DNA from: Haliotis rubra
Lineage: Eukaryota
Assembly (NCBI RefSeq): GCF_003918875.1
Contig: NW_025765137.1
Coordinates: 186,001 to 250,000, forward strand
Direction of reading: 5' to 3'
DNA length: 64,000 bases
Shown: positions 1 to 64,000 of the stretch, one piece after another
Layout of the letters: each line of letters opens with the position of its first letter
Position numbering within the stretch: the first letter of the stretch is position 1
Made by a program: the position numbers and the translations under genes
Notes under the pieces: model-generated
What the model saw: only the letters and a program-made list of their open reading frames with translations
Database searches by the model: none
What the model was told of the DNA's origin: nothing

Positions 1-39
1 ATGTTGATTAAGTGTACGAGAAAAGAAATATAATATGCT

Positions 40-240
40 CCATAACAGACACTTGAAGTGGAACGAGTCTCACTAACAATACACACAGCTTCATGGTCAG
101 CTGACCCCACGTCTCATATCTTGTAGTGGAACGAGTCTTCGTAACAACAATACACACAGTTACATGGTCAACTGACCACAAATGTCCATATCTTGTAGTG
201 GAACGAGTCTTCGCAACAATACACATCGTTGCATGGTGAG
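40..240. repeat. About 70-bp tandem repeat, 3 copies, downstream of the fucosyltransferase
   Basis: cttgtagtggaacgagtct...aacaatacaca recurs near 52, 120 and 192. Confidence 0.75.
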
Positions 241-391
241 ACGATTCAATATAACGTCCACAGTTTGCCGATGATCCAGTCCTTGTAGTCGTGCAAAATC
301 TTCCATCTCAAATGAAACGTCCACATCATTTCAACTGAATACATCGTGAATGTTAAGGCGTCCATGGTGTGCAGGTCAGTCCATCTTCACT

Positions 392-1646
392 TCAGAAATC
401 CGTGGCACTGGAACAGCTATCAGTGTTCCACCATTTATTCACATCATGGTAAGTATTTCCGAATCTCTCTAAATCATGAAGTTTCACACAAATATCACAC
501 AACGATGAATCTAATGTTGACTTCGGATCTGTGATAGTATACTGTGATTTCCGCCTCAATATTTCAGCATATGCCGTATTATTGGAATCTAAATATTTCA
601 AATGATCGGCAAGTTTCTCTGGAGATGAAAAATCGGCTGTGTCGATGTACGTGCCCTTAGGAAGAAGGTTTCCATAGCTGGCCCCACCCCTAACCACGGG
701 GATAATATCCAAACTGTAGCTCCTAAACACCTTTTCTGTCAGGTAGCCTCGACACAGTGAATTCTCAAGCGCCAAATAAAACTTGTATGTCGTTTGTTGT
801 AGATTATTACAGCTGTTAGGTCCGGAGTTTCCACACTTGAGGGGTCCACATCCACCATATATATCAACGCTGATGAATTGCTGGAGTTTTTTCACGTAGT
901 CGTCGCGTTTTGACCGAGCATTGCAATGACTTACCAACCACATGACGGGTTTACTTTTCTTCTCAGTGATCGACTGAAAATCTCGAACATCCGCTGTTGG
1001 TTTAGGCAGGAGCACGAAATACGGGCATACAATATCGGAGTCATATCTGAACGTCATCGTCCAATTAAACCGATCATTCCATCTATTGAAGTCCCATGGA
1101 GCCTCGTGTGCAAAAAATATCCACATCTGATTGGCTGGTTTTGGTGGTGGAGTATCATTATCAATCGACAGGACATAAAAGACGACAGCATCGGCTTGAG
1201 GGAGAAGTTTATGGTCACCTGATAATCTACAATTTTGCAATCGGCAGTTCTCCAAACTGTCCTTGTACCTCGTCTCAAACGTATGCCATGAAGGCATGTT
1301 GTATATAATGATCAGTTTCTCGTCTGTCTTATTTTGTGTGAATATTTTTTCAACGCCCGTGAGATTATAACGTGTCTTCTGGCGAAATTTGTCATTTGGG
1401 AACTGCAACACAGGGGACAGGAAATATGGGTGGTTGTCCTCGCCGTTTGGCCATACAAGAAGCGATGATGTGTCATTTTCGAACCTTGAAATCGAAGAAA
1501 CCATACTTGAATACGAGGCAAGTCGTCTGGGACGCTTTGACTTTTCTGTTTGCTCTGAAGACGTTTGTGAGCGTGCTCCATATTAGAAACACACACAAGA
1601 CTGCGGATGTCCAGAACAATAGACGTCTGTTTCTCCGGCATACCAT
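392..1646 (-). CDS. Alpha-1,3-fucosyltransferase (GT10), type II Golgi membrane protein; single coding exon, frameshifted between TM anchor and catalytic domain as assembled
   Basis: ORF 392-1504 has the GT10 motifs ADAVVF, QMWIFFAHEAP, FNWTMTFRYDSDIVCPY, WLVSHC..R..Y...L...VDIYGGCG, YKFYLALENSLCRGYLTEK, IPVVRG, YIDTADFSSPEKLA and LCDIC. An overlapping frame from ATG 1646 (MVCRRNRRLLFWTSAVLCVFLIWS) supplies the basic tail plus signal anchor and is preceded by an acceptor-like gtttcag|ATG. Confidence 0.9.
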
Positions 1647-1676
1647 CTGAAACATCACGAAATTCATGTAATTATA

Positions 1677-2059
1677 TACTACCCATCAAAAGTTTAGACT
1701 CACTTAAAGCACTCACTATATGGTATGTATATACCTATGGTTACATCGAAGATGAATTTCTCCACTAACTTGGGGGAAACAACTGAAAACCTTATGCAGA
1801 TGAATTGCACGAGGATCATGCATCACATTGCTGTAAAGCATGTGCAAATATCATGCATGTGAACAGATGCGTTTTGGTGTAAAATTTTGTTACGAATTCA
1901 ACTCATGACAATCTTTTCAACGTTACAAACGTGTTTTACAATACATCAGTTCATGAGTAAACAGTACCTTACAACAGTATGCAAAATTTATTATAGAACA
2001 GTTGACTTAAGTAAATGGTTACATTTACACTAATGAGTCTAAACTTTTGATGGGGAGTA
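1677..2059. mobile_element. Tc1/mariner-type MITE
   Basis: 26-bp TIRs TACTACCCATCAAAAGTTTAGACTCA / TGAGTCTAAACTTTTGATGGGGAGTA (1 mismatch), flanked by TA on both sides. Confidence 0.85.
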
Positions 2060-2069
2060 TATATAGTTT

Positions 2070-2343
2070 GCGATCTGAAAGCAGATTCTTTTTGAAAACT
2101 CCTTCTTATAGACTGGCCTCTTATGGAAAGCGTTCTTTCAGTGGTTGTGCTCCATCGCTGTGGAATGAACTGCCCCTCGCCTTATAACTGTCCCCATCTT
2201 TTGCTGCGTTCAAATCACATCTTAAAACGCATCTCTTTTCACTGCACTATTAACTCTATTCAAACATTATTATTATTTTGTAGCGCTTCGAGCACCCACT
2301 TAGTGGTTGGATTTAGCGCTATATAAAATTTCCAGTATTATTA
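2070..2343 (+). mobile_element. 3' end of an L2/CR1-group LINE
   Basis: Translates as ...YGKRSFSGCAPSLWNELP...FAAFKSHLKTHLF (typical ORF2 C-terminus), followed by AGCGCT...AGCGCTATATAAAA and a (TAT)n tail. Confidence 0.8.
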
Positions 2344-2384
2344 TCTGGTGAGCTGCAATGTACAAGATTTTTGTACAGTGAAGT

Positions 2385-2515
2385 ACCTGCACGTGTTGTG
2401 TCGGCGGGTAGGGGTGGAGTAGGGAATGGGTAGAGTAGGGTAAGGGTTGGATGGGGGTGGGCGGGTTCGAACCACCGACCTCCCGTTCTACGGGGTGACG
2501 CTTTATCCACAAGAC
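2385..2515 (-). mobile_element. tRNA-headed SINE fragment
   Basis: Minus strand reads GTGGATAAAGCG...GGTTCGAACCC (A/B-box-like). Confidence 0.5.
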
Positions 2516-2613
2516 CTCATATTCTGTAAGTTTATCCTGAACATGGCGGACAAGGGATCAAACTTCACATCCTATGCAATGTAAGCCTCATGAAGATCGT
2601 GCCACATGAAATG

Positions 2614-2775
2614 GTGAGTGAGTTTAGTTTTACGCCGCTTTTAGCAATATTCCAGCAATATCACGGCGGGGGAAGCCAGAAATGGGCTACACATTGTACC
2701 CATGTGGGGGGCATCGAACCCGGGTCTCCGGAATGACAAGCGAACGCTTTAACCACTAGGCTACCCCACCGCCCC
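2614..2775 (-). mobile_element. SINE family A (tRNA-derived, about 165 bp)
   Basis: Sense GGGGCGGTGGGGTAGCCTAGTGG (A box)...GGTTCGATTCC (B box)...GCTGGAATATTGCTAAAAGCGGCGTAAAAC + (ACTC)n. Further partial or degenerate copies near 3133, 9599, 10112, 11499, 14160, 15828, 16510, 27066, 29741, 35231, 35916, 36100, 37836, 38071, 40816, 43739, 46099, 50059, 56887, 58347 and 63695. Confidence 0.9.
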
Positions 2776-4614
2776 CTCATGAGATGGAGGAAGTGATGAA
2801 AGTCCGTGTTGTATTGGCGATATATTGGGGAGAATATCATGTCTGAAAACTTGTTTTTGTGATCTAAGTTCACCGCCACTTTAAAAATATTCAGGTAAAT
2901 AACGGTGTGTCAAAGTGGAAGGACAGTCTGATGTTTACCTATTTGATGGAAACAATGACAGGAAAGGTGATAACACTAGCACATTCTAAAATAGGAACTT
3001 AAAGTCATTATCACCGAATCCTGGCACCACTAAGGGGCGCAACGAAAACATGACGGTTATACAACAACCACTAGGAAACGTTAATCGGTACAAACAACTA
3101 CGAAGCTAAAATTTAATTGTTCTTAAACATTTGGTAGCCTAGTGGTTAAAGCGTTCGCTCGTCACGCCAAAGGCCCGGTTTCGATTCCCCACACATGTGA
3201 AACGCATTTCTGATGTCCCCCGCCACGATATTGCTGGAATATTACTGAAGGCGGCCTAAAACCATACTCACTCACTGTTACTTTCACAGTAAGTGTCCAG
3301 TTACAATAAACGTACAGTTACATGTTTTCAAAATACATTCATTAATAAATTAAACTGTATTTAATACGTAAAAGCTGAAAGATAGTATCTAATTACATAA
3401 ACATCAGAGTATGAAATAAATCTTGACGTTTTCACCAAAAACAGTTTTGGGAGCATACATAAAATCCTCGCCTCTCCGTGGCGGTTCCCATATAGAGTTT
3501 AATCTATATACAAGGGCTTCCCGCCAGCGGGTCAACCCTCAACTCGTTACCATGGTTACAGGCTTGCCAGTTCGTTAGCTGAATATCCAGACAGTCCTGC
3601 TGTCGACAACTGTACATACAACGTTACGGGGTTTATGGATACATTCACATGTTCGGCTCGTGTTGTCTTACTCGGCAATATTAATTCCGGCTGTTGTGAA
3701 CAATCCATTCCTTACAGGGCAAATAATCCAGAGTATGTCACCTAACAATATAGCACACGGTACGTCAGAGCCATATCTAAGAAGACCGAGACTCGCGATC
3801 TCGCTTCCTCCAACGAGAAAGGTTGCATCGCGCCTATTCCACAGTATTCGCGACTGGGGAGGCCCGTGTCTGGCGTTACCGCTGTGACGTAATACCACGT
3901 GACCCAGGTAACAAGACTGTAAGCACGATGGTCGGTCCCTTTTCTGCCACCGACTCTTGTGCTTATTATTAGACCCACGCTACTTGAGGAAAAAACGTCA
4001 TCGCGGGATTGTTGACATGCGTGATCTGGACTAACAATGTCCGGGTTAACAGCACTGTACCTGTGAAGTAATCTCCAACACCTCGGACAAAACAGCATAA
4101 GCACCAAGGAATCAAGTTCTGAGCTGGCGGGGAATATTATATTATACACGATCTGGTCCATCAACGCTTGTGGCGTAATGCATGTTCAGGGCACGTTTTG
4201 CGATAAATACGATCTTGTCTGGAGTCAATATGGAGAAAGGAAGAGTTTTATAATTATTGTTTTCGCACCGTGCCATGAGCATCTTTTAGCCATAACTAAC
4301 CAATGTTAACGAAGATTAATGACAATTAACGAAGATTAAGGGCAATCATTACAAGGCTAGCGAGAAACCTGCCTGAGCGATATGCAGTATTATGCGCATC
4401 AACAATCACTTTCATGTAATGTCGAAATTGATCCAAACCTGATCCCAGTGAGAATAAATTATCCATCAAAACCACCTGAGTAATATTGAATGGGTAATCA
4501 TGTCAGCAGATTGTCCGTTTACAGGCTGCGCGCTCATTGAAGCCCAGGTATTAGGTAATTTACCATACAGTAACTTGTTCAAGCAAAAGCCGCTGTGAGA
4601 ACTCTGCAGATAGA

Positions 4615-4858
4615 GTGAGTGAGTTTAGTTTTAAACCGCACTCAGCAATATTCCAGCTATATGGCGGCGGTTTGTACATACTCGAGTCTGGACCAGACAA
4701 TCCAGTGATCAACAACATGAACATCGATCTGCGCAATTGTGAACCGATGACATGTGTCAACCAAGTCAGCGAGCCTGACCACCTGATCCCGTTAGTCGCC
4801 TCTTACGACAACCATAGGTTACTGAAGGCCAATATTCTAACCCGGGCCTTCATGGGTC
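4615..4858 (-). mobile_element. Retroposon family B (about 245 bp, no tRNA head)
   Basis: Sense GACCC(G/A)TGAAG...ATGCTTGTCGTAAGAGGCGACTAA...GCTGGAATATTGCTGAGTGCGG + (ACTC)n; TSD TCTGCAGATAGA. Partial copies near 12560, 22790, 34690, 40563, 50255, 56130, 59720, 61888 and 62915. Confidence 0.9.
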
Positions 4859-4870
4859 TCTGCAGATAGA

Positions 4871-5032
4871 GTGAGTGAGTTGGGTTTTACGCCGCTTTTA
4901 GCAACATTCCAGCAACATCACGGCGAGGGACACCAGAAATGGGCTGCACACATTGTACCGATGTGGGGATTCGAACCCGGGTCTTCGGCGTGACGAGCCA
5001 ACGCTTTAACCACTAGGCTACCCCACCGCACC
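4871..5032 (-). mobile_element. SINE family A
   Basis: Near full-length match to the family. Confidence 0.9.
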
Positions 5033-5394
5033 TCGCTTCATACATATCACACGCTGTGTAGTGCAACTCACTCACTCACTCACATCTCTGTAACAATGGT
5101 GTGCTGAACAAATCGTGCTCAAAAGCGACATTTATTATACAGTTTATTTTTTAATCAACACTGTGACAGCTGCCGAGGTATTTAATAACCAAGGTTATTA
5201 TTCCTAATGAAAACATGTAAAAATGACACGGATACAAGGGACAAGGTGTCCTAGCAACAACATCACGTGATAGCAGCAGGTGTGCGGTCGTAATTTTTAC
5301 TGATAGCAAAAACATGGGTAACAATGACAAAGCTGGAAATTTGATTTAAACAGTTTGTATCAATATGTCATTGCATATTTTTCATCATTACTAA

Positions 5395-5566
5395 GACTGA
5401 CTGAATGACTGACTGAGTTTGCTTTTACGCCGCAGCAATATTCCAGCAACATCACGGCGGGGGACACCAGAAATGGGCTTCACACATTGTACCCATGTGG
5501 GGATTCGAACCCGGGTCTTCGGCGTGACGAGCCAACGCTTTAACCATTAGGCTACCCCACCGCCCC
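5395..5566 (-). mobile_element. SINE family A
   Basis: Full length, (GACT)n tail; abuts the 32-bp satellite. Confidence 0.9.
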
Positions 5567-5575
5567 TCATTACAT

Positions 5576-8500
5576 CACGCATCTTGTTAAGGATTTCGAA
5601 GAAGGGACGCGCACCTTGTTAAGGATTTCTAAGAAGAGACACGCACCATGTTAAGGATTTCTACGAAAGGACGCGCACCTTGTTAAGGATTTCTACGAAG
5701 AGACACGCATCTTGTTAAGGATTACTACGAAGGGACACGCACCTTGTTAAGGATTTCTAAGAAGGGACACGCATCTTGTTAAGGATTTCTAAGAAGGGAC
5801 GCGCACCTTGTTAAGGATTTCTAAGAAGGGACACGCATCTTGTTAAGGATTTCTAAGAAGGGACACGCATCTTGTTTAGGATTTCTAAGAAGGGACATGC
5901 ATCTTGTTAAGGATTTCTAAGAAGGGACACGCATCTTGTTAAGGATTTCTAAGAAGGGACACGCATCTTGTTTAGGATTTCTAAGAAGGGACATGCATCT
6001 TGTTAAGGATTTCTAAGAAGGGACACGCATCTTGTTAAGGATTTCTAAGAAGGGACACGCATCTTGTTTAGGATTTCTAAGAAAGGACACGCATCTTGTT
6101 AAGGATTTCTAAGAAGGGACGCGCACCTTGTTAAGGATTTCTAAGAAGGGACACGCATCTTGTTAAGGATTTCTAAGAAGGGACGCGCATCTTGTTAAGG
6201 ATTTCTAAGAAGGGACACGCACCTTGTTAAGGATTTCTTAGAAGGGACACGCATCTTGTTAAGGATTTCTAAGAAGGGACACGCTCCTTGTTAAGGATTA
6301 CTAAGAAGGGACAGGCATCTTGTTAAGGACTACTAAGAAGGAGCACACACCTTGTTAAGGATTACTAAGAAACGACACGCACCTTGTTAAGGATTTCTAA
6401 GAAGGGACACGCATCTTGTTAAGGATTTCTAAGAAGGGACACGCTCCTTGTTAAGGATTACTAAGAAGGGACACGCATCTTGTTAAGGATTTTTAAGAAG
6501 GGACACGCATCTTGATAAGGATTTCTAAGAAGGGACGCGCACCTTGTTAAGGATTTCTAAGAAGGGACACGCATCTTGTTTAGGATTTCTAAGAAGGGAC
6601 ACGCATCTTGTTAAGGATTTCTAAGAAGGGACGCGCACCTTGTTAAGGATTTCTTAGAAGGGACACGCATCTTGTTAAGGATTTCTAAGAAGGGACACGC
6701 TCCTTGTTAAGGATTACTAAGAAGGGACAGGCATCTTGTTAAGGACTACTAAGAAGGAGCACACACCTTGTTAAGGATTACTAAGAAACGACACGCATCT
6801 TGTTAAGGATTTCTAAGAAGGGACACGCATTTTGAAAAGGATTTCTGAGAAGGGACACGCACCTTCTTAAGGATAAATAGGAGTGCCCACGCATCTTGTT
6901 AAGGATTACTAAGAAGGCGACACGCATCTTGTTAAGGATTACTACGAAAGGACACGCACCTTGTTAAGGATTACTAAGAAGAGACACGCATCTTGTTAAG
7001 GATTACTACGAAAGGACACGCACCTTGTTAAGGATTTCTAAGAAGGGACGCGCACCTTGTTAAGGATTTCTAAGAAGGGACACGCATCTTGTTAAGGATT
7101 TCTAAGAAGGGACGCGCATCTTGTTAAGGATTTCTAAGAAGGGACACGCACCTTGTTAAGGATTTCTTAGAAGGGACACGCATCTTGTTAAGGATTACTA
7201 AGAGCGACCACGCTCCTTGTTAAGGATTTCTAAGAAGGGTTACGTACTTGTTAAGGATTACTACGAAAGGACACGCACCTTGTTAAGGATTACTAAGAAG
7301 GGACACGCACCATGTTAAGGATTTCTAAGAAGGGACGCGCACCTTGTTAAGGATTTCTACGAATGGACACGCACCTTGTTAAGGATTACTAAGAAGAGAC
7401 ACGCATCTTGTTAAGGGTTACTACGAAGGGACACGCACCTTGTTAAGGATTTCTAAGAAGGGACACGCATCTTGTTAAGGATTTCTAAGAAGGGACGCGC
7501 GCCTTGTTAAGGCTTTCTAAGAAGGGACACGCATCTTGTTAAGGATTTCTAAGAAGGGACACGCATCTTGTTTATGGATTTCTAAGAAGGGACATGCATC
7601 TTGTTAAGGATTTCTAAGAAGGGACACGCATCTTGTTAAGGATTTCTAAGAAGGGACACGCATCTTGTTTAGGATTTCTAAGAAGGGACACGCATCTTGT
7701 TAAGGATTTCTAAGAAGGGACGCGCACCTTGTTAAGGATTTCTAAGAAGGGACGCGCACCTTGTTAAGGATTTCTAAGAAGGGACACGCATCTTGTTAAG
7801 GATTTCTAAGAAGGGACGCGCATCTTGTTAAGGATTTCTAAGAAGGGACACGCACCTTGTTAAGGATTTCTTAGAAGGGGCACGCATCTTGTTAAGGATT
7901 TCTAAGAAGGGACACGCTCCTTGTTAAGGATTACTAAGAAGGGACAGGCATCTTGTTAAGGACTACTAAGAAGGAGCACACACCTTGTTAAGGATTACTA
8001 AGAAACGACACGCATCTTGATAAGGATTTCTAAGAAGGGACGCGCACCTTGTTAAGGATTTCTAAGAAGGGACACGCATCTTGTTAAGGATTTCTAAGAA
8101 GGGACGCGCATCTTGTTAAGGATTTCTAAGAAGGGACACGCACCTTGTTAAGGATTTCTTAGAAGGGACACGCATCTTGTTAAGGATTTCTAAGAAGGGA
8201 CACGCTCCTTGTTAAGGATTACTAAGAAGGGACACGCATCTTGTTAAGGACTACTAAGAAGGAGCACACACCTAGTTAAGGATTACTAAGAAACGACACG
8301 CATCTTGTTAAGGATTTCTAAGAAGGGACACGCATTTTGAAAAGGATTTCTGAGAAGGGACACGCACCTTCTTAAGGATAAATAGGAGTGCCCACGCATC
8401 TTGTTAAGGATTACTAAGAAGGCGACACGCATCTTGTTAAGGATTACTACGCAAGGACACGCACCTTGTTAAGGATTACTAAGAAGAGACACGCATCTTG

Positions 8501-9018
8501 TTAAGGATTACTACGAAAGGACACGCACCTTGTTAAGGATTTCTAAGAAGGGACGCGCACCTTGTTAAGGATTTCTAAGAAGGGACACGCATCTTGTTAA
8601 GGATTTCTAAGAAGGGACACGCATCTTGTTAAGGATTACTAAGAGCGACCACGCACCTTGTTAAGGATTTCTTAGAAGGGACACGCATCTTGTTATGGAT
8701 TACTAAGAGCGACCACGCTCCTTGTTAAGGATTTCTAAGAAGGGTTACGTACTTGTTAAGGATTACTACGAAAGGACACGCACCTTGTTAAGGATTACTA
8801 AGAAGGGACACGCATCTTGTTAAGGATTACTAAGAAGGGACACACATCTTGTTAAGGATTACTAAGAAGGGACACGCATCTTGTTTAGGATAATTAAGAA
8901 GGAACACGCATCTTGTTTAGGATTATTAAGAATGACCACGCTCCTTGTTAAGGATTTCTAAGAAGGGTAACGTACTTGTTAAGGATAACCAGTAAGTGTC
9001 ACGCGCCTTGTGAAGGAC
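5576..9018. repeat. 32-bp satellite, about 107 units, with higher-order repeats
   Basis: Consensus GGGACACGCATCTTGTTAAGGATTTCTAAGAA; diagnostic variants recur at 416-bp and about 1505-bp spacing. Confidence 0.97.
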
Positions 9019-9349
9019 CTATCAATTACATGGACCATTTTGCATATTCAATACCGGCTGTAGGCATATGTCGATATTGACCACCTGGGCCTAAAATCCA
9101 TATCAGCTTTATTGCCCGGCTACTAAACTGGTACGTTATAAATACATACAAACGCTCGAAACTTCAATAGGCGGAGCCTAGTTTAGTTACGTTCCTTGAT
9201 GTTGAATATGATAAAAAGGTTATGGTATGACAGTTTTCCTTTCGCAATGCAGTGGGTTCGGCTCTCGGGTTGATATGGTAGCCTCGGGCTGATATGACTG
9301 GCGAAAGGAAAACTGTCATGTAATTATAATTATTACAATATCATATATT

Positions 9350-9840
9350 ACAGCGACCACTGGACCGTGTTCATAATAACATGGCAGCCGTTGGACCTTG
9401 TTTTAACATGGAGTGTCCATAGACTCTTATTACGTCATCTAAAAGAGCGGGCAATGGACCCTTGCATGATAACGTAGAGAGGTCATCGGACCTTTTCTAA
9501 TAATGCAGAGCATCCATTGGCCCTTTTCATGCCAATGTAGACGGGACACCTGTCCTTTCCATGATCACAGAAAGCGACCATAAGCCCTAATGCACATTGT
9601 GAGTTTAGTTTTACGCCGCTTTGATATTCCAACAATATCACGGCGGGGTCACCAGAAATGGGCTCACACACTGTACCCAAGTGGGGAATCGAACCCGGGT
9701 CTTCGGGTAACAAGCGAACGCTTTAACCACTATGCTACCCATCGCCCCAAATGTATAGAAGCTATTGGACCTTTGTCATGGCAACGTAGAACGGCCATCT
9801 TTTCATGGTAATGTAGAATGGCTATCCGCCCTTTTCGTGA
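9350..9840. repeat. Degenerate about 33-bp tandem repeat interrupted by a SINE
   Basis: Recurrent ttggacc(c/t)tt..catg..aacgtaga units on both sides of the SINE at 9599-9748. Confidence 0.55.
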
Positions 9841-11114
9841 TATCCATTAGGATATGTCATATGCACCGTCAACTAGGTTTAGGATGAAGCGTTTGAACAA
9901 ACCACCCTTTCATGTTTAAACGTTTAGATTGCACAATTGGCGTTATAAACGGGTACAGACTTCAACAAGACGCGGTATATATGAACTTGACAACAAAACT
10001 GTATACTGACATCGGACACACGACACGGCAAATCCACGAGATAATTAAATTTAGATTCCACCGCTGGACGGATTTAACTGACGATTTACGAATGTTACTG
10101 CTTGACACTGGAGGCGGTTCGCTAGCCTACTAGCTAAAGCGTGGAAGTTAAAGATTCCTGACTGGGTTCTACACGTGAAGCCCATTTCTGGTGTACCCAT
10201 AGTGGATACTAAACGACCTTCCGTGTAATACCATTTTTATTAAACGAGTTAAAGATTTGGTATCAAACGAGCGAAAGCGAGTTTAGTATTCTGTTTATTA
10301 CTCGCGTATAATGGCGTAGACTTCCCCTTCTGAGGATCAGGAGGCTGACAGGGGGTATACGGAGGAGGGTGCTGGCTGGAGGTTCAACTTGGTATTGACC
10401 TTGACTCGTGTCAGACAAGCAAAATGTTCACATTCACCAATAAATTCAACATTAAACATTCTAGGACCAGACTTGAACAGACATGTTTTTGCATAAAAGT
10501 GTTGATGTTTATTTTAAAATGATCAATTATCATCATAAAAATCAACATGGTTTCCAATCATTTTGTCGTTTTTCTATGAGTCAAAGGATCATGCGGTTCA
10601 GGAAAAACATCGTAGTCACCACGAGAAGGTTTATGAAAGCGTTAAAAACCTATCACTGCACATATACAGGGTGTGGTTAATTCAGTTCTTTGTGTATATT
10701 ATTGACTTGCATGAGCTGTATTGGATACCCTGTTTCTAGGTCGATATATGACAAACAGGACTTGACATCTGTTACCGTGTGCTTGTTCCCTCACAGACTA
10801 ACGCTCTCATCCCTCGATGAAAACACAAATAAATCTCCATTTAACTTGAAAAACAGCCCCAGAGATTCAGAACGTTTGCATTACACACAGTGCTGTGATA
10901 ATCGTATGGTTTGGGCCATGATTAAGGTACTGGAATTCCACTGACTACTGTAAAATATCCAAAACGAGCCTTTTATAGACTGTGTCCTTTGTACATTTTA
11001 ACCACGCATGGTGCAGGACTAGGTCCAAGGCTTATGCCTCACCTTGTGTTTGAACATTAAGCGTGTCAGATGTAAATGGTACAAAAACTTCCTGACCGCG
11101 TCACCCGACGCAAT

Positions 11115-11446
11115 GAGGTGAGGTGAAATTGGGTTTAACGTCGTGCTTGAGAATATTTTGCTCATATGACGACGTGCATGCGTGTGTACGTGTAGCTGCT
11201 TGTACTAGCCCAGATTTAAGCTGGTTTTATAGTGCTAGCCCACTGAGATACCATGCCGCAGTGAAGCATGAATACCCCACTCAGACACATTATACTGACT
11301 CCGAGCCGACCAGTCCTTGTTGTACCCATCATTGCCGAGCACCAGGCAGGGACCAACAAGTACCATATTTTAACGTCTTTTGGTATGACGCGGTCGGGGA
11401 TCGCTCTCTGGGCGGACGCTCTACCCACTACACCACGGAGGCGGTC
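11115..11446 (-). mobile_element. tRNA-headed SINE with Meta/MESC-like and Deu/Nin-like central domains
   Basis: Minus strand: GGTGTAGTGG head, CGCGTCATACCAAAAGACGTTAAAATATGGTAC core, GTCAGTATAATGTGTCTGAGTGG...GCTAGCACTATAAAA; 11-bp TSD CCCGACGCAAT (11104-11114, 11447-11457). Domain names are from memory of mollusc SINEs. Confidence 0.75.
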
Positions 11447-12187
11447 CCCGACGCAATTAGCGGACAGCCACCAGTGTTCTTTCTTTGTACACCGTTAGTG
11501 TGAAGCCCATTTATGGTGTCCCCCGCCGTGATACAACTTGAATAATGCCAAAAGCGGCGTAAATCTAACCCAACTCACTCACTTGTTAATACCGTTAACA
11601 ATTCGCCATGAAACATCAAAAACACTACAATATATAACAATCTCTCTTTTAATCCCTCAGAACAGTAATGTTCATCCCTTTAGCTTTGCCTCAGATGATA
11701 GTGCATGATATTATAAACCCAGGAAGTTACGCGCACCTTAGTCTCTCGTACAGACCCTGAAGCAAATATATCCAAGAAAGCCCATGCAAATCTAGAAAAT
11801 GTGGCAAGTCTAGATTTCCTCAGCTGAAAATGAAGAAAGTCTGAGGGCTCCTTTTTATTATATATATATTTTTTTACTATGAACGTTTTTTTCAGTAAAA
11901 TATGTTCATTTCAGAGACTAGTTGTTAGTCTACGCGCACCTAAACGGGATACATTTCTGTCAAGGAAAAGCAGGGTTGCATAAACTACTCACCCTTATTC
12001 ATATGTTATTCGAGATGTTATGACCACTGTGCCCCACGTACGCTGCCCCCTGACTGTTCGAGATACTCCAGTGATGACACAGCGGAAACCCGACACAGAA
12101 GCACAACATCACGATGTTGAGCCGAATGAGGGCGTTATGCTCTCTCTGTCACGTGACCTCCTCTCGCTCGATCAGTTAAAGCTCGCC

Positions 12188-12368
12188 CATCCTCGATAAT
12201 GTCCGGTGTATACGTTACAAGAGTGATTGTAACGTATACCCTGGAGCACAGGGGCGTGTCACGCTATCCTTTTATATAGTACTAGGGTAGGGTCTATATA
12301 CCTATATGTCTTTCTAACGCTGTTTCTAAGCGTGACACGCCCCTGTGCCCTGGAGATTATCGAGGATG
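12188..12368. mobile_element. Hairpin MITE with 9-bp TSD, carrying a nested MITE
   Basis: TIR CATCCTCGATAAT / ATTATCGAGGATG; TSD AAGCTCGCC (12179-12187, 12369-12377). Confidence 0.9.
12247..12347. mobile_element. 101-bp MITE with 8-bp TSD (hAT- or P-like), nested in the previous element
   Basis: TIR CACAGGGGCGTGTCACGCT / AGCGTGACACGCCCCTGTG; TSD CCCTGGAG (12239-12246, 12348-12355). Confidence 0.88.
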
Positions 12369-12974
12369 AAGCTCGCCCAACGCGGATAATATATAATCAG
12401 GCCTCAACCACAAGGATTTCAACTTCCTTCCAGCTCGTTTTGTAAAGCATTTTTTAAGTAGGAAATGAAACAAGTCCAGATTTTCCTCAAATTCAGTCTC
12501 TCTTCTCACTGGGGCTACTTTTCAATATAAATGGAGTCTAGCAAAATTCTATATTTTCAGCTGGATTGGGTGGTCAGGCTCGCTGACTGGGTTGACACAT
12601 GTCATCGTATCCCAATTGCGTAGATCGATGTTCATGCTGTTGATCCCTGGATTGTCTGGTCCAGACTCGATTATTTACAGACCGACGCCATATAGCTAGA
12701 ATATTGCGTAGTGCGGCGTAGAACTGAACTCACTCACTCACTATATTTTCAGAGACTAAGCGTTTACTGGATTTTAAATAAATCATCAATTGTATTCTTT
12801 GGACAGGTTAAAGGGCACAGTATTTTCTGTACTTGTATTGTAAGACAAATGTAATAATATTGGTTTCTATAGAACAGGTGTTCCTTCAGTCAGGGTGGAT
12901 ATTTGAGAATCATTTTACTTTTCTGAAATGATTTATAACACAAAGCAGTCATGTTTCAAGTCTTTTAGACGAGT

Positions 12975-13480
12975 TCCCTTTGTTCGGAACAAGCAAATAG
13001 TCAATACTCTTCTCTAACAATATTTAGGGGCGGTGGTGTAGCCTAGTGGTTAAAGCGTCACACCGAAGACCCGGGTTCTATTCCCAACATGGGTACAATG
13101 TGTGAAGCCTATTTCTGGTGTCCACCGCCGTGATATTGCTGAAATATTGCTAAAAGCGGCGTAAAACTAAACTCACTCACTCTAGCAATATATCGAGATA
13201 TCCGTTGTTCGGAACAAGCAAAGAGTCAATACTTTTCTCTAACAATATATCGAGATATCCGTTGTTTGGAACAAGCAAAGAGTCAATACTCTTCTCTGAC
13301 AACATATCGAGATATCCGTTGTTCGGAACAAGCAGGGTGTCTAATCTCTTCATTAACAAGGTATCGAGATATCCATTGTTCGGGGGAAGCAGAGCGTCTA
13401 CACTCTTCTTCACCAAGGTATTGAGTTAACCGTAGTTCGGAACAAGCAGAGTGACGATACTCCTCTTAAACGGTATATCG
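12975..13480. repeat. 57-bp minisatellite, about 6 units, with a SINE inserted at 13027-13181
   Basis: Unit TATCGAGATATCCGTTGTTCGGAACAAGCAAAGAGTCAATACTCTTCTCTAACAATA; starts at 13191 and 13248 give the period. Confidence 0.85.
13027..13181 (+). mobile_element. SINE family A
   Basis: Full length, inserted in the 57-bp minisatellite. Confidence 0.9.
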
Positions 13481-13711
13481 CTGAAATCCTTACATTATTA
13501 AAGATATATCACATCTAAATAGTACATTGTTAAAAATTTCAACATTCCTTCAACAGATACAATTTGAAATGGAACAAATCCCACTCCTAAGGAGAAAACA
13601 TACCCTCAACATGTCTCCTCGTTTACTCCCATATCCCCATCACCCATATGCATATGGTCCTCCCCTGACTTCTATTAAGATGTGGTTTAACTATTCATTA
13701 CTGTAGTGTTA

Positions 13712-13877
13712 GTGAGTGAGTGAGTTTAGGTTTACGCAGCTTTTAGCAATAGTTCAGCAATATCACGGCTGGGGACACCAGAAATGGGCTTCACACACTG
13801 TACTCATGTGGGGAATCGAACCCGGTTCTTCGACGTGTCGAGCGAACGCCTTAACCACTAGGCTACCCCACCAACCT
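13712..13877 (-). mobile_element. SINE family A
   Basis: Full-length match. Confidence 0.88.
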
Positions 13878-13937
13878 CTGTAGTTTTACAAATGTGTAGA
13901 AGTACATGCCAAAGCCAGATTCAAATGTCACTTTTTG

Positions 13938-14158
13938 TCTTCTCGTGTTATCACTTTCTCGTCTCGTGTTATCGCTTTCTCATCTCGCGTCATTGCTTTC
14001 TCATCTCGCGTCATCGCTTTCTCGTCTCGTGTTATCGCTTTCTCGTCTCGTGTTATCGCTTTCTCGTCTCGTGTTATCGCTTTCTCATCTTGCGTCATCG
14101 CTTTCTTATGTCGCGTTATCGCTTTCTCGTCATGTTTTATTGCTGTCTCGTGCTATCA
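13938..14158. repeat. 21-bp minisatellite, about 10 units
   Basis: TCTCGTCTCGTGTTATCGCTT repeated; produces spurious SSRVIAF ORFs. Confidence 0.9.
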
Positions 14159-17100
14159 TGAGTGAGAGAGTAAGTATAGTTTTCCGTCGCTTTTAGCGAT
14201 ATCACGGCGGGGGACAAAGAAATGGGCTTCACACATTGAACCCATGTGGGAAATCGAGCCTGGGTCTTCAGTATGACGAAAGCACAATTTCAACGAGTTT
14301 CCTCAAAACTTCTTTTATTCAATAGATGTATTTCTTTAAAAATGCATCGCTATTGTATCCCCTTTGTCTGTTTAATGCATTCAGCAAACATTCGGAACAT
14401 CCCACTCAAGGCAGGACCCAGCGATACTGTTCTTGTGATTTAACACTTCCTTACGTCGGCGGATCTGACGCATGTACATATGCGCGGGTCACAATGACCT
14501 TACACCAGTCACATGGTGACCTTTCTGGCAAATTTCCAAATTCAAACTTCAAACAAATTGTATACAAACGTAACGCCACCTTCAGGTTGCCAAATCACCC
14601 CTCTTTTGATTAAACACTAAATCGCCTGGCGAACCCGTGTGCAAATTACGCATTTAAATCTCCAAATCATCATCATCATCATCATCACCTTGCACCTCCA
14701 TCTATAAAACCTGAATGCCATGATCCGACGGGGCTAGATTCATCGACAACAGCGGACGGATTGTGCGGCCATCTCAATCGTTAACCAGCACTTCATACTA
14801 CCTACACATTCTCACTGGACATATCTAATAAACTACATTTGTATATCTGTACACGTATGTACAGGTACATTCTCGGTCTCGCGTGTCGTGATTGAAGAGA
14901 ATGTCCTTGACTTATGTGTGTATGTACGAGTATCTGACTCTGTTTGTAAGGGACAATTTGTCACGACCATTATTGCAGAACTCTATGTGCCAATGCTCGA
15001 GAATAACGAGTTTCGATTTTCCAAATTAAAATTGAGTAAAGACACCAGATGTTCGCTGAAGGGCGAGTGCTTGCCTCAGATGCATGTGCAAAGCTCTTTC
15101 GAACCGTAATCAAACAGTAGAATCTCATGCGGGCAAGGGGCGGTGGGGTAGCCAACAAGTCAAAACATTGATTACACAACAGTCTCGTTTCCTGTTGACT
15201 GGGTTCCGTCCTATTGCGCAACTTAGTACAATAACCATTTCAGAATTTTGAGACCAATTCATTTAACTGGATACATAAATATTAATCAGTATTATTTGAT
15301 ACATCTAAGCACTTGAATATGGCAACACTACGCTCCTTATAATCTTTGCAAACATGTCGTGCAGCGTGCTCTGACAAACAGAAACCTGGAAATCGTGGAA
15401 ATCTCAAAACGAGGCTCTGCCGCTAGAAGAGTTTGGCGGTCTGGTACGGACCTGATATGATATCAATCACATTGTGCGTTACAGAACTACATTGAATAAG
15501 CGCACACAACACATAACAGGTGTCACCAGTGGGCTAGATGTATTGTGAATCATTTTACGATCTCGCCAAACTGGAGCAGTCTGTGACGTCTTAGTTAAGG
15601 TCATGCTGCCTACACCTCGATATAAAATATAGAAATACGATGTTATTATAAGTTTAAAAGTAAAATTCATTGATAAATACCATTTTCTTATGTAACAAGG
15701 AATTGGAATTCAGTGTAACCATAGTTGTTTATGATGTTTATTTGCACTTTCACACAGAGAAAATTCGGATCGGCTGAAAAGTAGGTCATTGTCTGAATTG
15801 GTTAATGAGACTCATGTTTTGGTTTGAGGTTAAAGCGTTCGCTCGTCACGCCGAAGACCCAGGTTCGATTCTCCACACAGGTACAATGTGTGAAGCCCAT
15901 TTCTGGTTTCCCACTGACTGCAATTGCACGAGATGTCATGCATCGACGTGTTTCGATCAGTCAAAATATGAATGGACAAAGGTGCGTCACTGATAATAAA
16001 ATATTGAATAAACCATTTACAATTACAATTACTATTACGAGATAACATGTTTGCGGCAAAATGGGTCGCAGAATACACCAGAGAGATCATCCAGTATAAA
16101 TATTGATGTATAGGAACCAATCCTCTATCAAGAACGGAACGCAATACCGTAAATTCAAATGCAACGTCTGATACAGTCATTATGGAGGAGGGTCAGGGAT
16201 GTTATTGCAGTTTTCGTTCAATTTGCGTTTAGATTTGTCATTTAATTCTTCCTTGAGGGGCAATCTTCCAGGATATTAAGTTAAACTGAGTTTTGGATAA
16301 GGTCATCTGCTATGGTTAATGGTACATCTTGTTACGAAAATATAGGGTGTTGCGAGACTTTTCCCCATGTGTATATGTTATAAAACTCATCGGAAGGTTT
16401 TAACATTGTAATTAACGCCATGCAAGGCACTTTGACAATGTCTCTGCCAAATTAATTAATTCATGGATTGACATTCTTAAAATAATTTCGACCGGCTCAC
16501 ATTGAAGGGGAAATGGGCTTCACACATTGTACCCATGTGGGGAATCGAACACATATCTTCGGCGTGACGAGCGAACGCTTTAACCGGTATAGGCTACCCC
16601 AAAGCCCATCAAACAACTCAGACTAACGCTGAGTCACTGAATATATGTAGCTTCTATACAAACAACAAAATCTACTGAAATTAAAAAATAGCCCCCGTTA
16701 GTTGAGAAATTCAGACTTAACCGGAGGAAAATTTAGACTTGCTTCGTTTAGAGCTGTGTCATTACAGAAGGGGCATTAGAGCTGTGTCGTTACAGAAGGG
16801 GCCTGGTGGAAGTGAAAATAATGTGGTTCTGAGACTATGAGACAGGCTACAGAAACCGCCACATTTGGAGTAATATGTCACAGTTTTCCGTGCCGTGCCG
16901 TCCACTTTGTACTGATAAATCAATAAACGCGTACGGATAGACCAACTGATAACTTATCGGATGCATATTAATGTACTACATGATTTTTAAAAGGCACAGA
17001 CGCGAGACAAATGCATTGGTTCAATAACATCAAACTACACGTGTGGTGAACAGCAACTTTATCCCTAATTGCCGACACGGCGATTGTTTGTTATGAAGAA

Positions 17101-17209
17101 ATTGTGGTTAAGGCTCTTAAGCTATATATTTTAACTATTAATTTCGGACACTAAGGTTATTAACTTCCAGTGTTATAAACCTGGACCAACGCGTCTGGTA
17201 TTCACACAC

Positions 17210-17360
17210 TGCAACAATACTTCAATTATTAAACAATGGACAATGTTTCAATTATTAAACGAAGGAACAACAATTCCAGTACAGAAAATATTGGAACAAT
17301 ACTTGCAGTATTGAAACAATGGGACAATATTTGCAGTATTGAAACAATAGAACAATACTA
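17210..17360. repeat. About 30-bp degenerate tandem repeat
   Basis: aacaatacttgcagtattgaaacaatgg-like units. Confidence 0.6.
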
Positions 17361-17433
17361 CCAGCCCAAAACATGTCTTCTGTTGGCTTTTCCGCTTTGT
17401 CCCTCTGTTTACTAAGTTTGTAGATACAGCAAC

Positions 17434-17652
17434 AACCCGTGAAGATCCGGGTTAGAACTGAACTTCAGTAACCCATGTTTGTGAGAGGCGACTGCCAGGA
17501 TCAGGTGGCCAGCTGCAGGTTCACAAACGTGGTTGACACATGTCATCGTATCCCAATTACGTAGATCGATGCTCATGATGTTGATCAATGGACTGTCTGG
17601 ACCAGACTCGGTTATTTACAGACCGCCGTCATATAGCTGGAATATTGCTAAA
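17434..17652 (+). mobile_element. Retroposon family B
   Basis: Starts AACCCGTGAAGATCC. Confidence 0.85.
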
Positions 17653-18967
17653 CAGTACAGGAACAAGTGTGATGAAAATGGTGAGGTGACTCAGGGATAC
17701 CCCACCTGACCAACACCATGTACATATATCATACAACTAAACAACATTAAACAATATTCACGAAACACTTTGCGAACACCATGTAATACTTACTGTGTCA
17801 AAATACGAGATAATCCCCACGGACGTCAAGGCAATGTTCAGTCAACGGCCCAGGTAGATAAGTCAGGTATTAATGTCAAGGTGACACAGGTGAACAGCTC
17901 AATCATTTTCGTTACCATGGAAACGATAGATTACTGAAACTGTGTCCGATGATACTGACGAAGTTCATGTGAGCTGTGTGTCACGCTGTGTGTCGGTGCT
18001 TTCTAATGAACGTGTTACGAACGCTCAACAAGGGCTTCCTCATCACCCAGATCGAGCAATCGCGTTGAGATGCAGGACGTAGTTTTGTGTAATAACCACC
18101 TCGTGTTAATCCGGGACAAGCCGATTGGAGCTCCCTCTTCGGGTTACGGTAACGGACGAGTAGTCACAAACCTGTAGGTATCAGCCCGAAGGACACAAGT
18201 ACGATATGTACAAAGGTCACACGCAACTTGACTGCCTAACTGTGGGATAGTGCGTCGGGGCATCAGCGGAGGTTGGGTTGTATCTCTCAACGAGCTTGAT
18301 GGCTGAACGCTACTTTAGACAGTACTCAAGCTATGTCGAGTTATATAATAATAACAATGGACAAGTTGCAGCGCGTGGGGATAAACCTGCATTATCCTTG
18401 CAACGGCACTTACTGACGTTCCCGCTTCCAGCATGTCAACGTGACGTTCACGCTGCACATTTGAGAGGCGCGGCATAGGAATTCGGCAACAGTGATTTAA
18501 AGTGTTTTTTCACTTTGTACTGTTGATTGGAACATGTGCGTTCAAATGCACGGGCAATGATAAGATCACGTGACCAGTGGCACGTGAAAAACACGTTTTA
18601 GCACTTTAGTGGGGTGCACGATATTGACTTAAATGTGCTGTTGTGCGGTTTTTTTCTTGAGTCGATACCAGGGGATTAATATTATGATACCCGATATACT
18701 ATACTAAATATGAATTGTGAAGCTTTTATTTTGACTCGGTATACGAGGTGTGTTTATATATTGACCATGAATTGATGCAGAATGAAAAGGCATGTAAATA
18801 GATATTTATGTGAAAAGGCATGTAAATAGATATTTATGTGATTCAGTTTGATGTTTGATGTTGTGGAAATGTGTTGAGATGACCCCTGGTGACTTCTATT
18901 GTTGTGCCAATCATCACGCTTGACTGCATCACACATTGTGAACAACAGGTGGTGGCAGTGTGAGGAG

Positions 18968-19877
18968 GGTGTCAGCCCGATCTGTCGACAAATGAAAAAT
19001 AGGATATCCCTAACTGTCGACAAAACAAAAAAAACCCGGAATGTCGACATCGCGTGGTCAACATACCGTGACGGTGTTAATTAATGAAAGAGAATGTTTG
19101 CTTAGTGGTTGCAAGTGGCCATGGCGGCTACAGCTATGCCCGTATCATGAGTAAATGAATTAAGTAGATTAAAGAGAATGTCGTTTTAACAATTTGCAAG
19201 AGAATTAAGGTTGCAAAAACAGATTATTATTTTACGTTATGCGAGTGGAAGGATTACCATTTTGGAGTTTAACATGCAACAACATGAGAAACGGAGAGCT
19301 TACAAATTATTTTGTGATATTGGGAGTAGAAGGAAACAGACTGCAGCGACTCAGGGACTTCAGCTTTCTCCTGATGTGTTTCAGTTGGACTTTGAACGTG
19401 CATCTCACAACGCCTCCAGTATTGTATTTCCAAATACTCAGCTTCGTGGCTGCTTCTTGCATTACACCCAGTGCATCTGGCGTCGCACACATCTTGGCTG
19501 AACATTCAGATTACTTTAGTGCAGATATAAAGGTGTTTTGGCAAGAAGAAATAACTGGACTCATCTTTTATATATTTATTACTTATACACCTGCAGAAAT
19601 TACTTATTTATATAAAACACACACAAATATATTGTGTGAGCTTTATGAAATATATGAACAAATACGCTATATTATGTGACATATGATACATGCATGTTGT
19701 TATATTGACTGAATAAATATATTGTCTATATATATCACACTCTGTTTTAATTAGTTTGTTAATTCGAGAACACTGGGAGTGAAGTCACTCATGTAGAACA
19801 TCACCTCCCTTTTCCCGGGCTGTCGACAAGTATTTTGGACGGATTATTTCTTGTTGTCGACAGTCCGGGCATAAACC
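18968..19877 (+). mobile_element. Non-autonomous MULE with transposase remnant
   Basis: 8-bp TSD GTGAGGAG (18960-18967, 19878-19885); imperfect TIRs GGTGTCAGCCCGATCTGTCGACAA / TTGTCGACAGTCCGGGCATAAACC with repeated TGTCGACA; internal remnant FQLDFERASHNA...FP...LRGCFLHYTQCIWR (about 19360-19490). Confidence 0.85.
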
Positions 19878-20513
19878 GTGAGGAGATGCCGGAGTCTGCT
19901 TATGCTTACAAGGTAAAATAGCTGCAATGTTAAATAAACAACTAGTGGTTTTGAATTTTACTGCCTTTAACCTTCCAGACAGACAGGCAGATATTTTATT
20001 GAATTCTCACCTCATGTAAAAGTACAGATATATACACATACACATAATATACATAATTTAAGGGTTATGAGGGACTATAATTAAGGTAACCTCCCATTAC
20101 CCCTACATGCCACTACCCCTACAGCTTATAACAACATAGTTTATGGTCTGTTGCATAACTAATCTCCTGCCTGTTACCTATTCCATACAGTGGACTGGTC
20201 CACTTAAGATGCACAACATGACACAAGACAGATTTTAAAAGTGACTTTAATACATGTGTTATCACAAAGTACCACATCATTGAGATCAATTGTCAAGTTT
20301 TTCAGTCTATTTACATTCAGTGTTTTAATCATCTCATCTCATATCACATCAGGATAAGAGAAAAACCAAATTATTACATTATCAAAAGTGTGACCTTAAT
20401 ACATCACACATTGAGATCAATAATTGTCAAGTTTTTCAGTCTATTTACATTCAGTGTTTTCATATCATCATATAAGGATGAACAAAAGATCACATTATCA
20501 CAAGTGTTTCATA

Positions 20514-21011
20514 TCAACATATATATGTTGTCACGATGTAGTCGTTGAAGTCGCCAGCTCTTGGGACGTCAGGAGTGTCATCCATGGCTTCAATCCAAGT
20601 GTCTTGGACCGCGGCTTGAGGAAGTAGAGGTAGTCCAGCTGCTCTCCTGATCCACTTGGTGACTTCGGGGTTTTCCTTGTAGGCAACAGCTAGTCCAAGA
20701 TCCTGAACCGTCCTCCAGATGGCTTGACAGAAATGGAAGAAACAGCCCTTCACGTCAGCAGTGGGAAATTCTGTTTCTATGGCGTGGATTGCTGCTAGCT
20801 CAAAATCGGTCTGGATGCAGGCAGGATCAAGCGGTCTGTTGAGTCTCTGCTGAACTTCATCCTTGAGCAATCGGAAGAGTCTGGAGTAGGTTGTTGTCTG
20901 GCGGTCCGGAAGAAGGGCGAAGATGAGGGGATATGTTGAGCTGCCACGTCTTGCATGGATGATGTATACTTGATTCCACAGTGCAGGACAGGCTGTGAAA
21001 GTTCCATCCAT
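20514..21011 (-). pseudogene. MULE (Mutator-like) transposase fragment
   Basis: MDGTF...QVYIIH...PLIFALLP...Y.RLF...IQTDFE.A...A....FP...VKGCFFHFCQAIWR is the MULE DDE core with the CxxH motif; truncated at both ends. Confidence 0.9.
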
Positions 21012-21113
21012 GTAGAGGTTATAAATAACATCATCGTTACCGACCTACATAACTACATTCACGGAGTTGACTCTCGTACAAGAGGATAATCTAATAACAA
21101 CATTGCACAAATA

Positions 21114-21246
21114 AGCAATATTCCAGCAATATCACGGCGGGGGACACCAGAAATGGGCTTCACACATTGTACCCATGTGGGGAATCGAGCCCGGGTCTTC
21201 TGCGTGACGAGCCAACGCTTTAACCACTAGGCTACCCAACCGCCCC
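21114..21246 (-). mobile_element. SINE family A (3'-truncated)
   Basis: Head and body intact. Confidence 0.88.
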
Positions 21247-21568
21247 ATATACATATACAGTATAAGTAAAATATGCTACGACAAGTCGCTCAGCGACCTA
21301 TCAGAGACATCTTAAAACATGCAAGTAGGCTACTCAAACACAAGTATAAAAATAAAACAAAATACAGCACTATAAAATGGTTATGTAAATAAGCCATATA
21401 ATATTTCACATGACATGACACAAGATACCAGACAAGGACCTGAACACTTTCAGTTATGTTACGCCGTACCAGGTAAGTCTTAAGCCGGGCCAGTAAGTGC
21501 GGGAGGATAGCCTGAAGTCATGCCTGTAGCGAAACCACAGGCAACAAACCTTGCAGCAAAACTAACCC

Positions 21569-21616
21569 CATCTTCGATAACTCCAGGGTATACTTTCCCT
21601 GGAGTTATCGAGGATG
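21569..21616. mobile_element. 48-bp micro-MITE of the same family as 12188-12368
   Basis: 20-bp TIRs CATCTTCGATAACTCCAGGG / CCCTGGAGTTATCGAGGATG, 8-nt spacer, 9-bp TSD AACTAACCC (21560-21568, 21617-21625). Confidence 0.9.
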
Positions 21617-23707
21617 AACTAACCCGTGAGTATGATTTGAAGACATGTCAACACAGGACGAAAAGTCGGAATGTACGTCACTGAAACTTACAAAAGGAAA
21701 TACATGCTAAGATCGGATTTGTGTATGTTTTCCGTTAACTTTTCGGGCGCTTATTTTTTTATATGAAGCTAACCTTTGAAACATGTGCATATCGTATATT
21801 GCCGTATGGATGTTGCAGTGTTGTATATATGTCTGTATGTTACATACTGTTTGAGAGGCATACTTGAAGTTGCAATTGATTATCATCTTGTTTATCATCC
21901 ATTGTCATTGTACGTACGTACGTATGTATGTGTGTATATATCATTCTCATGATGATCACATTGACAGTGTGAAACCAGTTAGAATTGAAGAAATTAAATC
22001 TGTACCAAGGATCTTCAGACTTCTGTCTTTTATATGTATATATCTAGTGTTAAACCCCAATTAAAGTTATACATCCTTTTGTTGAGTTAACGTTTGTGAA
22101 CTTCTTCAGTCAAGGACTTCATTAAGCTAATTGTATTTGGAAGGGGTGAATTTGCATACCTCTTGGTTCTACAGATGATTTTTTTTGTAAATACAATCGG
22201 TTTCTAAGATGCAATTACTTATCTCAGCAACTGTGTCTAGTACTATTTCAGTTAGATAATCTGGTGCCATGCGGTTGTTCATTAGGGATCATTTCTGGAA
22301 CTATTAATTCATCAGGATTAATATATTTCAATATTGTGGTGTTTTAGTCGCTTAACCTTTAATGAATATATTGAAAATAATCTGGTGCATAGCACTTTGG
22401 TACAATTGTGGTCAGATAGCACGACACATGGTGAGATAGTGCCTGATCTTGCTGTCTGTATTGGCCCCTTGAAATCTACCCAGGTATTTGACAGCTGTAT
22501 CTCGTGTATCCACCACGATGACAGTTGACAGTTGCCACCCTTTCTCCAGTTGATTACTAAGTGCCAGCTCGCTGTGGAAGGAAACATGAATTGCTGCAGG
22601 TGTCACACGCATACTGAGACCAACAAAGATGGTTTGAGTACCGACATTCAAGAAACACCATCAGTGAGTGAGTTTAGTGTCACGCCACACTCAGCATTAT
22701 TGTGCGGAATATTGATTATTAAATGTTGTGACTAAAATAACACAATATTGAAATATATTTATCCTGACGAATAAATAGTTCCAGGGGCCAAATCAGTGAG
22801 CCTGACCACCTGCTCTCTCTCGTTAGGACAAGCATGGGTTACTGAAGATTCTAACCTGGATCTCCACAGGTGAAACACGATCAGGGCAATCAGGATTCCA
22901 ACAAACAAGTGATGCAACTCTGCACAGAGAATTGACCTGCTTCAAGCAACCCAACATAATAATAGACAACATTTTCTTCCAAGATGACTTTATTCATAGT
23001 TCTCATTACAAACGTAAGACTGCGTAAAGTTACAGTCCATGAGGTCTGCCAGAAAACAGGGCAAAGAAGACAAGTAAAAAGAGGTGTGTTTGGTAAGTCA
23101 CTCATGTATTTGTTTTAATCAGTACACAACAGACAGCATCAATGCTATCAATAATTTACAAGTCAAGGAGGTCCACAAAAAACAGCTGATATATTTTTTT
23201 CATGCTTATGTATTCATAAAGCCCATCTTTTAAAAATTGCAATTACCATTATAGGAAGAGTGTTTGTTCGGGCAATCTCAAAATAAAAATTATCAGTGTA
23301 AAATTCATAAAATGTGTGAAGACTTATCACCAAATCTTGGATTTCAATGAAGGACAGGAGTTCAAATTAATAATAGTGACATGATATCTCAGTACAAAAA
23401 TACAAATTTCAGTTTTACAAAAATATAATAAAAAATACACTGCTAGCATGACTACAGCACCCTCAAAAAGTTCATGTACTTTATAACTGATCCACACAAG
23501 AACACCAGTTTCAGGAATGTCTCATTTTACAGAATTTGTTAATGTTATATTTTAGTAAATTAATATGTTTGATCCCAATCTTAAAAGGCAGTGGTGTCGA
23601 GTGACTTAAATTTTACTATAAATGTTACAGTCATTCATACTAGCCTTGTTTGAAAATTTGAATATGATTGAAATATTTAAAACTAAAATGAAACAACATA
23701 AATATCA

Positions 23708-26700
23708 CTACATATTTCCTGACTGTGTGAAATAATCTGGCTCTGGCTCAAAGACAGGACTGATGATGCTTTTTGACCCCACTGGTGTTCTTGGAGTGGG
23801 GCTCAGAACTTCTGCAACCTGGGAGATCTCTTCATTCAGAGTGATCTCCCCTGACAGTGGCCGGTTCCAAGAATCCTCATAAGGGTTCTGGATCTGCTGC
23901 TTTCTTGAACCTTTCATTTCCTGAAAATAGAAATGTGAAAATATTGCAATAATCACATAGATATTCCACAAGGTACAAATGGATAGAATAATACACAATA
24001 TACATAAAGCACATATTTTTTTCAGCCAATGAAAATATTTCACCTTCATAAGATGACCAACGAAAAAGTGGGATAGAATTGACCTTCATTAACACATGCT
24101 TGTTGTAAGAAACAACTACTGGGATTGGGTAGTGAAGCTTCTGACTTGGTTGATGCATGCCATCAGTGCCAAATTGATGAGTTAGATGTTCATCATGTCA
24201 GCCTCTGATTCAAGACATAAAACAACAAAAACGCTTGCCATCGAGCTGAGAGAAACATGGAATAAAAACAGTGTAAATACTGTAGAATTATCATCTACAA
24301 AGGCACTAATATTTAACAAATAAGTGTGGTTTCCTAGGAATTGTCTCCAAATTATAAATACCCTGCAGAATGTTGCCAATGGCAACACATTCCATCGCTA
24401 TATTGCACTTAGCTGAGATATGGAATTCATTTCACTGACAGCTCTGACTAATGACTTGGAAAACCTATGTAATTTCACATAAGGTTCTGTGAAGCCTACA
24501 AATAACAGATTGCTTTACAAATATTCTAAGCCAATATATAAATATAATAAATGGTGAAAGATTGATTGAAATGAAGGAGTTCAATTACAACTGAACACAG
24601 GAATGTTACTACATATGTGTGTCTGTGTCTGTTTGTATGTGTATGTATATATGTATATTTCATAATTCAGGACCCGTGAAGATCCAGTCTTCAACAACAC
24701 ATGCTTGTCCTAAGAGGCGACTAGCGGGATCGGGTGGTCAGACTTGCTGACTTGTCACCGTATCCCAACTGCACAGATCGATGCTCATGCTGTTGATCAC
24801 TGTATTGTCTGGTCCAGACTCCATTATTTACAAACTGCCGCCATATAGCTGGATTATTGTTGAGTGCGGCATTAAACAACCAACCAATCATAATTCAGGA
24901 ACTGTGTTGCTTTTAAGGCTAGCTGTTTTTAAGTGAACAAAAACATCTGGAAATGTAATGTAACTGAAACTGAACTACACACAGGAAAATGTTTGAATCA
25001 CACATGACTGGTATGGAAAATCTCCGAAACATTACACTTTCAGAACAAAATGAAATCATAAGATAGAAACTATGTCGATATCTCTATTGTACGAGGACCC
25101 GTGAAGATCCGGGGTAGAATAAGTCTTCAGCAACCCATGCTTGCCACAAAAGGCGACTATGCTTGTTGTAAGAGGCGACTAATGGGATCGGGTGGTCAGG
25201 CTCGCTGACTTGGTTGCCACATGTCATCGGTTCCCAATTGCGTAGATTGATGCCCATGCTGTTGATCACTGGATTGTCTGGTCCAGACTTGATTATTTAC
25301 AGACCGCCACCATATAGCTGGAATATTGCTGAGTGCGGCGTTAAACTAAACTCACTCACTCACTATTGTACGAGACAGGTTGATTGCAACATTACTTTGT
25401 GAAAATACATATATCTATGTCCTGATCCAGAAAACGTTCATAGCATTACGACTGATTGTAATTCTATACTTTATCTTGGGATTACGGATGAAGTAGTGCT
25501 ACAAATTCTTTGATGATGGGGTCCGTGGCTATCGAGTTAGACTCAATAAGATTCATCAGATATTTAGTCTGGTACATCACAAAAACAGGACAAGTCTATC
25601 TGATTCATTACTAATCACTGACCGATGGGACAGAACGAATTCTTCTCTGATCAGGAGTGGTGGTACCACAGGTGGGGTCAGGGCGTCCACCATAGATTAC
25701 CCATGATGCACCTGAATCCTGGGAATGTCGCCGGAATGGTTCATCCTGTACAGTAAAACAAGTCTTCTTGAAATAATAATAATGTGAAATATTTTCAAAA
25801 TGAAAATATTTAAAGAAGAAACTGTCAAATCATTCATTTAATTTTTTTTAATTTCACAAAACAAAATTTATAAATTTTAATATTAGTTTATATAACATGT
25901 TATACTGAAATGATCAAATAGGGCCTGGGGTTACTTGTTTCTCATTAAACCCATAAGAAGAAAAAAACCACACACACAATTTTCTGCAAAACTTACACTA
26001 TGAAGTAAAGCCAGAATTCAACCAAACATAAATGCATGTAAAAACTCACCAAGGAAAGCTCATCTCCATCAGAATCCTGCAACCAATAGCATGTATGTTA
26101 TTAATCTCTTCACAGACATTGCATTTCTATCAAGCTTTAGTATTGAATGGCAGTTAATGTCTCTAATTAAAGCGTGTGTCAGTATCACACAGAGATGTAT
26201 TGCTGGCATACTACGATTTGAAATATTAATCAATACACTTTACACATTGCCCAACTTTACACCAGTTATGAGTCATACTGGATCGGAATTATCAAATTCA
26301 GAAACTAGCTCTGTCAATAATCTGTACAATGAGAGTCACCCTTTCCCTGGAGGTGATCCTCAATCTTGTAACAGGGGCTGATGACAATCAAATCATTGAC
26401 ATTATTTAGATTTTTTTTTTTAATTGGTAAAAAAAATATTAAAAAATATCAGAAATTAGCAGCTGATACCACTGATCGATTAAGCTGTCAGCTTATATGT
26501 ATCACGTTCTGACCACAGCAAAAACAAGCAAAATGGCAACAATGACAAAGTTGTAAAAAATGTGGGGATGAATTAAAATGGGTCCATTTCAGGCTTAAAA
26601 ACATGATCAGAAAATTGCTGATGTCATCACTGTTCATACACTGTGACTCTCCTGTGAAATATACAGCAGGAACCAAACATTTAAATGTGGCAGGTTTTAT

Positions 26701-27057
26701 AAATTACAGATGAACAACAATGCACATGCAGTGGCCATAAAATTTCCGAATAGGGATTCAAACGACAGATCTGATTCGAAGTTGGACGCCTTGTCCACAT
26801 GACCAAAGACGTTAACCCTGTCAGCATAAGAATATCTTTTATGGGATGACCCCACGCCCTGCTCAACACATAATATATTGTGGTACACATTGTAATAAAA
26901 TACTTATCCATTGACCAAAATGGTCACTCAGAATAAACATCTTTACTGCATTACCTGGTAAGCCTGGTTTACAAAAGCAGTGTCCTTTCCTTCACTACTA
27001 GTCTGGCTACCGGCCCGGCACCTCAGTTTCTTGAAACATGTGGACCACTTCAGACGG
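23708..27057 (-). CDS. Giant protein, exons 42-45: cytoplasmic tail including a 27-nt microexon at 26050-26076
   Basis: RLKWSTCFKKLRC...FVNQAYQ | DSDGDELSL | DEPFRRHSQDSG...VPS | EMKGS...NPYEDS...PEPDYFTQSGNM*; phases match. Confidence 0.7.
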
Positions 27058-30000
27058 CTGAAAGGTGAGAGAGTGAGTTTTTAGCAACCTACCTGCAAAA
27101 TCACTGCAGCGGACATGAGAAATGGGCTTCACACATTGCACCCAAGTGGGGAATTGACCCTGGGTCTTTGGCGTGACAAGCGAACACTTTAACCACAAGG
27201 GTACCCCACCACCAAGGTGAGTAAGAAGCTGAGTATATTATTTTACTTATATCATAATGAATGAGATTTGAAACCAAAATCATATGTTCCTGGCATGCCT
27301 AAGGTATTGGGGGAAAAAAAAGAGAGACAGGTGCACCCACATTCTTTGGTATAGAGTGTTGCTTCTAACATTGATCACTGGATTGCCTAGTCTATTCATG
27401 ATTTTTATAGGCATCATCAAGCATGAAAACAAGCAAGTAAAACATTTCGTGGGATTGACAACTCAACTTACCCACGTTTGACCATAAAGATGTACCATGC
27501 CAGTACTGATATTATGACAAGCAGGATCACTGCCAGAACTATCAGCCCGATCATCCACGACTCAAAGCCATCACAGTTCGGCTTGTTTTCTGGACATGCA
27601 CAGTAGTATCTGTTGACATCGTTATAGCAGGTATATGGCCAACTGCAAGGGCTGCTGAAGCACTCGTCCACATCCTGCTCGCATCGACTCCCCGTCCAGC
27701 CCGGTGCGCATGCACAGGTGTAGTAGCGGTCAAAACTTTCAGCCCTTCGCTGGTCGTTGCATGTGTACAGACTCTCGTTTCTGCCTGCAGTCAGATAACA
27801 GTTAATGTTTTTATATTTTAACAGACCTGTGATCTGGGTTATAAGATCTTCATCATTCTGAACTTACATTAGCATGTTCCTCATTCGGAACTTACATAAG
27901 CGCATTCAGTTGCTCTGAACTCACATAAACATGTTAGTCATTCTAAATTACATGAGTGTGTTCAGTCGTTCTCAACTAACATAAACATGTTAGTCATTCT
28001 AAATTACACGAGTGTGTTCAGTCGTTCTCAACTAACATGAAACCCATGAAGATCTAGGTTAGATCTTCAGTAAACCATGCTTCTTGGCAATTAACGGGTT
28101 TTGGGTGGTCAGGTTCGCTGACTTCGTAGACACATGTCATTGTATCCCAATTGCGTAGATTCATGATCATGCTGTTGATCACTGGATTGTCTGGTCCAGA
28201 CTCGATTATTTACAGACCGCTGCCATATAACTGGAATATTGCTGAGTACAGCATAAAACTAAACTCACTCACTCGCTCACTTGCTGAACAAACATGAACA
28301 TGAGGTTCTTGAGACGGGTTTACTCCCAAAAGTTAGGCGGCTGATTTTTTTTGCTGGCGCTTTGGTGCCTGACTCATTTGGTGTCATTTTACCTGATGAA
28401 GGGGCAAGGATTAGCCCAGAAACGTTGAAGAAAAAGAAGTTGACATCCATAATATTTTGTCTTAAACATGAACATGTTCAGTCGTTCTGAACTTACTTGA
28501 ACATGTTCCGTCGTTCTGGCAAGGCCTGGCCATGACAGCCAGTCTGACTGTGATGACATCGGAGTAGACTCCCGCCTTATCCTGAGTGTACATCCGGACC
28601 TCGTCGTACCCAGTGTAACCAGTGTCTGGGATGTACTGGAATGTTCTGTATATCCAGCTGACTGCAGTGGGGGAGTGAGGCAGAGACAAGTTGGAGCAAA
28701 GGATGCCAGTCTGGAAGAAAGTTGTGGCATGGAACATGGGTGGGAAAACAGGAAAAAGGTGGAATGATAGGTGAAATGGTGTTTAAACTTGTGTTCCAGA
28801 TATTTTCACTAATACAAGTGATATGCCGACATGAGTGTGTTGCTGCTTGTACTTTTCCTTCTGAGATATAACATGGCTATGCTACTGAGACACTAAATCC
28901 ATATCATATGTTGTTATGCTTCAATTACATCCCTCATTTTGAAAGAGGGAAGCTTAATATAATAAACTCAGGTTATCAAGTGTTCGACTAAATGAGCAAT
29001 GATCCAAGCTTTGGTGGATGATGTACACCTGTAGCCAAGTCACACATTGCTATCATCCAACCCTCCTTAAACTGCTGAAGTCAGCATCAGGTGCCCAGGA
29101 TCATTACCCTGGACCTACAACAGGCAGGTCAATATCCTAACCAACCCGTGAAGATCAAGGTTAGAATTGATCTTCAGTAACTCATGCTTGTCGTAAAAGG
29201 TGATTGATGGAATTGGGTTGTCAGGCTGGCTGACTTGGTTGACACGTGTCATCGTATCCCAACTGAGTAGATCGATGCTCATGCTGTTGATCACTGGACT
29301 GTCTGGTCCAAATTTGTTTATTTACAGACTGCTGCCATATAGCTGGAATATTGCTGAGTGTGGCGTAAAACTAAACTCACTCAATATCCTTACCGTTTCT
29401 GCCGAGCAGTTTGGCACCTGTGCTGACTCGTCATCATATGTGAGCGTCCCATTGCCGGGCTGGGTGAAGTACATTGTCAAATTCTCAGCAGGGTCAACGT
29501 CATAAGCACCGAACATCCACTCGTAGGTGATGGAGCTGTCGTTGACAAGGTTTTGCTCGATTAGTGTCTGCAAATACAAAGACATACATACAGGGACATG
29601 ATTCACATAAATCTCAAGGAATGTATTGTGTGAATGCCATCAACAATCCCGGCAAAATTATTTTTACCAACAATACATTGGTTCTACAATATACAGGTTT
29701 GAAAAGAATGTGTGATTTGTTTGTGGCTACCGCTGGACTCTGGACACCAGAAACGGGGTTCACACAATGTACCCATGTGGGGAATCGAACCCGGGTCTTT
29801 AGCAGACATTTTAACAATTAGGCCCCTTGTTCTGAAATGAAGATAAAAAAATGGTTGGCACAATCTCATGTATTTTGTCGTTAACCATGCCTTGCCCCAC
29901 ATCCACTCACCATGATAGGCGCAGTTGGGTCAGCCAGAATGAGGCTAACTCCTCCACTGAAGGCGAACACGCTGGGAGCATCGTTGTCTGCTGTGACCTG

Positions 30001-33000
30001 GATGGCGATGATGACAAGGGTGGAGGCGGCGGGGATGTCCACAACATCCACCTCGTAAAGGACGACCGGAACAGTAAAGGTTCCGTAGTAGTTCAAGGCC
30101 GGTGTGAAGGTCAAGCTGGAAGGAACATGAAGCTGCATCAGACATGGCGTGAGTGAGTGAGCTAGTTCTTGAGTGAGATATTATTTTTCTATCAGTTACT
30201 TTGAAAATATTTCCACGATAAATATATGATACCGTAGCAATTTTTACTCACATTACATCATCTCCTACTCACACCATCACATCCCCTACTCACACCATCA
30301 CCAGCCCCTACTCACACCATCATCAGCCCCCACTCACACCATCATCAGCCCCCACTCACACCACACCAGCCCCCACTCACACCATCATCAGCCCCCACTC
30401 ACACCATCATCATCCCCCCACTCACACCATCATCAGCCCCCCCTCACTCACACCTCACACCAGCCCCCTACTCACACCATCATCAGCCCCCTACTCACAC
30501 CATCATCAGCCCCCCACTCACACCATCACCAGCCCCCTCACTACACACCACCACCATCCCTCACTCACACCATCACCAGCCCCTACTGACACCATCACCA
30601 GCCTCCCACTCACACCACCACCAGCCCTACACTCACACCACCACCATCCCTTTTATCACTTCACACCATCACCAGCCCCAACTCACACCACCACCATCCC
30701 TCACTCACACCATCACCTACACCACACCATCACCAGCCCCCACTCACACCATCACCAGCCCTAACTTCACACTCACATCCACCACCATCCCCCCACTCAC
30801 ACCACACCAGCCCTAACTCACACCACCACTACCATCTCACTCACACTATCACCAGCCCCTAACTCACACCATCACTCAGCCCCTACTCACACCATCATCA
30901 GCCCCCACTTCTCACACCATCACTATCCTCACTCCACCTATCACTCAGCTCCCTACTCACACCATCACCAGCCCTAAATCACACCATCATCAGCCCTCAC
31001 TCACACCCACCACTTATCCCTACTCAGCACTCACACCATCACTAGCTCTACCACACCATCACCACTCCTTCACACTATCATCAGCCCCACACTCACACCA
31101 TCACCAGTCCCTCTATCACACCATCACCATCCCTTCACACCATCACACCATCATCAGCCCCCACTCACACCATCACCAGCCCCTCATTCACACCATCACC
31201 AGCCCCCACTCACACCATCATCAGCCCCCCACTACACACCATCACAGTCCCCACTCACACCATCACCAGCTCACTCACACCATCACCAGCCTCTACTCAC
31301 ATCCCCTTCCACACCAGCTCACCACTCCACCCCACTCTCACACCATCACCAGCCCCCACTCACACCATCACCAGCCCCCACTCACACCACACCAGCCTTA
31401 CTCACTCACACCATCACTCCTCACACTCACACTCACCACCAGCCCTAACTCACTCACATCACCTACTCACACCATCACCAGCCTTAACTAACACACACAC
31501 CATCACCAGCCCCTACTGACACCACACTAGCTCTCATCCTTACCACACACAATCACCAGCCCCTACTCACACCACACCAGCTCCAACTAAAGCACACACC
31601 ACCATCCCTTACTGTACCTCTCTACACACCAGCTCCTAACACTCACACCACACCAGCCCCTACTAACACCACCACCACACCAGCCCTATCCTTTTTACTT
31701 CACACCACACCAGCCCCTACTCACACCACAACCATCCCTACTCACACCATCACCACCAGCCCCTACTACACACCACAACCATCCCAACTCCACACCACCC
31801 TACTACACAGCCCCTACTCACACCACCACAAGCCCCAACTCACACTCACACTCAGCCCTTACTAACACCACCACTATCCCTTACTCACACCACACCAGCC
31901 CCTACTTCACACCACACACCCTTTCTCTCACACCACACCAGCCCTAGTCACACCACACACACCCCCTAACTCACACCACCACCAGCCCCTACTAACACTA
32001 CATACCAGCTCCAACTACTACACCATCACACCAGCCCCTACTCACACCCACACCAGCCCTACTCACACCACACACACCACAACCATCCCTTACTACACAC
32101 ACCACACCAGCCCCCTACTTTCACACCACACACCAGCCCCAACTCACACCACACACACCATCCCTACTTCACACCACCACTCACTCTTACTTTACCTACT
32201 CACACCACACCAGCCCCTACTAACACCACACAACCATCCCTTACTCACACCACACACCAGCCCCTACTACACCACACCAGCCCTACTACACCACACCACC
32301 CCTACTACACACACTACACTATCCCCTACTCACACCACACCAGCCCCTACTCACACCACACCAGCCCCTACTCACACCACACCAGCCCCTACTACCACAC
32401 CATCCCCTACTAACACCATCACCAGCCCCTACTCACACCACACACCAGCCCCTACTCACACCACACAGCCCCACTCACACCCAGTGCCCCTACTCACACA
32501 ATCACCAGCCCCTACTCACACCACCACCATCCCTTACTCACACCATACCAGCTCCAACTCACACCACACCAGCCCCAACTCACACCACACCCAGCCCCAA
32601 CTCACACCACACCAGCCCCTACTGACACAATCACCAGCCCCTACTCACCACCCTCACACACCATCACACCACACCTCACCATCCCTTACTCACACCATAC
32701 CAGCTCCAACTCACCACCACACATCCCCTACTCACACCACACCACCAGCCCCAACTAACTCACCACACCATCACCAGCCCCTACTCACACCACTCACCAG
32801 CCCTACTGACACCTCACCACCAGCTCCCAACTAACACCACCACACCAGCCCCTTACTGGACACTACACACCACCAGCCCCCCTACTAATACCATCACCCC
32901 CATCACTCAGCCCCTACTCACACCACACCAGCCCCTACTAACACCACACACCATCCCTTACTCACATCACACCAGCCCCTACTCACACCACACCAGCCCC

Positions 33001-36000
33001 TACTACACACCAACTCACACTCACACCAGCTCCTACTCACACCACACCAGCCCCTACTAACACCATCACCAGCACCATCACCCTTGCACTCACACCCATC
33101 ACCAGCCCCTACTAACACCATCACCATCCCTTACTCACACCACACCAGCCCCTACTAACACCATCACCAGCCCCTACTAACACCATCACCAGCCCCAACT
33201 CACACCACACCAGCCCCTACTCACACCACACCAGCCCCAACTCACACCACACCAGCCCCTACTCACACCACACCAGCTCCTACTCACACCACCACCAGCC
33301 CCTACTCACACCACCACCAGCCCCTACTCACACCATCACCAGCCCCAACTCACACCACACCAGCCCCTACTCACACCACACCAGCCCCAACTCACACCAC
33401 ACCAGCCCCAACTCACACCACACCAGCCCCTACTCACACCACACCAGCTCCTACTCACACCACCACCAGCCCCTACTCACACCACCACCAGCCCCTACTC
33501 ACAGGCCATTTGGTGTCAGCGTCAGGTCCCTTGTACTTGCTACATCAGATGATGGGTCGATTCTAAACTTGACTATGTCCCCATCAGGATCAACGCCAGA
33601 CAGCTGGTAAATCAGGGTGCCTTGAAAAGAAGGCAAAACTCATCAATATAATCCAATTATATACATATTTGTTGACAACCAATTAGGCTAACTTTACACA
33701 ACAAGGTATGCATCACTGAGTCCATCCTCCAAGTGTGAAATTATTACTCCAGACAGTGATCAGTCTACCTTCAAACTTTATTCTCAACAGCCTAAGAAGT
33801 TTACATCCCAACTTGCCTTTCAAGGTACGAGAACGTTAACAATCACATTACCACATCCTACTTGGTACCCCTTCATTGCTAGTTGAACAGAGGGATTCAT
33901 GTTTGCCCCTGTTTTTTACATCAGTGCAGATGAATGCTTATATTTGAACAGTATCTGTGTTCTACAGGTGTTATACATTTTTAATATAAATAAAATGTTT
34001 TTAGCAATATTAACCCCCCCAAAATCAGGCATATTGATATTCTAACAATGCTGACAATACAAATTTCTTCTCAAATGTTCATTTTCATTTTGTCATGAAA
34101 ATCAATGAAGTCAACAGATCAATATTGATTCAATAACTGACAGGTTAATTTTACAGTGTGGCAGCAAAGAACTCCATAAACAGTGTAAATGTAACTTACT
34201 GATCGAGATGTGCATAAGGAAATAAAGAGCCTACCAGAATCTTCCTCCATTGAGACAGAGGTTGTGGATGTCAACTGTGGTGGATCATTAGGTATGGATG
34301 CACGGACATTGGTCACTACAAAGAGTGTTTCATGACTGAAGAAAGTGTCACTTGGGGTACCGCTTGTTGATTCAGTCGCCCTGGTATTGCAAACCTGAAA
34401 AAAGTAAACAAATAGTGAAACCGGCACTGAAGTTCACCTGGGTGTGGGGCGGTGGGGTAGCCTAGTGGTTAAAGCATTTGCTTGTCATGCCGAAGACCCG
34501 GGTTCCATTCCCTACATGGGTACAATGTGTGAAGTCTATTTCTGGTATCCCCCGCCGTGAGATTACTAGAATGTTGATAAATTCCGCGTTAAACAAAATC
34601 GCTCACTCACTCTTCTGGGTGTGTAACCAACAATTAAAATATCAGTAAAGACATAAACTTGAAAATGTTATTCAAAAACCCTACTGCAACAAATGACATG
34701 TGTCAACCAAGTCAGTGAACCTGTCCACCCGATCCTGTTAGTTGCCTCTTACGACAAGCATGGGTTGCTGAAAGCCAATTCTAACCCGGATCTGTACAGG
34801 TACAACAACAGTTACCTGGGTAGGGTTGGGTGACAGGTGCTTGGGAACCTGGGTAGCAGATATGGACTCATCCTAGCCCCAGAACACAGCACGCAATTGC
34901 GTTCAGTAACATGTGAGATCAGAACAATCGCTTAATCAGCAAGTAATGATTTACCTTGACTGTTATCTGGTTGGTGGTCGAACTGCGGACTTCAGTGTTC
35001 AACTCGAACCTGCATGTGGCGTTGCTTTGAAACCATTTCTGCTTGGCTAAAATGAAAACAAGGTAACATTATTGCAGAACACTTATTCAGAAATAATGAA
35101 AAACCAGCAGCTTCAGTCACACAGATTTAATAAGGATGTGAATGGGTGTTTAAAATATATCACTGCATGTTAACAGCAATCTGGGGGGACAATGTAATTT
35201 ACTCATATTGTCATAGCATCCATCACAAAAGCCTAGTGGTTAAAGCATTTGCTTGTCACACCGAAGGCCTGTCTTGATTCTCCACATGGGTACAATGTGT
35301 GAAACTTATTTCTGGTGTTCCCCGCTGTGATATTGCTAAAAGCAGAGTAAAACTAACTCAGTCAATCAATTTAACAAAACAACCACAAAAAGCGAATCAG
35401 GATTATTAGAGTTCATTATTTTGAACCTGCCCTTGAGATGCTTTTTATTAACATGTTAGAGTTTTGGAATAGAGAACAAACAACAAACCTGGATCCCAGT
35501 GCAACAACATGGCGACATCATCCTGGTTGTCTGGGTTGAAGGGGAAGGTCACAGTGAGCGGACCAGGCATTGCAAGACCACCAACACTGGTGACAGAGAA
35601 GGAGATGTCGGTGTCACTGTAGTTGACTCTTCGTCTGAGAATCCGGTCCAGGAAGGCAGGGTCAGGCATCGATGTGGCAGGGTTGGTGATGTATGGAACG
35701 AACTCTGTCGATGCATCAGACTTGTATTCCTTTTCCAGATCCTGCTTTGTCAGCTGGGTTAAAACAATACTCTGTCCAGGCATCATCCCTGAAAACAAGC
35801 AAATGACATTTACTCAGACAGTGCTTGGGACAACTGGTAACCTGGCTAGTCTGATCATTTTTGCATATAAATCAAACAGTTAATGTTATCTTACTCATGG
35901 AAATCATAAAAACATGGGCAGTGGGGTACCCTTCTTGTTAAAGCGTTTGCTTGTCACGTCAAAGACCCGGGTTTGATTCCCCATATATGTACAATGTTTG

Positions 36001-39000
36001 AAGCCCATATTCGGTGTCCCCAATCATGATTGCTGGAACACTGCTAAAGAGCAGTGTAAAACCATACTCACTTACTCACTGCAACCAGAACTGGACTCTT
36101 GTGGATAAAGCGTTTGCTTGTCATGCCAAATACGTGGGTTCAATTCCCAACATATCTACAATGTTTGAAGCCCATTTCTGGTGTCCCCAGTCATGATTGC
36201 TGGAATAGTGCTAAAGAGCGGCATAAAGCCCAGCTCACTCATTACAACATCCTGAACTGAACTCTAGAGCTTGATCCAATCTCAGACCTTTCAACAAAGG
36301 TGCCTCTTAAAGATATAACCATGTGGAATCTACTCACCATCCGGTGTCTGAACAGTGATATCCCCTGTTGCCCGCTTCTTCCGGGTATTTCCAGATCCTC
36401 CAATAGAAGCCGTAACAGATGACCCATTTGTCGATGTCACCAACGTTGACTTGTCCGTCTCGACGACCGAGGATCCGAGGAGCTTCCTTGTGCACAACTC
36501 TGCCTCGTTACAAAGCTTCATGAAAATAAACATCTCCATACCCGGTGGCATAGTAAAGGCGCTGGCATCTGTGTAGTTCATGGTGTCATTATATTCGGGT
36601 CTGTATTCACTCAACTTTCTAATATTGATGTCGTCTATCTTCAAGAAACCGTCCTTGATAGTGACTGTCCCAGACATGTTGTAGCCCACCCACGTGCAGG
36701 GGAAGATGTCATCAATGGAGGCCTCAGAACTACCCACACAGAAATCTGTTCACAAAAGATTACAGTAAGACATAGAGATTAATGAAAACAATGTATTTTC
36801 TGGGTACTTGGGAGAATGATTAGTACTTTTCTCTGTTGTTTAATATCGCACTCAGTAATATTAAAGTTATTTGATAATAATCAATTATGGACCAGACGAT
36901 CCAGTGACAGGTATTAAGAGCATCTATACCATCAGGGCACTCTTAGATGCTATCAACCATGTCGTCAAACCTGATCCATTCGATCTTCTCTTATGACCAT
37001 CACAAACCCGTGAAGATCAGGGTTAGAATTGATCTTCAGTAATCCATGCTTGTCGTAAAAGGCGACTAACAGGATCAAGTTGATTTTTTGACACATGTCA
37101 TCGTATCCCAATTGCGTAGATCGATGCTCATGCTGTTGATCACTGGATTGTTTGGTCCAGATTCTATTACTTACAGACCGCTGCCATATAGCTGGAATAT
37201 TGCTGCGTTAAACCAATCGATCCATCAGTCATTACACGCTACGTTATATATGTATCTCATTATTAACACCACTCTACTTTTACAGCTACACATAGAGGTT
37301 GAGGATTGTCTGTGTCAGCAGCTCTAACTTCATTAGTAATCTGATAGCGTGGAATGGTATGACAGAAAAACAATGCTAAATACAAGACTGGACACAGTAT
37401 CCGACTCACCATATCGCCTCACAGATTCATCCGGACTGACGGTCCATGACGCGCTGACAGAGTTCTGGTCCTGGGTTTTCAAAGAGTTGGGTGGCACGAC
37501 TGTGTCACCCAGGGACTCAGCGCCCTCTATTGTCATGTTGACATCTTCAGCAGGTGGAGGCTCAAGAAGAACTGTCACACCTTCAGGGAACATAACATGA
37601 TCATTGAAACACATTCTGAGGAGATTTTTGTGTTGTGTGAGACAGTATTAAGGACATTTAATCACCATTTGTCAATGTGATCTGGGACAACACATGAGAT
37701 GAAGCTCATACATTTACCACTTTAGCCATGGTGCTAACAAGCCTAGAAACATTAACAAGGTGACCCTGGACTCAAACCCACAATCACAGAATTGTGGTAT
37801 GCCAAGGTGCCACAACCTCGAATTCCTTCAGGCAGTAAGTGAGGGACTTAGTATGGTTTTATGCCTCTTTTAGCATTATTCCAGCTACACCATGGCAGGG
37901 AACACCAAGAAGAGTTTCATACATGTAACCAATGTTAGGAATGGATCTTAGGTCTTCTGTGTGATTAATGAACACTCTAACCACTAGGCTACCTCATGCC
38001 CCCCCTTAAAATACTGAACACTGGAACAACTCTACCCCCATTTAGTTTCTGACTTGGAATTTGACTGAATGGGCAGTGGGGTAGCCTAGTGGTAAAAATG
38101 TTGACTCATCATTGCTGAAGACCCAGGTTTGATTCCCACATGGGTGCAATGTCTTAAGCCCATTTCTGGTGTCCCTTTTGTGATATTGATGAAATATTGC
38201 TACAAAAGCAGTGCAAAACCCAACTCACTCACTCACTCAACTTAAGGTTTCTACTGAGATCAGGCCAGATACTGCAACCGTCAACCCAAAACCCACAAAG
38301 TACTGCAAAGTAGCCACCTGATTGTCATTAGACAGCTCTCATTATAAACATGGGTAACTTGGGTCTTATTCTGTTCCTAGTACCTGTGGTAATCTATGTC
38401 TATACACATCTACTGTACTAAAAAAGAAAATATTATTACCCCTTGTGTCTATGTAATTTGTCTTCAGTCCACCTCCGTTTGTACAGTTGATAGAGATGTA
38501 GTATGTTGTGTTATGTTCCAGGGTGAGACCACTCTTGATGGCACCAGGATTTTCCCCACTAGAGGTCGCTTCCATGATGTCAGTTCCGCCTGGTGTGGTT
38601 CCAATAGACCATTGGTAATCCTAGAAAAATACAGCAGAGGAACTGTGAATGAAGTATCCACTAAAAGACCCTCTACCATTTGTTTCAGGTGATTTCTTAA
38701 AGGTTCCATCTTTGAGAGACACTTTTCAAAGATGATACATTTTCTGATGACTGATCATTACAATTACATTTCTTGATTCTTAATGAAGTATCCACTAAAA
38801 GACCCTCTACCATTTGTTTCAGGTGATTTCTTAAAGGTTCCATCTTTGAGAGACACTTTTCAAAGATGATACATTTTCTGATGACTGATCATTACAATTA
38901 CATTTCTTGATCCCCTACTTTAGGTGGAGAGTATGTGTTAATCTAACCATAAACATAAGAGATTTAATGCTACAAGTTTATTGCTCAAAGATAACTACTG

Positions 39001-42000
39001 TAAATGTTGGTCACAACACTCCATATGATAAACAAAGTACAATACCAGGTACAATACCAAGTACCATACCAGATACAATAGCAAGTACAAAACCAGGTGA
39101 AATACCAAGTACAATACCAGGTAAAATACCAAGTACAATCACCAAGTATCATACCAGGTAGAAAGTGCGGAATTATTCACATGTCCTGATTTTAACCCCA
39201 TTACAATTATTTGGGGAAATATAATATAAAGTGAGGATCAGATGGGAAAAACTTACCACGACTTCACTCGTATTGTCACTACACTTCCACACAGCTTTGA
39301 TTGTGTCATTTGACCCTTGGTACCTCACAGGGGTGAACTCGCCCTGAGATACGTCAAAGTATAAGAATACATCCTCCTCAAAGACCGGCGGCGTGGTGTC
39401 AACATAGAAACCATCCGATGAGGCAATGGCAGATGCCCCAGAACCTAACACTGCCTTCACTGCAACAAGAGGATGTCAGAATTCAAAGAAAGGGTATTTG
39501 GAAAAATAGACAGTACATAACTGCTAAAATATCCTTAGGCCAGACCAAATTTATTTCTTGTTTTACAGATTTTTGTTGTCAGAAAACCTTGAGGCAGGAG
39601 GAAAAAATAAATAAAACAAAAATCACCAGTCAGAGTAATATTCCTTATAAATGCTAAAAGTATTTTACTTCTGGCAAGTTATGGAGTGCATATGGGGCAA
39701 AAAACAATCTAAATACATTTTCTTGCACATTTACATTTTTAGCCAATAAAAATATTAAAATTATATTTTTTGAGCGGGGAAAATTAATTTTTATATTTTT
39801 TCTTATTTTTGAAAAAACACGACCGGCGGGCGGGTGCGTAAAACAAGAAATACAATTGGTCTGGCCTAAGCAAGACAAGAAACAGTTGTTATGCATATCA
39901 AAAATTAAAAAAAATCCATTGGGTCATGCAAAACTAGTCTTTCATAATAAGAGGGATGTGTGGATGGGTGGTGGCAACAAGACTGGGTGGTGTTGGGACA
40001 GTAGGATGGGGTCATATTTTACGGACAGCATTTCAGAACTAGGTAAAACTGACAACTCCTTGACAATTGAAGTACAATGCATCTCTTACCTGTTAGGTAG
40101 TGAATGACTGGTTTGAACTCATTATCAATAAGGGATGTTTCTGTGAGAGTGAGGTTGGTGAGGGAGATGATCACTTGGCTGGTGGTGGAGCTGTCACAGA
40201 CGTTGTCACAGGTGTACACGTCACATGGCTTCAGACATGGGATGCAGGGAGTGTGTACCTAAATTCATGAAATATCATGCAATATGCAAGAGATAAGACA
40301 AATGGATCATTCTTATTGAGTAAACTACTGTTATCATGAACTCAAAGGGACCACTAAGTTTAGTTCAAATAACCAGAGTTTGTTACACCCATTTCCACTT
40401 AAACATACAGCAAGCAGTCTGAACAAAAGAAAGTTTGTATAAAAATTGTACTTTATTTAACAGCACAAAGTGTATTTTCAAGATGTCTACAATGACAATT
40501 ATTTAGTTGACCCTTTGCTACAATGCAACATTATGAGGTGTAGTGTTTTGCTTGTTGATTACATCTGCACTCAGCAATATTCCAGCTATATGACATCAGT
40601 CTGTGAATAATGAAGTCTGGACCAGACAATCAGGTGATGAACAGCATGATAATCGATCTGCTCAGTTGGTAGTGACCTCATTAATGATGGAGATGTCATA
40701 GCATGCACGTTTGATATAAAACATGTTTAACATGCTCAAGCTATAATATTCAATTAAGGGATCAGATAGAAATCAACATAATCCCTACATATTGTTTATT
40801 CATAATAATCAGCTGGTGGAGGGGTAGCCTTGTGGTTAAAGCTGTACTTGCTCATTTCTGCGGTTTCCTGCTATGATATTGCTGTAATATTGCTAAAAGT
40901 GGTGTAAAAACTAAACTCACTCACACACTCATAATAATAATAATAATAATAACCCATATTAATTAACAATCAGGGCTTAAAAGTTTGTGTTACAACGTAT
41001 TTCAAATCTTACCGGTTGAAAGTCCACCATGTTTGATAACCCAGTGGCAGATCCTATAGCAGCCTCATATCGAATGATGGCATTATTGCCTCCCTTGAAA
41101 GGGTCACCATAGCGACACAGCTTGTTTTTCTCCGGCGGCATGACGAGATCTCGGAAAGAAGCCTCTGTGCTCCACACTTTAATCTTTCCCTCCGCATCTC
41201 TGCCGGTTTCGGGAAGGTAATTCTTGTGGTTCCATACGCCCATGTAGAGTTTAGTTTGGGGGGAAAGATGGGGGATGCCACATTGTTCCGATATTAACTC
41301 CCCATCCATGTGGACTGTCATGCACCATGTAAGCTGTTGAATATAGATACAGTAGTGAGTCAGTTTTTATGTAAATACTCTCTGTGGTTGTTACAGCCAG
41401 GTTGCCATTGTACCAAACAATCTTTGTGCAATGACTTTCGGATGTCAAGTGTATGGGATTTAGGATCACGTTAACACTAAGTACACTTTGTGCAATGGTG
41501 CCCTGACATGGAAGGTAAGTCTAAACCTTACTACGTATGTGGTGAAACTGGTCCAAAAGTGTTTGTTTGTTAATTACCACCGCAATATTCCAGCTAAACG
41601 GTGGCGGTCGGTAAATAATTGAGTCATAATCAACAGCGTGAGCATTGATCTATGCAATTGGGATACAATGCCATGTGTCAACCATGTCGGCGAGCATGTC
41701 CACCCGACCCAATAGTCGCCTCTTACGACAAGCATGGGTAACTGAAGATCAATTCTAACACGGATTTTCACGGGTCCTGGTACAGAGGCTGACAAATCGT
41801 GATCATGATGGAGGAGAATATGAGACAGATTCAAGATCAGGAACAATGATTTCTTCTACATCCAGGTGAAAGCCTTTCTGTCACTCAGTCAACATGGCAT
41901 GGCATGTCAGCTTAAAGCTTCACGAGTGAGGAAGCCCAAAGTGATGCAGTCTCAGCTTTGGTGAAACTCAAATGCACAGGTATGGTTCTGACAAACCAAC

Positions 42001-45000
42001 TATCATAACCAAAGCAAATCTGGTATCTGAACCAATCGATCCAATTCTTAAATTATCTAACCATTTAAACTTGGCAACACAATTGATGCAGAGGTACTCT
42101 GAAAGAGGTAGAAGGAGTTCTTTATATATTTTTTTAAAGTTTCAGATCTGTCAATTTGTCTGTATTATTTTCTAAAAATCTGAGTGGCACTGCGGAACAA
42201 ACCTTCCCAACTGTGACTGCTCAATGGTCAGTGCCAACTGAGTCCCGCAATCAACTTTATTGTGAGTGAAGAATTGACAAAGCTTACCTCAGAGTCCCGA
42301 GCTTCTGGTCTCTGTATGAAGAAGTTGATGCTGTAGGCATGGTATGAGGCCGATGGGTCTATATTGAGATCTCGCACATCCACCATTGGTATATTCAAAA
42401 GATCAGCATAGCTGCACCATGCAACTAGTCTTCCTGGTTTATCTCCACCTTTGGGGACAGAACAGAGAATAAAACACTGAAGACGCATCACATTTATATC
42501 AATCACACACACACTGAAGATACTGATTTCTTCTCTGAGTTTTTGTTGTTTGATGTAGGTTATAATTCACATTTATGTAAGCTTAATGTTCTTGTAAATA
42601 TCATTCTTACATAATGGTATCACTTTCAGTTCAATTTGAAGGAGGCAGGTGACTTTTAAGATAGCATGTTTGATATATCGATTGAACATTGGGAACATCA
42701 TGTCCTCATCAACACATGAATTGGTTGTTTGATTTTTAACATCACACTCAGCAATTTTCCAGCAGCCTGTAAACAATTGAGCCTGAACCATACAAACCAC
42801 TGATTGATTTTATGTGCAAACCCCCAAGCTATTTGGGGAATAATGCCACATTGAGTCTGGACCAGACAATCTACTGATCAACGACCCGTGAAGATCCGGG
42901 GTAGAATAGGTCTTCAGCAACCCATGCTTGCCACAAAAGGCGACTATGCTTGTCATAAGAGGCGACTAACAGGATCGGGTGGTCAGGCTCGCTGACTTGG
43001 TTGACACATCATTCGTTCCCAATTGCGCAGATCGATGCTCATGCTGTTGATCACTGGATTGTCTGGTCCAGACTCGATTATTTACAGACCGCCGCCATAT
43101 AGCTGGAATATTGCTGAATGCGGCGTAAAACTAAACTCACTCACTCACTCTACTGATCAACAGTATGAGTAACGATCTACACAACTGAAACATCGAAACA
43201 AGTATCAAAAAGTCTCACTCACAAAATAAGAGATGTTGTTATCCATAATGTTTGTCAATATTGTTATTGACTCACCAGCAAATATCTGAAGCCCACAGGA
43301 ACTTCTTGGCTCCCTCTTTATTTGAGCTACTTCAGCGCCATCTGTGATGGAGTCTGTCTTCCTTAAGGCTTCCTTCTCCTCCTTCGTCAACTTGACCACT
43401 TCATACTCTACAGCAGGGTCGTCACCAACGATGGATCGTTTTGACAGGCTCCTGTTGATTTCTTTCACTTTTTTGTACACGGTACAGTTGCACTTGCAGC
43501 TCTGGTTGAGAAAAACAGACATATGATAATCAATTAATATTCCTTAAAAAAACATTATAAGATAAGATAAACCAAACAACTTGACACCCTTTAAAGTTAA
43601 GACTGATCAACAATAACACAATGTTGGTGGTGTATTTGGAGCAGATAATGGCCAGTGATGTTTGTAAGGCAACATTTTATTCACAACTGATCCAATGTAG
43701 ATTAGTGAAAGGACCAAAATTCTAACTGGATCTTCAAAGGAGGTGGGGTAGCCTAGTGGTTAAGGCATTTGCTCATCACTCTGAAGACCTGGGTTCGATT
43801 CCCCACATGGTGGGTTCTGATGGCGATAACACGCAGTTCTCCTACTTTCTAATTCCATAAATTGGACTACCCTTCACTACCCAAATTTTACAACTTAAGT
43901 TTGAATGATTCCATTCCAACTACTGCTCTTGTTATCACGAAGTTGTCTTACAGTTGGAATTGGGTCGACAAAGCAGCAGGCGCAGTTGCTGTCCTCCCAT
44001 GGTGGCACAGGGGTGTAGTCGTAGTCAATGATGTAGTCTTCAGGCCCGTCCCAGAACAGAACGCTGGTCACAACCTTGCCGTCACCTTTTGCCGACTTGA
44101 TAGAAAACTGCAAGAAATGTCACTTTCGTTATTATCACATCCCTCACAGATATAAACTTATTATATGCAGGTACTGTGTAGGAAACTCTCAGTGAAGGAG
44201 CAAAGGCATTTGTTTCCACTGTATTTTTATCCAACACATTAAAATCTTGAAACACCCCACCATTGCTATTATTTAACAGGAAGGCACCAGTGGCGTAGTA
44301 TGGAAGGCATCGCCATTCTGCGAACAGAGGTGCACCCTGTTAGTGTTGAAGAATTCTACAACCTACAATCTGCATCACCATGAATTTTCCTATGATGTTA
44401 GCTTCAACATTTCAACATGTACATTAATCTTAACAAGACGTATCTAAAATAAAGGCTGAAAAATTGTACCATCTGAATATCAGAAACTGAATTGAGTTAT
44501 GCACCTCATACTCTCCTCCATTGACGAGGTCAGCATCTCTAAAGTAGGTTCCAGACATCATGGCATCTTTCTTGGTGTCTCTGGTAAGTTTAATGTCCAT
44601 GGAGTCGCCACTGGTAGTGCGTTGGACATAGGCAGCGCTGTAGGTTAAGCTCAAACTGGTGTTATGGCTGTCGAAGTTCCGGTTCGATTCGAAGAATTTC
44701 CATCCTGCATCATTGAATTTGATTGGTCGGACTGGACAGGCAGACGTGTCAGGCACTGGATGGTGCAGGAATGTTCCTGGAAAACAGTTAATGTAGGTTC
44801 AAGTACTGCTGATTTGTTTCAACGATGCATTAATACAGTCTTCATGAGTCAAGAAGAGAGCTGAGTGTAATCTGGAGATCAAGTTTGCCAGCATTCACAT
44901 CATGGAGGTTCGTGAGAAAATAGTTCATGTTGTTCTCCTCTATTTTCCATTTCAAATGCTATGAACTGGACTAAATTCTTGAGAACAACTGGTATTATGG

Positions 45001-48000
45001 TATTATTGTTGACCCAGTGTAATATTGCAACTTGATAGTGACGTCTTCTGTGATTGTATGTGTATTGTTCTTTAATGCTGCACTCAGCAATATTCCAGCT
45101 ATGAAAGTGGCCGTTCAGTATTTATGGCTAGTGGGGGTGATGATGATTTTGAGGGGTTCACCCATTTTGTTCATGGGAGGTGGGTGGGGGGGAAGGGTTC
45201 ATCAATTTTGTACACATGCACTGGGTGTGTGTGTGTGTGTGTGTGTATGGTGTTTCAGCAATTTTGTACTTTTAAATATTAGAAAATTATGCATATGGGG
45301 GTGTGGGGGTGTGTGTGACTTACTTTGTACATACATTTTAGGGGGGTCATTCACATTGTACATGCTTCTCTATAAAAATCATCATCGCCCCCACTAGCCA
45401 TAAATTATGAACGGTCCCTAATAGTCTGCACCTAAAAATCTAGTGATTGGTATTGTATAGGTTACTGGGTTCTATTCCAACATGGAATCACCATGATAGG
45501 GCTGAGCTAGGATGGTGCATAAATGGCTCAAGCTTTAAGTGGAGAAATATTTTGGGCCTGATGATATGCATGCTCAGCTCACTGTCCCTGTTATTTTCAA
45601 AACTGATTTTAACATATTTTTTAAAATATAAACACCACTTCTCTGTTAAAACCATCCTGCTCGATCTTATGTATGGTGACATAAAACATACATTCTTTTA
45701 CCTTGATGTGTATTCAACTGACCTTTAACCTCACTAGAAGTTCCGATCCAGCTGATATCCTTTGTGAAGTCCACTCCATCCACGATTCTCCCTGGGGTGG
45801 GGGCGGAGTTGTCGTACAGAGCTGGAGGGGAGTCAGTTATACTCCTCAGTCCTGCGTTGTTCTCAGTCATCAGTCGGACTATGTATGGGGTGTCCCTCTG
45901 TTTAACAAACAACAGAAGGCAGGCTACAGGACAGAAATATAATACCTAACATGAGTACTATTCCATTCTTGTAAATAAAAATTGTTATGGTGATGTGATG
46001 TGATGGTGATCATGGTGTGGATGATTTTCCATTCATTGGACATAATGGGGCAAGGTTGACTGATTATGTAACATGCACTCCAGAGCACTTTCAATACTGT
46101 GAGTGAGTGAGTGAGTTAGGTTTTGCACCACTTTTAGCAATAATCCAGCAACATCACGTTCGGGGCACCAGAAATAAACTTTGCAAATATTTGCACCCAT
46201 GAAGGGAATCAACCCTGATCTTCATTGTGATGAGTGAACACTTTAACCTCTTGGCTACCCCACCACCCCTGCGCTGCAGAAATGTCATGGTCATAATCAT
46301 GTAAGTGAGTGAGTGAGTCTGGTTTTATGCCGCATTTAGCAATATTCCAGCAACATCACGGCAGGGATACCAGAAATGGGCTTCAGAAATTGTACCCATG
46401 AAGGAAATCGAGTCCGGGTCTTCATCGTGATGCATGAACACTTTAACCACAAGGCTACCCCACCGCCCCCATAATCATGTAAGAATCACCACTGACCTCC
46501 ATGTTGATATCTATGAATTTGTAGGAGTTGTACTCTGCTTCTATCTCAATGCTTGGCACCACCACCTCCTCCACTGCGCCATCTTGACAGGTCGCACGCC
46601 TCAGCAAGGACACGTGGTAGCATCGCAGCCCAGACTCCTCATCTCTGTAGTCCTTCCAGTGGGCTTGGAGACTTCGGCTGCTGGCGGCGTAACTGGCCAC
46701 CTAAAATACAAGTGAGTGAGTGAGTTCGCTGCTTTTAGCAATATTCATGCAATATCAAGTTGAACAATTGAAAAGAAACCATTTTGATGGAGGTCATAGG
46801 TTATAAAGCAAAATATAATTTTTATGATAAAATTGATATTGTATACTTATCCTGACTCATGATTTGAAGGGAGATAGCATATAGCATGAGTCAGGATAAG
46901 AAAACATGTTTCAGTTGAAACACGTGAAATAACAAACTTAACTCAATTCCATGTATCACCGTCTAATATAACATACTGTAGTTAAAATAATCAGTTCTTG
47001 AGAATAATATCTTGATGTTTACCAATTATATAACTTTACTTAGCAATCCTGCTTACCAGATCATAGTAGGGCCCTGTTCTGATCTTGCCTTGTGTTGGTG
47101 GTGTGATGTCCACCCTGAATCTGTGGTACGTCATGTTGCACTCACCGGCCTTGTCAGCACCTGGAGCGCATTTCAGTTATTCCATACAAGGATTGCAGAA
47201 ATATAAATGTCAATTACACAAAAATATTGAAGCACGTTTGATGCAGCAGTCGTTTTTAAAGTGTGGGTTTAAAAAAATAATTGTAGAAAAAAATGGAACA
47301 ATATTTTACACAAGTGAGACTTACCAATGACCCATGCGTAATATTCGCCATTCTGTGCCAGAGTCAAATTGTCAAATTTCTTGTAGGTATCCGTGCCCAC
47401 ATTCTGGATGTCGATAACATTAAACAAAGACGACCTTGTCTCATCAGTCATAGATCCGCGCTCCGTCTGCAACAAATCACAAAAGTTATCATAACAAATT
47501 GTTCTATATGAAAATGAAATATTACATATTGAGTTCCTTTAGTTGTTGACTTATGTGAAGTGAGTGAGTGAGTAAGTTGTGTCCAATGCTGCTTTGAACA
47601 TTATTCCAATTATATCACAAGTCAGCCTGATGTGTGAAGAAAGCCCCAGGTGATGTGTTACACATTTACCATGGCCACTTGTGAAAACCATGATTTTGGT
47701 GCCAACAAACCTGGAATAATGATAATAATAATAATAGTGTATATCAATAATGTCCACATATCCACATTCGTAAGCATGCTCTTGGCACTGACACATTATT
47801 ACCCCCGATAACCCAAGCTGCCTGTGAGGCTCTAGAAGGTTATGGTCACATGACTTATCCCACCAGGTACCCATTTTCTGCTGGGTGAACAGAGGCAATT
47901 TTGAACAAACTCACAAGCCTAAGGTGAGACCACATGTACATTGCATCACATGTGCTTCATTGTAGGGAGGACTGAAGTCCAGGAAACCCTCAGGAGTCAA

Positions 48001-51000
48001 GCTGCCAAACACGGTCACCCATTGAAGGACTCTCAGCGCCTAACGTTGCTTAACTTCAACTGACTTGTGACCTGGGGCGCGTTGTTCAGCAAAAGTTTGC
48101 AAGCTTCGCTGCGCTACGCTGCCTGCTTTCCCGTGCAACGAACTGCTGTGTGAGCGCTTCATTCAATATGGCGTCGTCCAATATAAACACATCACCGATA
48201 CTAACCACACTTTTGGCACACGAAGCTGCAGAAGATATTCCATGCAATGATTTTGAATTATATGCTCAACATTAAAAACTTGTCCCTATTGGTCACAGAA
48301 GAGCAGACAAGTTTTCTCTGTTACCTTGCAGAATGACATGCCGTGACGCCATTTTGAATGTCGCTCGCTTACGCAGTGAAGCACCTCTCTCAGTCGCTGC
48401 ACGCCGAAGCGCTGCGGCGCTGCGATGTATGCAGCGAGGCGTTGTTCAGCCAATAGAAGCGCAGCGCTGCACAGCGTATCGGCTAAACAACGCGTCCCTG
48501 AGCTCTACCAGGTGAATCATGGTGAATCAAACCAACAATCATTGGTTGCAAATGTGCCCAAGGGAGGCAACTCTGCACCTCATATTGAGGCACCTAAGAC
48601 TACTGGGCCCCCTGTGTCCCAGCTAAAGATTTGAACAAAATTTGCCGAGAAACATACAATGCAAAGTTCAGTTCCCTTAGTGACTGAGTGAATGTTATCA
48701 AATCACAAATCAACACTGTTCAGTATGCCTCTAGATTAGAAATCAACCCTAGACCAGAGGCCATATAATAGAGGGACCCCAACAGTTCATCATTAACCAT
48801 CATCACCATCTTATATGATCTCTGCCTAGAACAAGAACAGATCAGAGATCCAAGCTGATTTACATCAGTTAGTTCTTTTCACACCCAAAGGGAGTTGGGG
48901 AACTTACTCTTCCTATCGGACTGTTAACAGGATTAGCTGGTAAAACTAGATGCACCAAAAAGGTGCCTAAGCTTATAATTGACACTGTGATTTTTGCACT
49001 CAGGATGCTAATTTGATTGAGTGTATAATTATTGTTATCATTATATGTTACAGATGTTCAGTTATTACAATAGTTAACCTCTCATGTCAAGGCCAATAAC
49101 CTCTTTTGAGGAGTACATACGATGCTGAATATATACTACTCACACTTTGCTAAGGATCAAATCAGGAATTCAACAGAAAACTATGATGTGGGGTCAAGTT
49201 TATTTAAATATCTAAGCTTATTGTAAGCATGGATCCTTGGTTTCAGTATGTCACTGCATCTTTTGGATCCCATACCTGCTATTGACAGGTGTTGTGTACT
49301 TGTCAATGACTCATTCCATGATTTGCAAAATGGTTGATTGGTGCCAAGAAAACCATTTTTAAGGTTACTCATGTATCAAGTGCATAAGGTTAGATTAAAG
49401 TGGCTGTTTGCTTATAGACGGGTTACCATATTATTATTTATCCAGTTTTAAATGGATACAATTTCAAATTCTAAATCAATGTTTAAGTAAATTTGGGAAT
49501 TTTTGTGATCCTTAGCAAAGTGTCAGTAGTATAAATACATAAATTATCAGAAATTTCGAACTTTGACGACATTGCAAACCGAGAGATTTATTGTGATTGA
49601 ATGGTGATTTCTTACACTATTGTTTTACTAAATACATGTGACAGTCACTATCAGATAGATTTATCGTGATTGAACGGTGATTTCTCACACGATTGTTTTA
49701 CTAAATACATGTGCCAGAGCCACTATCAGATAGATTTATTGTGATTGAACGGTGATTTCTCACACGATTGTTTTACTAAATACATGTGACAGAGCTGCTA
49801 TCACCACTCACAAATTGTCCACACTTGTATTCCATGGCGTTGGTGTGGTTGGACAAAGCCACGTAGTACATCATCATTCCGATCTTGGATTCGAACCCGT
49901 CCCATGGTATCTCCAGCATTGTGTTGATATTAACATAGTTCTTCATTTCTATAGTCCCAGCTGAAGAAGAAACAAGGAAACAGCTGTCAGTCAAGTCAAT
50001 ACTATCACATCTGGATGCCCCCGTCTCACAACACATGTGTTAGTGAGCGAGTTGGTTTACAATGTGTGAAGCCCATTTCTGGTGTCCCCCGCCGTGATGT
50101 TGCTGGAATATTGCTAAAAGCGTCGTAAAAACAAACTCAGTCAGTCAGTCAGTGGTTTACTCTGACCCAGTATCTTGGTTGGTTTGGTTGGGTTGTTGTT
50201 TAACATCGCACTCAGCATTATTTCAGCTATATGACTGTAAATGATCTGCGTAAGAATTGATCTTCGGTAACCCATGCTTGTCAGAAGAGGAGACTACCAG
50301 ATTGGGTAGGCTCACTGACTTGGTTGACACATGCCATCATATCCCAATTGCATAGATCAATGCTCATGCTGTTGATCACTTGATTGTCTTGTCCAGACTG
50401 GATTATTTACAGACCTCTGCCATATAGCTTGAATATTGCAGAGTGCGGCGTAAAACTAAACTCACTGTTATTTCACATCAAAGCTACCACTACTTACCTG
50501 TAACTCCTCCATCGAACCCAACTGAGAAGCCATTAGAAGTGACCTCTGCCTTTGACCCAGAACTACTGTGTGCTCGGACAGTGAAGTAATAGAAGGCAGT
50601 CACTGGAGTAAGGTCAAGATCAAAGAAGGTCACAGTCTTGTTGAGTCCCACGTTTGTAAAGGGCACAATGTTGTCACGTGTTTTGGGGAAGCGGCGGTCG
50701 GTTCCTACCGCAACCTCATAGTAAACCACTTCCTGGCTTGATGACTTTCCTGCACTGCCCTGAGGAACTACATTGTCTGAAACATAGCACGACAGCAAAC
50801 AATGAGCACAACATGGTTGTACAAAGGGTATTGTTGGGGTTGTTTAGCATACCATAACACAACATATTCCATGCTCACATACACCACACATTTGATGATA
50901 CTCAATTTTACACTAAAAAACTAATTGACAGTTAAACATAAGTAATATTCCACATTTCAAGGGATATCATTGTATCCCAATTGCATACATCAATGCTCAT

Positions 51001-54000
51001 TGCTGGATTGTCTAGTCCAGACTCAAAAATTTACAGACTGCCACCATATATAGAATATATAGATATATACTCTGTTTGTCCAAAACTGGTTGTTTTTTTC
51101 TCAAAATCTACTTTACATAAGCCATTACTCTGAACTGATGCGCCTGGCTAATTGTGACAAATGGTGTCTATTCCTGCTTTAATTGTGATGTTTACAGCTT
51201 ATTAACCCTCTGCATACCTGCAATGATGGTGCCCACAGTGGTGTCGCTGCCAAAGTTATCCCAGTTGGCGCTGATCTTTGTCTTGGTTCTGAAGAACTCG
51301 AGGTCAAAGCCGACCACATCGCCATCATTGACCTGCCCTGGGAGAAGGGGGTCCTCCTCGATAGTGATACCATTTGACCTGAGTGTGTAGGTGAAGTTCA
51401 GGGCGTTGGTCACTCTCAGGAGCTGGTAGTATCTCTCCTTGTTCTTCATCTCCATTTCATCATTGGTACCATAGGTGCGACCTGGGAACATTTCGTCGTT
51501 CAGATTGACATATGGACTCTAATAACCCAGGAGTTTAATTTCCATTATAACATATCTAGATTAACATTCCTGAGATGACAAGTTTCTAAATAAAAAATAT
51601 ATTATTTGAAAAATACTAGTTATTAATGATTATTTGTATATTGTGTATTTCCCAGGGAGTTGAGAGTGTAAAATACATTGAACGCTGATCTACTGACCAG
51701 GGATTTATTAGCAATGCAGTGCTTTTAGCCTTTGGAGTTATGTGCTATACAAGCAGATCATCATCATCATCATCATCATCATCAATCTTTCTATTATCAC
51801 ATGGCATATCACAGCTTATTCCACACCAGAATCTTAACCCATATCCCATATTGTCTTGATATAATATCAACAAAGCATTAACACGAGAAATAACTGTCAA
51901 GCCCAATTTGATGCAAATAATTTCTCATACTTTTACCATTTCATATGTTAGGGTGAATCAAAACTAAATTGGACTCATCTCACCATAAATACTATCTCTG
52001 CAGAGCCCTTCATATCTTGACTTGACAAAGCAATAACAAGCTTTACAAATATCAATGCGGAACAATACAAGAAACCCTTCCTCCTTCTCAGAAAATCTGT
52101 TATATAACTGAAGCGAGATAACAGAATCAGTATCCATTTTTCCAGAATCTTGTTAATTCGGAAAAATTTTCAGACAGTCACTGTCTGGATTAGAGGGTCT
52201 CACTGTATAATGTCCACCTACCTTCTGTATCCACAAACGCCTGGACGATATGACCATCAGCCCTCTGTATCGCCCACTCGTACTTCCTCACTGGACAAGG
52301 GTCACCAGACACGTCCCATTGGGCACTAATACTGGACAGACTGGCCTGGAAGTCACTGTCAATTGAAAAATGGCATGATTCTTTGACTAATGATTGACTA
52401 ACCAAGTTATTGATTCTGGGTTCAATAAACCTAATGACTTAATTTGCTCATTCCTGATTGGGTAGGATGGACTGATGTCAATGTTTTTGCTGTATATGAT
52501 ATCACTGAGTCTGTTTGGGGTTTCTTTTTTCAATGTTATTATTGTTGATGTATTTATGTATTTAAAAAAATAAATATGTTTTTATGTTAATTGACGCATA
52601 TATGTATAGTTTATATGTCCATAGCCGTCCGTGAATAGACCCGTGAAGATCTGGGTTAGAATTGATCTTCAGTAACCCATGTTTGTCTAAGAGGTGACAA
52701 ATGGGATTGGGTGGTCAGGCTCGCTGACTTGGTTGACACTGTCATCGTTTCCCAATTGCACAGATCTATGCTCATGCTGTTGATCACTGGATTGTCTGGT
52801 CCAGACTCGATTATTTACAGACCGCCGCCATATAGCTGGACTGACTGACTGAGTTTAGGTTTACGCCGCTTTTAGCAATATTCCAGCAATATCACGCCGG
52901 GGGACACCAGAAATGGGCTTCACACATTGTGCCCATGTTGGGAACCGAACCCGGGTCTTCGGCGTGACGAGCCAACACTTTAACCACTAGGTTACCCCAC
53001 CGACCCCGTATAGCTGGAACATTGCTGAGTGCGGAATAACTAAACTCACTCACATCTATAATTGCTGTGTCCACTAATATTAGTAAATATGTCTAGACAA
53101 ATTAAATGAAGTAATGTGAAAGAATCAAGTGATCTGAAACTTGTTTTTAGTAGTATATGATGAAAATACTAACACAAGCTCTCACATAGTTCCAACCATA
53201 TCTCCAGTACCACTTGGTTTGTACTTACAGATCACCATTGCTGGTTCCACCATCTACAACGCCCACATGAGTGATGGGCTCCTGCCCTTGACTGAGGTAT
53301 GACATGTATATACCATTGGAAGTTGACACTGTGCTGAGGCCGGCGCCGTTGGTGGCTTTCACAGTCACAAATATCTGCAACATAAACAGAAGAATTAGTC
53401 TGTCTCACAGTCCCTGAACCATAATATTTTCCATTCTGCCAAGCTCTTTCTGTAATGCTAGAGCTAAACGAAGCAAGACTAGATTTCCGCAGGTTCTGGG
53501 TCTAGATCCACAAAATGCTAATGCCATACTTTATCATGTGAAATGATCACAAAAATTAAATTTGAACATTGTACTTATGTCATGAATTGAAATCAAGTGA
53601 GTGACCCTTGCACAATGTAAACCTAATTTCAGTTGCTGATATCAGAGACCAGATAGAGTCTTTTCAAAAACGTTTTAGTAAACTCCTGACAAGACAACTT
53701 AACATTGTGAAGGAATAGTGTGGGCAAAGAAATCAGGAGTGCAATTCAATTTCTTTTAAAAACTGAACGAGACTCCTTGTGTAAGATAACATTTGGAAGA
53801 CTTAACACTCTGCTTACCTGTCTTTGTCCTTTCAGTGCCAGTCCTGTGACTGACATATATCTCTTCGTGATGTCGACAACTTCAAAGAAGGGTCTCAACT
53901 GGCCACCTCCAGGTGTGTTACCAACAGCAATCTCATACCTGAATATACAAACACTAGTTTTACCAAATCAAACATATATATAATTTAAGTTTTGTTTTGG

Positions 54001-57000
54001 GGGCAAAATGGTAACTATCCAGAATTGTCTCCCTTGTCATCTTTCTTTTCTTGGATTTCTTTTGTCTTGGGAGTTCCAGCATCATGAATCATTATCATCA
54101 AAACGATACATATACATATGGCAAAGTGGTCCTGTTTGGACTTAATTGGATGATAAGCTGATACACTCTTCATAATCTTAACAACATTACCTGACAATCC
54201 CTGTCTCTTCATCAGTGAAGTCTGCCCAGGCAACAAGAACTGTTGACAAGGACTCTTGACAGGTGGCGTCAATTCTCATGCAGTCTGTAAAAGAAGGATT
54301 AAGTGTTGGAGGATCCCAGGAGTGTTTAATTGTTGAAGTTAGCCGTTAAACCCTAAGTTCCGTGTGACACATCATCATTTTTCAACATGGGAAATTATAA
54401 AGAAGTTCTGTCTTTGCCAAGTGGCGTTTTAACAACATGTTCAGTTTGATAATGCAGAGTTAAAGACAGTAAAGCCAAAGTTGAACAAGAATCAAATCCA
54501 ATCAAACCTATATTTTTATGCATTTGTAGTGAACTGTGAAAATTATATGCTCAGAAAAGAGGGTTTTGGACTCCCATGGTTTCAGTGTAACACACATAAA
54601 ATGTCTTTATAGTTTTCCTGTATTCATACCAACGATCCTCACATACCTTCCCCTGAGTCACAACTGTAAGGATTCATTCTTTCAGTCAAGATGGGATCTG
54701 TGACGTTGATGATGTAGGCTGACCCAAGCTCTACCACTGTCCCCTGTGTTGGAGGTGTGTTGTCAACGTTGATGCCGTTAGAGATGGCAGACGCAGTCAT
54801 CCCAACAGTGTTTTTGGCTGTAACCTTGGCATAGTACGTCTGACCATGGGTTGCCTTTCGTGACAGACCTTTAGGAAACACAAAATTATTGTGATAAAAC
54901 TTTCATTATTATTAGTACAGTCACTATGATTTTAAAGCGTTCTTAAACATGTGAATGATGTTATTTCTATGTACCGTAGGTCAGATACTTGTTCACGTGG
55001 CCGGACAGCTTGACAGGTGCGAGGACATCTTCGAGACCTTCATGGGATCCCACAGTGAAGGTGAACTCCTGTACCTCACTCTGTGCATCATAGAAACCTT
55101 CCCATGTGCATTCTAGGGCAGACAGTGGCTGAAAACAAAACACATTCATGAAGAAGATGGCCCTTGTGCATCCCCATGCATGCAAGCACACACCTACACA
55201 CACACACGAGTCATGATATGGCTGAAATATTGCCGATGCAACTTAAAATCTTAACTCACTCACTACACACACGTGTGGAATACCATAAATTAACTACAAT
55301 TTTGGCATAAACCTTGATACTGGAATTTTTTTGTACAAAGATATTTACAATTGTGCCAGTGTTTTTTAAAATCAACTTTTACACCATGGCTTAGGCCATA
55401 ACATAGTAATTAATAGATTGTCATTGCTTCTCTAATATGAAACACCCAAAATCCCATCATTACTGTATGTAAGTCCTTACAGGCAAATACAATCAATATA
55501 CATGTGTTGTCTTGCTTCCTATACATTAAGAGTGAGTGAGTGAGTTTAGCTTTACGACGCATTTTGCAATATTCCAGTAATATCATGGCGGGGGACACCA
55601 GAAATAGGCTTCACACATTGTACCCATGTGGGGAGTCGAGCCCGGGTCTTTGGCGTGACAAGCAAATGCTTGAACCACTAGGCTACCTGACCACCACCCT
55701 GTGCATCAAGAAATGTACCTAATTACCCAGCATTAAATATTCACACAATATTTATCAAGGATTACTGTTCAGTGACGCTTTCAACAGTGTTTTGAAGCTT
55801 ATTTGTAAATTCTTTACACCAAATTTCATTTGCAAAATAATATATTTTGAACTCAGGAATAAGTCAAATTAACAAGAACAAAATAGGGCATGAGAAAGAA
55901 AAATATCATGTGAGGCACACCTGTATGAAACCTGGACACTTCAGCACACCCTCTGTTGGTGGAGTGGTATCAATCACCAATGAAGGGGAGATAATACTAG
56001 ATGACAGCCCAAGCTCATTCTCGGCAATCACAGTCACGATGTTGGATTTGCCTGAGTCAAAGAGAAAAGAAGGAATTGTTTCATTGTAAATTAATAATAC
56101 TAACAACTCAGATAACTGTTACTGATACGCTGCACTCAGCAATATTCCAGCTATATGGCGGCGATCTCTAAATAATCAAGTCTGAACCAGACAATCCAGT
56201 GATCAACAGCATGGGCATCTATCTACTCAATTGGGATACGTAGACATGTGGTCACCTGATCCTGTAGTCTAGATCCTAGTTGCCTCTTACGACAAACATG
56301 GGTTCCTGAAGATCAATTCTAACCTGGATCTTCGTATAATGAGGTGAACATCATTCACACTAATCAATCTACTGTCTATCAAATCAATACTCCTGGCTGC
56401 ACTTACCAATCGAAACAATAGGTGGTGGAAAATCGAAGAGGCCAGAGAATGAGTTTTAGGACACTGAGCAGAGTTCCTCCCAAAGCAATACAAGAGTCAA
56501 AATGTCCACAACAGAACTAGCCAGTGCTAACCTTTGGCATTGGGACTGACCCCTGTGGGCAGCGCCCCATCCCCAGATGGTAGAAGGTCCACCTCTGTCC
56601 TGGCCTGGACATCTGCACCATGTGGGTAGGTCCCCACAGAGAAATACATCTTCTTGACTGGACTCTCCGTGTCCTCTACTCTCCATGATGTGGTCATGGA
56701 ATCTACCTCTGTCTGGTAGAGCAGGGTGCTTGGCGTCAGCATGGACTTGTTGCTCTCGGAACCAAAACTTGGTGAAGAAGAACAGTGTTTATGCAAATAT
56801 ATATGATACTATTATATTTTTAGGTGCTTCTGATACTAATATTTACATTGTAAAGCTGATAATAATTATTATTCCTGGTTTGTTGGAGTGAGTGAGTAAG
56901 GTTCAACTCTTCCATTCCAGCAATATCAAGGCAGAGGACACCCAAATGAGGTTCACACATCGTAGCCAAGTGGGGAACTGAACTCTTCAGTTGCTGAGTT

Positions 57001-60000
57001 AACACTTTGACCACACCTCACTACCCGGGGTTGTTGGCCAATTATGTAGATTCTTTTAAGCGTCTTCTGTCAGTGAGTGTGAGTTGCCCTTTCATTTCAC
57101 CAATGCATCCTGGTGGCTCATTTTTCACATGTGAGAACACCTTTTGAAGATTAACAGACATCGGTTTCCATCAGTCATAACAAACCATATTTTTATCAAC
57201 ACTTAATCTAACCTACTCATGGTTTTATTTTGGTTTATAAGTTTTTCTTGAAGATTTATCAACACTTAAACATAATCTACTCATTGTTTAAAATAATGTA
57301 ATTTTTTAAGTAAAATTGATATTTTTATAATTATCCTGACTCATGATCTTTGCTTATCTCCCTTTCCCTTGCGAATGGTAGTGGAACACTTGAATCCCTT
57401 GAAGTTCCCGATTGATATAAAAATACACTCACCCACGAGTTTGCCCTTTTCCCAGCGCAAACAGCCAGGTGACCTGCCTTACTTGTCACTCTCTCCCTTA
57501 TAAATTACTTTTGAAGATAAAGTGCAGTGGAAACTTTGACCAACATACCTTTCAAGGTTAATAACTGGGGGAGTCTGATCAACAACAAATCCATCTGATG
57601 TTGACTCGAGGATGTTCCCGGCATTTGTGATGCCTCTGATGGTGGTGTAGTAGCTGATGCTGGGGACAAGGGGCAGCACGGCCTGGCCGAACCCGTAACT
57701 CAGAGAACCTGGAACAGGAAGGGATGATGTGGTAAGTATCCCATCTGTGGAGGCAACTTGGCTGTGTCATCTGAATATCAGCTGTTTCATGACAACCGCT
57801 AATTGCCATGGGCTTTTGAGTAAGTTTGGTTAGAACAGTATTTCAGATCACGATCTGCCATCTCGCATTTGGTAGATGCAAGTCTTACCAATTTTGGTGA
57901 GCATAAGTTTGCTGAAAACTCAAGTTCATAATCTGGGCATATGTGGGATTTGAACCAACAGGAATCAGACATGTGGGACTCAGATGATGTTAAACATATA
58001 CTATGTACTGCTTGTGAATATTTATCCATTTCTTATGGACTCTGCTTTTAATCCAGATGATTGGGAAATGCGTTTGGGGAGGATATTTTGATAAGTAAGG
58101 AAAAAAATAGACTTGACAAATGGGATTGGTTGGTCAGACTTGCCGACTTGGTTGATGCATGTCAGGTCAGTTCATTCCAATTCTGTAGATCGATACTAAT
58201 GATATCAATTTTGTTTAATGTGTTTGTTGTTTAATGGCCCACTCAGCAATATTCCATCTATATGACTGTGGTCTGTAGATAATCCAATCTGGACCAGACA
58301 TCCAGTTATTCACGATACCAATCACTTTACTGTCTTGCGTGTAATGTGGGTGGGGTAGCCTAGTGGTTAAAGGCGTCCCTGCTTGCGTCACGCTAAGACA
58401 TGGGTTCAATTCCACACATGAGTACAATGTGTGAAGTGGAATTTCTGGTAAACCCTGATATGCTTGAATATTGCTAAAAGCGGTGTAAACCAAACTCGGT
58501 GTAAAACTCACTCACTTGTATGCAACCCCTTATTTACATACTGATGTCACAAAGACAGAATATTGCTGAGCATGGGGACAATCAATAAACAAACAAACTG
58601 GGTTGAAAATCCTTGTCTGCTGCAGTTGAATGTTACATGAATTACCAGGGACGTTTGACTGTTTCTCCTCATGAACAAGACCAGCCTTGATAAAGGGTTG
58701 TACTTCCTCGCCACCAGGTGTTGTCCCTACAGCCCAGTCGTAATATGTCACGCCATGCTCTTGACTCTCAAAACCTGCAAACTGTACAGTCATAACTCCC
58801 GCGTCCTTCTGGTAGTCGATGTCAACACCAATACTTTGTGATGCTGTCTCTGTGGAGTCAGCACCATCAATGACAACACCTGTAACAAAAAATATGTCAT
58901 AACATGTTTCGAGTAAAGTTCTGTAAACAAAAAATGGGCATTTGGTACAAAACAAAAAGTTGTCACTCATCACTCTTCTGTGAAACGTATCCCTGTGATG
59001 CGTAAAACACAACACAGTTCAGATCTATTCCATATAACAAACTTCTTTGAGTGGCATTTTTAGAAGCTGGGAAGTACATTAGACAAACTTTATGGAAAAC
59101 AGCTTCTTTATTTTGTGAGTGTCAGATTCTTGTCCCGTTGTCATTGGTTGCACTCTTGAAATAAAGAAGTTGCTATCCATTAAGTTTGTCTATGTTGCAA
59201 ATGTTACTAGTGTCAACTTGCTGAATCAACATCTAAGCTTTGGACAATCGACTTTTCATGTGCTTGTGATGCATGCAGACTGAGCTCACCTTTTTGCTAA
59301 CACTTGATACATTTGCTATTTATAAGTGATCTATAAATCCATTTATGATATAGTTAGAATCATACAATGGAGATTTCTTGTACAAATGTTTTCATGTCAC
59401 TTTTCAATTTGAAAATGAATGTGCAATATCATAATACATATCCATATATCCTGTACCTGGCTTATCTTCATCAACTACCCGAATAGGATTGGAGGTGATG
59501 ACCTCACTGGTCAGCCCAGCACCATTGGTGGCCTTGACAGTGACATAGTACAGAGGGGTCATTTTCTCAGGGTCGGTCAGGGTCAAGGTCAGACCATTTA
59601 TATACTTGTCCTTCTCTGCACCAACATCCATCCAGTTCAGCACATCAGTTCCACCTGTAAATAAAGTACACTGATAATCCGAGAAATTGAATGTATTTTT
59701 AAGAATCTTTTTCAATATTGTAAGAGGAGACTGACGTGATCGGGTGGTAAGGCTCGCTGACTTGGTTGAGACATGTCATTGTATACTAAAGATCGATGCT
59801 CATGTTGTTGATCACTGGATTGTCTGATTCAGACATTATTATTTACAAATCACCACCATGTATATGGAAGATTGTGTTAAACAAAGAAAAACTTTTTCAA
59901 TATGTATTTTAATTTATGTGATAATAAACAAAATATCTGGTGTGCTCCTTTTGTGCAATTAAGCTATGTGGAATTGAAATGACATGCACAATGGTTGAAC

Positions 60001-63000
60001 AAACGATCTATACTTCAAAATATTTGACAGAATATTATAGAAGCTATAACCTGAAAAGTGAGAGTTAGTTTTCCTCTGAATCACCTGGTTTGTTTTAGAA
60101 CCTATATGCTGTTTCCACTAAAATCGTGCAGGGCTCCAGATAATATTTCAACATCAGGAGTACGTACTCCTTATTGTTCAATATAGGAGTACTGGAAAAA
60201 CTAAAGAGTACATTTAGAATACTGAATGGAATTTAATGGCGTATCAGTAATCTTGTGTTTTGTTTGATATATGCACCACAGCATTGCTAGTCTTGTGTAA
60301 ATAGGTCAATAAACAATAAAACAATACTTTTTCATATACGTACGTCTTAAATGACTCTAACACCGTACACCATTGCTGTGGTGCGTATCTGCTACGTTTT
60401 CTAATTTATTTCCTACCGTATCGTGCATACTTTTTATCCGTACATATGCCAATACGGCCCTTATCTGGAGCCCTGTCATGACTATTTGTTTTATATCGGG
60501 GAAAATGGGATGTATCCTCTCACACAGCAATGTATTTCCCTTCAAGGCAGGATACATAGTGTTTTATAGACATCATGTGAACCAATCAGATCTCAGCAAT
60601 CTGACATGGAGGTGAGATAATTTAGTTTAACTGGACATGACGCAGGTGACAGACTGACCTTCAGTAGTTCCTACAGCAATAGAGTATGAGCTGATGCCAC
60701 TTTCATGATCGGTGGCATACCACGTGGCCATTATACCACTGTTGTCAGACTGGATGACGTATCCATTGATCAACTCCTCAGTGCTGCCGGAGAAGATGCC
60801 AACATACACCCACTTCATCTGCAACCATAATGAAAGAACAGGTAACAATTGCAGCGCTACATACACACCTTTCCTTCATTATAATGATAAACAAAGATGT
60901 ATGCTGGTTTGGATTTCATTCATTCTGTGGACCGATGCCCTTGTAGTGCATGCTGAGGTTTGTGTCAGGCTGCTCTAGCCAGTGATTGATGGAGTGACCA
61001 TGTCTCGTGGGTGAGTGAGTGAGTGAGTGAGTATAGTTTTACGCTGCTTTTAGCAATATTCTAGCAATATCACAGCAGGGGACACCAGAAATGGGCTTCG
61101 CACATTGTGTCTATGTGAGGAATCCAACCCAGGTCAACGGTGTGACAAGTCAACCCTTTAACCACTAGGCTACCCCACCGCCCCCTACCCTACATGGAGC
61201 ATCATGGAATCAAAGTGACTTCTGTTAGCACTTTGAAGTTTTCAGAAGCCAGCAACAGTGTGAAGCCAGTAAGAACCAATAAAAGGATGAAAATAATCAG
61301 GGACACAACTTTGTACAGCAAACCGTGTTGAAGTAGATAGGTGTCATTGTTCATTTTTGTTTCTTGTGCAATATGTTCACGTTTTTTTCAGCTGAACTCT
61401 TAACTTGCCTGTGCATGCGTTTATGACATGTGCCCTTGTGTGCTCACCTTTTTGCAAATACCATGTATGATTAATATCTGACAGTGTATTCATAACACAC
61501 GATATACACACGAAACTGTTTTGTCATGTTTATTTACCTAGGTTGCAGTTCCATGATTTGTGTCAGATCAAGTTTGGGCAGTATACTCACCTCAGGTTTC
61601 GAGTTGTCCAGAAGGACGCCATTGGTGTCATATGTTGCCACAGCTCCAGCCCTGTTGACGGCCCCTACTCTGATGCTGTAGAGAGCTCCAGGCTTCATGT
61701 CAAGTCCCGTGTGACTCACGCTGGTGCTGAGTGGATCAGTGATGGTGTCCCACCCCGTTGCTGAAGGGGCAGTAAAGGGTATTATTCAAATGTAACAGAT
61801 TTTTTCAGACATACAAAACCTTCACCTTTTTTTTATCTTTAAACACAGGTTAGTACGGGTGTCCTGTCAGAAATACACAGCATTGTTTGTTTGTTTGTTG
61901 TTTAATGCCACATTCAGCAATATTCCAGCTATATGGAGGCAGTCTGAAAATAATTGAGCCTGGACCAGACAATCCAGTGATCAACAATATGACTGACTGA
62001 CTGAGTTTGGTTTTACGCCGCTTTTAGCAATATTCCAGCAACATCACGGCAGGGGACACCAGAAATGGGCTTCACACATTGTACCCATGTGGGGATTCGA
62101 ACCCGGTCTCTTGGCGCGGACGAGCCAACGCTTTAACCACTAGGCTACCCCACCGCCCCATCAACAATATGAGCATCACTGCTTTGTGTAAGAGGTGACA
62201 AATAGGGTTAGGTGGTCAGGCTTGGTGACATGCCTGTCATCATACCTTAAAGGGGAGGGTAATTGCACACAATATCAACCACTGATTTTAGTGGACCAAC
62301 GCAACCTTGAATTATTTATCACTTATTTATTTATCAAAATTTGAAAAAATCATATCATGATCAAAATATAATTGATTATTTATGTGCAATCACTTTACCC
62401 ATAAACTATTTTTATAATGAACAAGCTTAAAACAAACTGACTGAATAACAAATATCATTTTCATCCCAGGCTCTTGCTTACATTTTAGTAAGAAAGAATA
62501 TAACTTTAAAAAAAAAGAATTAACAGTACCTTTGATATTGTTATAACCGCAGTTTACTGACTGCATTGATAGATTTGGTATTACACACTTACCTGGGTGG
62601 ATTTGATGCTTGTTTCCCTGGTATCTTTGATACACTTGATATTTGAAGTGGTCAATACCAGATTCATCATCATAAAATCGGAAGTTGGCCACAACGGTGG
62701 TAGTGGAGAACTGGAATTCAGAAAATATTATTAGCTGATTTAACACCACTGTTATGAGTTACACATTAACAACACAGTGTTTTACACCTGTACCAGTCCC
62801 ATGGATTCTGGGTAATTGGTACCAAGCAACCTCCATATGTGGAAGTTGTAAGAGTTGACAAAATGGATCGTCTGAACACATAATAACTTGATGCTCATTG
62901 TGTGTCAATGTATGGTTTGTTTGTTTGTTGTTTAACGCCGCACTCAGCAAACATTCCAGCTATATGGCAACAGTCTGTAAATAATCAAATCTGGACCAGA

Positions 63001-64000
63001 CACTCCAGTGATCAACATCATTTGCATTGATCTCTGCAAATGAGATACAATCAGCTAGCCTGACCACCCAATCCCATTAGTCATCTCTTACGACAAGCAT
63101 GGGTTGCTGAAGACCAATTCTAACCTGGATTTCCCCCTATAGTCATTGTGGGATGTTGCCCATATTATCGACCACTGGTCCAGTCCAGATTTTCCCTCTA
63201 ACAGACCACTGTCATAGAGCTTGAATATTTCTGAGTGTGCCATTAAGGATAAAACAATCAAAAGAAGCCCTGAAGACATCCTCTCACCTGGAAATCTGCA
63301 TCCTTCCCTGCTTCTGATCCGTCTCCAAGGAATGCCATCCTTGGCGGTGTAAGGTCCACGACAAAGCCATCAGTGGAGTCGTCGATGCTGCCAAGGGCAT
63401 TGTTGACAGCCCGCAACTTTGTCTTGATGACATCACGATGACTCAGATGGAAGTTGTGCCACTCGACCTCACTCATGTCCTTTGAGAGTGTTCTCCAGCT
63501 CCTCAAGATCTCGAAGGCGTCAGACAGGTTCCTGGAGGAGAGTCAAGGTCAAAGAGACACCCATTAAGATTTAAACATTAAATCATACAATATATTTCCA
63601 TGCTGCAAAATGTTCGAACCAAAATGTTTCCCCAAAATAATTGTTCACTGGACATGGTGGATGTCTTGAATGTTTTGTTGTGTTCAAGAAAAGAACCCCA
63701 GAAATGGGCTCCACACATTGTACCAATGTGGGGGGAATCGAACCCGGGTCTTTCGGCATGATGATTGAACACTTGAACCACTAGGCTACCCCACCGCCCC
63801 AAATGTCGATCAAGTAATCAACACAAACCTTGCCCTGAGTACTTCCACGGCATATTCTCTGATGCTAGACTCTGGGTCGGAGTAGCCCCTCCATTGAGTA
63901 GCCACTGTCGCCACGTGTTGGCTGTATGCTGTGTCGGTGAAGTTCGCACGTCGTCCATCCACCACCTCTCCAGCCACTGGAGGGGTCAGGTCAACAATCA
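23708..64000 (-). CDS. Giant single-pass membrane protein (FN3-like repeats, GH16-like insert, ZU5/GAIN-like domain, 2 cadherin-like repeats, 2 EGF, TM, cytoplasmic tail); 5' end lies outside the window; 45 exons, about 2,770 aa here
   Basis: Hand-spliced model; every intron is GT-AG and all phases are compatible. Exons: 63829-64000, 63288-63531, 62593-62710, 61591-61760, 60659-60818, 59457-59654, 58646-58879, 57549-57708, 56532-56767, 55921-56051, 54975-55128, 54647-54868, 54191-54284, 53818-53938, 53229-53374, 52222-52355, 51218-51481, 50498-50776, 49812-49960, 47325-47466, 47057-47160, 46497-46700, 45723-45897, 44505-44776, 43952-44107, 43276-43501, 42288-42448, 41013-41333, 40090-40258, 39257-39459, 38440-38620, 37410-37580, 36338-36745, 35489-35788, 34955-35046, 34235-34394, 33503-33620, 29911-30115, 29394-29567, 28497-28710, 27472-27784, 26955-27057, 26050-26076, 25623-25745, 23708-23920 (stop TAG). 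The cytoplasmic exons are the least certain. Confidence 0.88.
24671..24887 (+). mobile_element. Retroposon family B
   Basis: Starts GACCCGTGAAG; TSD TCATAATTCAG. Confidence 0.88.
25096..25362 (+). mobile_element. Retroposon family B (duplicated-core subfamily)
   Basis: TSD CTATTGTACGAG (25084-25095, 25363-25374). Confidence 0.92.
27472..27784 (-). CDS. Giant protein, exon 41: EGF, calcium-binding EGF and transmembrane helix
   Basis: YTCACAPGWTGSRCEQDVDECFSSPCSWPYTCYNDVNRYYCAC...WMIGLIVLAVILLVIISVLAWYIFMVKRG; acceptor tgcag, donor gtaagt. Confidence 0.9.
27855..28040. repeat. About 29-bp tandem repeat related to the exon 40 donor region
   Basis: Units catgttcagtcgttctgaac(t/c)tacat; the same unit overlaps the real donor at 28473-28496. 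Confidence 0.7.
28041..28280 (+). mobile_element. Retroposon family B
   Basis: Starts AACCCATGAAGATC; diverged core. Confidence 0.85.
28303..28463 (+). mobile_element. Penelope-like element terminal fragment with minimal hammerhead ribozyme core
   Basis: CTGATGA(28393)-GGGC/GCCC stem-GAAACGTTG(28419-28427), then AAAGAAGTTG..CCATAA tail; 13-bp flanking duplication AAACATGAACATG (28290-28302, 28464-28476). Confidence 0.7.
28497..33620 (-). CDS. Giant protein, exons 37-40: two cadherin-like (bacterial Ig/Big_9-type) repeats and start of EGF1
   Basis: NDPP...EED...LSGVDPDGD...NGLLTFTPALNYYGTFTVPV...VTADNDAP...AYDVD...PGNGTL...FQYIPDTGYTGYDEV...PCQNDGTC. Confidence 0.85.
29143..29380 (+). mobile_element. 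Retroposon family B
   Basis: TSD TCAATATCCT(A/T)ACC overlapping the exon 39 donor. Confidence 0.88.
30258..33502. repeat. About 20-22-bp C/A-rich intronic satellite (sense strand GTGAGTAGGGGCTGGTG(ATG)GT) starting at the exon 37 donor
   Basis: Units CCAGCCCCTACTCACACCA(TCA/CA) over 3.2 kb; the centre is degenerate. Confidence 0.95.
34235..40258 (-). CDS. Giant protein, exons 29-36: last FN3-like repeats, RKKR furin site, ZU5/GAIN-like domain
   Basis: DGFYVDTTPP, YQWSIGTTPGG and YDFCVGS, then GNTRKKRA, ITVQTPDGMMPG...MPGPLTVTFPF...LLHWDP..QKW....TC...ITVKVC...SHETLFVV. Confidence 0.85.
34446..34612 (+). mobile_element. SINE family A
   Basis: Full-length match. Confidence 0.88.
37005..37215 (+). 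mobile_element. Retroposon family B
   Basis: Starts AACCCGTGAAGATC. Confidence 0.85.
38648..38911. repeat. Perfect intronic tandem duplication, period 134 bp
   Basis: 38648-38777 matches 38782-38911. Confidence 0.9.
39033..39160. repeat. 12-bp minisatellite, about 10 units
   Basis: a(a/g)gtacaatacc repeated. Confidence 0.8.
39538..39866. mobile_element. MITE (possibly PIF/Harbinger-like)
   Basis: TIR GGCCAGACCAAATTTATTTCTTGTTTTAC / GTAAAACAAGAAATACAATTGGTCTGGCC; flanks TTA and TAA. Confidence 0.75.
41013..44776 (-). CDS. Giant protein, exons 24-28: ConA-fold/GH16 (lichenase-like) domain inserted in an FN3-like repeat
   Basis: GGEYEFSIKSAKGDGKVVTSVLFWDGP and DLNIDPSASYHAYSINF...VHMDGELI...IP...TKLYMGVWN resemble GH16 lichenase strands by eye; no EIDIE motif. 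Confidence 0.65.
41563..41776 (-). mobile_element. Retroposon family B
   Basis: Sense start GACCCGTGAAAATCC at 41776. Confidence 0.8.
42883..43148 (+). mobile_element. Retroposon family B (duplicated-core subfamily)
   Basis: TSD TCTACTGATCAAC (42870-42882, 43149-43161); inserted in an older antisense B copy. Confidence 0.92.
45106..45419. mobile_element. MITE inserted in a retroposon remnant
   Basis: Imperfect TIR CCGTTCAGTATTTATGGCTAGTGGGG / CCCCACTAGCCATAAATTATGAACGG. Confidence 0.7.
45723..64000 (-). CDS. Giant protein, exons 1-23 in window: tandem FN3-like repeats
   Basis: Recurrent unit (V/I)D.TPP..G.V.DG...D.D.Q......W.GF.D.ES.I..Y...VGT.PGG......L.....YY.TV.A.N.AGL.....SDG, e.g. IVDLTPPVAGEVVDG, GFVVDQTPP, YYVTVKATNGAGL, YYEVAVGT, YDWAVGTTPGG. 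Confidence 0.9.
46304..46470 (-). mobile_element. SINE family A
   Basis: Full length; flanked by a cataatcatgtaag duplication. Confidence 0.88.
48075..48497. mobile_element. PIF/Harbinger-like MITE inside an older SINE-like element (about 47715-48620)
   Basis: TIR GGGCGCGTTGTTCAGC / GCTAAACAACGCGTCC, CTG TSD; the host carries CAGGTACCCATTTTCTGCTGGGTGAACAGAGG and an (AAT)n tail. Confidence 0.7.
49134..49531. mobile_element. Tc1/mariner-type MITE
   Basis: TIR TACTACTCACACTTTGCTAAGGATCA / TGATCCTTAGCAAAGTGTCAGTAGTA, TA on both sides. Confidence 0.8.
49585..49805. repeat. About 75-bp tandem repeat, 3 copies, abutting the exon 19 donor
   Basis: gatttat(t/c)gtgattgaa(t/c)ggtgatttct(t/c)acac.attgttttactaaatacatgtg repeated three times. 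Confidence 0.85.
52638..53053 (+). mobile_element. Retroposon family B interrupted by a family A SINE
   Basis: Starts GACCCGTGAAGATC; the tail resumes after 53018. Confidence 0.88.
52841..53008 (-). mobile_element. SINE family A nested in a family B element
   Basis: TSD TATAGCTGGA (52831-52840, 53009-53018). Confidence 0.9.
55531..55699 (-). mobile_element. SINE family A
   Basis: Full-length match. Confidence 0.85.
60129..60475. mobile_element. MITE with hAT-like termini
   Basis: 15-bp TIR CAGGGCTCCAGATAA / TTATCTGGAGCCCTG; no clean 8-bp TSD. Confidence 0.65.
61010..61185 (-). mobile_element. SINE family A
   Basis: Full length with a long (GAGT)n tail. Confidence 0.88.
61993..62159 (-). 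mobile_element. SINE family A nested in a family B remnant
   Basis: TSD ATCAACAATATGA (61980-61992, 62160-62172). Confidence 0.9.

What the first reader, a model, noticed from the sequence alone, without database searches (positions are those of the whole stretch)
23708..64000. Giant, probably uncharacterised adhesion or pattern-recognition receptor with an unusual domain string
Seen: 45 phase-compatible exons give over 2,770 aa with about 14 FN3-like DxTPP repeats, a GH16-like insert, two basic cleavage sites, a ZU5/GAIN-like domain, two cadherin-like repeats, EGF plus calcium-binding EGF, one TM helix and a tyrosine-motif tail. Knowledge: long FN3-like repeat proteins occur as uncharacterised models in marine invertebrates, but I know no named receptor with this order of domains. 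Inference: a very long, processed and sheddable glycan-sensing or adhesion rod coupled to endocytic and actin adaptors.
Basis: partly seen in the sequence, partly recalled or inferred. Interest (0 to 1): 0.82.

Follow-up and report, generated by a model that had tools for sequence, protein, structure and literature searches.

The report
Giant abalone surface protein, C-terminal third
This stretch holds the last 45 exons of a real, transcribed abalone gene for a roughly 7,500-residue cell-surface protein (FN3-like rod, an inactive sugar-enzyme fold, a cleavable ZU5/GAIN-like domain, cadherin-like and EGF domains, one membrane anchor) from a family conserved from molluscs to amphioxus that I found named or studied in no paper or database entry searched.

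Summary
On the minus strand, 64000 to 23708, I rebuilt a 45-exon, all GT-AG model of 2,772 aa. It is 87% identical and colinear with the C-terminal 2,808 residues of a 7,549-aa Haliotis rufescens protein, and colinear at 33-45% with giant proteins of bivalves, limpets, a nemertean, sea stars, a crinoid, acorn worms and amphioxus. All are labelled 'uncharacterized'. Transcript contigs from three samples confirm the last seven junctions, including a 27-nt micro-exon.

Tests support most domain calls:
- 14 FN3-like repeats.
- A GH16 beta-jelly-roll nested inside repeat 12, without the catalytic acids.
- One strict furin motif (RKKR) in a disordered loop of a ZU5/GAIN-like domain.
- Two cadherin-like (Big_9) domains, then EGF, cbEGF, a TM helix and a tail.

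Corrections:
- The window holds only the last ~37% of the protein. The orthologue adds M23-like, SAP and PAN domains upstream.
- The second 'basic site' is a conserved structural motif, not a loop.
- The HE|T 'autoproteolysis' motif is not conserved.
- The tyrosine motifs in the tail are genus-specific.

Glycan sensing, shedding and adaptor coupling remain inference. This scan has already noted paralogues of this family elsewhere in the genome.

The parts
23708..64000 (-). 45 coding exons (5'-truncated by the window edge) encoding the C-terminal 2,772 aa; stop codon at 23708-23710
   Evidence: colinear with P0234 at 87%; RNA contig junctions for the last 7 exons
45823..63992 (-). FN3-like repeats 1-11 (about 110-130 aa each, ending in DxTPP-type linkers). 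Unit 10 (47111-50525) is diverged
   Evidence: repeat HMM, domain E 1e-18 to 1e-36; unit 10 E 0.003; Pfam fn3 in relatives
39407..45822 (-). FN3-like repeat 12, split by a nested insert
   Evidence: removing aa 1340-1685 restores a full-length repeat-HMM match (positions 1-114, E 9e-13)
41103..44768 (-). GH16-like beta-jelly-roll (exons 24-28) with a Cys-rich, partly disordered sub-insert. The strand that carries the catalytic residues in GH16 enzymes reads CGLQIF (43280-43297)
   Evidence: AlphaFold model of the paralogue piece, pLDDT 78.6; the top 50 Foldseek PDB hits are all GH16, E 2.5e-10, TM by target up to 0.75; the family profile hits lichenases, E 0.005; no E-D-E in any of 35 relatives
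36459..39400 (-). FN3-like repeats 13 and 14
   Evidence: repeat HMM E 8e-35 and 5e-21
34296..36458 (-). ZU5/GAIN-subdomain-B-like beta-sandwich (exons 33 part, 34, 35, 36 part)
   Evidence: model pLDDT 83.9, pTM 0.84; VIA Z 9.0 ankyrin ZU5, 8.5 CD97 GAIN, 7.0 CARD8 FIIND and CELSR1 GAIN; Foldseek ZU5 E 2e-3
36372..36383 (-). RKKR, the only strict RX[KR]R motif in the model, in a disordered loop
   Evidence: the loop has pLDDT below 50; a strict motif sits at this position in 19 of 33 relatives
28537..34262 (-). Two cadherin-like (Big_9 type) domains, including the DNDAP linker motif. They are interrupted by the 3.4-kb satellite intron
   Evidence: family profile hits CDHR2, CELSR1 and PCDH15, E 4e-5 to 1e-3; Pfam Big_9 in 24 of 28 relatives and in the orthologue
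27567..28527 (-). EGF-like domain followed by a calcium-binding EGF (DVDEC...CYNDVNRYYCAC)
   Evidence: Pfam EGF families E 2.5e-4 to 0.014, below the gathering scores; Cys pattern read directly
27480..27557 (-). Single 26-residue hydrophobic transmembrane segment followed by KRGR
   Evidence: read from the sequence; conserved in relatives
23711..27479 (-). Cytoplasmic tail, 157 aa over 5 exons, including the 27-nt micro-exon 26050-26076. Motifs NQAY, NPYEDSW and PDYF
   Evidence: all junctions seen in RNA contigs; conserved with the H. rufescens orthologue only

Best explanation
The window holds the C-terminal third of a single ~7,500-residue type I membrane glycoprotein of blacklip abalone. 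It is the orthologue of Haliotis rufescens LOC124111176. It belongs to a family with no functional name or paper found here, seen in molluscs, a nemertean, echinoderms, hemichordates and amphioxus.

Shown:
- 14 FN3-like modules form a long stalk.
- An enzymatically dead GH16 jelly-roll is nested in a loop of module 12.
- Next to the membrane lie a ZU5/GAIN-like sandwich, two cadherin-like domains, EGF, cbEGF, one TM helix and a fast-evolving tail.

Inferred mechanism:
- A furin-type convertase cuts at RKKR in a disordered loop. That loop seems to lie after the first two strands of the ZU5/GAIN-like fold.
- The huge outer chain would then stay attached only by strand complementation, as in Notch S1, SEA or GAIN junctions, and could be shed by force or further proteolysis.
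- The dead GH16 module would act as a glycan-binding site on the rod.
- The tail carries no conserved signalling motif. Any signal would therefore more likely come from shedding or from the ectodomain than from fixed adaptors.
For: Single gene:
- One colinear alignment over 2,768 aa with P0234 at 87%, and with about 40 other models from five phyla.
- Spliced RNA contigs in three runs confirm the last junctions.

GH16 fold without catalytic acids. Nesting inside repeat 12.

ZU5/GAIN-like fold. ZU5 alignments start at model residue 102 and GAIN alignments at about 71-75. Both are upstream of the low-confidence RKKR loop at 122-128.

Dibasic site 1 is strict in 19 of 33 relatives. Site 2 is strict in 18 of 33 and sits before the last strand. 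Alignments to cleaved GAIN chains end at model residue 273, where the site-2 loop begins.

Cadherin-like domains. EGF and TM.
Against: - No cleavage, shedding or glycan binding has been measured.
- The structural models are of a 63%-identical paralogue piece, not of the window protein itself.
- Z scores of 7-9 are in the range where only a common sandwich arrangement may be shared (note).
- 14 of 33 relatives lack a strict site 1, so cleavage is not universal.
- The placement of the loop inside the fold comes from alignment ranges, not from coordinates.
- The 5' two thirds of the gene lie outside the window.
- Only 7 of 44 junctions have RNA support here.
Confidence: 0.55

Rival explanations
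1. It is a passive structural component of the apical matrix or glycocalyx: a long anchored rod with no sensing role. The GH16-like and ZU5-like domains serve only as spacers, and the dibasic site only matures the protein.
For: The tail is unconserved outside the genus. There are 30 N-glycosylation sequons in the ectodomain. The repeat architecture resembles bacterial and animal structural adhesins. Each genome holds many paralogues.
Against: The nested GH16 module and the Cys pattern of the membrane-proximal cassette are conserved from molluscs to amphioxus. This suggests selection on more than length.
Confidence: 0.25
2. It is a membrane-bound pattern-recognition receptor for beta-glucans. 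It would work like the secreted betaGRP/GNBP/LGBP proteins of invertebrates, which also use inactive GH16 domains.
For: A dead GH16 fold sits in an extracellular invertebrate protein. Orthologues carry an M23-like (peptidoglycan-hydrolase-type) domain upstream.
Against: The best sequence matches are lichenase-type GH16, and only at E 0.005. There are no data on expression or immune response. No CBM39-type glucan-binding domain was seen. No conserved signalling tail is present.
Confidence: 0.12
3. The model is an artefact that joins exons of two or more neighbouring genes.
For: RNA junctions were checked only for 23600-29590. Three exons of my first model were false and a fourth ran too far.
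Against: One uninterrupted colinear alignment with full-length models from many species. One 5,064-nt transcript contig extends about 3.1 kb upstream of 29568. Phase is kept across all 45 exons.
Confidence: 0.03

Closest known systems
Predicted orthologue Haliotis rufescens LOC124111176 (P0234, 7,549 aa) and ~7,500-aa relatives in Patella, Lottia, Gigantopelta, Mercenaria, Asterias, Acanthaster and Patiria
   Same: 87% identity and full colinearity over the window's 2,768 aa up to the C-terminus. The relatives have the same order of modules.
   Different: All are automatic predictions named 'uncharacterized' or 'hypothetical'. The H. rufescens tail has a 33-aa duplication of the NPYE(D/E)SWNRPLSGEI motif.
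GH16 lichenases and laminarinases; inactive GH16 domains of betaGRP/GNBP
   Same: Beta-jelly-roll fold and weak profile similarity to lichenases. Loss of the catalytic residues, as in betaGRPs (general knowledge).
   Different: The strand that carries E-x-D-x-E in the enzymes reads C-G-L-Q-I-F. The domain is nested in an FN3-like repeat of a giant membrane protein and holds a Cys-rich disordered sub-insert.
GAIN domain of adhesion GPCRs (CD97, CELSR1, GPR56, BAI3)
   Same: Membrane-proximal extracellular sandwich with Z 6.5-8.5. The W-x6-W-x6-C...C-x-T pattern recalls the GPS motif. The last strand starts T-x-F. A cleavable loop sits at the GPS-equivalent position in 18 of 33 relatives.
   Different: No 7TM. 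No helical subdomain A was seen. No HL|T turn: a 10-60-residue disordered loop takes its place. Cleavage, if any, is by convertase.
ZU5 domains (ankyrin, UNC5, PIDD, NLRP1/CARD8 FIIND)
   Same: Best structural match: Z 9.0, 143 residues aligned.
   Different: Known ZU5 domains are cytoplasmic (general knowledge); this one is extracellular. There is no HFS or SF|S autoprocessing motif.
Notch S1 / SEA-type heterodimeric junctions
   Same: A proposed convertase cut inside a folded juxtamembrane domain that leaves a non-covalent two-chain receptor (inference).
   Different: A different fold, and nothing has been tested.
HEG1 (automatic name of one amphioxus relative)
   Same: EGF, cbEGF, TM and a short tail.
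   Different: The window tail has no match to any PDB chain, so none to the deposited HEG1 tail peptides as I recall them, even at E 10. The ectodomain is unrelated to a mucin-like region.

Membership tests
Glycoside hydrolase family 16 | Beta-jelly-roll (concanavalin-like) fold | tested here: met
   The top 50 Foldseek hits are all GH16, E 2.5e-10, TM by target up to 0.75. The model is of paralogue P0169:4704-5090.
Glycoside hydrolase family 16 | Catalytic E-x-D-x(x)-E on the cleft strand | tested here: not met
   The equivalent strand is C-G-[LIMV]-Q-[IL]-x in 35 relatives and CGLQIF in the window. The register is inferred from flanking HMMER anchors and the strand order.
Glycoside hydrolase family 16 | Significant sequence similarity | tested here: inconclusive
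   Profile against PDB: all 11 hits are lichenases, but the best E is 0.005. Pfam finds nothing on single exons.
GAIN domain (adhesion GPCR / PKD1 type) | GPS motif with an HL|T(S) autoproteolytic turn | tested here: not met
   A disordered loop of variable length separates C-x-T from the last strand. The residue before the conserved Thr varies (E, P, D, A, S).
GAIN domain (adhesion GPCR / PKD1 type) | Subdomain B sandwich fold | tested here: inconclusive
   Z 6.5-8.5 to six or more GAIN structures and an ADGRG3 cluster in the Atlas at TM 0.44. This is a middling range.
GAIN domain (adhesion GPCR / PKD1 type) | Helical subdomain A and a following 7TM or 11TM | tested here: not met
   The modelled region has almost no helices. 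There is a single TM.
ZU5 domain | ZU5 beta-sandwich fold | tested here: met
   Z 9.0, rmsd 3.7, 143 residues aligned to ankyrin ZU5A; UNC5b Z 6.0; FIIND Z 6.5-7.0. Foldseek probability 1.00, E 2e-3. Pfam ZU5 was not hit.
ZU5 domain | Cytoplasmic location in a scaffold or death-domain protein | tested here: not met
   The domain lies N-terminal to the only TM of a type I protein, among EGF and cadherin-like domains.
Cadherin-like (Big_9 / Cadherin_4 / Cadherin_5) | Profile match and DxNDxP-type linker | tested here: met
   Big_9 in 24 of 28 relatives (best E 1.7e-13) and in the orthologue. PDB cadherins at E 4e-5. The window has ADNDAP. Single window exons gave no Pfam hit.
Calcium-binding EGF | D-x-D-E-C start and C-x-N-x4-Y-x-C-x-C | tested here: met
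   DVDEC...CYNDVNRYYCAC read in exon 41. The Pfam EGF hits are below the gathering scores.
Fibronectin type III | Pfam fn3 match | tested here: inconclusive
   Window exon: E 0.027. Relatives: 1.7e-12 (P0042) to 3e-25 (P0004), summed over repeats. No repeat was folded here.
HEG1 | Conserved cytoplasmic tail that binds KRIT1 | tested here: not met
   No PDB chain matches the tail at E up to 10. The tail is not conserved across the family.

The most novel reading that the evidence does not exclude
The membrane-proximal domain is a non-GPCR relative of the GAIN/ZU5 autoproteolytic folds. In it, the self-cleaving turn has been replaced by convertase-cleavable loops: one after the second strand, and in many relatives one exactly at the GPS-equivalent position. 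This would give a pre-nicked, force-sensitive tether on a single-pass receptor. The receptor would display a nested, catalytically dead GH16 lectin on a rod of several thousand residues. The design would be conserved from molluscs to amphioxus and, as far as the hit lists show, missing from vertebrates and ecdysozoans.
Probability: 0.2. Interest if true: 0.7.

Novelty: new variant of a known kind. Interest (0 to 1): 0.48.

Why it matters
If the cleavage model holds, the family would show how the ZU5/GAIN type of fold can serve as a releasable junction outside GPCRs, and with a protease instead of self-cleavage. That bears on the origin of the GAIN domain and on mechanosensing by shed ectodomains. 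The family is also a large, conserved and almost Pfam-blank group of about 7,500-residue surface proteins in marine invertebrates. Its nested dead glycosidase fold may be a new lectin type. For annotation, the practical result is a checked 45-exon model and a domain map for a gene that public records call 'uncharacterized'.

Tried and rejected
1. Pfam on 20 single stop-free exon stretches found only sub-threshold EGF and fn3 hits. Domains had to be tested through relatives.

2. Exons of my first model were corrected:
- 52015-51984 and 44336-44256 have no counterpart in any relative.
- 34848-34816 and the last 33 nt of exon 22 are absent from the orthologue and break the family consensus.
- The acceptor of exon 17 was moved to 51481.
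- A 27-nt micro-exon was added from the RNA contigs.

3. HEG1-like tail: no PDB match.

4. Second furin site at ILRRRV: rejected. R187, L189 and R192 are invariant inside the fold, and there is no strict motif.

5. HE|T autoproteolysis: rejected as a family feature.

6. Literature: three searches on 13 locus identifiers and one thematic search found nothing relevant.

7. Runs first looked like low-coverage DNA. Laying them showed spliced contigs, so they are transcript assemblies.

Full report
**Strand and model**

All long stop-free stretches with recurring motifs lie on the minus strand. A simple exon-chaining program, using codon log-odds and generic splice weights, gave 47 phase-compatible exons and 2,835 aa. 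The chain runs from the window edge at 64000 to a stop at 23708.

**Relatives**

I searched one repeat exon (window 58533-58838, minus) against 1.84 billion representative proteins. It found 463 proteins, many with 10-22 matching stretches. My model aligned as one colinear HSP over about 2,700 residues with:
- Potamilus (42%)
- Mya (36%)
- Branchiostoma (34%)
- the crinoid Anneissia (33%)

All of these are named 'uncharacterized' or 'hypothetical'. A few amphioxus models carry automatic names such as HEG1, CRB1, FAT1 or JAG1.

Two word searches widened the set. It now includes Mytilus, Solemya, Pinctada, Saccostrea, Mercenaria, Haliotis, Patella, Lottia, Gigantopelta, Pomacea, the nemertean Lineus, four sea stars, Saccoglossus, Ptychodera and many amphioxus paralogues. 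No vertebrate, arthropod or nematode appeared, but these lists are capped and do not prove absence.

The best match is Haliotis rufescens LOC124111176 (P0234, 7,549 aa). It is 87% identical over model residues 1-2768, which correspond to its residues 4742-7549, its very end. A same-species paralogue, P0169, is 63% identical.

The window therefore holds only the last ~37% of the protein. The orthologue's upstream part has Peptidase_M23, SAP and PAN matches. Limpet and sea-star relatives also have a vitellogenin-N domain.

**Refining the model**

Per-exon conservation and the orthologue showed the following:
- Three small exons were false.
- One donor lay 33 nt too far downstream.
- One acceptor was wrong.

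Contigs of three runs (X3, X8, X9) laid on 23600-29590 are spliced, with GT..AG introns on the minus strand, exactly at my boundaries. They also add a 27-nt micro-exon at 26050-26076. One X3 contig of 5,064 nt has a further ~3.1 kb upstream of 29568.

The final model has 45 exons, all GT-AG, and 2,772 aa.

**Repeats**

An HMM built from the first six units finds 13 units, with domain E-values from 1e-7 to 1e-36. A diverged 14th unit lies at aa 1070-1192 (E 0.003).

Pfam fn3 is marginal on a window exon (E 0.027). It is clear in relatives.

The strongest single-repeat matches are giant intron-less ORFs on metagenome contigs. These carry Invasin_D3, Big_1 or SBBP domains. The repeat subtype is therefore shared with bacterial surface proteins.

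**GH16-like insert**

- A profile of 35 relatives (A1) hits only lichenases in the PDB, with a best E of 0.005.
- The AlphaFold model of the paralogue piece has pLDDT 78.6.
- All of its top 50 Foldseek hits are GH16 enzymes, with E 2.5e-10 and TM by target up to 0.75.
- The strand that should carry E-x-D-x-E reads C-G-L-Q-I-F in the window. No relative has an acid triad there in either register.
- Cutting out aa 1340-1685 restores a full repeat match (E 9e-13), so the domain is nested in repeat 12.
- A Cys-rich, low-confidence sub-insert sits inside it.

**ZU5/GAIN-like domain**

The A2 model has pLDDT 83.9 and pTM 0.84. Structural matches are:

| Structure | Score |
|---|---|
| ankyrin ZU5 | Z 9.0 |
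| CD97 GAIN | Z 8.5 |
| CARD8 FIIND | Z 7.0 |
| CELSR1 GAIN | Z 7.0 |
| GPR56 GAIN | Z 6.5 |
| GPR110 GAIN | Z 6.5 |
| BAI3 GAIN | Z 6.5 |
| NLRP1 FIIND | Z 6.5 |
| UNC5b ZU5 | Z 6.0 |
| ankyrin ZU5 tandems (Foldseek) | best E 2e-3, probability 0.97-1.00 |

The Atlas search lists a ZU5 cluster and ADGRG3.

These Z values are middling. The case rests on the top of the list being filled almost entirely by one group of related folds.

RKKR (aa 2078-2081) is the only strict RX[KR]R in the model. It lies in a loop with pLDDT below 50, after two strands that the ZU5 and GAIN alignments appear to include. 19 of 33 relatives have a strict site there.

18 of 33 relatives have a second strict site in a variable loop just before the last strand. 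Alignments to cleaved GAIN chains stop where that loop begins, at model residue 273. From my own knowledge, GPR56 is cut after Leu382, the last residue of the aligned chain range.

The window protein lacks a strict second site. Its ILRRRV falls on invariant structural residues. The residue before the conserved Thr of the last strand varies, so self-cleavage is unlikely.

**Membrane-proximal part and tail**

- The A3 profile hits cadherin repeats in the PDB (E 4e-5) and Pfam Big_9 in 24 of 28 relatives.
- EGF and cbEGF are read from their Cys patterns, with sub-threshold Pfam support.
- The TM segment is conserved.
- Beyond KRGRLKW, the tail is conserved only with Haliotis.
- The tail matches nothing in the PDB.

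**Verdict**

- The functional part (glycan sensing, shedding, adaptors) is untested inference.
- The adaptor claim is unsupported.
- I found no paper on any of these loci.
- Earlier notes of this scan describe paralogues of the family on other DNA of this genome.

Noticed in passing
window 395-1582 (-): Intron-less 396-aa ORF with full-length GT10 fucosyltransferase domains (Glyco_transf_10 E 9e-51, N-terminal domain E 5e-21), downstream of the giant gene on the same strand.
   Followed up: partly
window 20517-21044 (-): 176-aa stop-free stretch with a MULE transposase domain (E 1e-13). Probably a transposon remnant.
   Followed up: partly
window 30264-33503: The intron between exons 37 and 38 is almost wholly a 22-bp minisatellite of about 145 copies. 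It starts at the last base of exon 37, and each unit contains a GTGAGT-like donor on the minus strand. It also produces the GC-skew trough. RNA across this junction was not checked.
   Followed up: partly
window 24600-25400, 28000-28400, 29000-29400: Intronic SINE-like elements with word depths of thousands to millions in all runs. The same element recurs as SGPD..YRPPPYSWNIAE translations all over the window.
   Followed up: no
window 26976: All three transcript contigs and one DNA contig carry a 6-nt in-frame insertion in exon 42 relative to the window. The H. rufescens orthologue is 2 aa longer at the same place. This looks like an indel polymorphism.
   Followed up: partly
P0234:7451-7483: The H. 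rufescens orthologue has a 33-aa tandem duplication of the tail motif NPYE(D/E)SWNRPLSGEI.
   Followed up: no
P0001, P0003, P0004 (metagenome contigs): The best matches to a single repeat exon are 2,750-3,400-aa ORFs with 17-19 copies of the repeat plus Invasin_D3, Big_1 or SBBP domains. Together with the lichenase-type GH16 and the Big_9 domain, three modules of this animal protein have a bacterial flavour. An old transfer is possible but was not tested.
   Followed up: no

What the first reader, a model, noticed from the sequence alone, without database searches (positions are those of the whole stretch)
41013..44776. Catalytically dead lichenase-like (GH16) domain inserted inside an FN3-like repeat
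Seen: the repeat beginning LYDNSAPTPGRIVDG...SEVKG is interrupted by about 350 aa and resumes at AIIRYEAAIGS. The insert reads SGTYF...GGEYEFSIKSAKGDGKVVTSVLFWDGP and DLNIDPSASYHAYSINF...VHMDGELI...IP...TKLYMGVWN. Knowledge: these parallel Bacillus-type beta-1,3-1,4-glucanase strands (YG.YEV.MK.AK..G.VSSFF.Y.GP; DLGFDA...YH.YAF.W...YVDG....IP..PGKIMMNLWN). The position expected for EIDIEF appears to be SCGLQIF, with no catalytic glutamates, as in non-enzymatic GNBP/beta-GRP proteins. A Cys-rich loop (CACC...CKCNC) with RSLSKR sits in the insert. Inference: a glucan or algal-polysaccharide binding module displayed on a membrane stalk.
Basis: partly seen in the sequence, partly recalled or inferred. 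Interest (0 to 1): 0.8.

Follow-up and report, generated by a model that had tools for sequence, protein, structure and literature searches.

The report
Dead lichenase-like domain inside FN3 repeat
One fibronectin-III-like repeat of a giant abalone-type membrane protein is split by a ~350-residue domain that has the fold of a bacterial lichenase (GH16 glucanase) but no catalytic acids. It looks like a previously undescribed, probably ligand-binding, pseudo-enzyme module shared by molluscs, acorn worms and amphioxus.

Summary
Six minus-strand exons (45897-41013) splice with canonical GT/AG sites into one open frame, and intron-skipping transcript contigs from two related organisms join exactly these exons. 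The frame encodes one FN3-like repeat whose B-C loop carries a ~350-aa insert.

The insert is a GH16 beta-jelly roll. An AlphaFold model of the 90.6%-identical Haliotis asinina orthologue superposes on Bacillus lichenases at Z 21.9, rmsd 2.7 Å, 201 of 212 residues. All 50 Foldseek matches listed are GH16. Profile-profile comparison with lichenases gives 96.7% (E 4.6e-10) for the N-terminal half and 88% (E 2.9e-6) for the C-terminal half. Against laminarinase-type GH16 it gives only 7% and 1%.

The strand in the position of WDEIDIEF reads SSCGLQIF. No family member carries an acidic residue within the motif C-G-x-Q-x-[F/Y/L].

A roughly 90-100-aa extra loop (a six-Cys cluster plus a disordered linker holding RSLSKR) sits just before that strand.

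Homologues with the same nested domain occur in gastropods, bivalves, Ptychodera and Branchiostoma. The host protein has EGF-like modules and a transmembrane helix.

Fold, loss of catalysis and nesting are well supported. Glycan binding remains an inference. I class it as a new variant of a known kind (non-catalytic GH16), probably independent of GNBP/beta-GRP.

The parts
45723..45897 (-). Exon A: end of the preceding FN3-like repeat and N-terminal part of the split repeat (LYDNSAPTPGRIVDG...SEVKG). Its phase-1 donor lies exactly at the start of the insert.
44505..44776 (-). Exon B: N-terminal strands of the GH16-like jelly roll (TFLHHPVPDTSACPVRP ... SGTYFRDADLVNGGEYE). This exon, with the same boundaries, recurs as ORF fragments in many unnamed ENA, JGI and Logan contigs.
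43952..44107 (-). Exon C: strands FSIKSAKG / KVVTSVLFWDGP (equivalent to lichenase YEVSMKPAK / [11 protein letters not shown]), then EDYIIDYDY and the first half of the Cys cluster (CACC).
43276..43501 (-). Exon D: second half of the Cys cluster (CKCNC); a poorly modelled charged linker with RSLSKR (43453-43436) and KREPR (43318-43304); then SSCGLQIF (43303-43280), the strand in the place of the catalytic WDEIDIEF strand.
42288..42448 (-). Exon E: strands RLVAWCSY, MVDVRDL and DPSASYHAYSINF (equivalent to lichenase [26 protein letters not shown]).
41013..41333 (-). Exon F: the last GH16-like strands (WCMTVHMDGELI, GIP, KLYMGVWN, EASFRDLVM), the connector LCRYGDPFKGG, and resumption of the FN3-like repeat (AIIRYEAAIGS...DFQP).
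40090..40258 (-). Exon G: continuation of the split FN3-like repeat, with a second conserved 5-Cys insertion (HTPCIPCLKPCDVYTCDNVC).
39257..39459 (-). Exon H: last strands of the split repeat (KAVLGSGASAIASSDGFYVD, ending at 39398) and the start of the next repeat (TTPPVFEED).
27471..27848 (-). Exon of the same gene with EGF-like modules and the single transmembrane helix (WMIGLIVLAVILLVIISVLAWYIFMV KRG). It shows that the nested domain is extracellular on a membrane-anchored protein.

Best explanation
The finding is a non-catalytic, lichenase-type GH16 beta-jelly-roll domain nested in the B-C loop of one FN3-like repeat. The repeat belongs to the ectodomain of a very large single-pass membrane protein: many FN3-like repeats, a furin-type RKKR site, a cadherin/Big_9-like module, EGF-like modules, a transmembrane helix and a cytoplasmic tail.

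Shown:
- the exon structure and its transcription;
- the GH16 fold;
- a specific affinity to lichenases rather than laminarinases;
- absence of the E-x-D-x-E acids on the equivalent strand in every homologue;
- a roughly 90-100-aa expansion of the loop that precedes that strand, made of a six-Cys cluster and a poorly modelled linker. The linker is mucin-like and Thr-rich in bivalves and Ptychodera. In four Haliotis sequences it is charged and carries a conserved N-x-S...SKRS dibasic site;
- conservation of the nested arrangement from molluscs to hemichordates and cephalochordates.

Inferred: the domain no longer cuts sugars and serves as a binding module. Its ligand is most likely a glycan held in the remnant of the substrate groove. 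That groove keeps aromatic or basic residues at the alignment positions of lichenase Y94, W184 and R65. R65 is kept in the molluscan sequences except the two Potamilus ones, and is lost in the deuterostomes. The enlarged loop reshapes or covers the groove. The KR site may allow convertase cleavage of that loop in abalone. The two halves would stay together through the sheet and a probable C217-C233 disulfide.
For: Splicing and expression.

Orthologue: P0019 of H. asinina is 90.6% identical over 437 aa.

Fold: the model has pLDDT 76 and pTM 0.72, with the core at 85-95. All 50 Foldseek matches listed are GH16; the best are lichenases at E 1e-10 and TM 0.76. VIA-align gives Z 21.9, rmsd 2.7, 201/212 residues and 20% identity to 1mac. 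The seven top entries are lichenases; other GH16 reach Z 20.1 or less at 8-15% identity. ESM Atlas neighbours are mostly GH16 clusters.

Sequence: the family HMM against the PDB gives only six hits, all lichenases, best E 0.013. Five of 25 members touch Pfam PF00722 below threshold, best E 3.9e-4. hhalign against 14 natural lichenases gives 96.7% (E 4.6e-10) for the N half and 88.3% (E 2.9e-6) for the C half. Against laminarinase-type GH16 it gives 7.4% and 1.0%. The positive control, lichenase against laminarinase, gives 98.8%.

Dead site: the strand reads C-G-x-Q-x-[F/Y/L] in ten of the eleven homologues that cover it (S-F-G-F-Q-L-H in Ptychodera), with no Glu or Asp within the motif.

Disulfides: Cys 217/233 and 279/293 are lost together in Ptychodera, and 279/293 also in Branchiostoma.

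Nesting.

Membrane anchor.

Constraint: 17 synonymous against 18 non-synonymous changes among the differences listed for the relative X5, most of them conservative.
Against: No binding or activity data exist, and no ligand is known.

The -1 aromatic platform F92 of lichenases is aliphatic here (L/V/M). R65 is not kept in the two Potamilus sequences or in the deuterostome homologues. The groove is therefore only partly conserved.

In insect GNBPs, from my own knowledge, the dead GH16 domain is not the main glucan binder, so analogy does not guarantee lectin function.

The model is of the orthologue, not of the window protein itself. The linker and the first 17 residues are poorly modelled.
Confidence: 0.8

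Rival explanations
1. The jelly roll is a protein-protein interaction or purely architectural module, like LamG, MAM or pentraxin-type ConA-like domains in adhesion receptors. It would have no sugar ligand, and the groove would be filled or covered by its own Cys-rich loop.
For: The catalytic acids and the -1 aromatic platform are gone, and R65 is not kept in the two Potamilus sequences or in deuterostomes. A roughly 90-100-aa loop with a moderately well modelled Cys-rich part sits at the edge of the groove. The host is an adhesion-type protein with FN3, cadherin-like and EGF modules.
Against: Invariant W232 and W309-N310, and the nearly invariant Y/W at the Y94 position, are the residues that line the groove in lichenases. 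They could also be kept for structural reasons. No protein partner is known.
Confidence: 0.3
2. The domain is still an enzyme, a hydrolase or transglycosylase, that uses non-canonical residues. Candidates are the acidic stretch EDYIIDYDY that follows LFWDGP.
For: EDYIIDYDY resembles E-I-D-I-E-F superficially and lies close to the expected place.
Against: The stretch is not conserved: it reads DMSLLDTFHF in Potamilus and DGVLGDFNVP in Ptychodera. In the model it forms only a two-residue bridge, while SSCGLQIF occupies the catalytic-strand position. No family member has an E-x-D-x-E pattern anywhere near it.
Confidence: 0.04
3. The insert is an annotation or assembly artefact, or a decaying pseudo-exon block captured by chance in an intron of the FN3 gene.
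For: None beyond the unusual architecture.
Against: Transcript contigs from two organisms contain the exons spliced in frame. The open frame is conserved at 90.6% with H. asinina and is recognisable in bivalves, Ptychodera and Branchiostoma at the same position in the same repeat. Synonymous changes are enriched relative to the number of synonymous sites.
Confidence: 0.01

Closest known systems
Bacterial 1,3-1,4-beta-glucanases (lichenases, subfamily GH16_21; PDB 1mac, 1gbg, 1u0a, 3o5s, 1byh)
   Same: Same fold over essentially the whole enzyme: 201 of 212 residues, Z 21.9, rmsd 2.7 Å, about 20% identity. Same minimal ~210-residue core without the long loops of other GH16. Shared motifs are Y-G-x-Y-E-V-x-x-K / [22 protein letters not shown], I-P and I-M-M-N-x-W-N. 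The N and C termini are adjacent in this fold. Circularly permuted lichenases 1ajk and 1ajo are among the HMM hits. This is what allows insertion into a loop of another domain.
   Different: No E105/D107/E109: the strand reads C-G-x-Q-x-F. The loop before it (residues 91-100 in lichenases, the -1 subsite loop according to PMC6827312) is expanded by roughly 90-100 aa, with six Cys and a poorly modelled linker. There are extra disulfides. The domain is nested inside an animal FN3-like repeat rather than being a free secreted enzyme. Lichenases are known from bacteria and chytrid fungi only (PMC6827312).
GNBP / beta-GRP / LGBP / CCF: non-catalytic GH16 proteins of invertebrate immunity (subfamily GH16_4)
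   Same: Animal GH16-fold proteins that have lost one or both catalytic residues and act as recognition proteins rather than enzymes (PMC6827312).
   Different: Those are soluble proteins of the laminarinase-derived, beta-bulge (E-x-D-x-x-E) clade. The present domain gives only 7% and 1% hhalign probability against laminarinase-type profiles, compared with 97% and 88% against lichenase profiles. It is nested in a membrane protein. No true GH16_4 sequence or structure was available for direct comparison.
Plant EG16 and XTH (GH16_20 and relatives; PDB 5dze, 1umz)
   Same: Non-bulged GH16 related to lichenases, and the only large eukaryotic branch of that clade. The structural match is good: Z 19.5, rmsd 2.4 over 182 residues.
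   Different: They are active enzymes with an intact E-x-D-x-E. Identity is lower (13-14%), and they have no nesting and no Cys-rich loop.
ConA-like (LamG, MAM, pentraxin) modules of adhesion receptors
   Same: A jelly-roll sandwich used as an extracellular binding module in large multi-domain membrane proteins.
   Different: These families are different at the sequence and topology level. All structural matches listed here are GH16.

Membership tests
Glycoside hydrolase family 16 (fold and homology) | Beta-jelly-roll sandwich superposable on solved GH16 structures | tested here: met
   Z 21.9, rmsd 2.7, 201/212 residues with 1mac; all 50 Foldseek matches listed are GH16
Glycoside hydrolase family 16 (fold and homology) | Significant sequence-profile similarity to GH16 | tested here: met
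   hhalign 96.7% (E 4.6e-10) and 88.3% (E 2.9e-6) against lichenase profiles. The only PDB HMM hits are lichenases, E 0.013. Pfam PF00722 stays below its gathering score: best 18 bits against a cut-off of 22, best E 3.9e-4.
Glycoside hydrolase family 16 (enzyme) | Catalytic E-x-D-x(-x)-E motif on the central strand of the groove | tested here: not met
   The strand at that position reads SSCGLQIF. The motif is C-G-x-Q-x-[F/Y/L] in ten of the eleven homologues that cover it (S-F-G-F-Q-L-H in Ptychodera), with no acidic residue inside it.
Glycoside hydrolase family 16 (enzyme) | Hydrolysis or transglycosylation of beta-glycans | not testable with these tools
   Needs recombinant protein and assays
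Lichenase subfamily GH16_21 | Short core of about 210 residues, closer to lichenases than to other GH16 | tested here: met
   Chain 1-212 of 1mac is covered. The seven best entries are lichenases at 18-21% identity, against 8-15% for the others. The profile contrast is against 81-82.
Lichenase subfamily GH16_21 | Non-bulged E-x-D-x-E and the conserved -1 loop (residues 91-100) with F92 | tested here: not met
   The motif is absent. The loop is replaced by a roughly 90-100-aa insertion. The F92 position is L, V or M.
GNBP / beta-GRP (GH16_4, non-catalytic) | Laminarinase-type (bulged) GH16 homology | tested here: not met
   hhalign 7.4% and 1.0% against a laminarinase-type profile built from nine natural sequences. 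This profile is only a proxy; no metazoan GH16_4 sequence was at hand.
GNBP / beta-GRP (GH16_4, non-catalytic) | Soluble protein with an N-terminal beta-1,3-glucan-binding domain | tested here: not met
   The host is a multi-FN3 transmembrane protein. No such Pfam domain was found in P0019, P0012 or P0021.
Fibronectin type III-like repeat (host domain) | Sequence membership of the split halves in the protein's FN3-like repeat family | tested here: met
   An HMM grown from a Pfam-fn3-positive repeat (P0012:1332-1417, E 1.7e-12) finds 180 repeats. It aligns the insert-deleted repeat over positions 3-120, E 4.7e-21. The three-dimensional packing of the two halves could not be checked. The N-terminal 25 residues have pLDDT below 50 in the 486-residue model.

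The most novel reading that the evidence does not exclude
A lichenase-type (non-bulged) GH16 gene, otherwise known only from bacteria, chytrids and (as EG16/XTH) plants, entered the animal lineage before protostomes and deuterostomes split. It lost catalysis and was fixed as a nested sensor domain of a giant cell-surface receptor. The receptor would recognise mixed-linkage or algal/microbial beta-glycans. Its groove would be gated by a Cys-rich lid on a linker that is protease-cleavable in abalone and mucin-like in other lineages. This would be a second, independent origin of GH16-based glycan recognition in animals, beside GNBP/beta-GRP.
Probability: 0.15. Interest if true: 0.8.

Novelty: new variant of a known kind. 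Interest (0 to 1): 0.55.

Why it matters
Non-catalytic GH16 proteins (GNBP, beta-GRP, LGBP) are central pattern-recognition molecules of invertebrate immunity. All of them belong to the laminarinase-derived branch.

This is a separate branch. It resembles lichenases, falls below Pfam's threshold, and is embedded as a domain within a domain in a large membrane protein conserved from molluscs to hemichordates and amphioxus.

It gives a concrete, foldable module of about 350 aa that can be tested for glycan recognition. That is relevant to grazing, settlement, host-microbe contact and matrix adhesion in marine invertebrates.

It is also a clean natural example of domain insertion, made possible by the adjacent termini of the lichenase fold. 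And it raises the question of how a lichenase-type GH16 came to be in bilaterians.

Tried and rejected
- Pfam on single exons found nothing.
- A word-index search with exon F alone found nothing, because of the length window.
- An ESM-Atlas feature search with exon B alone gave only noise, pentapeptide repeats at 0.79.
- The C-terminal-half HMM against PDB sequences gave no GH16 hit, only chance matches at E 0.2 or above. The same half is recognised by profile-profile comparison.
- A scan of bacterial and archaeal genomes with the C-half alignment gave one chance match of the linker peptide LCRYGDPF, in a GH42 beta-galactosidase of a Lachnospiraceae MAG. No close prokaryotic relative was found this way, but this is weak evidence.
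- My first guess, that IIDYDY after LFWDGP is the remnant of EIDIEF, was rejected. It is not conserved and does not occupy the strand position.
- A forced global hhalign to fix the register of the dead strand was uninformative there.
- The representative-search hits P0002 (a low-complexity repeat protein, no aligned stretch) and P0016 (a bacterial repeat protein that matches only FNDGGWKYWDS) were set aside as spurious.
- Literature searches found no paper describing this nested domain.


Full report
**1. What is in the sequence**

The window is eukaryotic DNA with introns. The finding lies in a very large gene on the minus strand.

Six exons have AG acceptors and GT donors with compatible phases:
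- A 45897-45723
- B 44776-44505
- C 44107-43952
- D 43501-43276
- E 42448-42288
- F 41333-41013

They join into one open 437-aa frame.

I laid public contigs on 40950-45950. This showed intron-skipping, hence RNA-derived, contigs that join exactly these exons:
- X1 record 1 (3983 nt) covers F, E, D, B and A in consecutive record coordinates. A 156-nt gap in that record equals exon C.
- X2 record 9 joins D, C and B.
- X5 record 11 (7709 nt) comes from a related organism and covers F, D and B, with 7-12% of letters differing.

The D/E junction length in these contigs supports the form ...QIFAGGDKPG. The H. asinina gene model omits the two Gly.

Among the X5 differences that were listed, 17 are synonymous and 18 non-synonymous, most of them conservative. 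Non-synonymous sites are about three times more numerous than synonymous ones. This partial sample therefore indicates moderate purifying selection.

**2. Whose gene it is**

An exhaustive HMMER search with exon B found 17 proteins. Word searches from two of them found more.

The spliced window protein is 90.6% identical over 437 aa to an uncharacterized Haliotis asinina protein, P0019. The window is therefore from an abalone or a close relative. This is an inference from identity.

- Paralogues at 46-60% identity exist in H. rubra and H. rufescens: P0018, P0026, P0027 and P0001.
- Homologues at 29-36% exist in the bivalves Potamilus and Mytilus, in the hemichordate Ptychodera flava (P0021, and P0017 truncated), and in Branchiostoma (P0022).
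- Twelve short ORFs that equal exon B, with the same boundaries, come from unnamed ENA, JGI and Logan contigs.

tblastn of P0019 on the window places its residues 29-1887 from 51434 down to 23711. Further repeats lie upstream to the window's end.

The protein contains many FN3-like repeats, an RKKR site, a Big_9/cadherin-like module, EGF-like modules, one transmembrane helix (27848-27471) and a tail.

**3. The repeat is truly split**

I grew an HMM of the protein family's own repeats from a repeat that Pfam recognises as fn3 (P0012:1332-1417, E 1.7e-12). After four rounds it finds 180 repeats.

In P0019 it tiles the chain repeat after repeat. The preceding repeat ends at residue 422 and the next starts at 904. 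Between them lies one repeat plus the insert.

With the insert removed in silico, the two halves align to HMM positions 3-120 in a single alignment (61.7 bits, E 4.7e-21). The junction falls between the strand '...isanW' and 'sgivkYevavG', which is in the B-C loop. The same repeat carries a second, smaller, conserved 5-Cys insertion in exon G.

I could not verify the three-dimensional packing of the two halves. In the 486-residue model the first 25 residues have pLDDT below 50.

**4. The insert is a GH16 jelly roll of the lichenase type**

I aligned the insert from 13 long homologues and 12 exon-B fragments (alignment A2). I then folded the H. asinina orthologue (P0019:447-800). The model has mean pLDDT 76 and pTM 0.72, with the beta core mostly at 85-95.

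Structural evidence:
- Foldseek against the PDB: all 50 matches listed are GH16, led by Bacillus lichenases (E 1e-10, TM by target 0.71-0.76).
- VIA-align: 1mac scores Z 21.9, rmsd 2.7 Å, 201 of 212 residues aligned, 20% identity. The seven best entries are all lichenases at 18-21% identity. Other GH16 (laminarinases, carrageenases, agarases, EG16, XET) follow at Z 20.1 or less and 8-15% identity.
- ESM Atlas neighbours are mostly GH16 clusters.

Sequence evidence, independent of the model:
- An HMM of A2 searched against all PDB sequences returns only six hits at E up to 10. All six are lichenases, best E 0.013.
- Five of 25 members touch Pfam PF00722 below its threshold.

For a proper profile-profile test I fetched natural lichenase genes from metagenome contigs through the WDEIDIEF pattern. 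I fetched laminarinase-type GH16 genes from viral contigs through GEIDIME.

| Comparison (hhalign) | Probability | E-value |
|---|---|---|
| Insert, N half (A2), against lichenases | 96.7% | 4.6e-10 |
| Insert, C half (A4), against lichenases | 88.3% | 2.9e-6 |
| Insert (A2) against laminarinase type | 7.4% | 0.0047 |
| Insert, C half (A4), against laminarinase type | 1.0% | 0.053 |
| Control: lichenases against laminarinase type | 98.8% | 1.3e-16 |

The domain is therefore specifically lichenase-like.

According to the GH16 subfamily roadmap (PMC6827312), metazoan GH16 and the non-catalytic binding proteins sit in GH16_3 and GH16_4, the bulged laminarinase-derived branch. Lichenases (GH16_21, about 210 residues) are bacterial, with a few in chytrids. 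That makes descent from a GNBP-type protein unlikely. One caveat remains: no true GH16_4 sequence or structure was available here.

**5. The active site is gone**

From GGEYEFSIK onward, the model's ten strands map one to one, in order, onto the ten lichenase strants from YGLYEVSMK to the C terminus. HMMER and hhalign anchor the second, fourth, fifth, sixth, seventh, ninth and tenth of them. The strand between VVTSVLFWD and RLVAWCSY, which is the place of WDEIDIEF, is SSCGLQIF (window 43303-43280).

Across the family it reads C-G-x-Q-x-[F/Y/L] in ten of the eleven homologues that cover it, and S-F-G-F-Q-L-H in Ptychodera. No acidic residue lies within the motif in any member.

The exact register could not be fixed without coordinates. 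I cannot say whether C, L, I or G, Q, F replace E105, D107 and E109. The hydrophobic pattern favours the invariant G and Q facing the groove, but this is an inference.

The tempting acidic stretch EDYIIDYDY after LFWDGP is not conserved and forms only a two-residue bridge.

Cys 217 and 233 are lost together in Ptychodera. Cys 279 and 293 are lost together in both Ptychodera and Branchiostoma. This suggests two cross-strand disulfides. The other pairings are open: there are 17 Cys in the whole split repeat.

**6. The extra loop**

About 90-100 residues lie between LFWDGP and the dead strand. They replace the roughly 7-residue loop that lines the -1 subsite in lichenases (PMC6827312). They comprise:
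- a six-Cys cluster (CACC...CKCNC), modelled at pLDDT 61-82;
- a linker modelled at pLDDT 28-50.

The linker is Thr-rich and mucin-like in Potamilus, Mytilus, Ptychodera and one abalone paralogue. In four Haliotis sequences it is charged and carries a conserved N-x-S...S-K-R-S motif; in the window this reads RSLSKR|S. Cleavage there by a proprotein convertase is plausible but untested.

**7. Function**

Shown: an expressed, conserved, extracellular, membrane-tethered GH16-fold module without catalytic acids.

Inferred: a binding module, most likely for a glycan. Several positions that line the lichenase groove keep aromatic or basic character. I name these groove residues from my own recollection of the 1U0A complex.
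- Y94 becomes W.
- W184-N185 are kept as W-N.
- R65 is kept in the molluscan sequences except the two Potamilus ones.

Other groove positions are lost:
- F92 becomes L, V or M.
- E63 becomes an aromatic residue.
- R65 is lost in the deuterostomes.

A role as a protein-binding or architectural module is a serious rival (probability about 0.3).

**8. Novelty**

No paper in the searchable library describes this nested domain. All homologues are labelled uncharacterized. Pfam does not reach its threshold. I could not check whether superfamily-level annotation (ConA-like) already flags these entries in public databases.

I class it as a new variant of a known kind: a non-catalytic GH16 module that is lichenase-like, nested in an FN3 repeat, and old enough to be shared by protostomes and deuterostomes.

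Noticed in passing
window 392-1504 (-): A single-exon ORF of 370 aa encodes a GT10 alpha-1,3-fucosyltransferase (Pfam Glyco_transf_10 E 8e-51, plus the N-terminal domain at 4e-21). It is a separate gene downstream of the large one.
   Followed up: partly
window 30114-33508 (intron between exons matching P0019 1390-1427 and 1430-1497): About 3.4 kb with GC 0.53-0.54 and GC skew -0.73 to -0.76 on the plus strand, a C-rich satellite-like block.
   Followed up: partly
window 41618-41784, 41952-42285, 42787-43287, 43622-43955, 44958-45458 (introns): Very high-copy interspersed repeats. Summed contig depth reaches up to 3.7e7 in the DNA run, and there are many false joints. They encode the recurrent pseudo-peptide ...GLSGPDSIIYRPPPYSWNIAECGVKLNS. 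They fill the introns around exons C to F.
   Followed up: no
window 43276/42448 junction (exons D/E): A tandem acceptor, AAAG|GTGGAG|AT. Transcript contigs of this species fit the upstream site (...FAGGDKPG). The H. asinina RefSeq-type model P0019 uses the site 6 nt downstream (...FADKPG).
   Followed up: partly
window 40090-40258 (exon G): The same FN3-like repeat carries a second insertion, a 5-Cys motif P-C-[IL]-P-C-x3-C-x4-C-x3-C. It is conserved from abalone to Ptychodera and Branchiostoma. Its function and pairing are unknown.
   Followed up: partly
window 36336-36746 (-): A canonical furin-type site, GSGNTRKKR|ATGD, further down the same protein. It is conserved in P0019 (STRKKRATGD) and, as RRKR or KYKR, in paralogues.
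   Followed up: partly
P0001 residues ~770-810 (H. rufescens paralogue): A 32-residue segment (starting TTQPRPNIVPRFGGLFARLPNIRSPARQQK) interrupts the strand pair FSIK / VTSV. It is absent from all other homologues and is probably a retained intron in that gene model.
   Followed up: no
P0020 (Mytilus edulis) and P0022 (Branchiostoma): These gene models lack the C-G-x-Q-x-F strand and part of the Cys cluster, both of which M. galloprovincialis P0024 and P0025 have. They are likely missed exons rather than real losses.
   Followed up: no
L003, L005, L058, L062, L072 (metagenome contigs): Several bacterial contigs carry two lichenase-type GH16 modules about 860 nt apart in one reading frame (tandem GH16 domains).
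   Followed up: no
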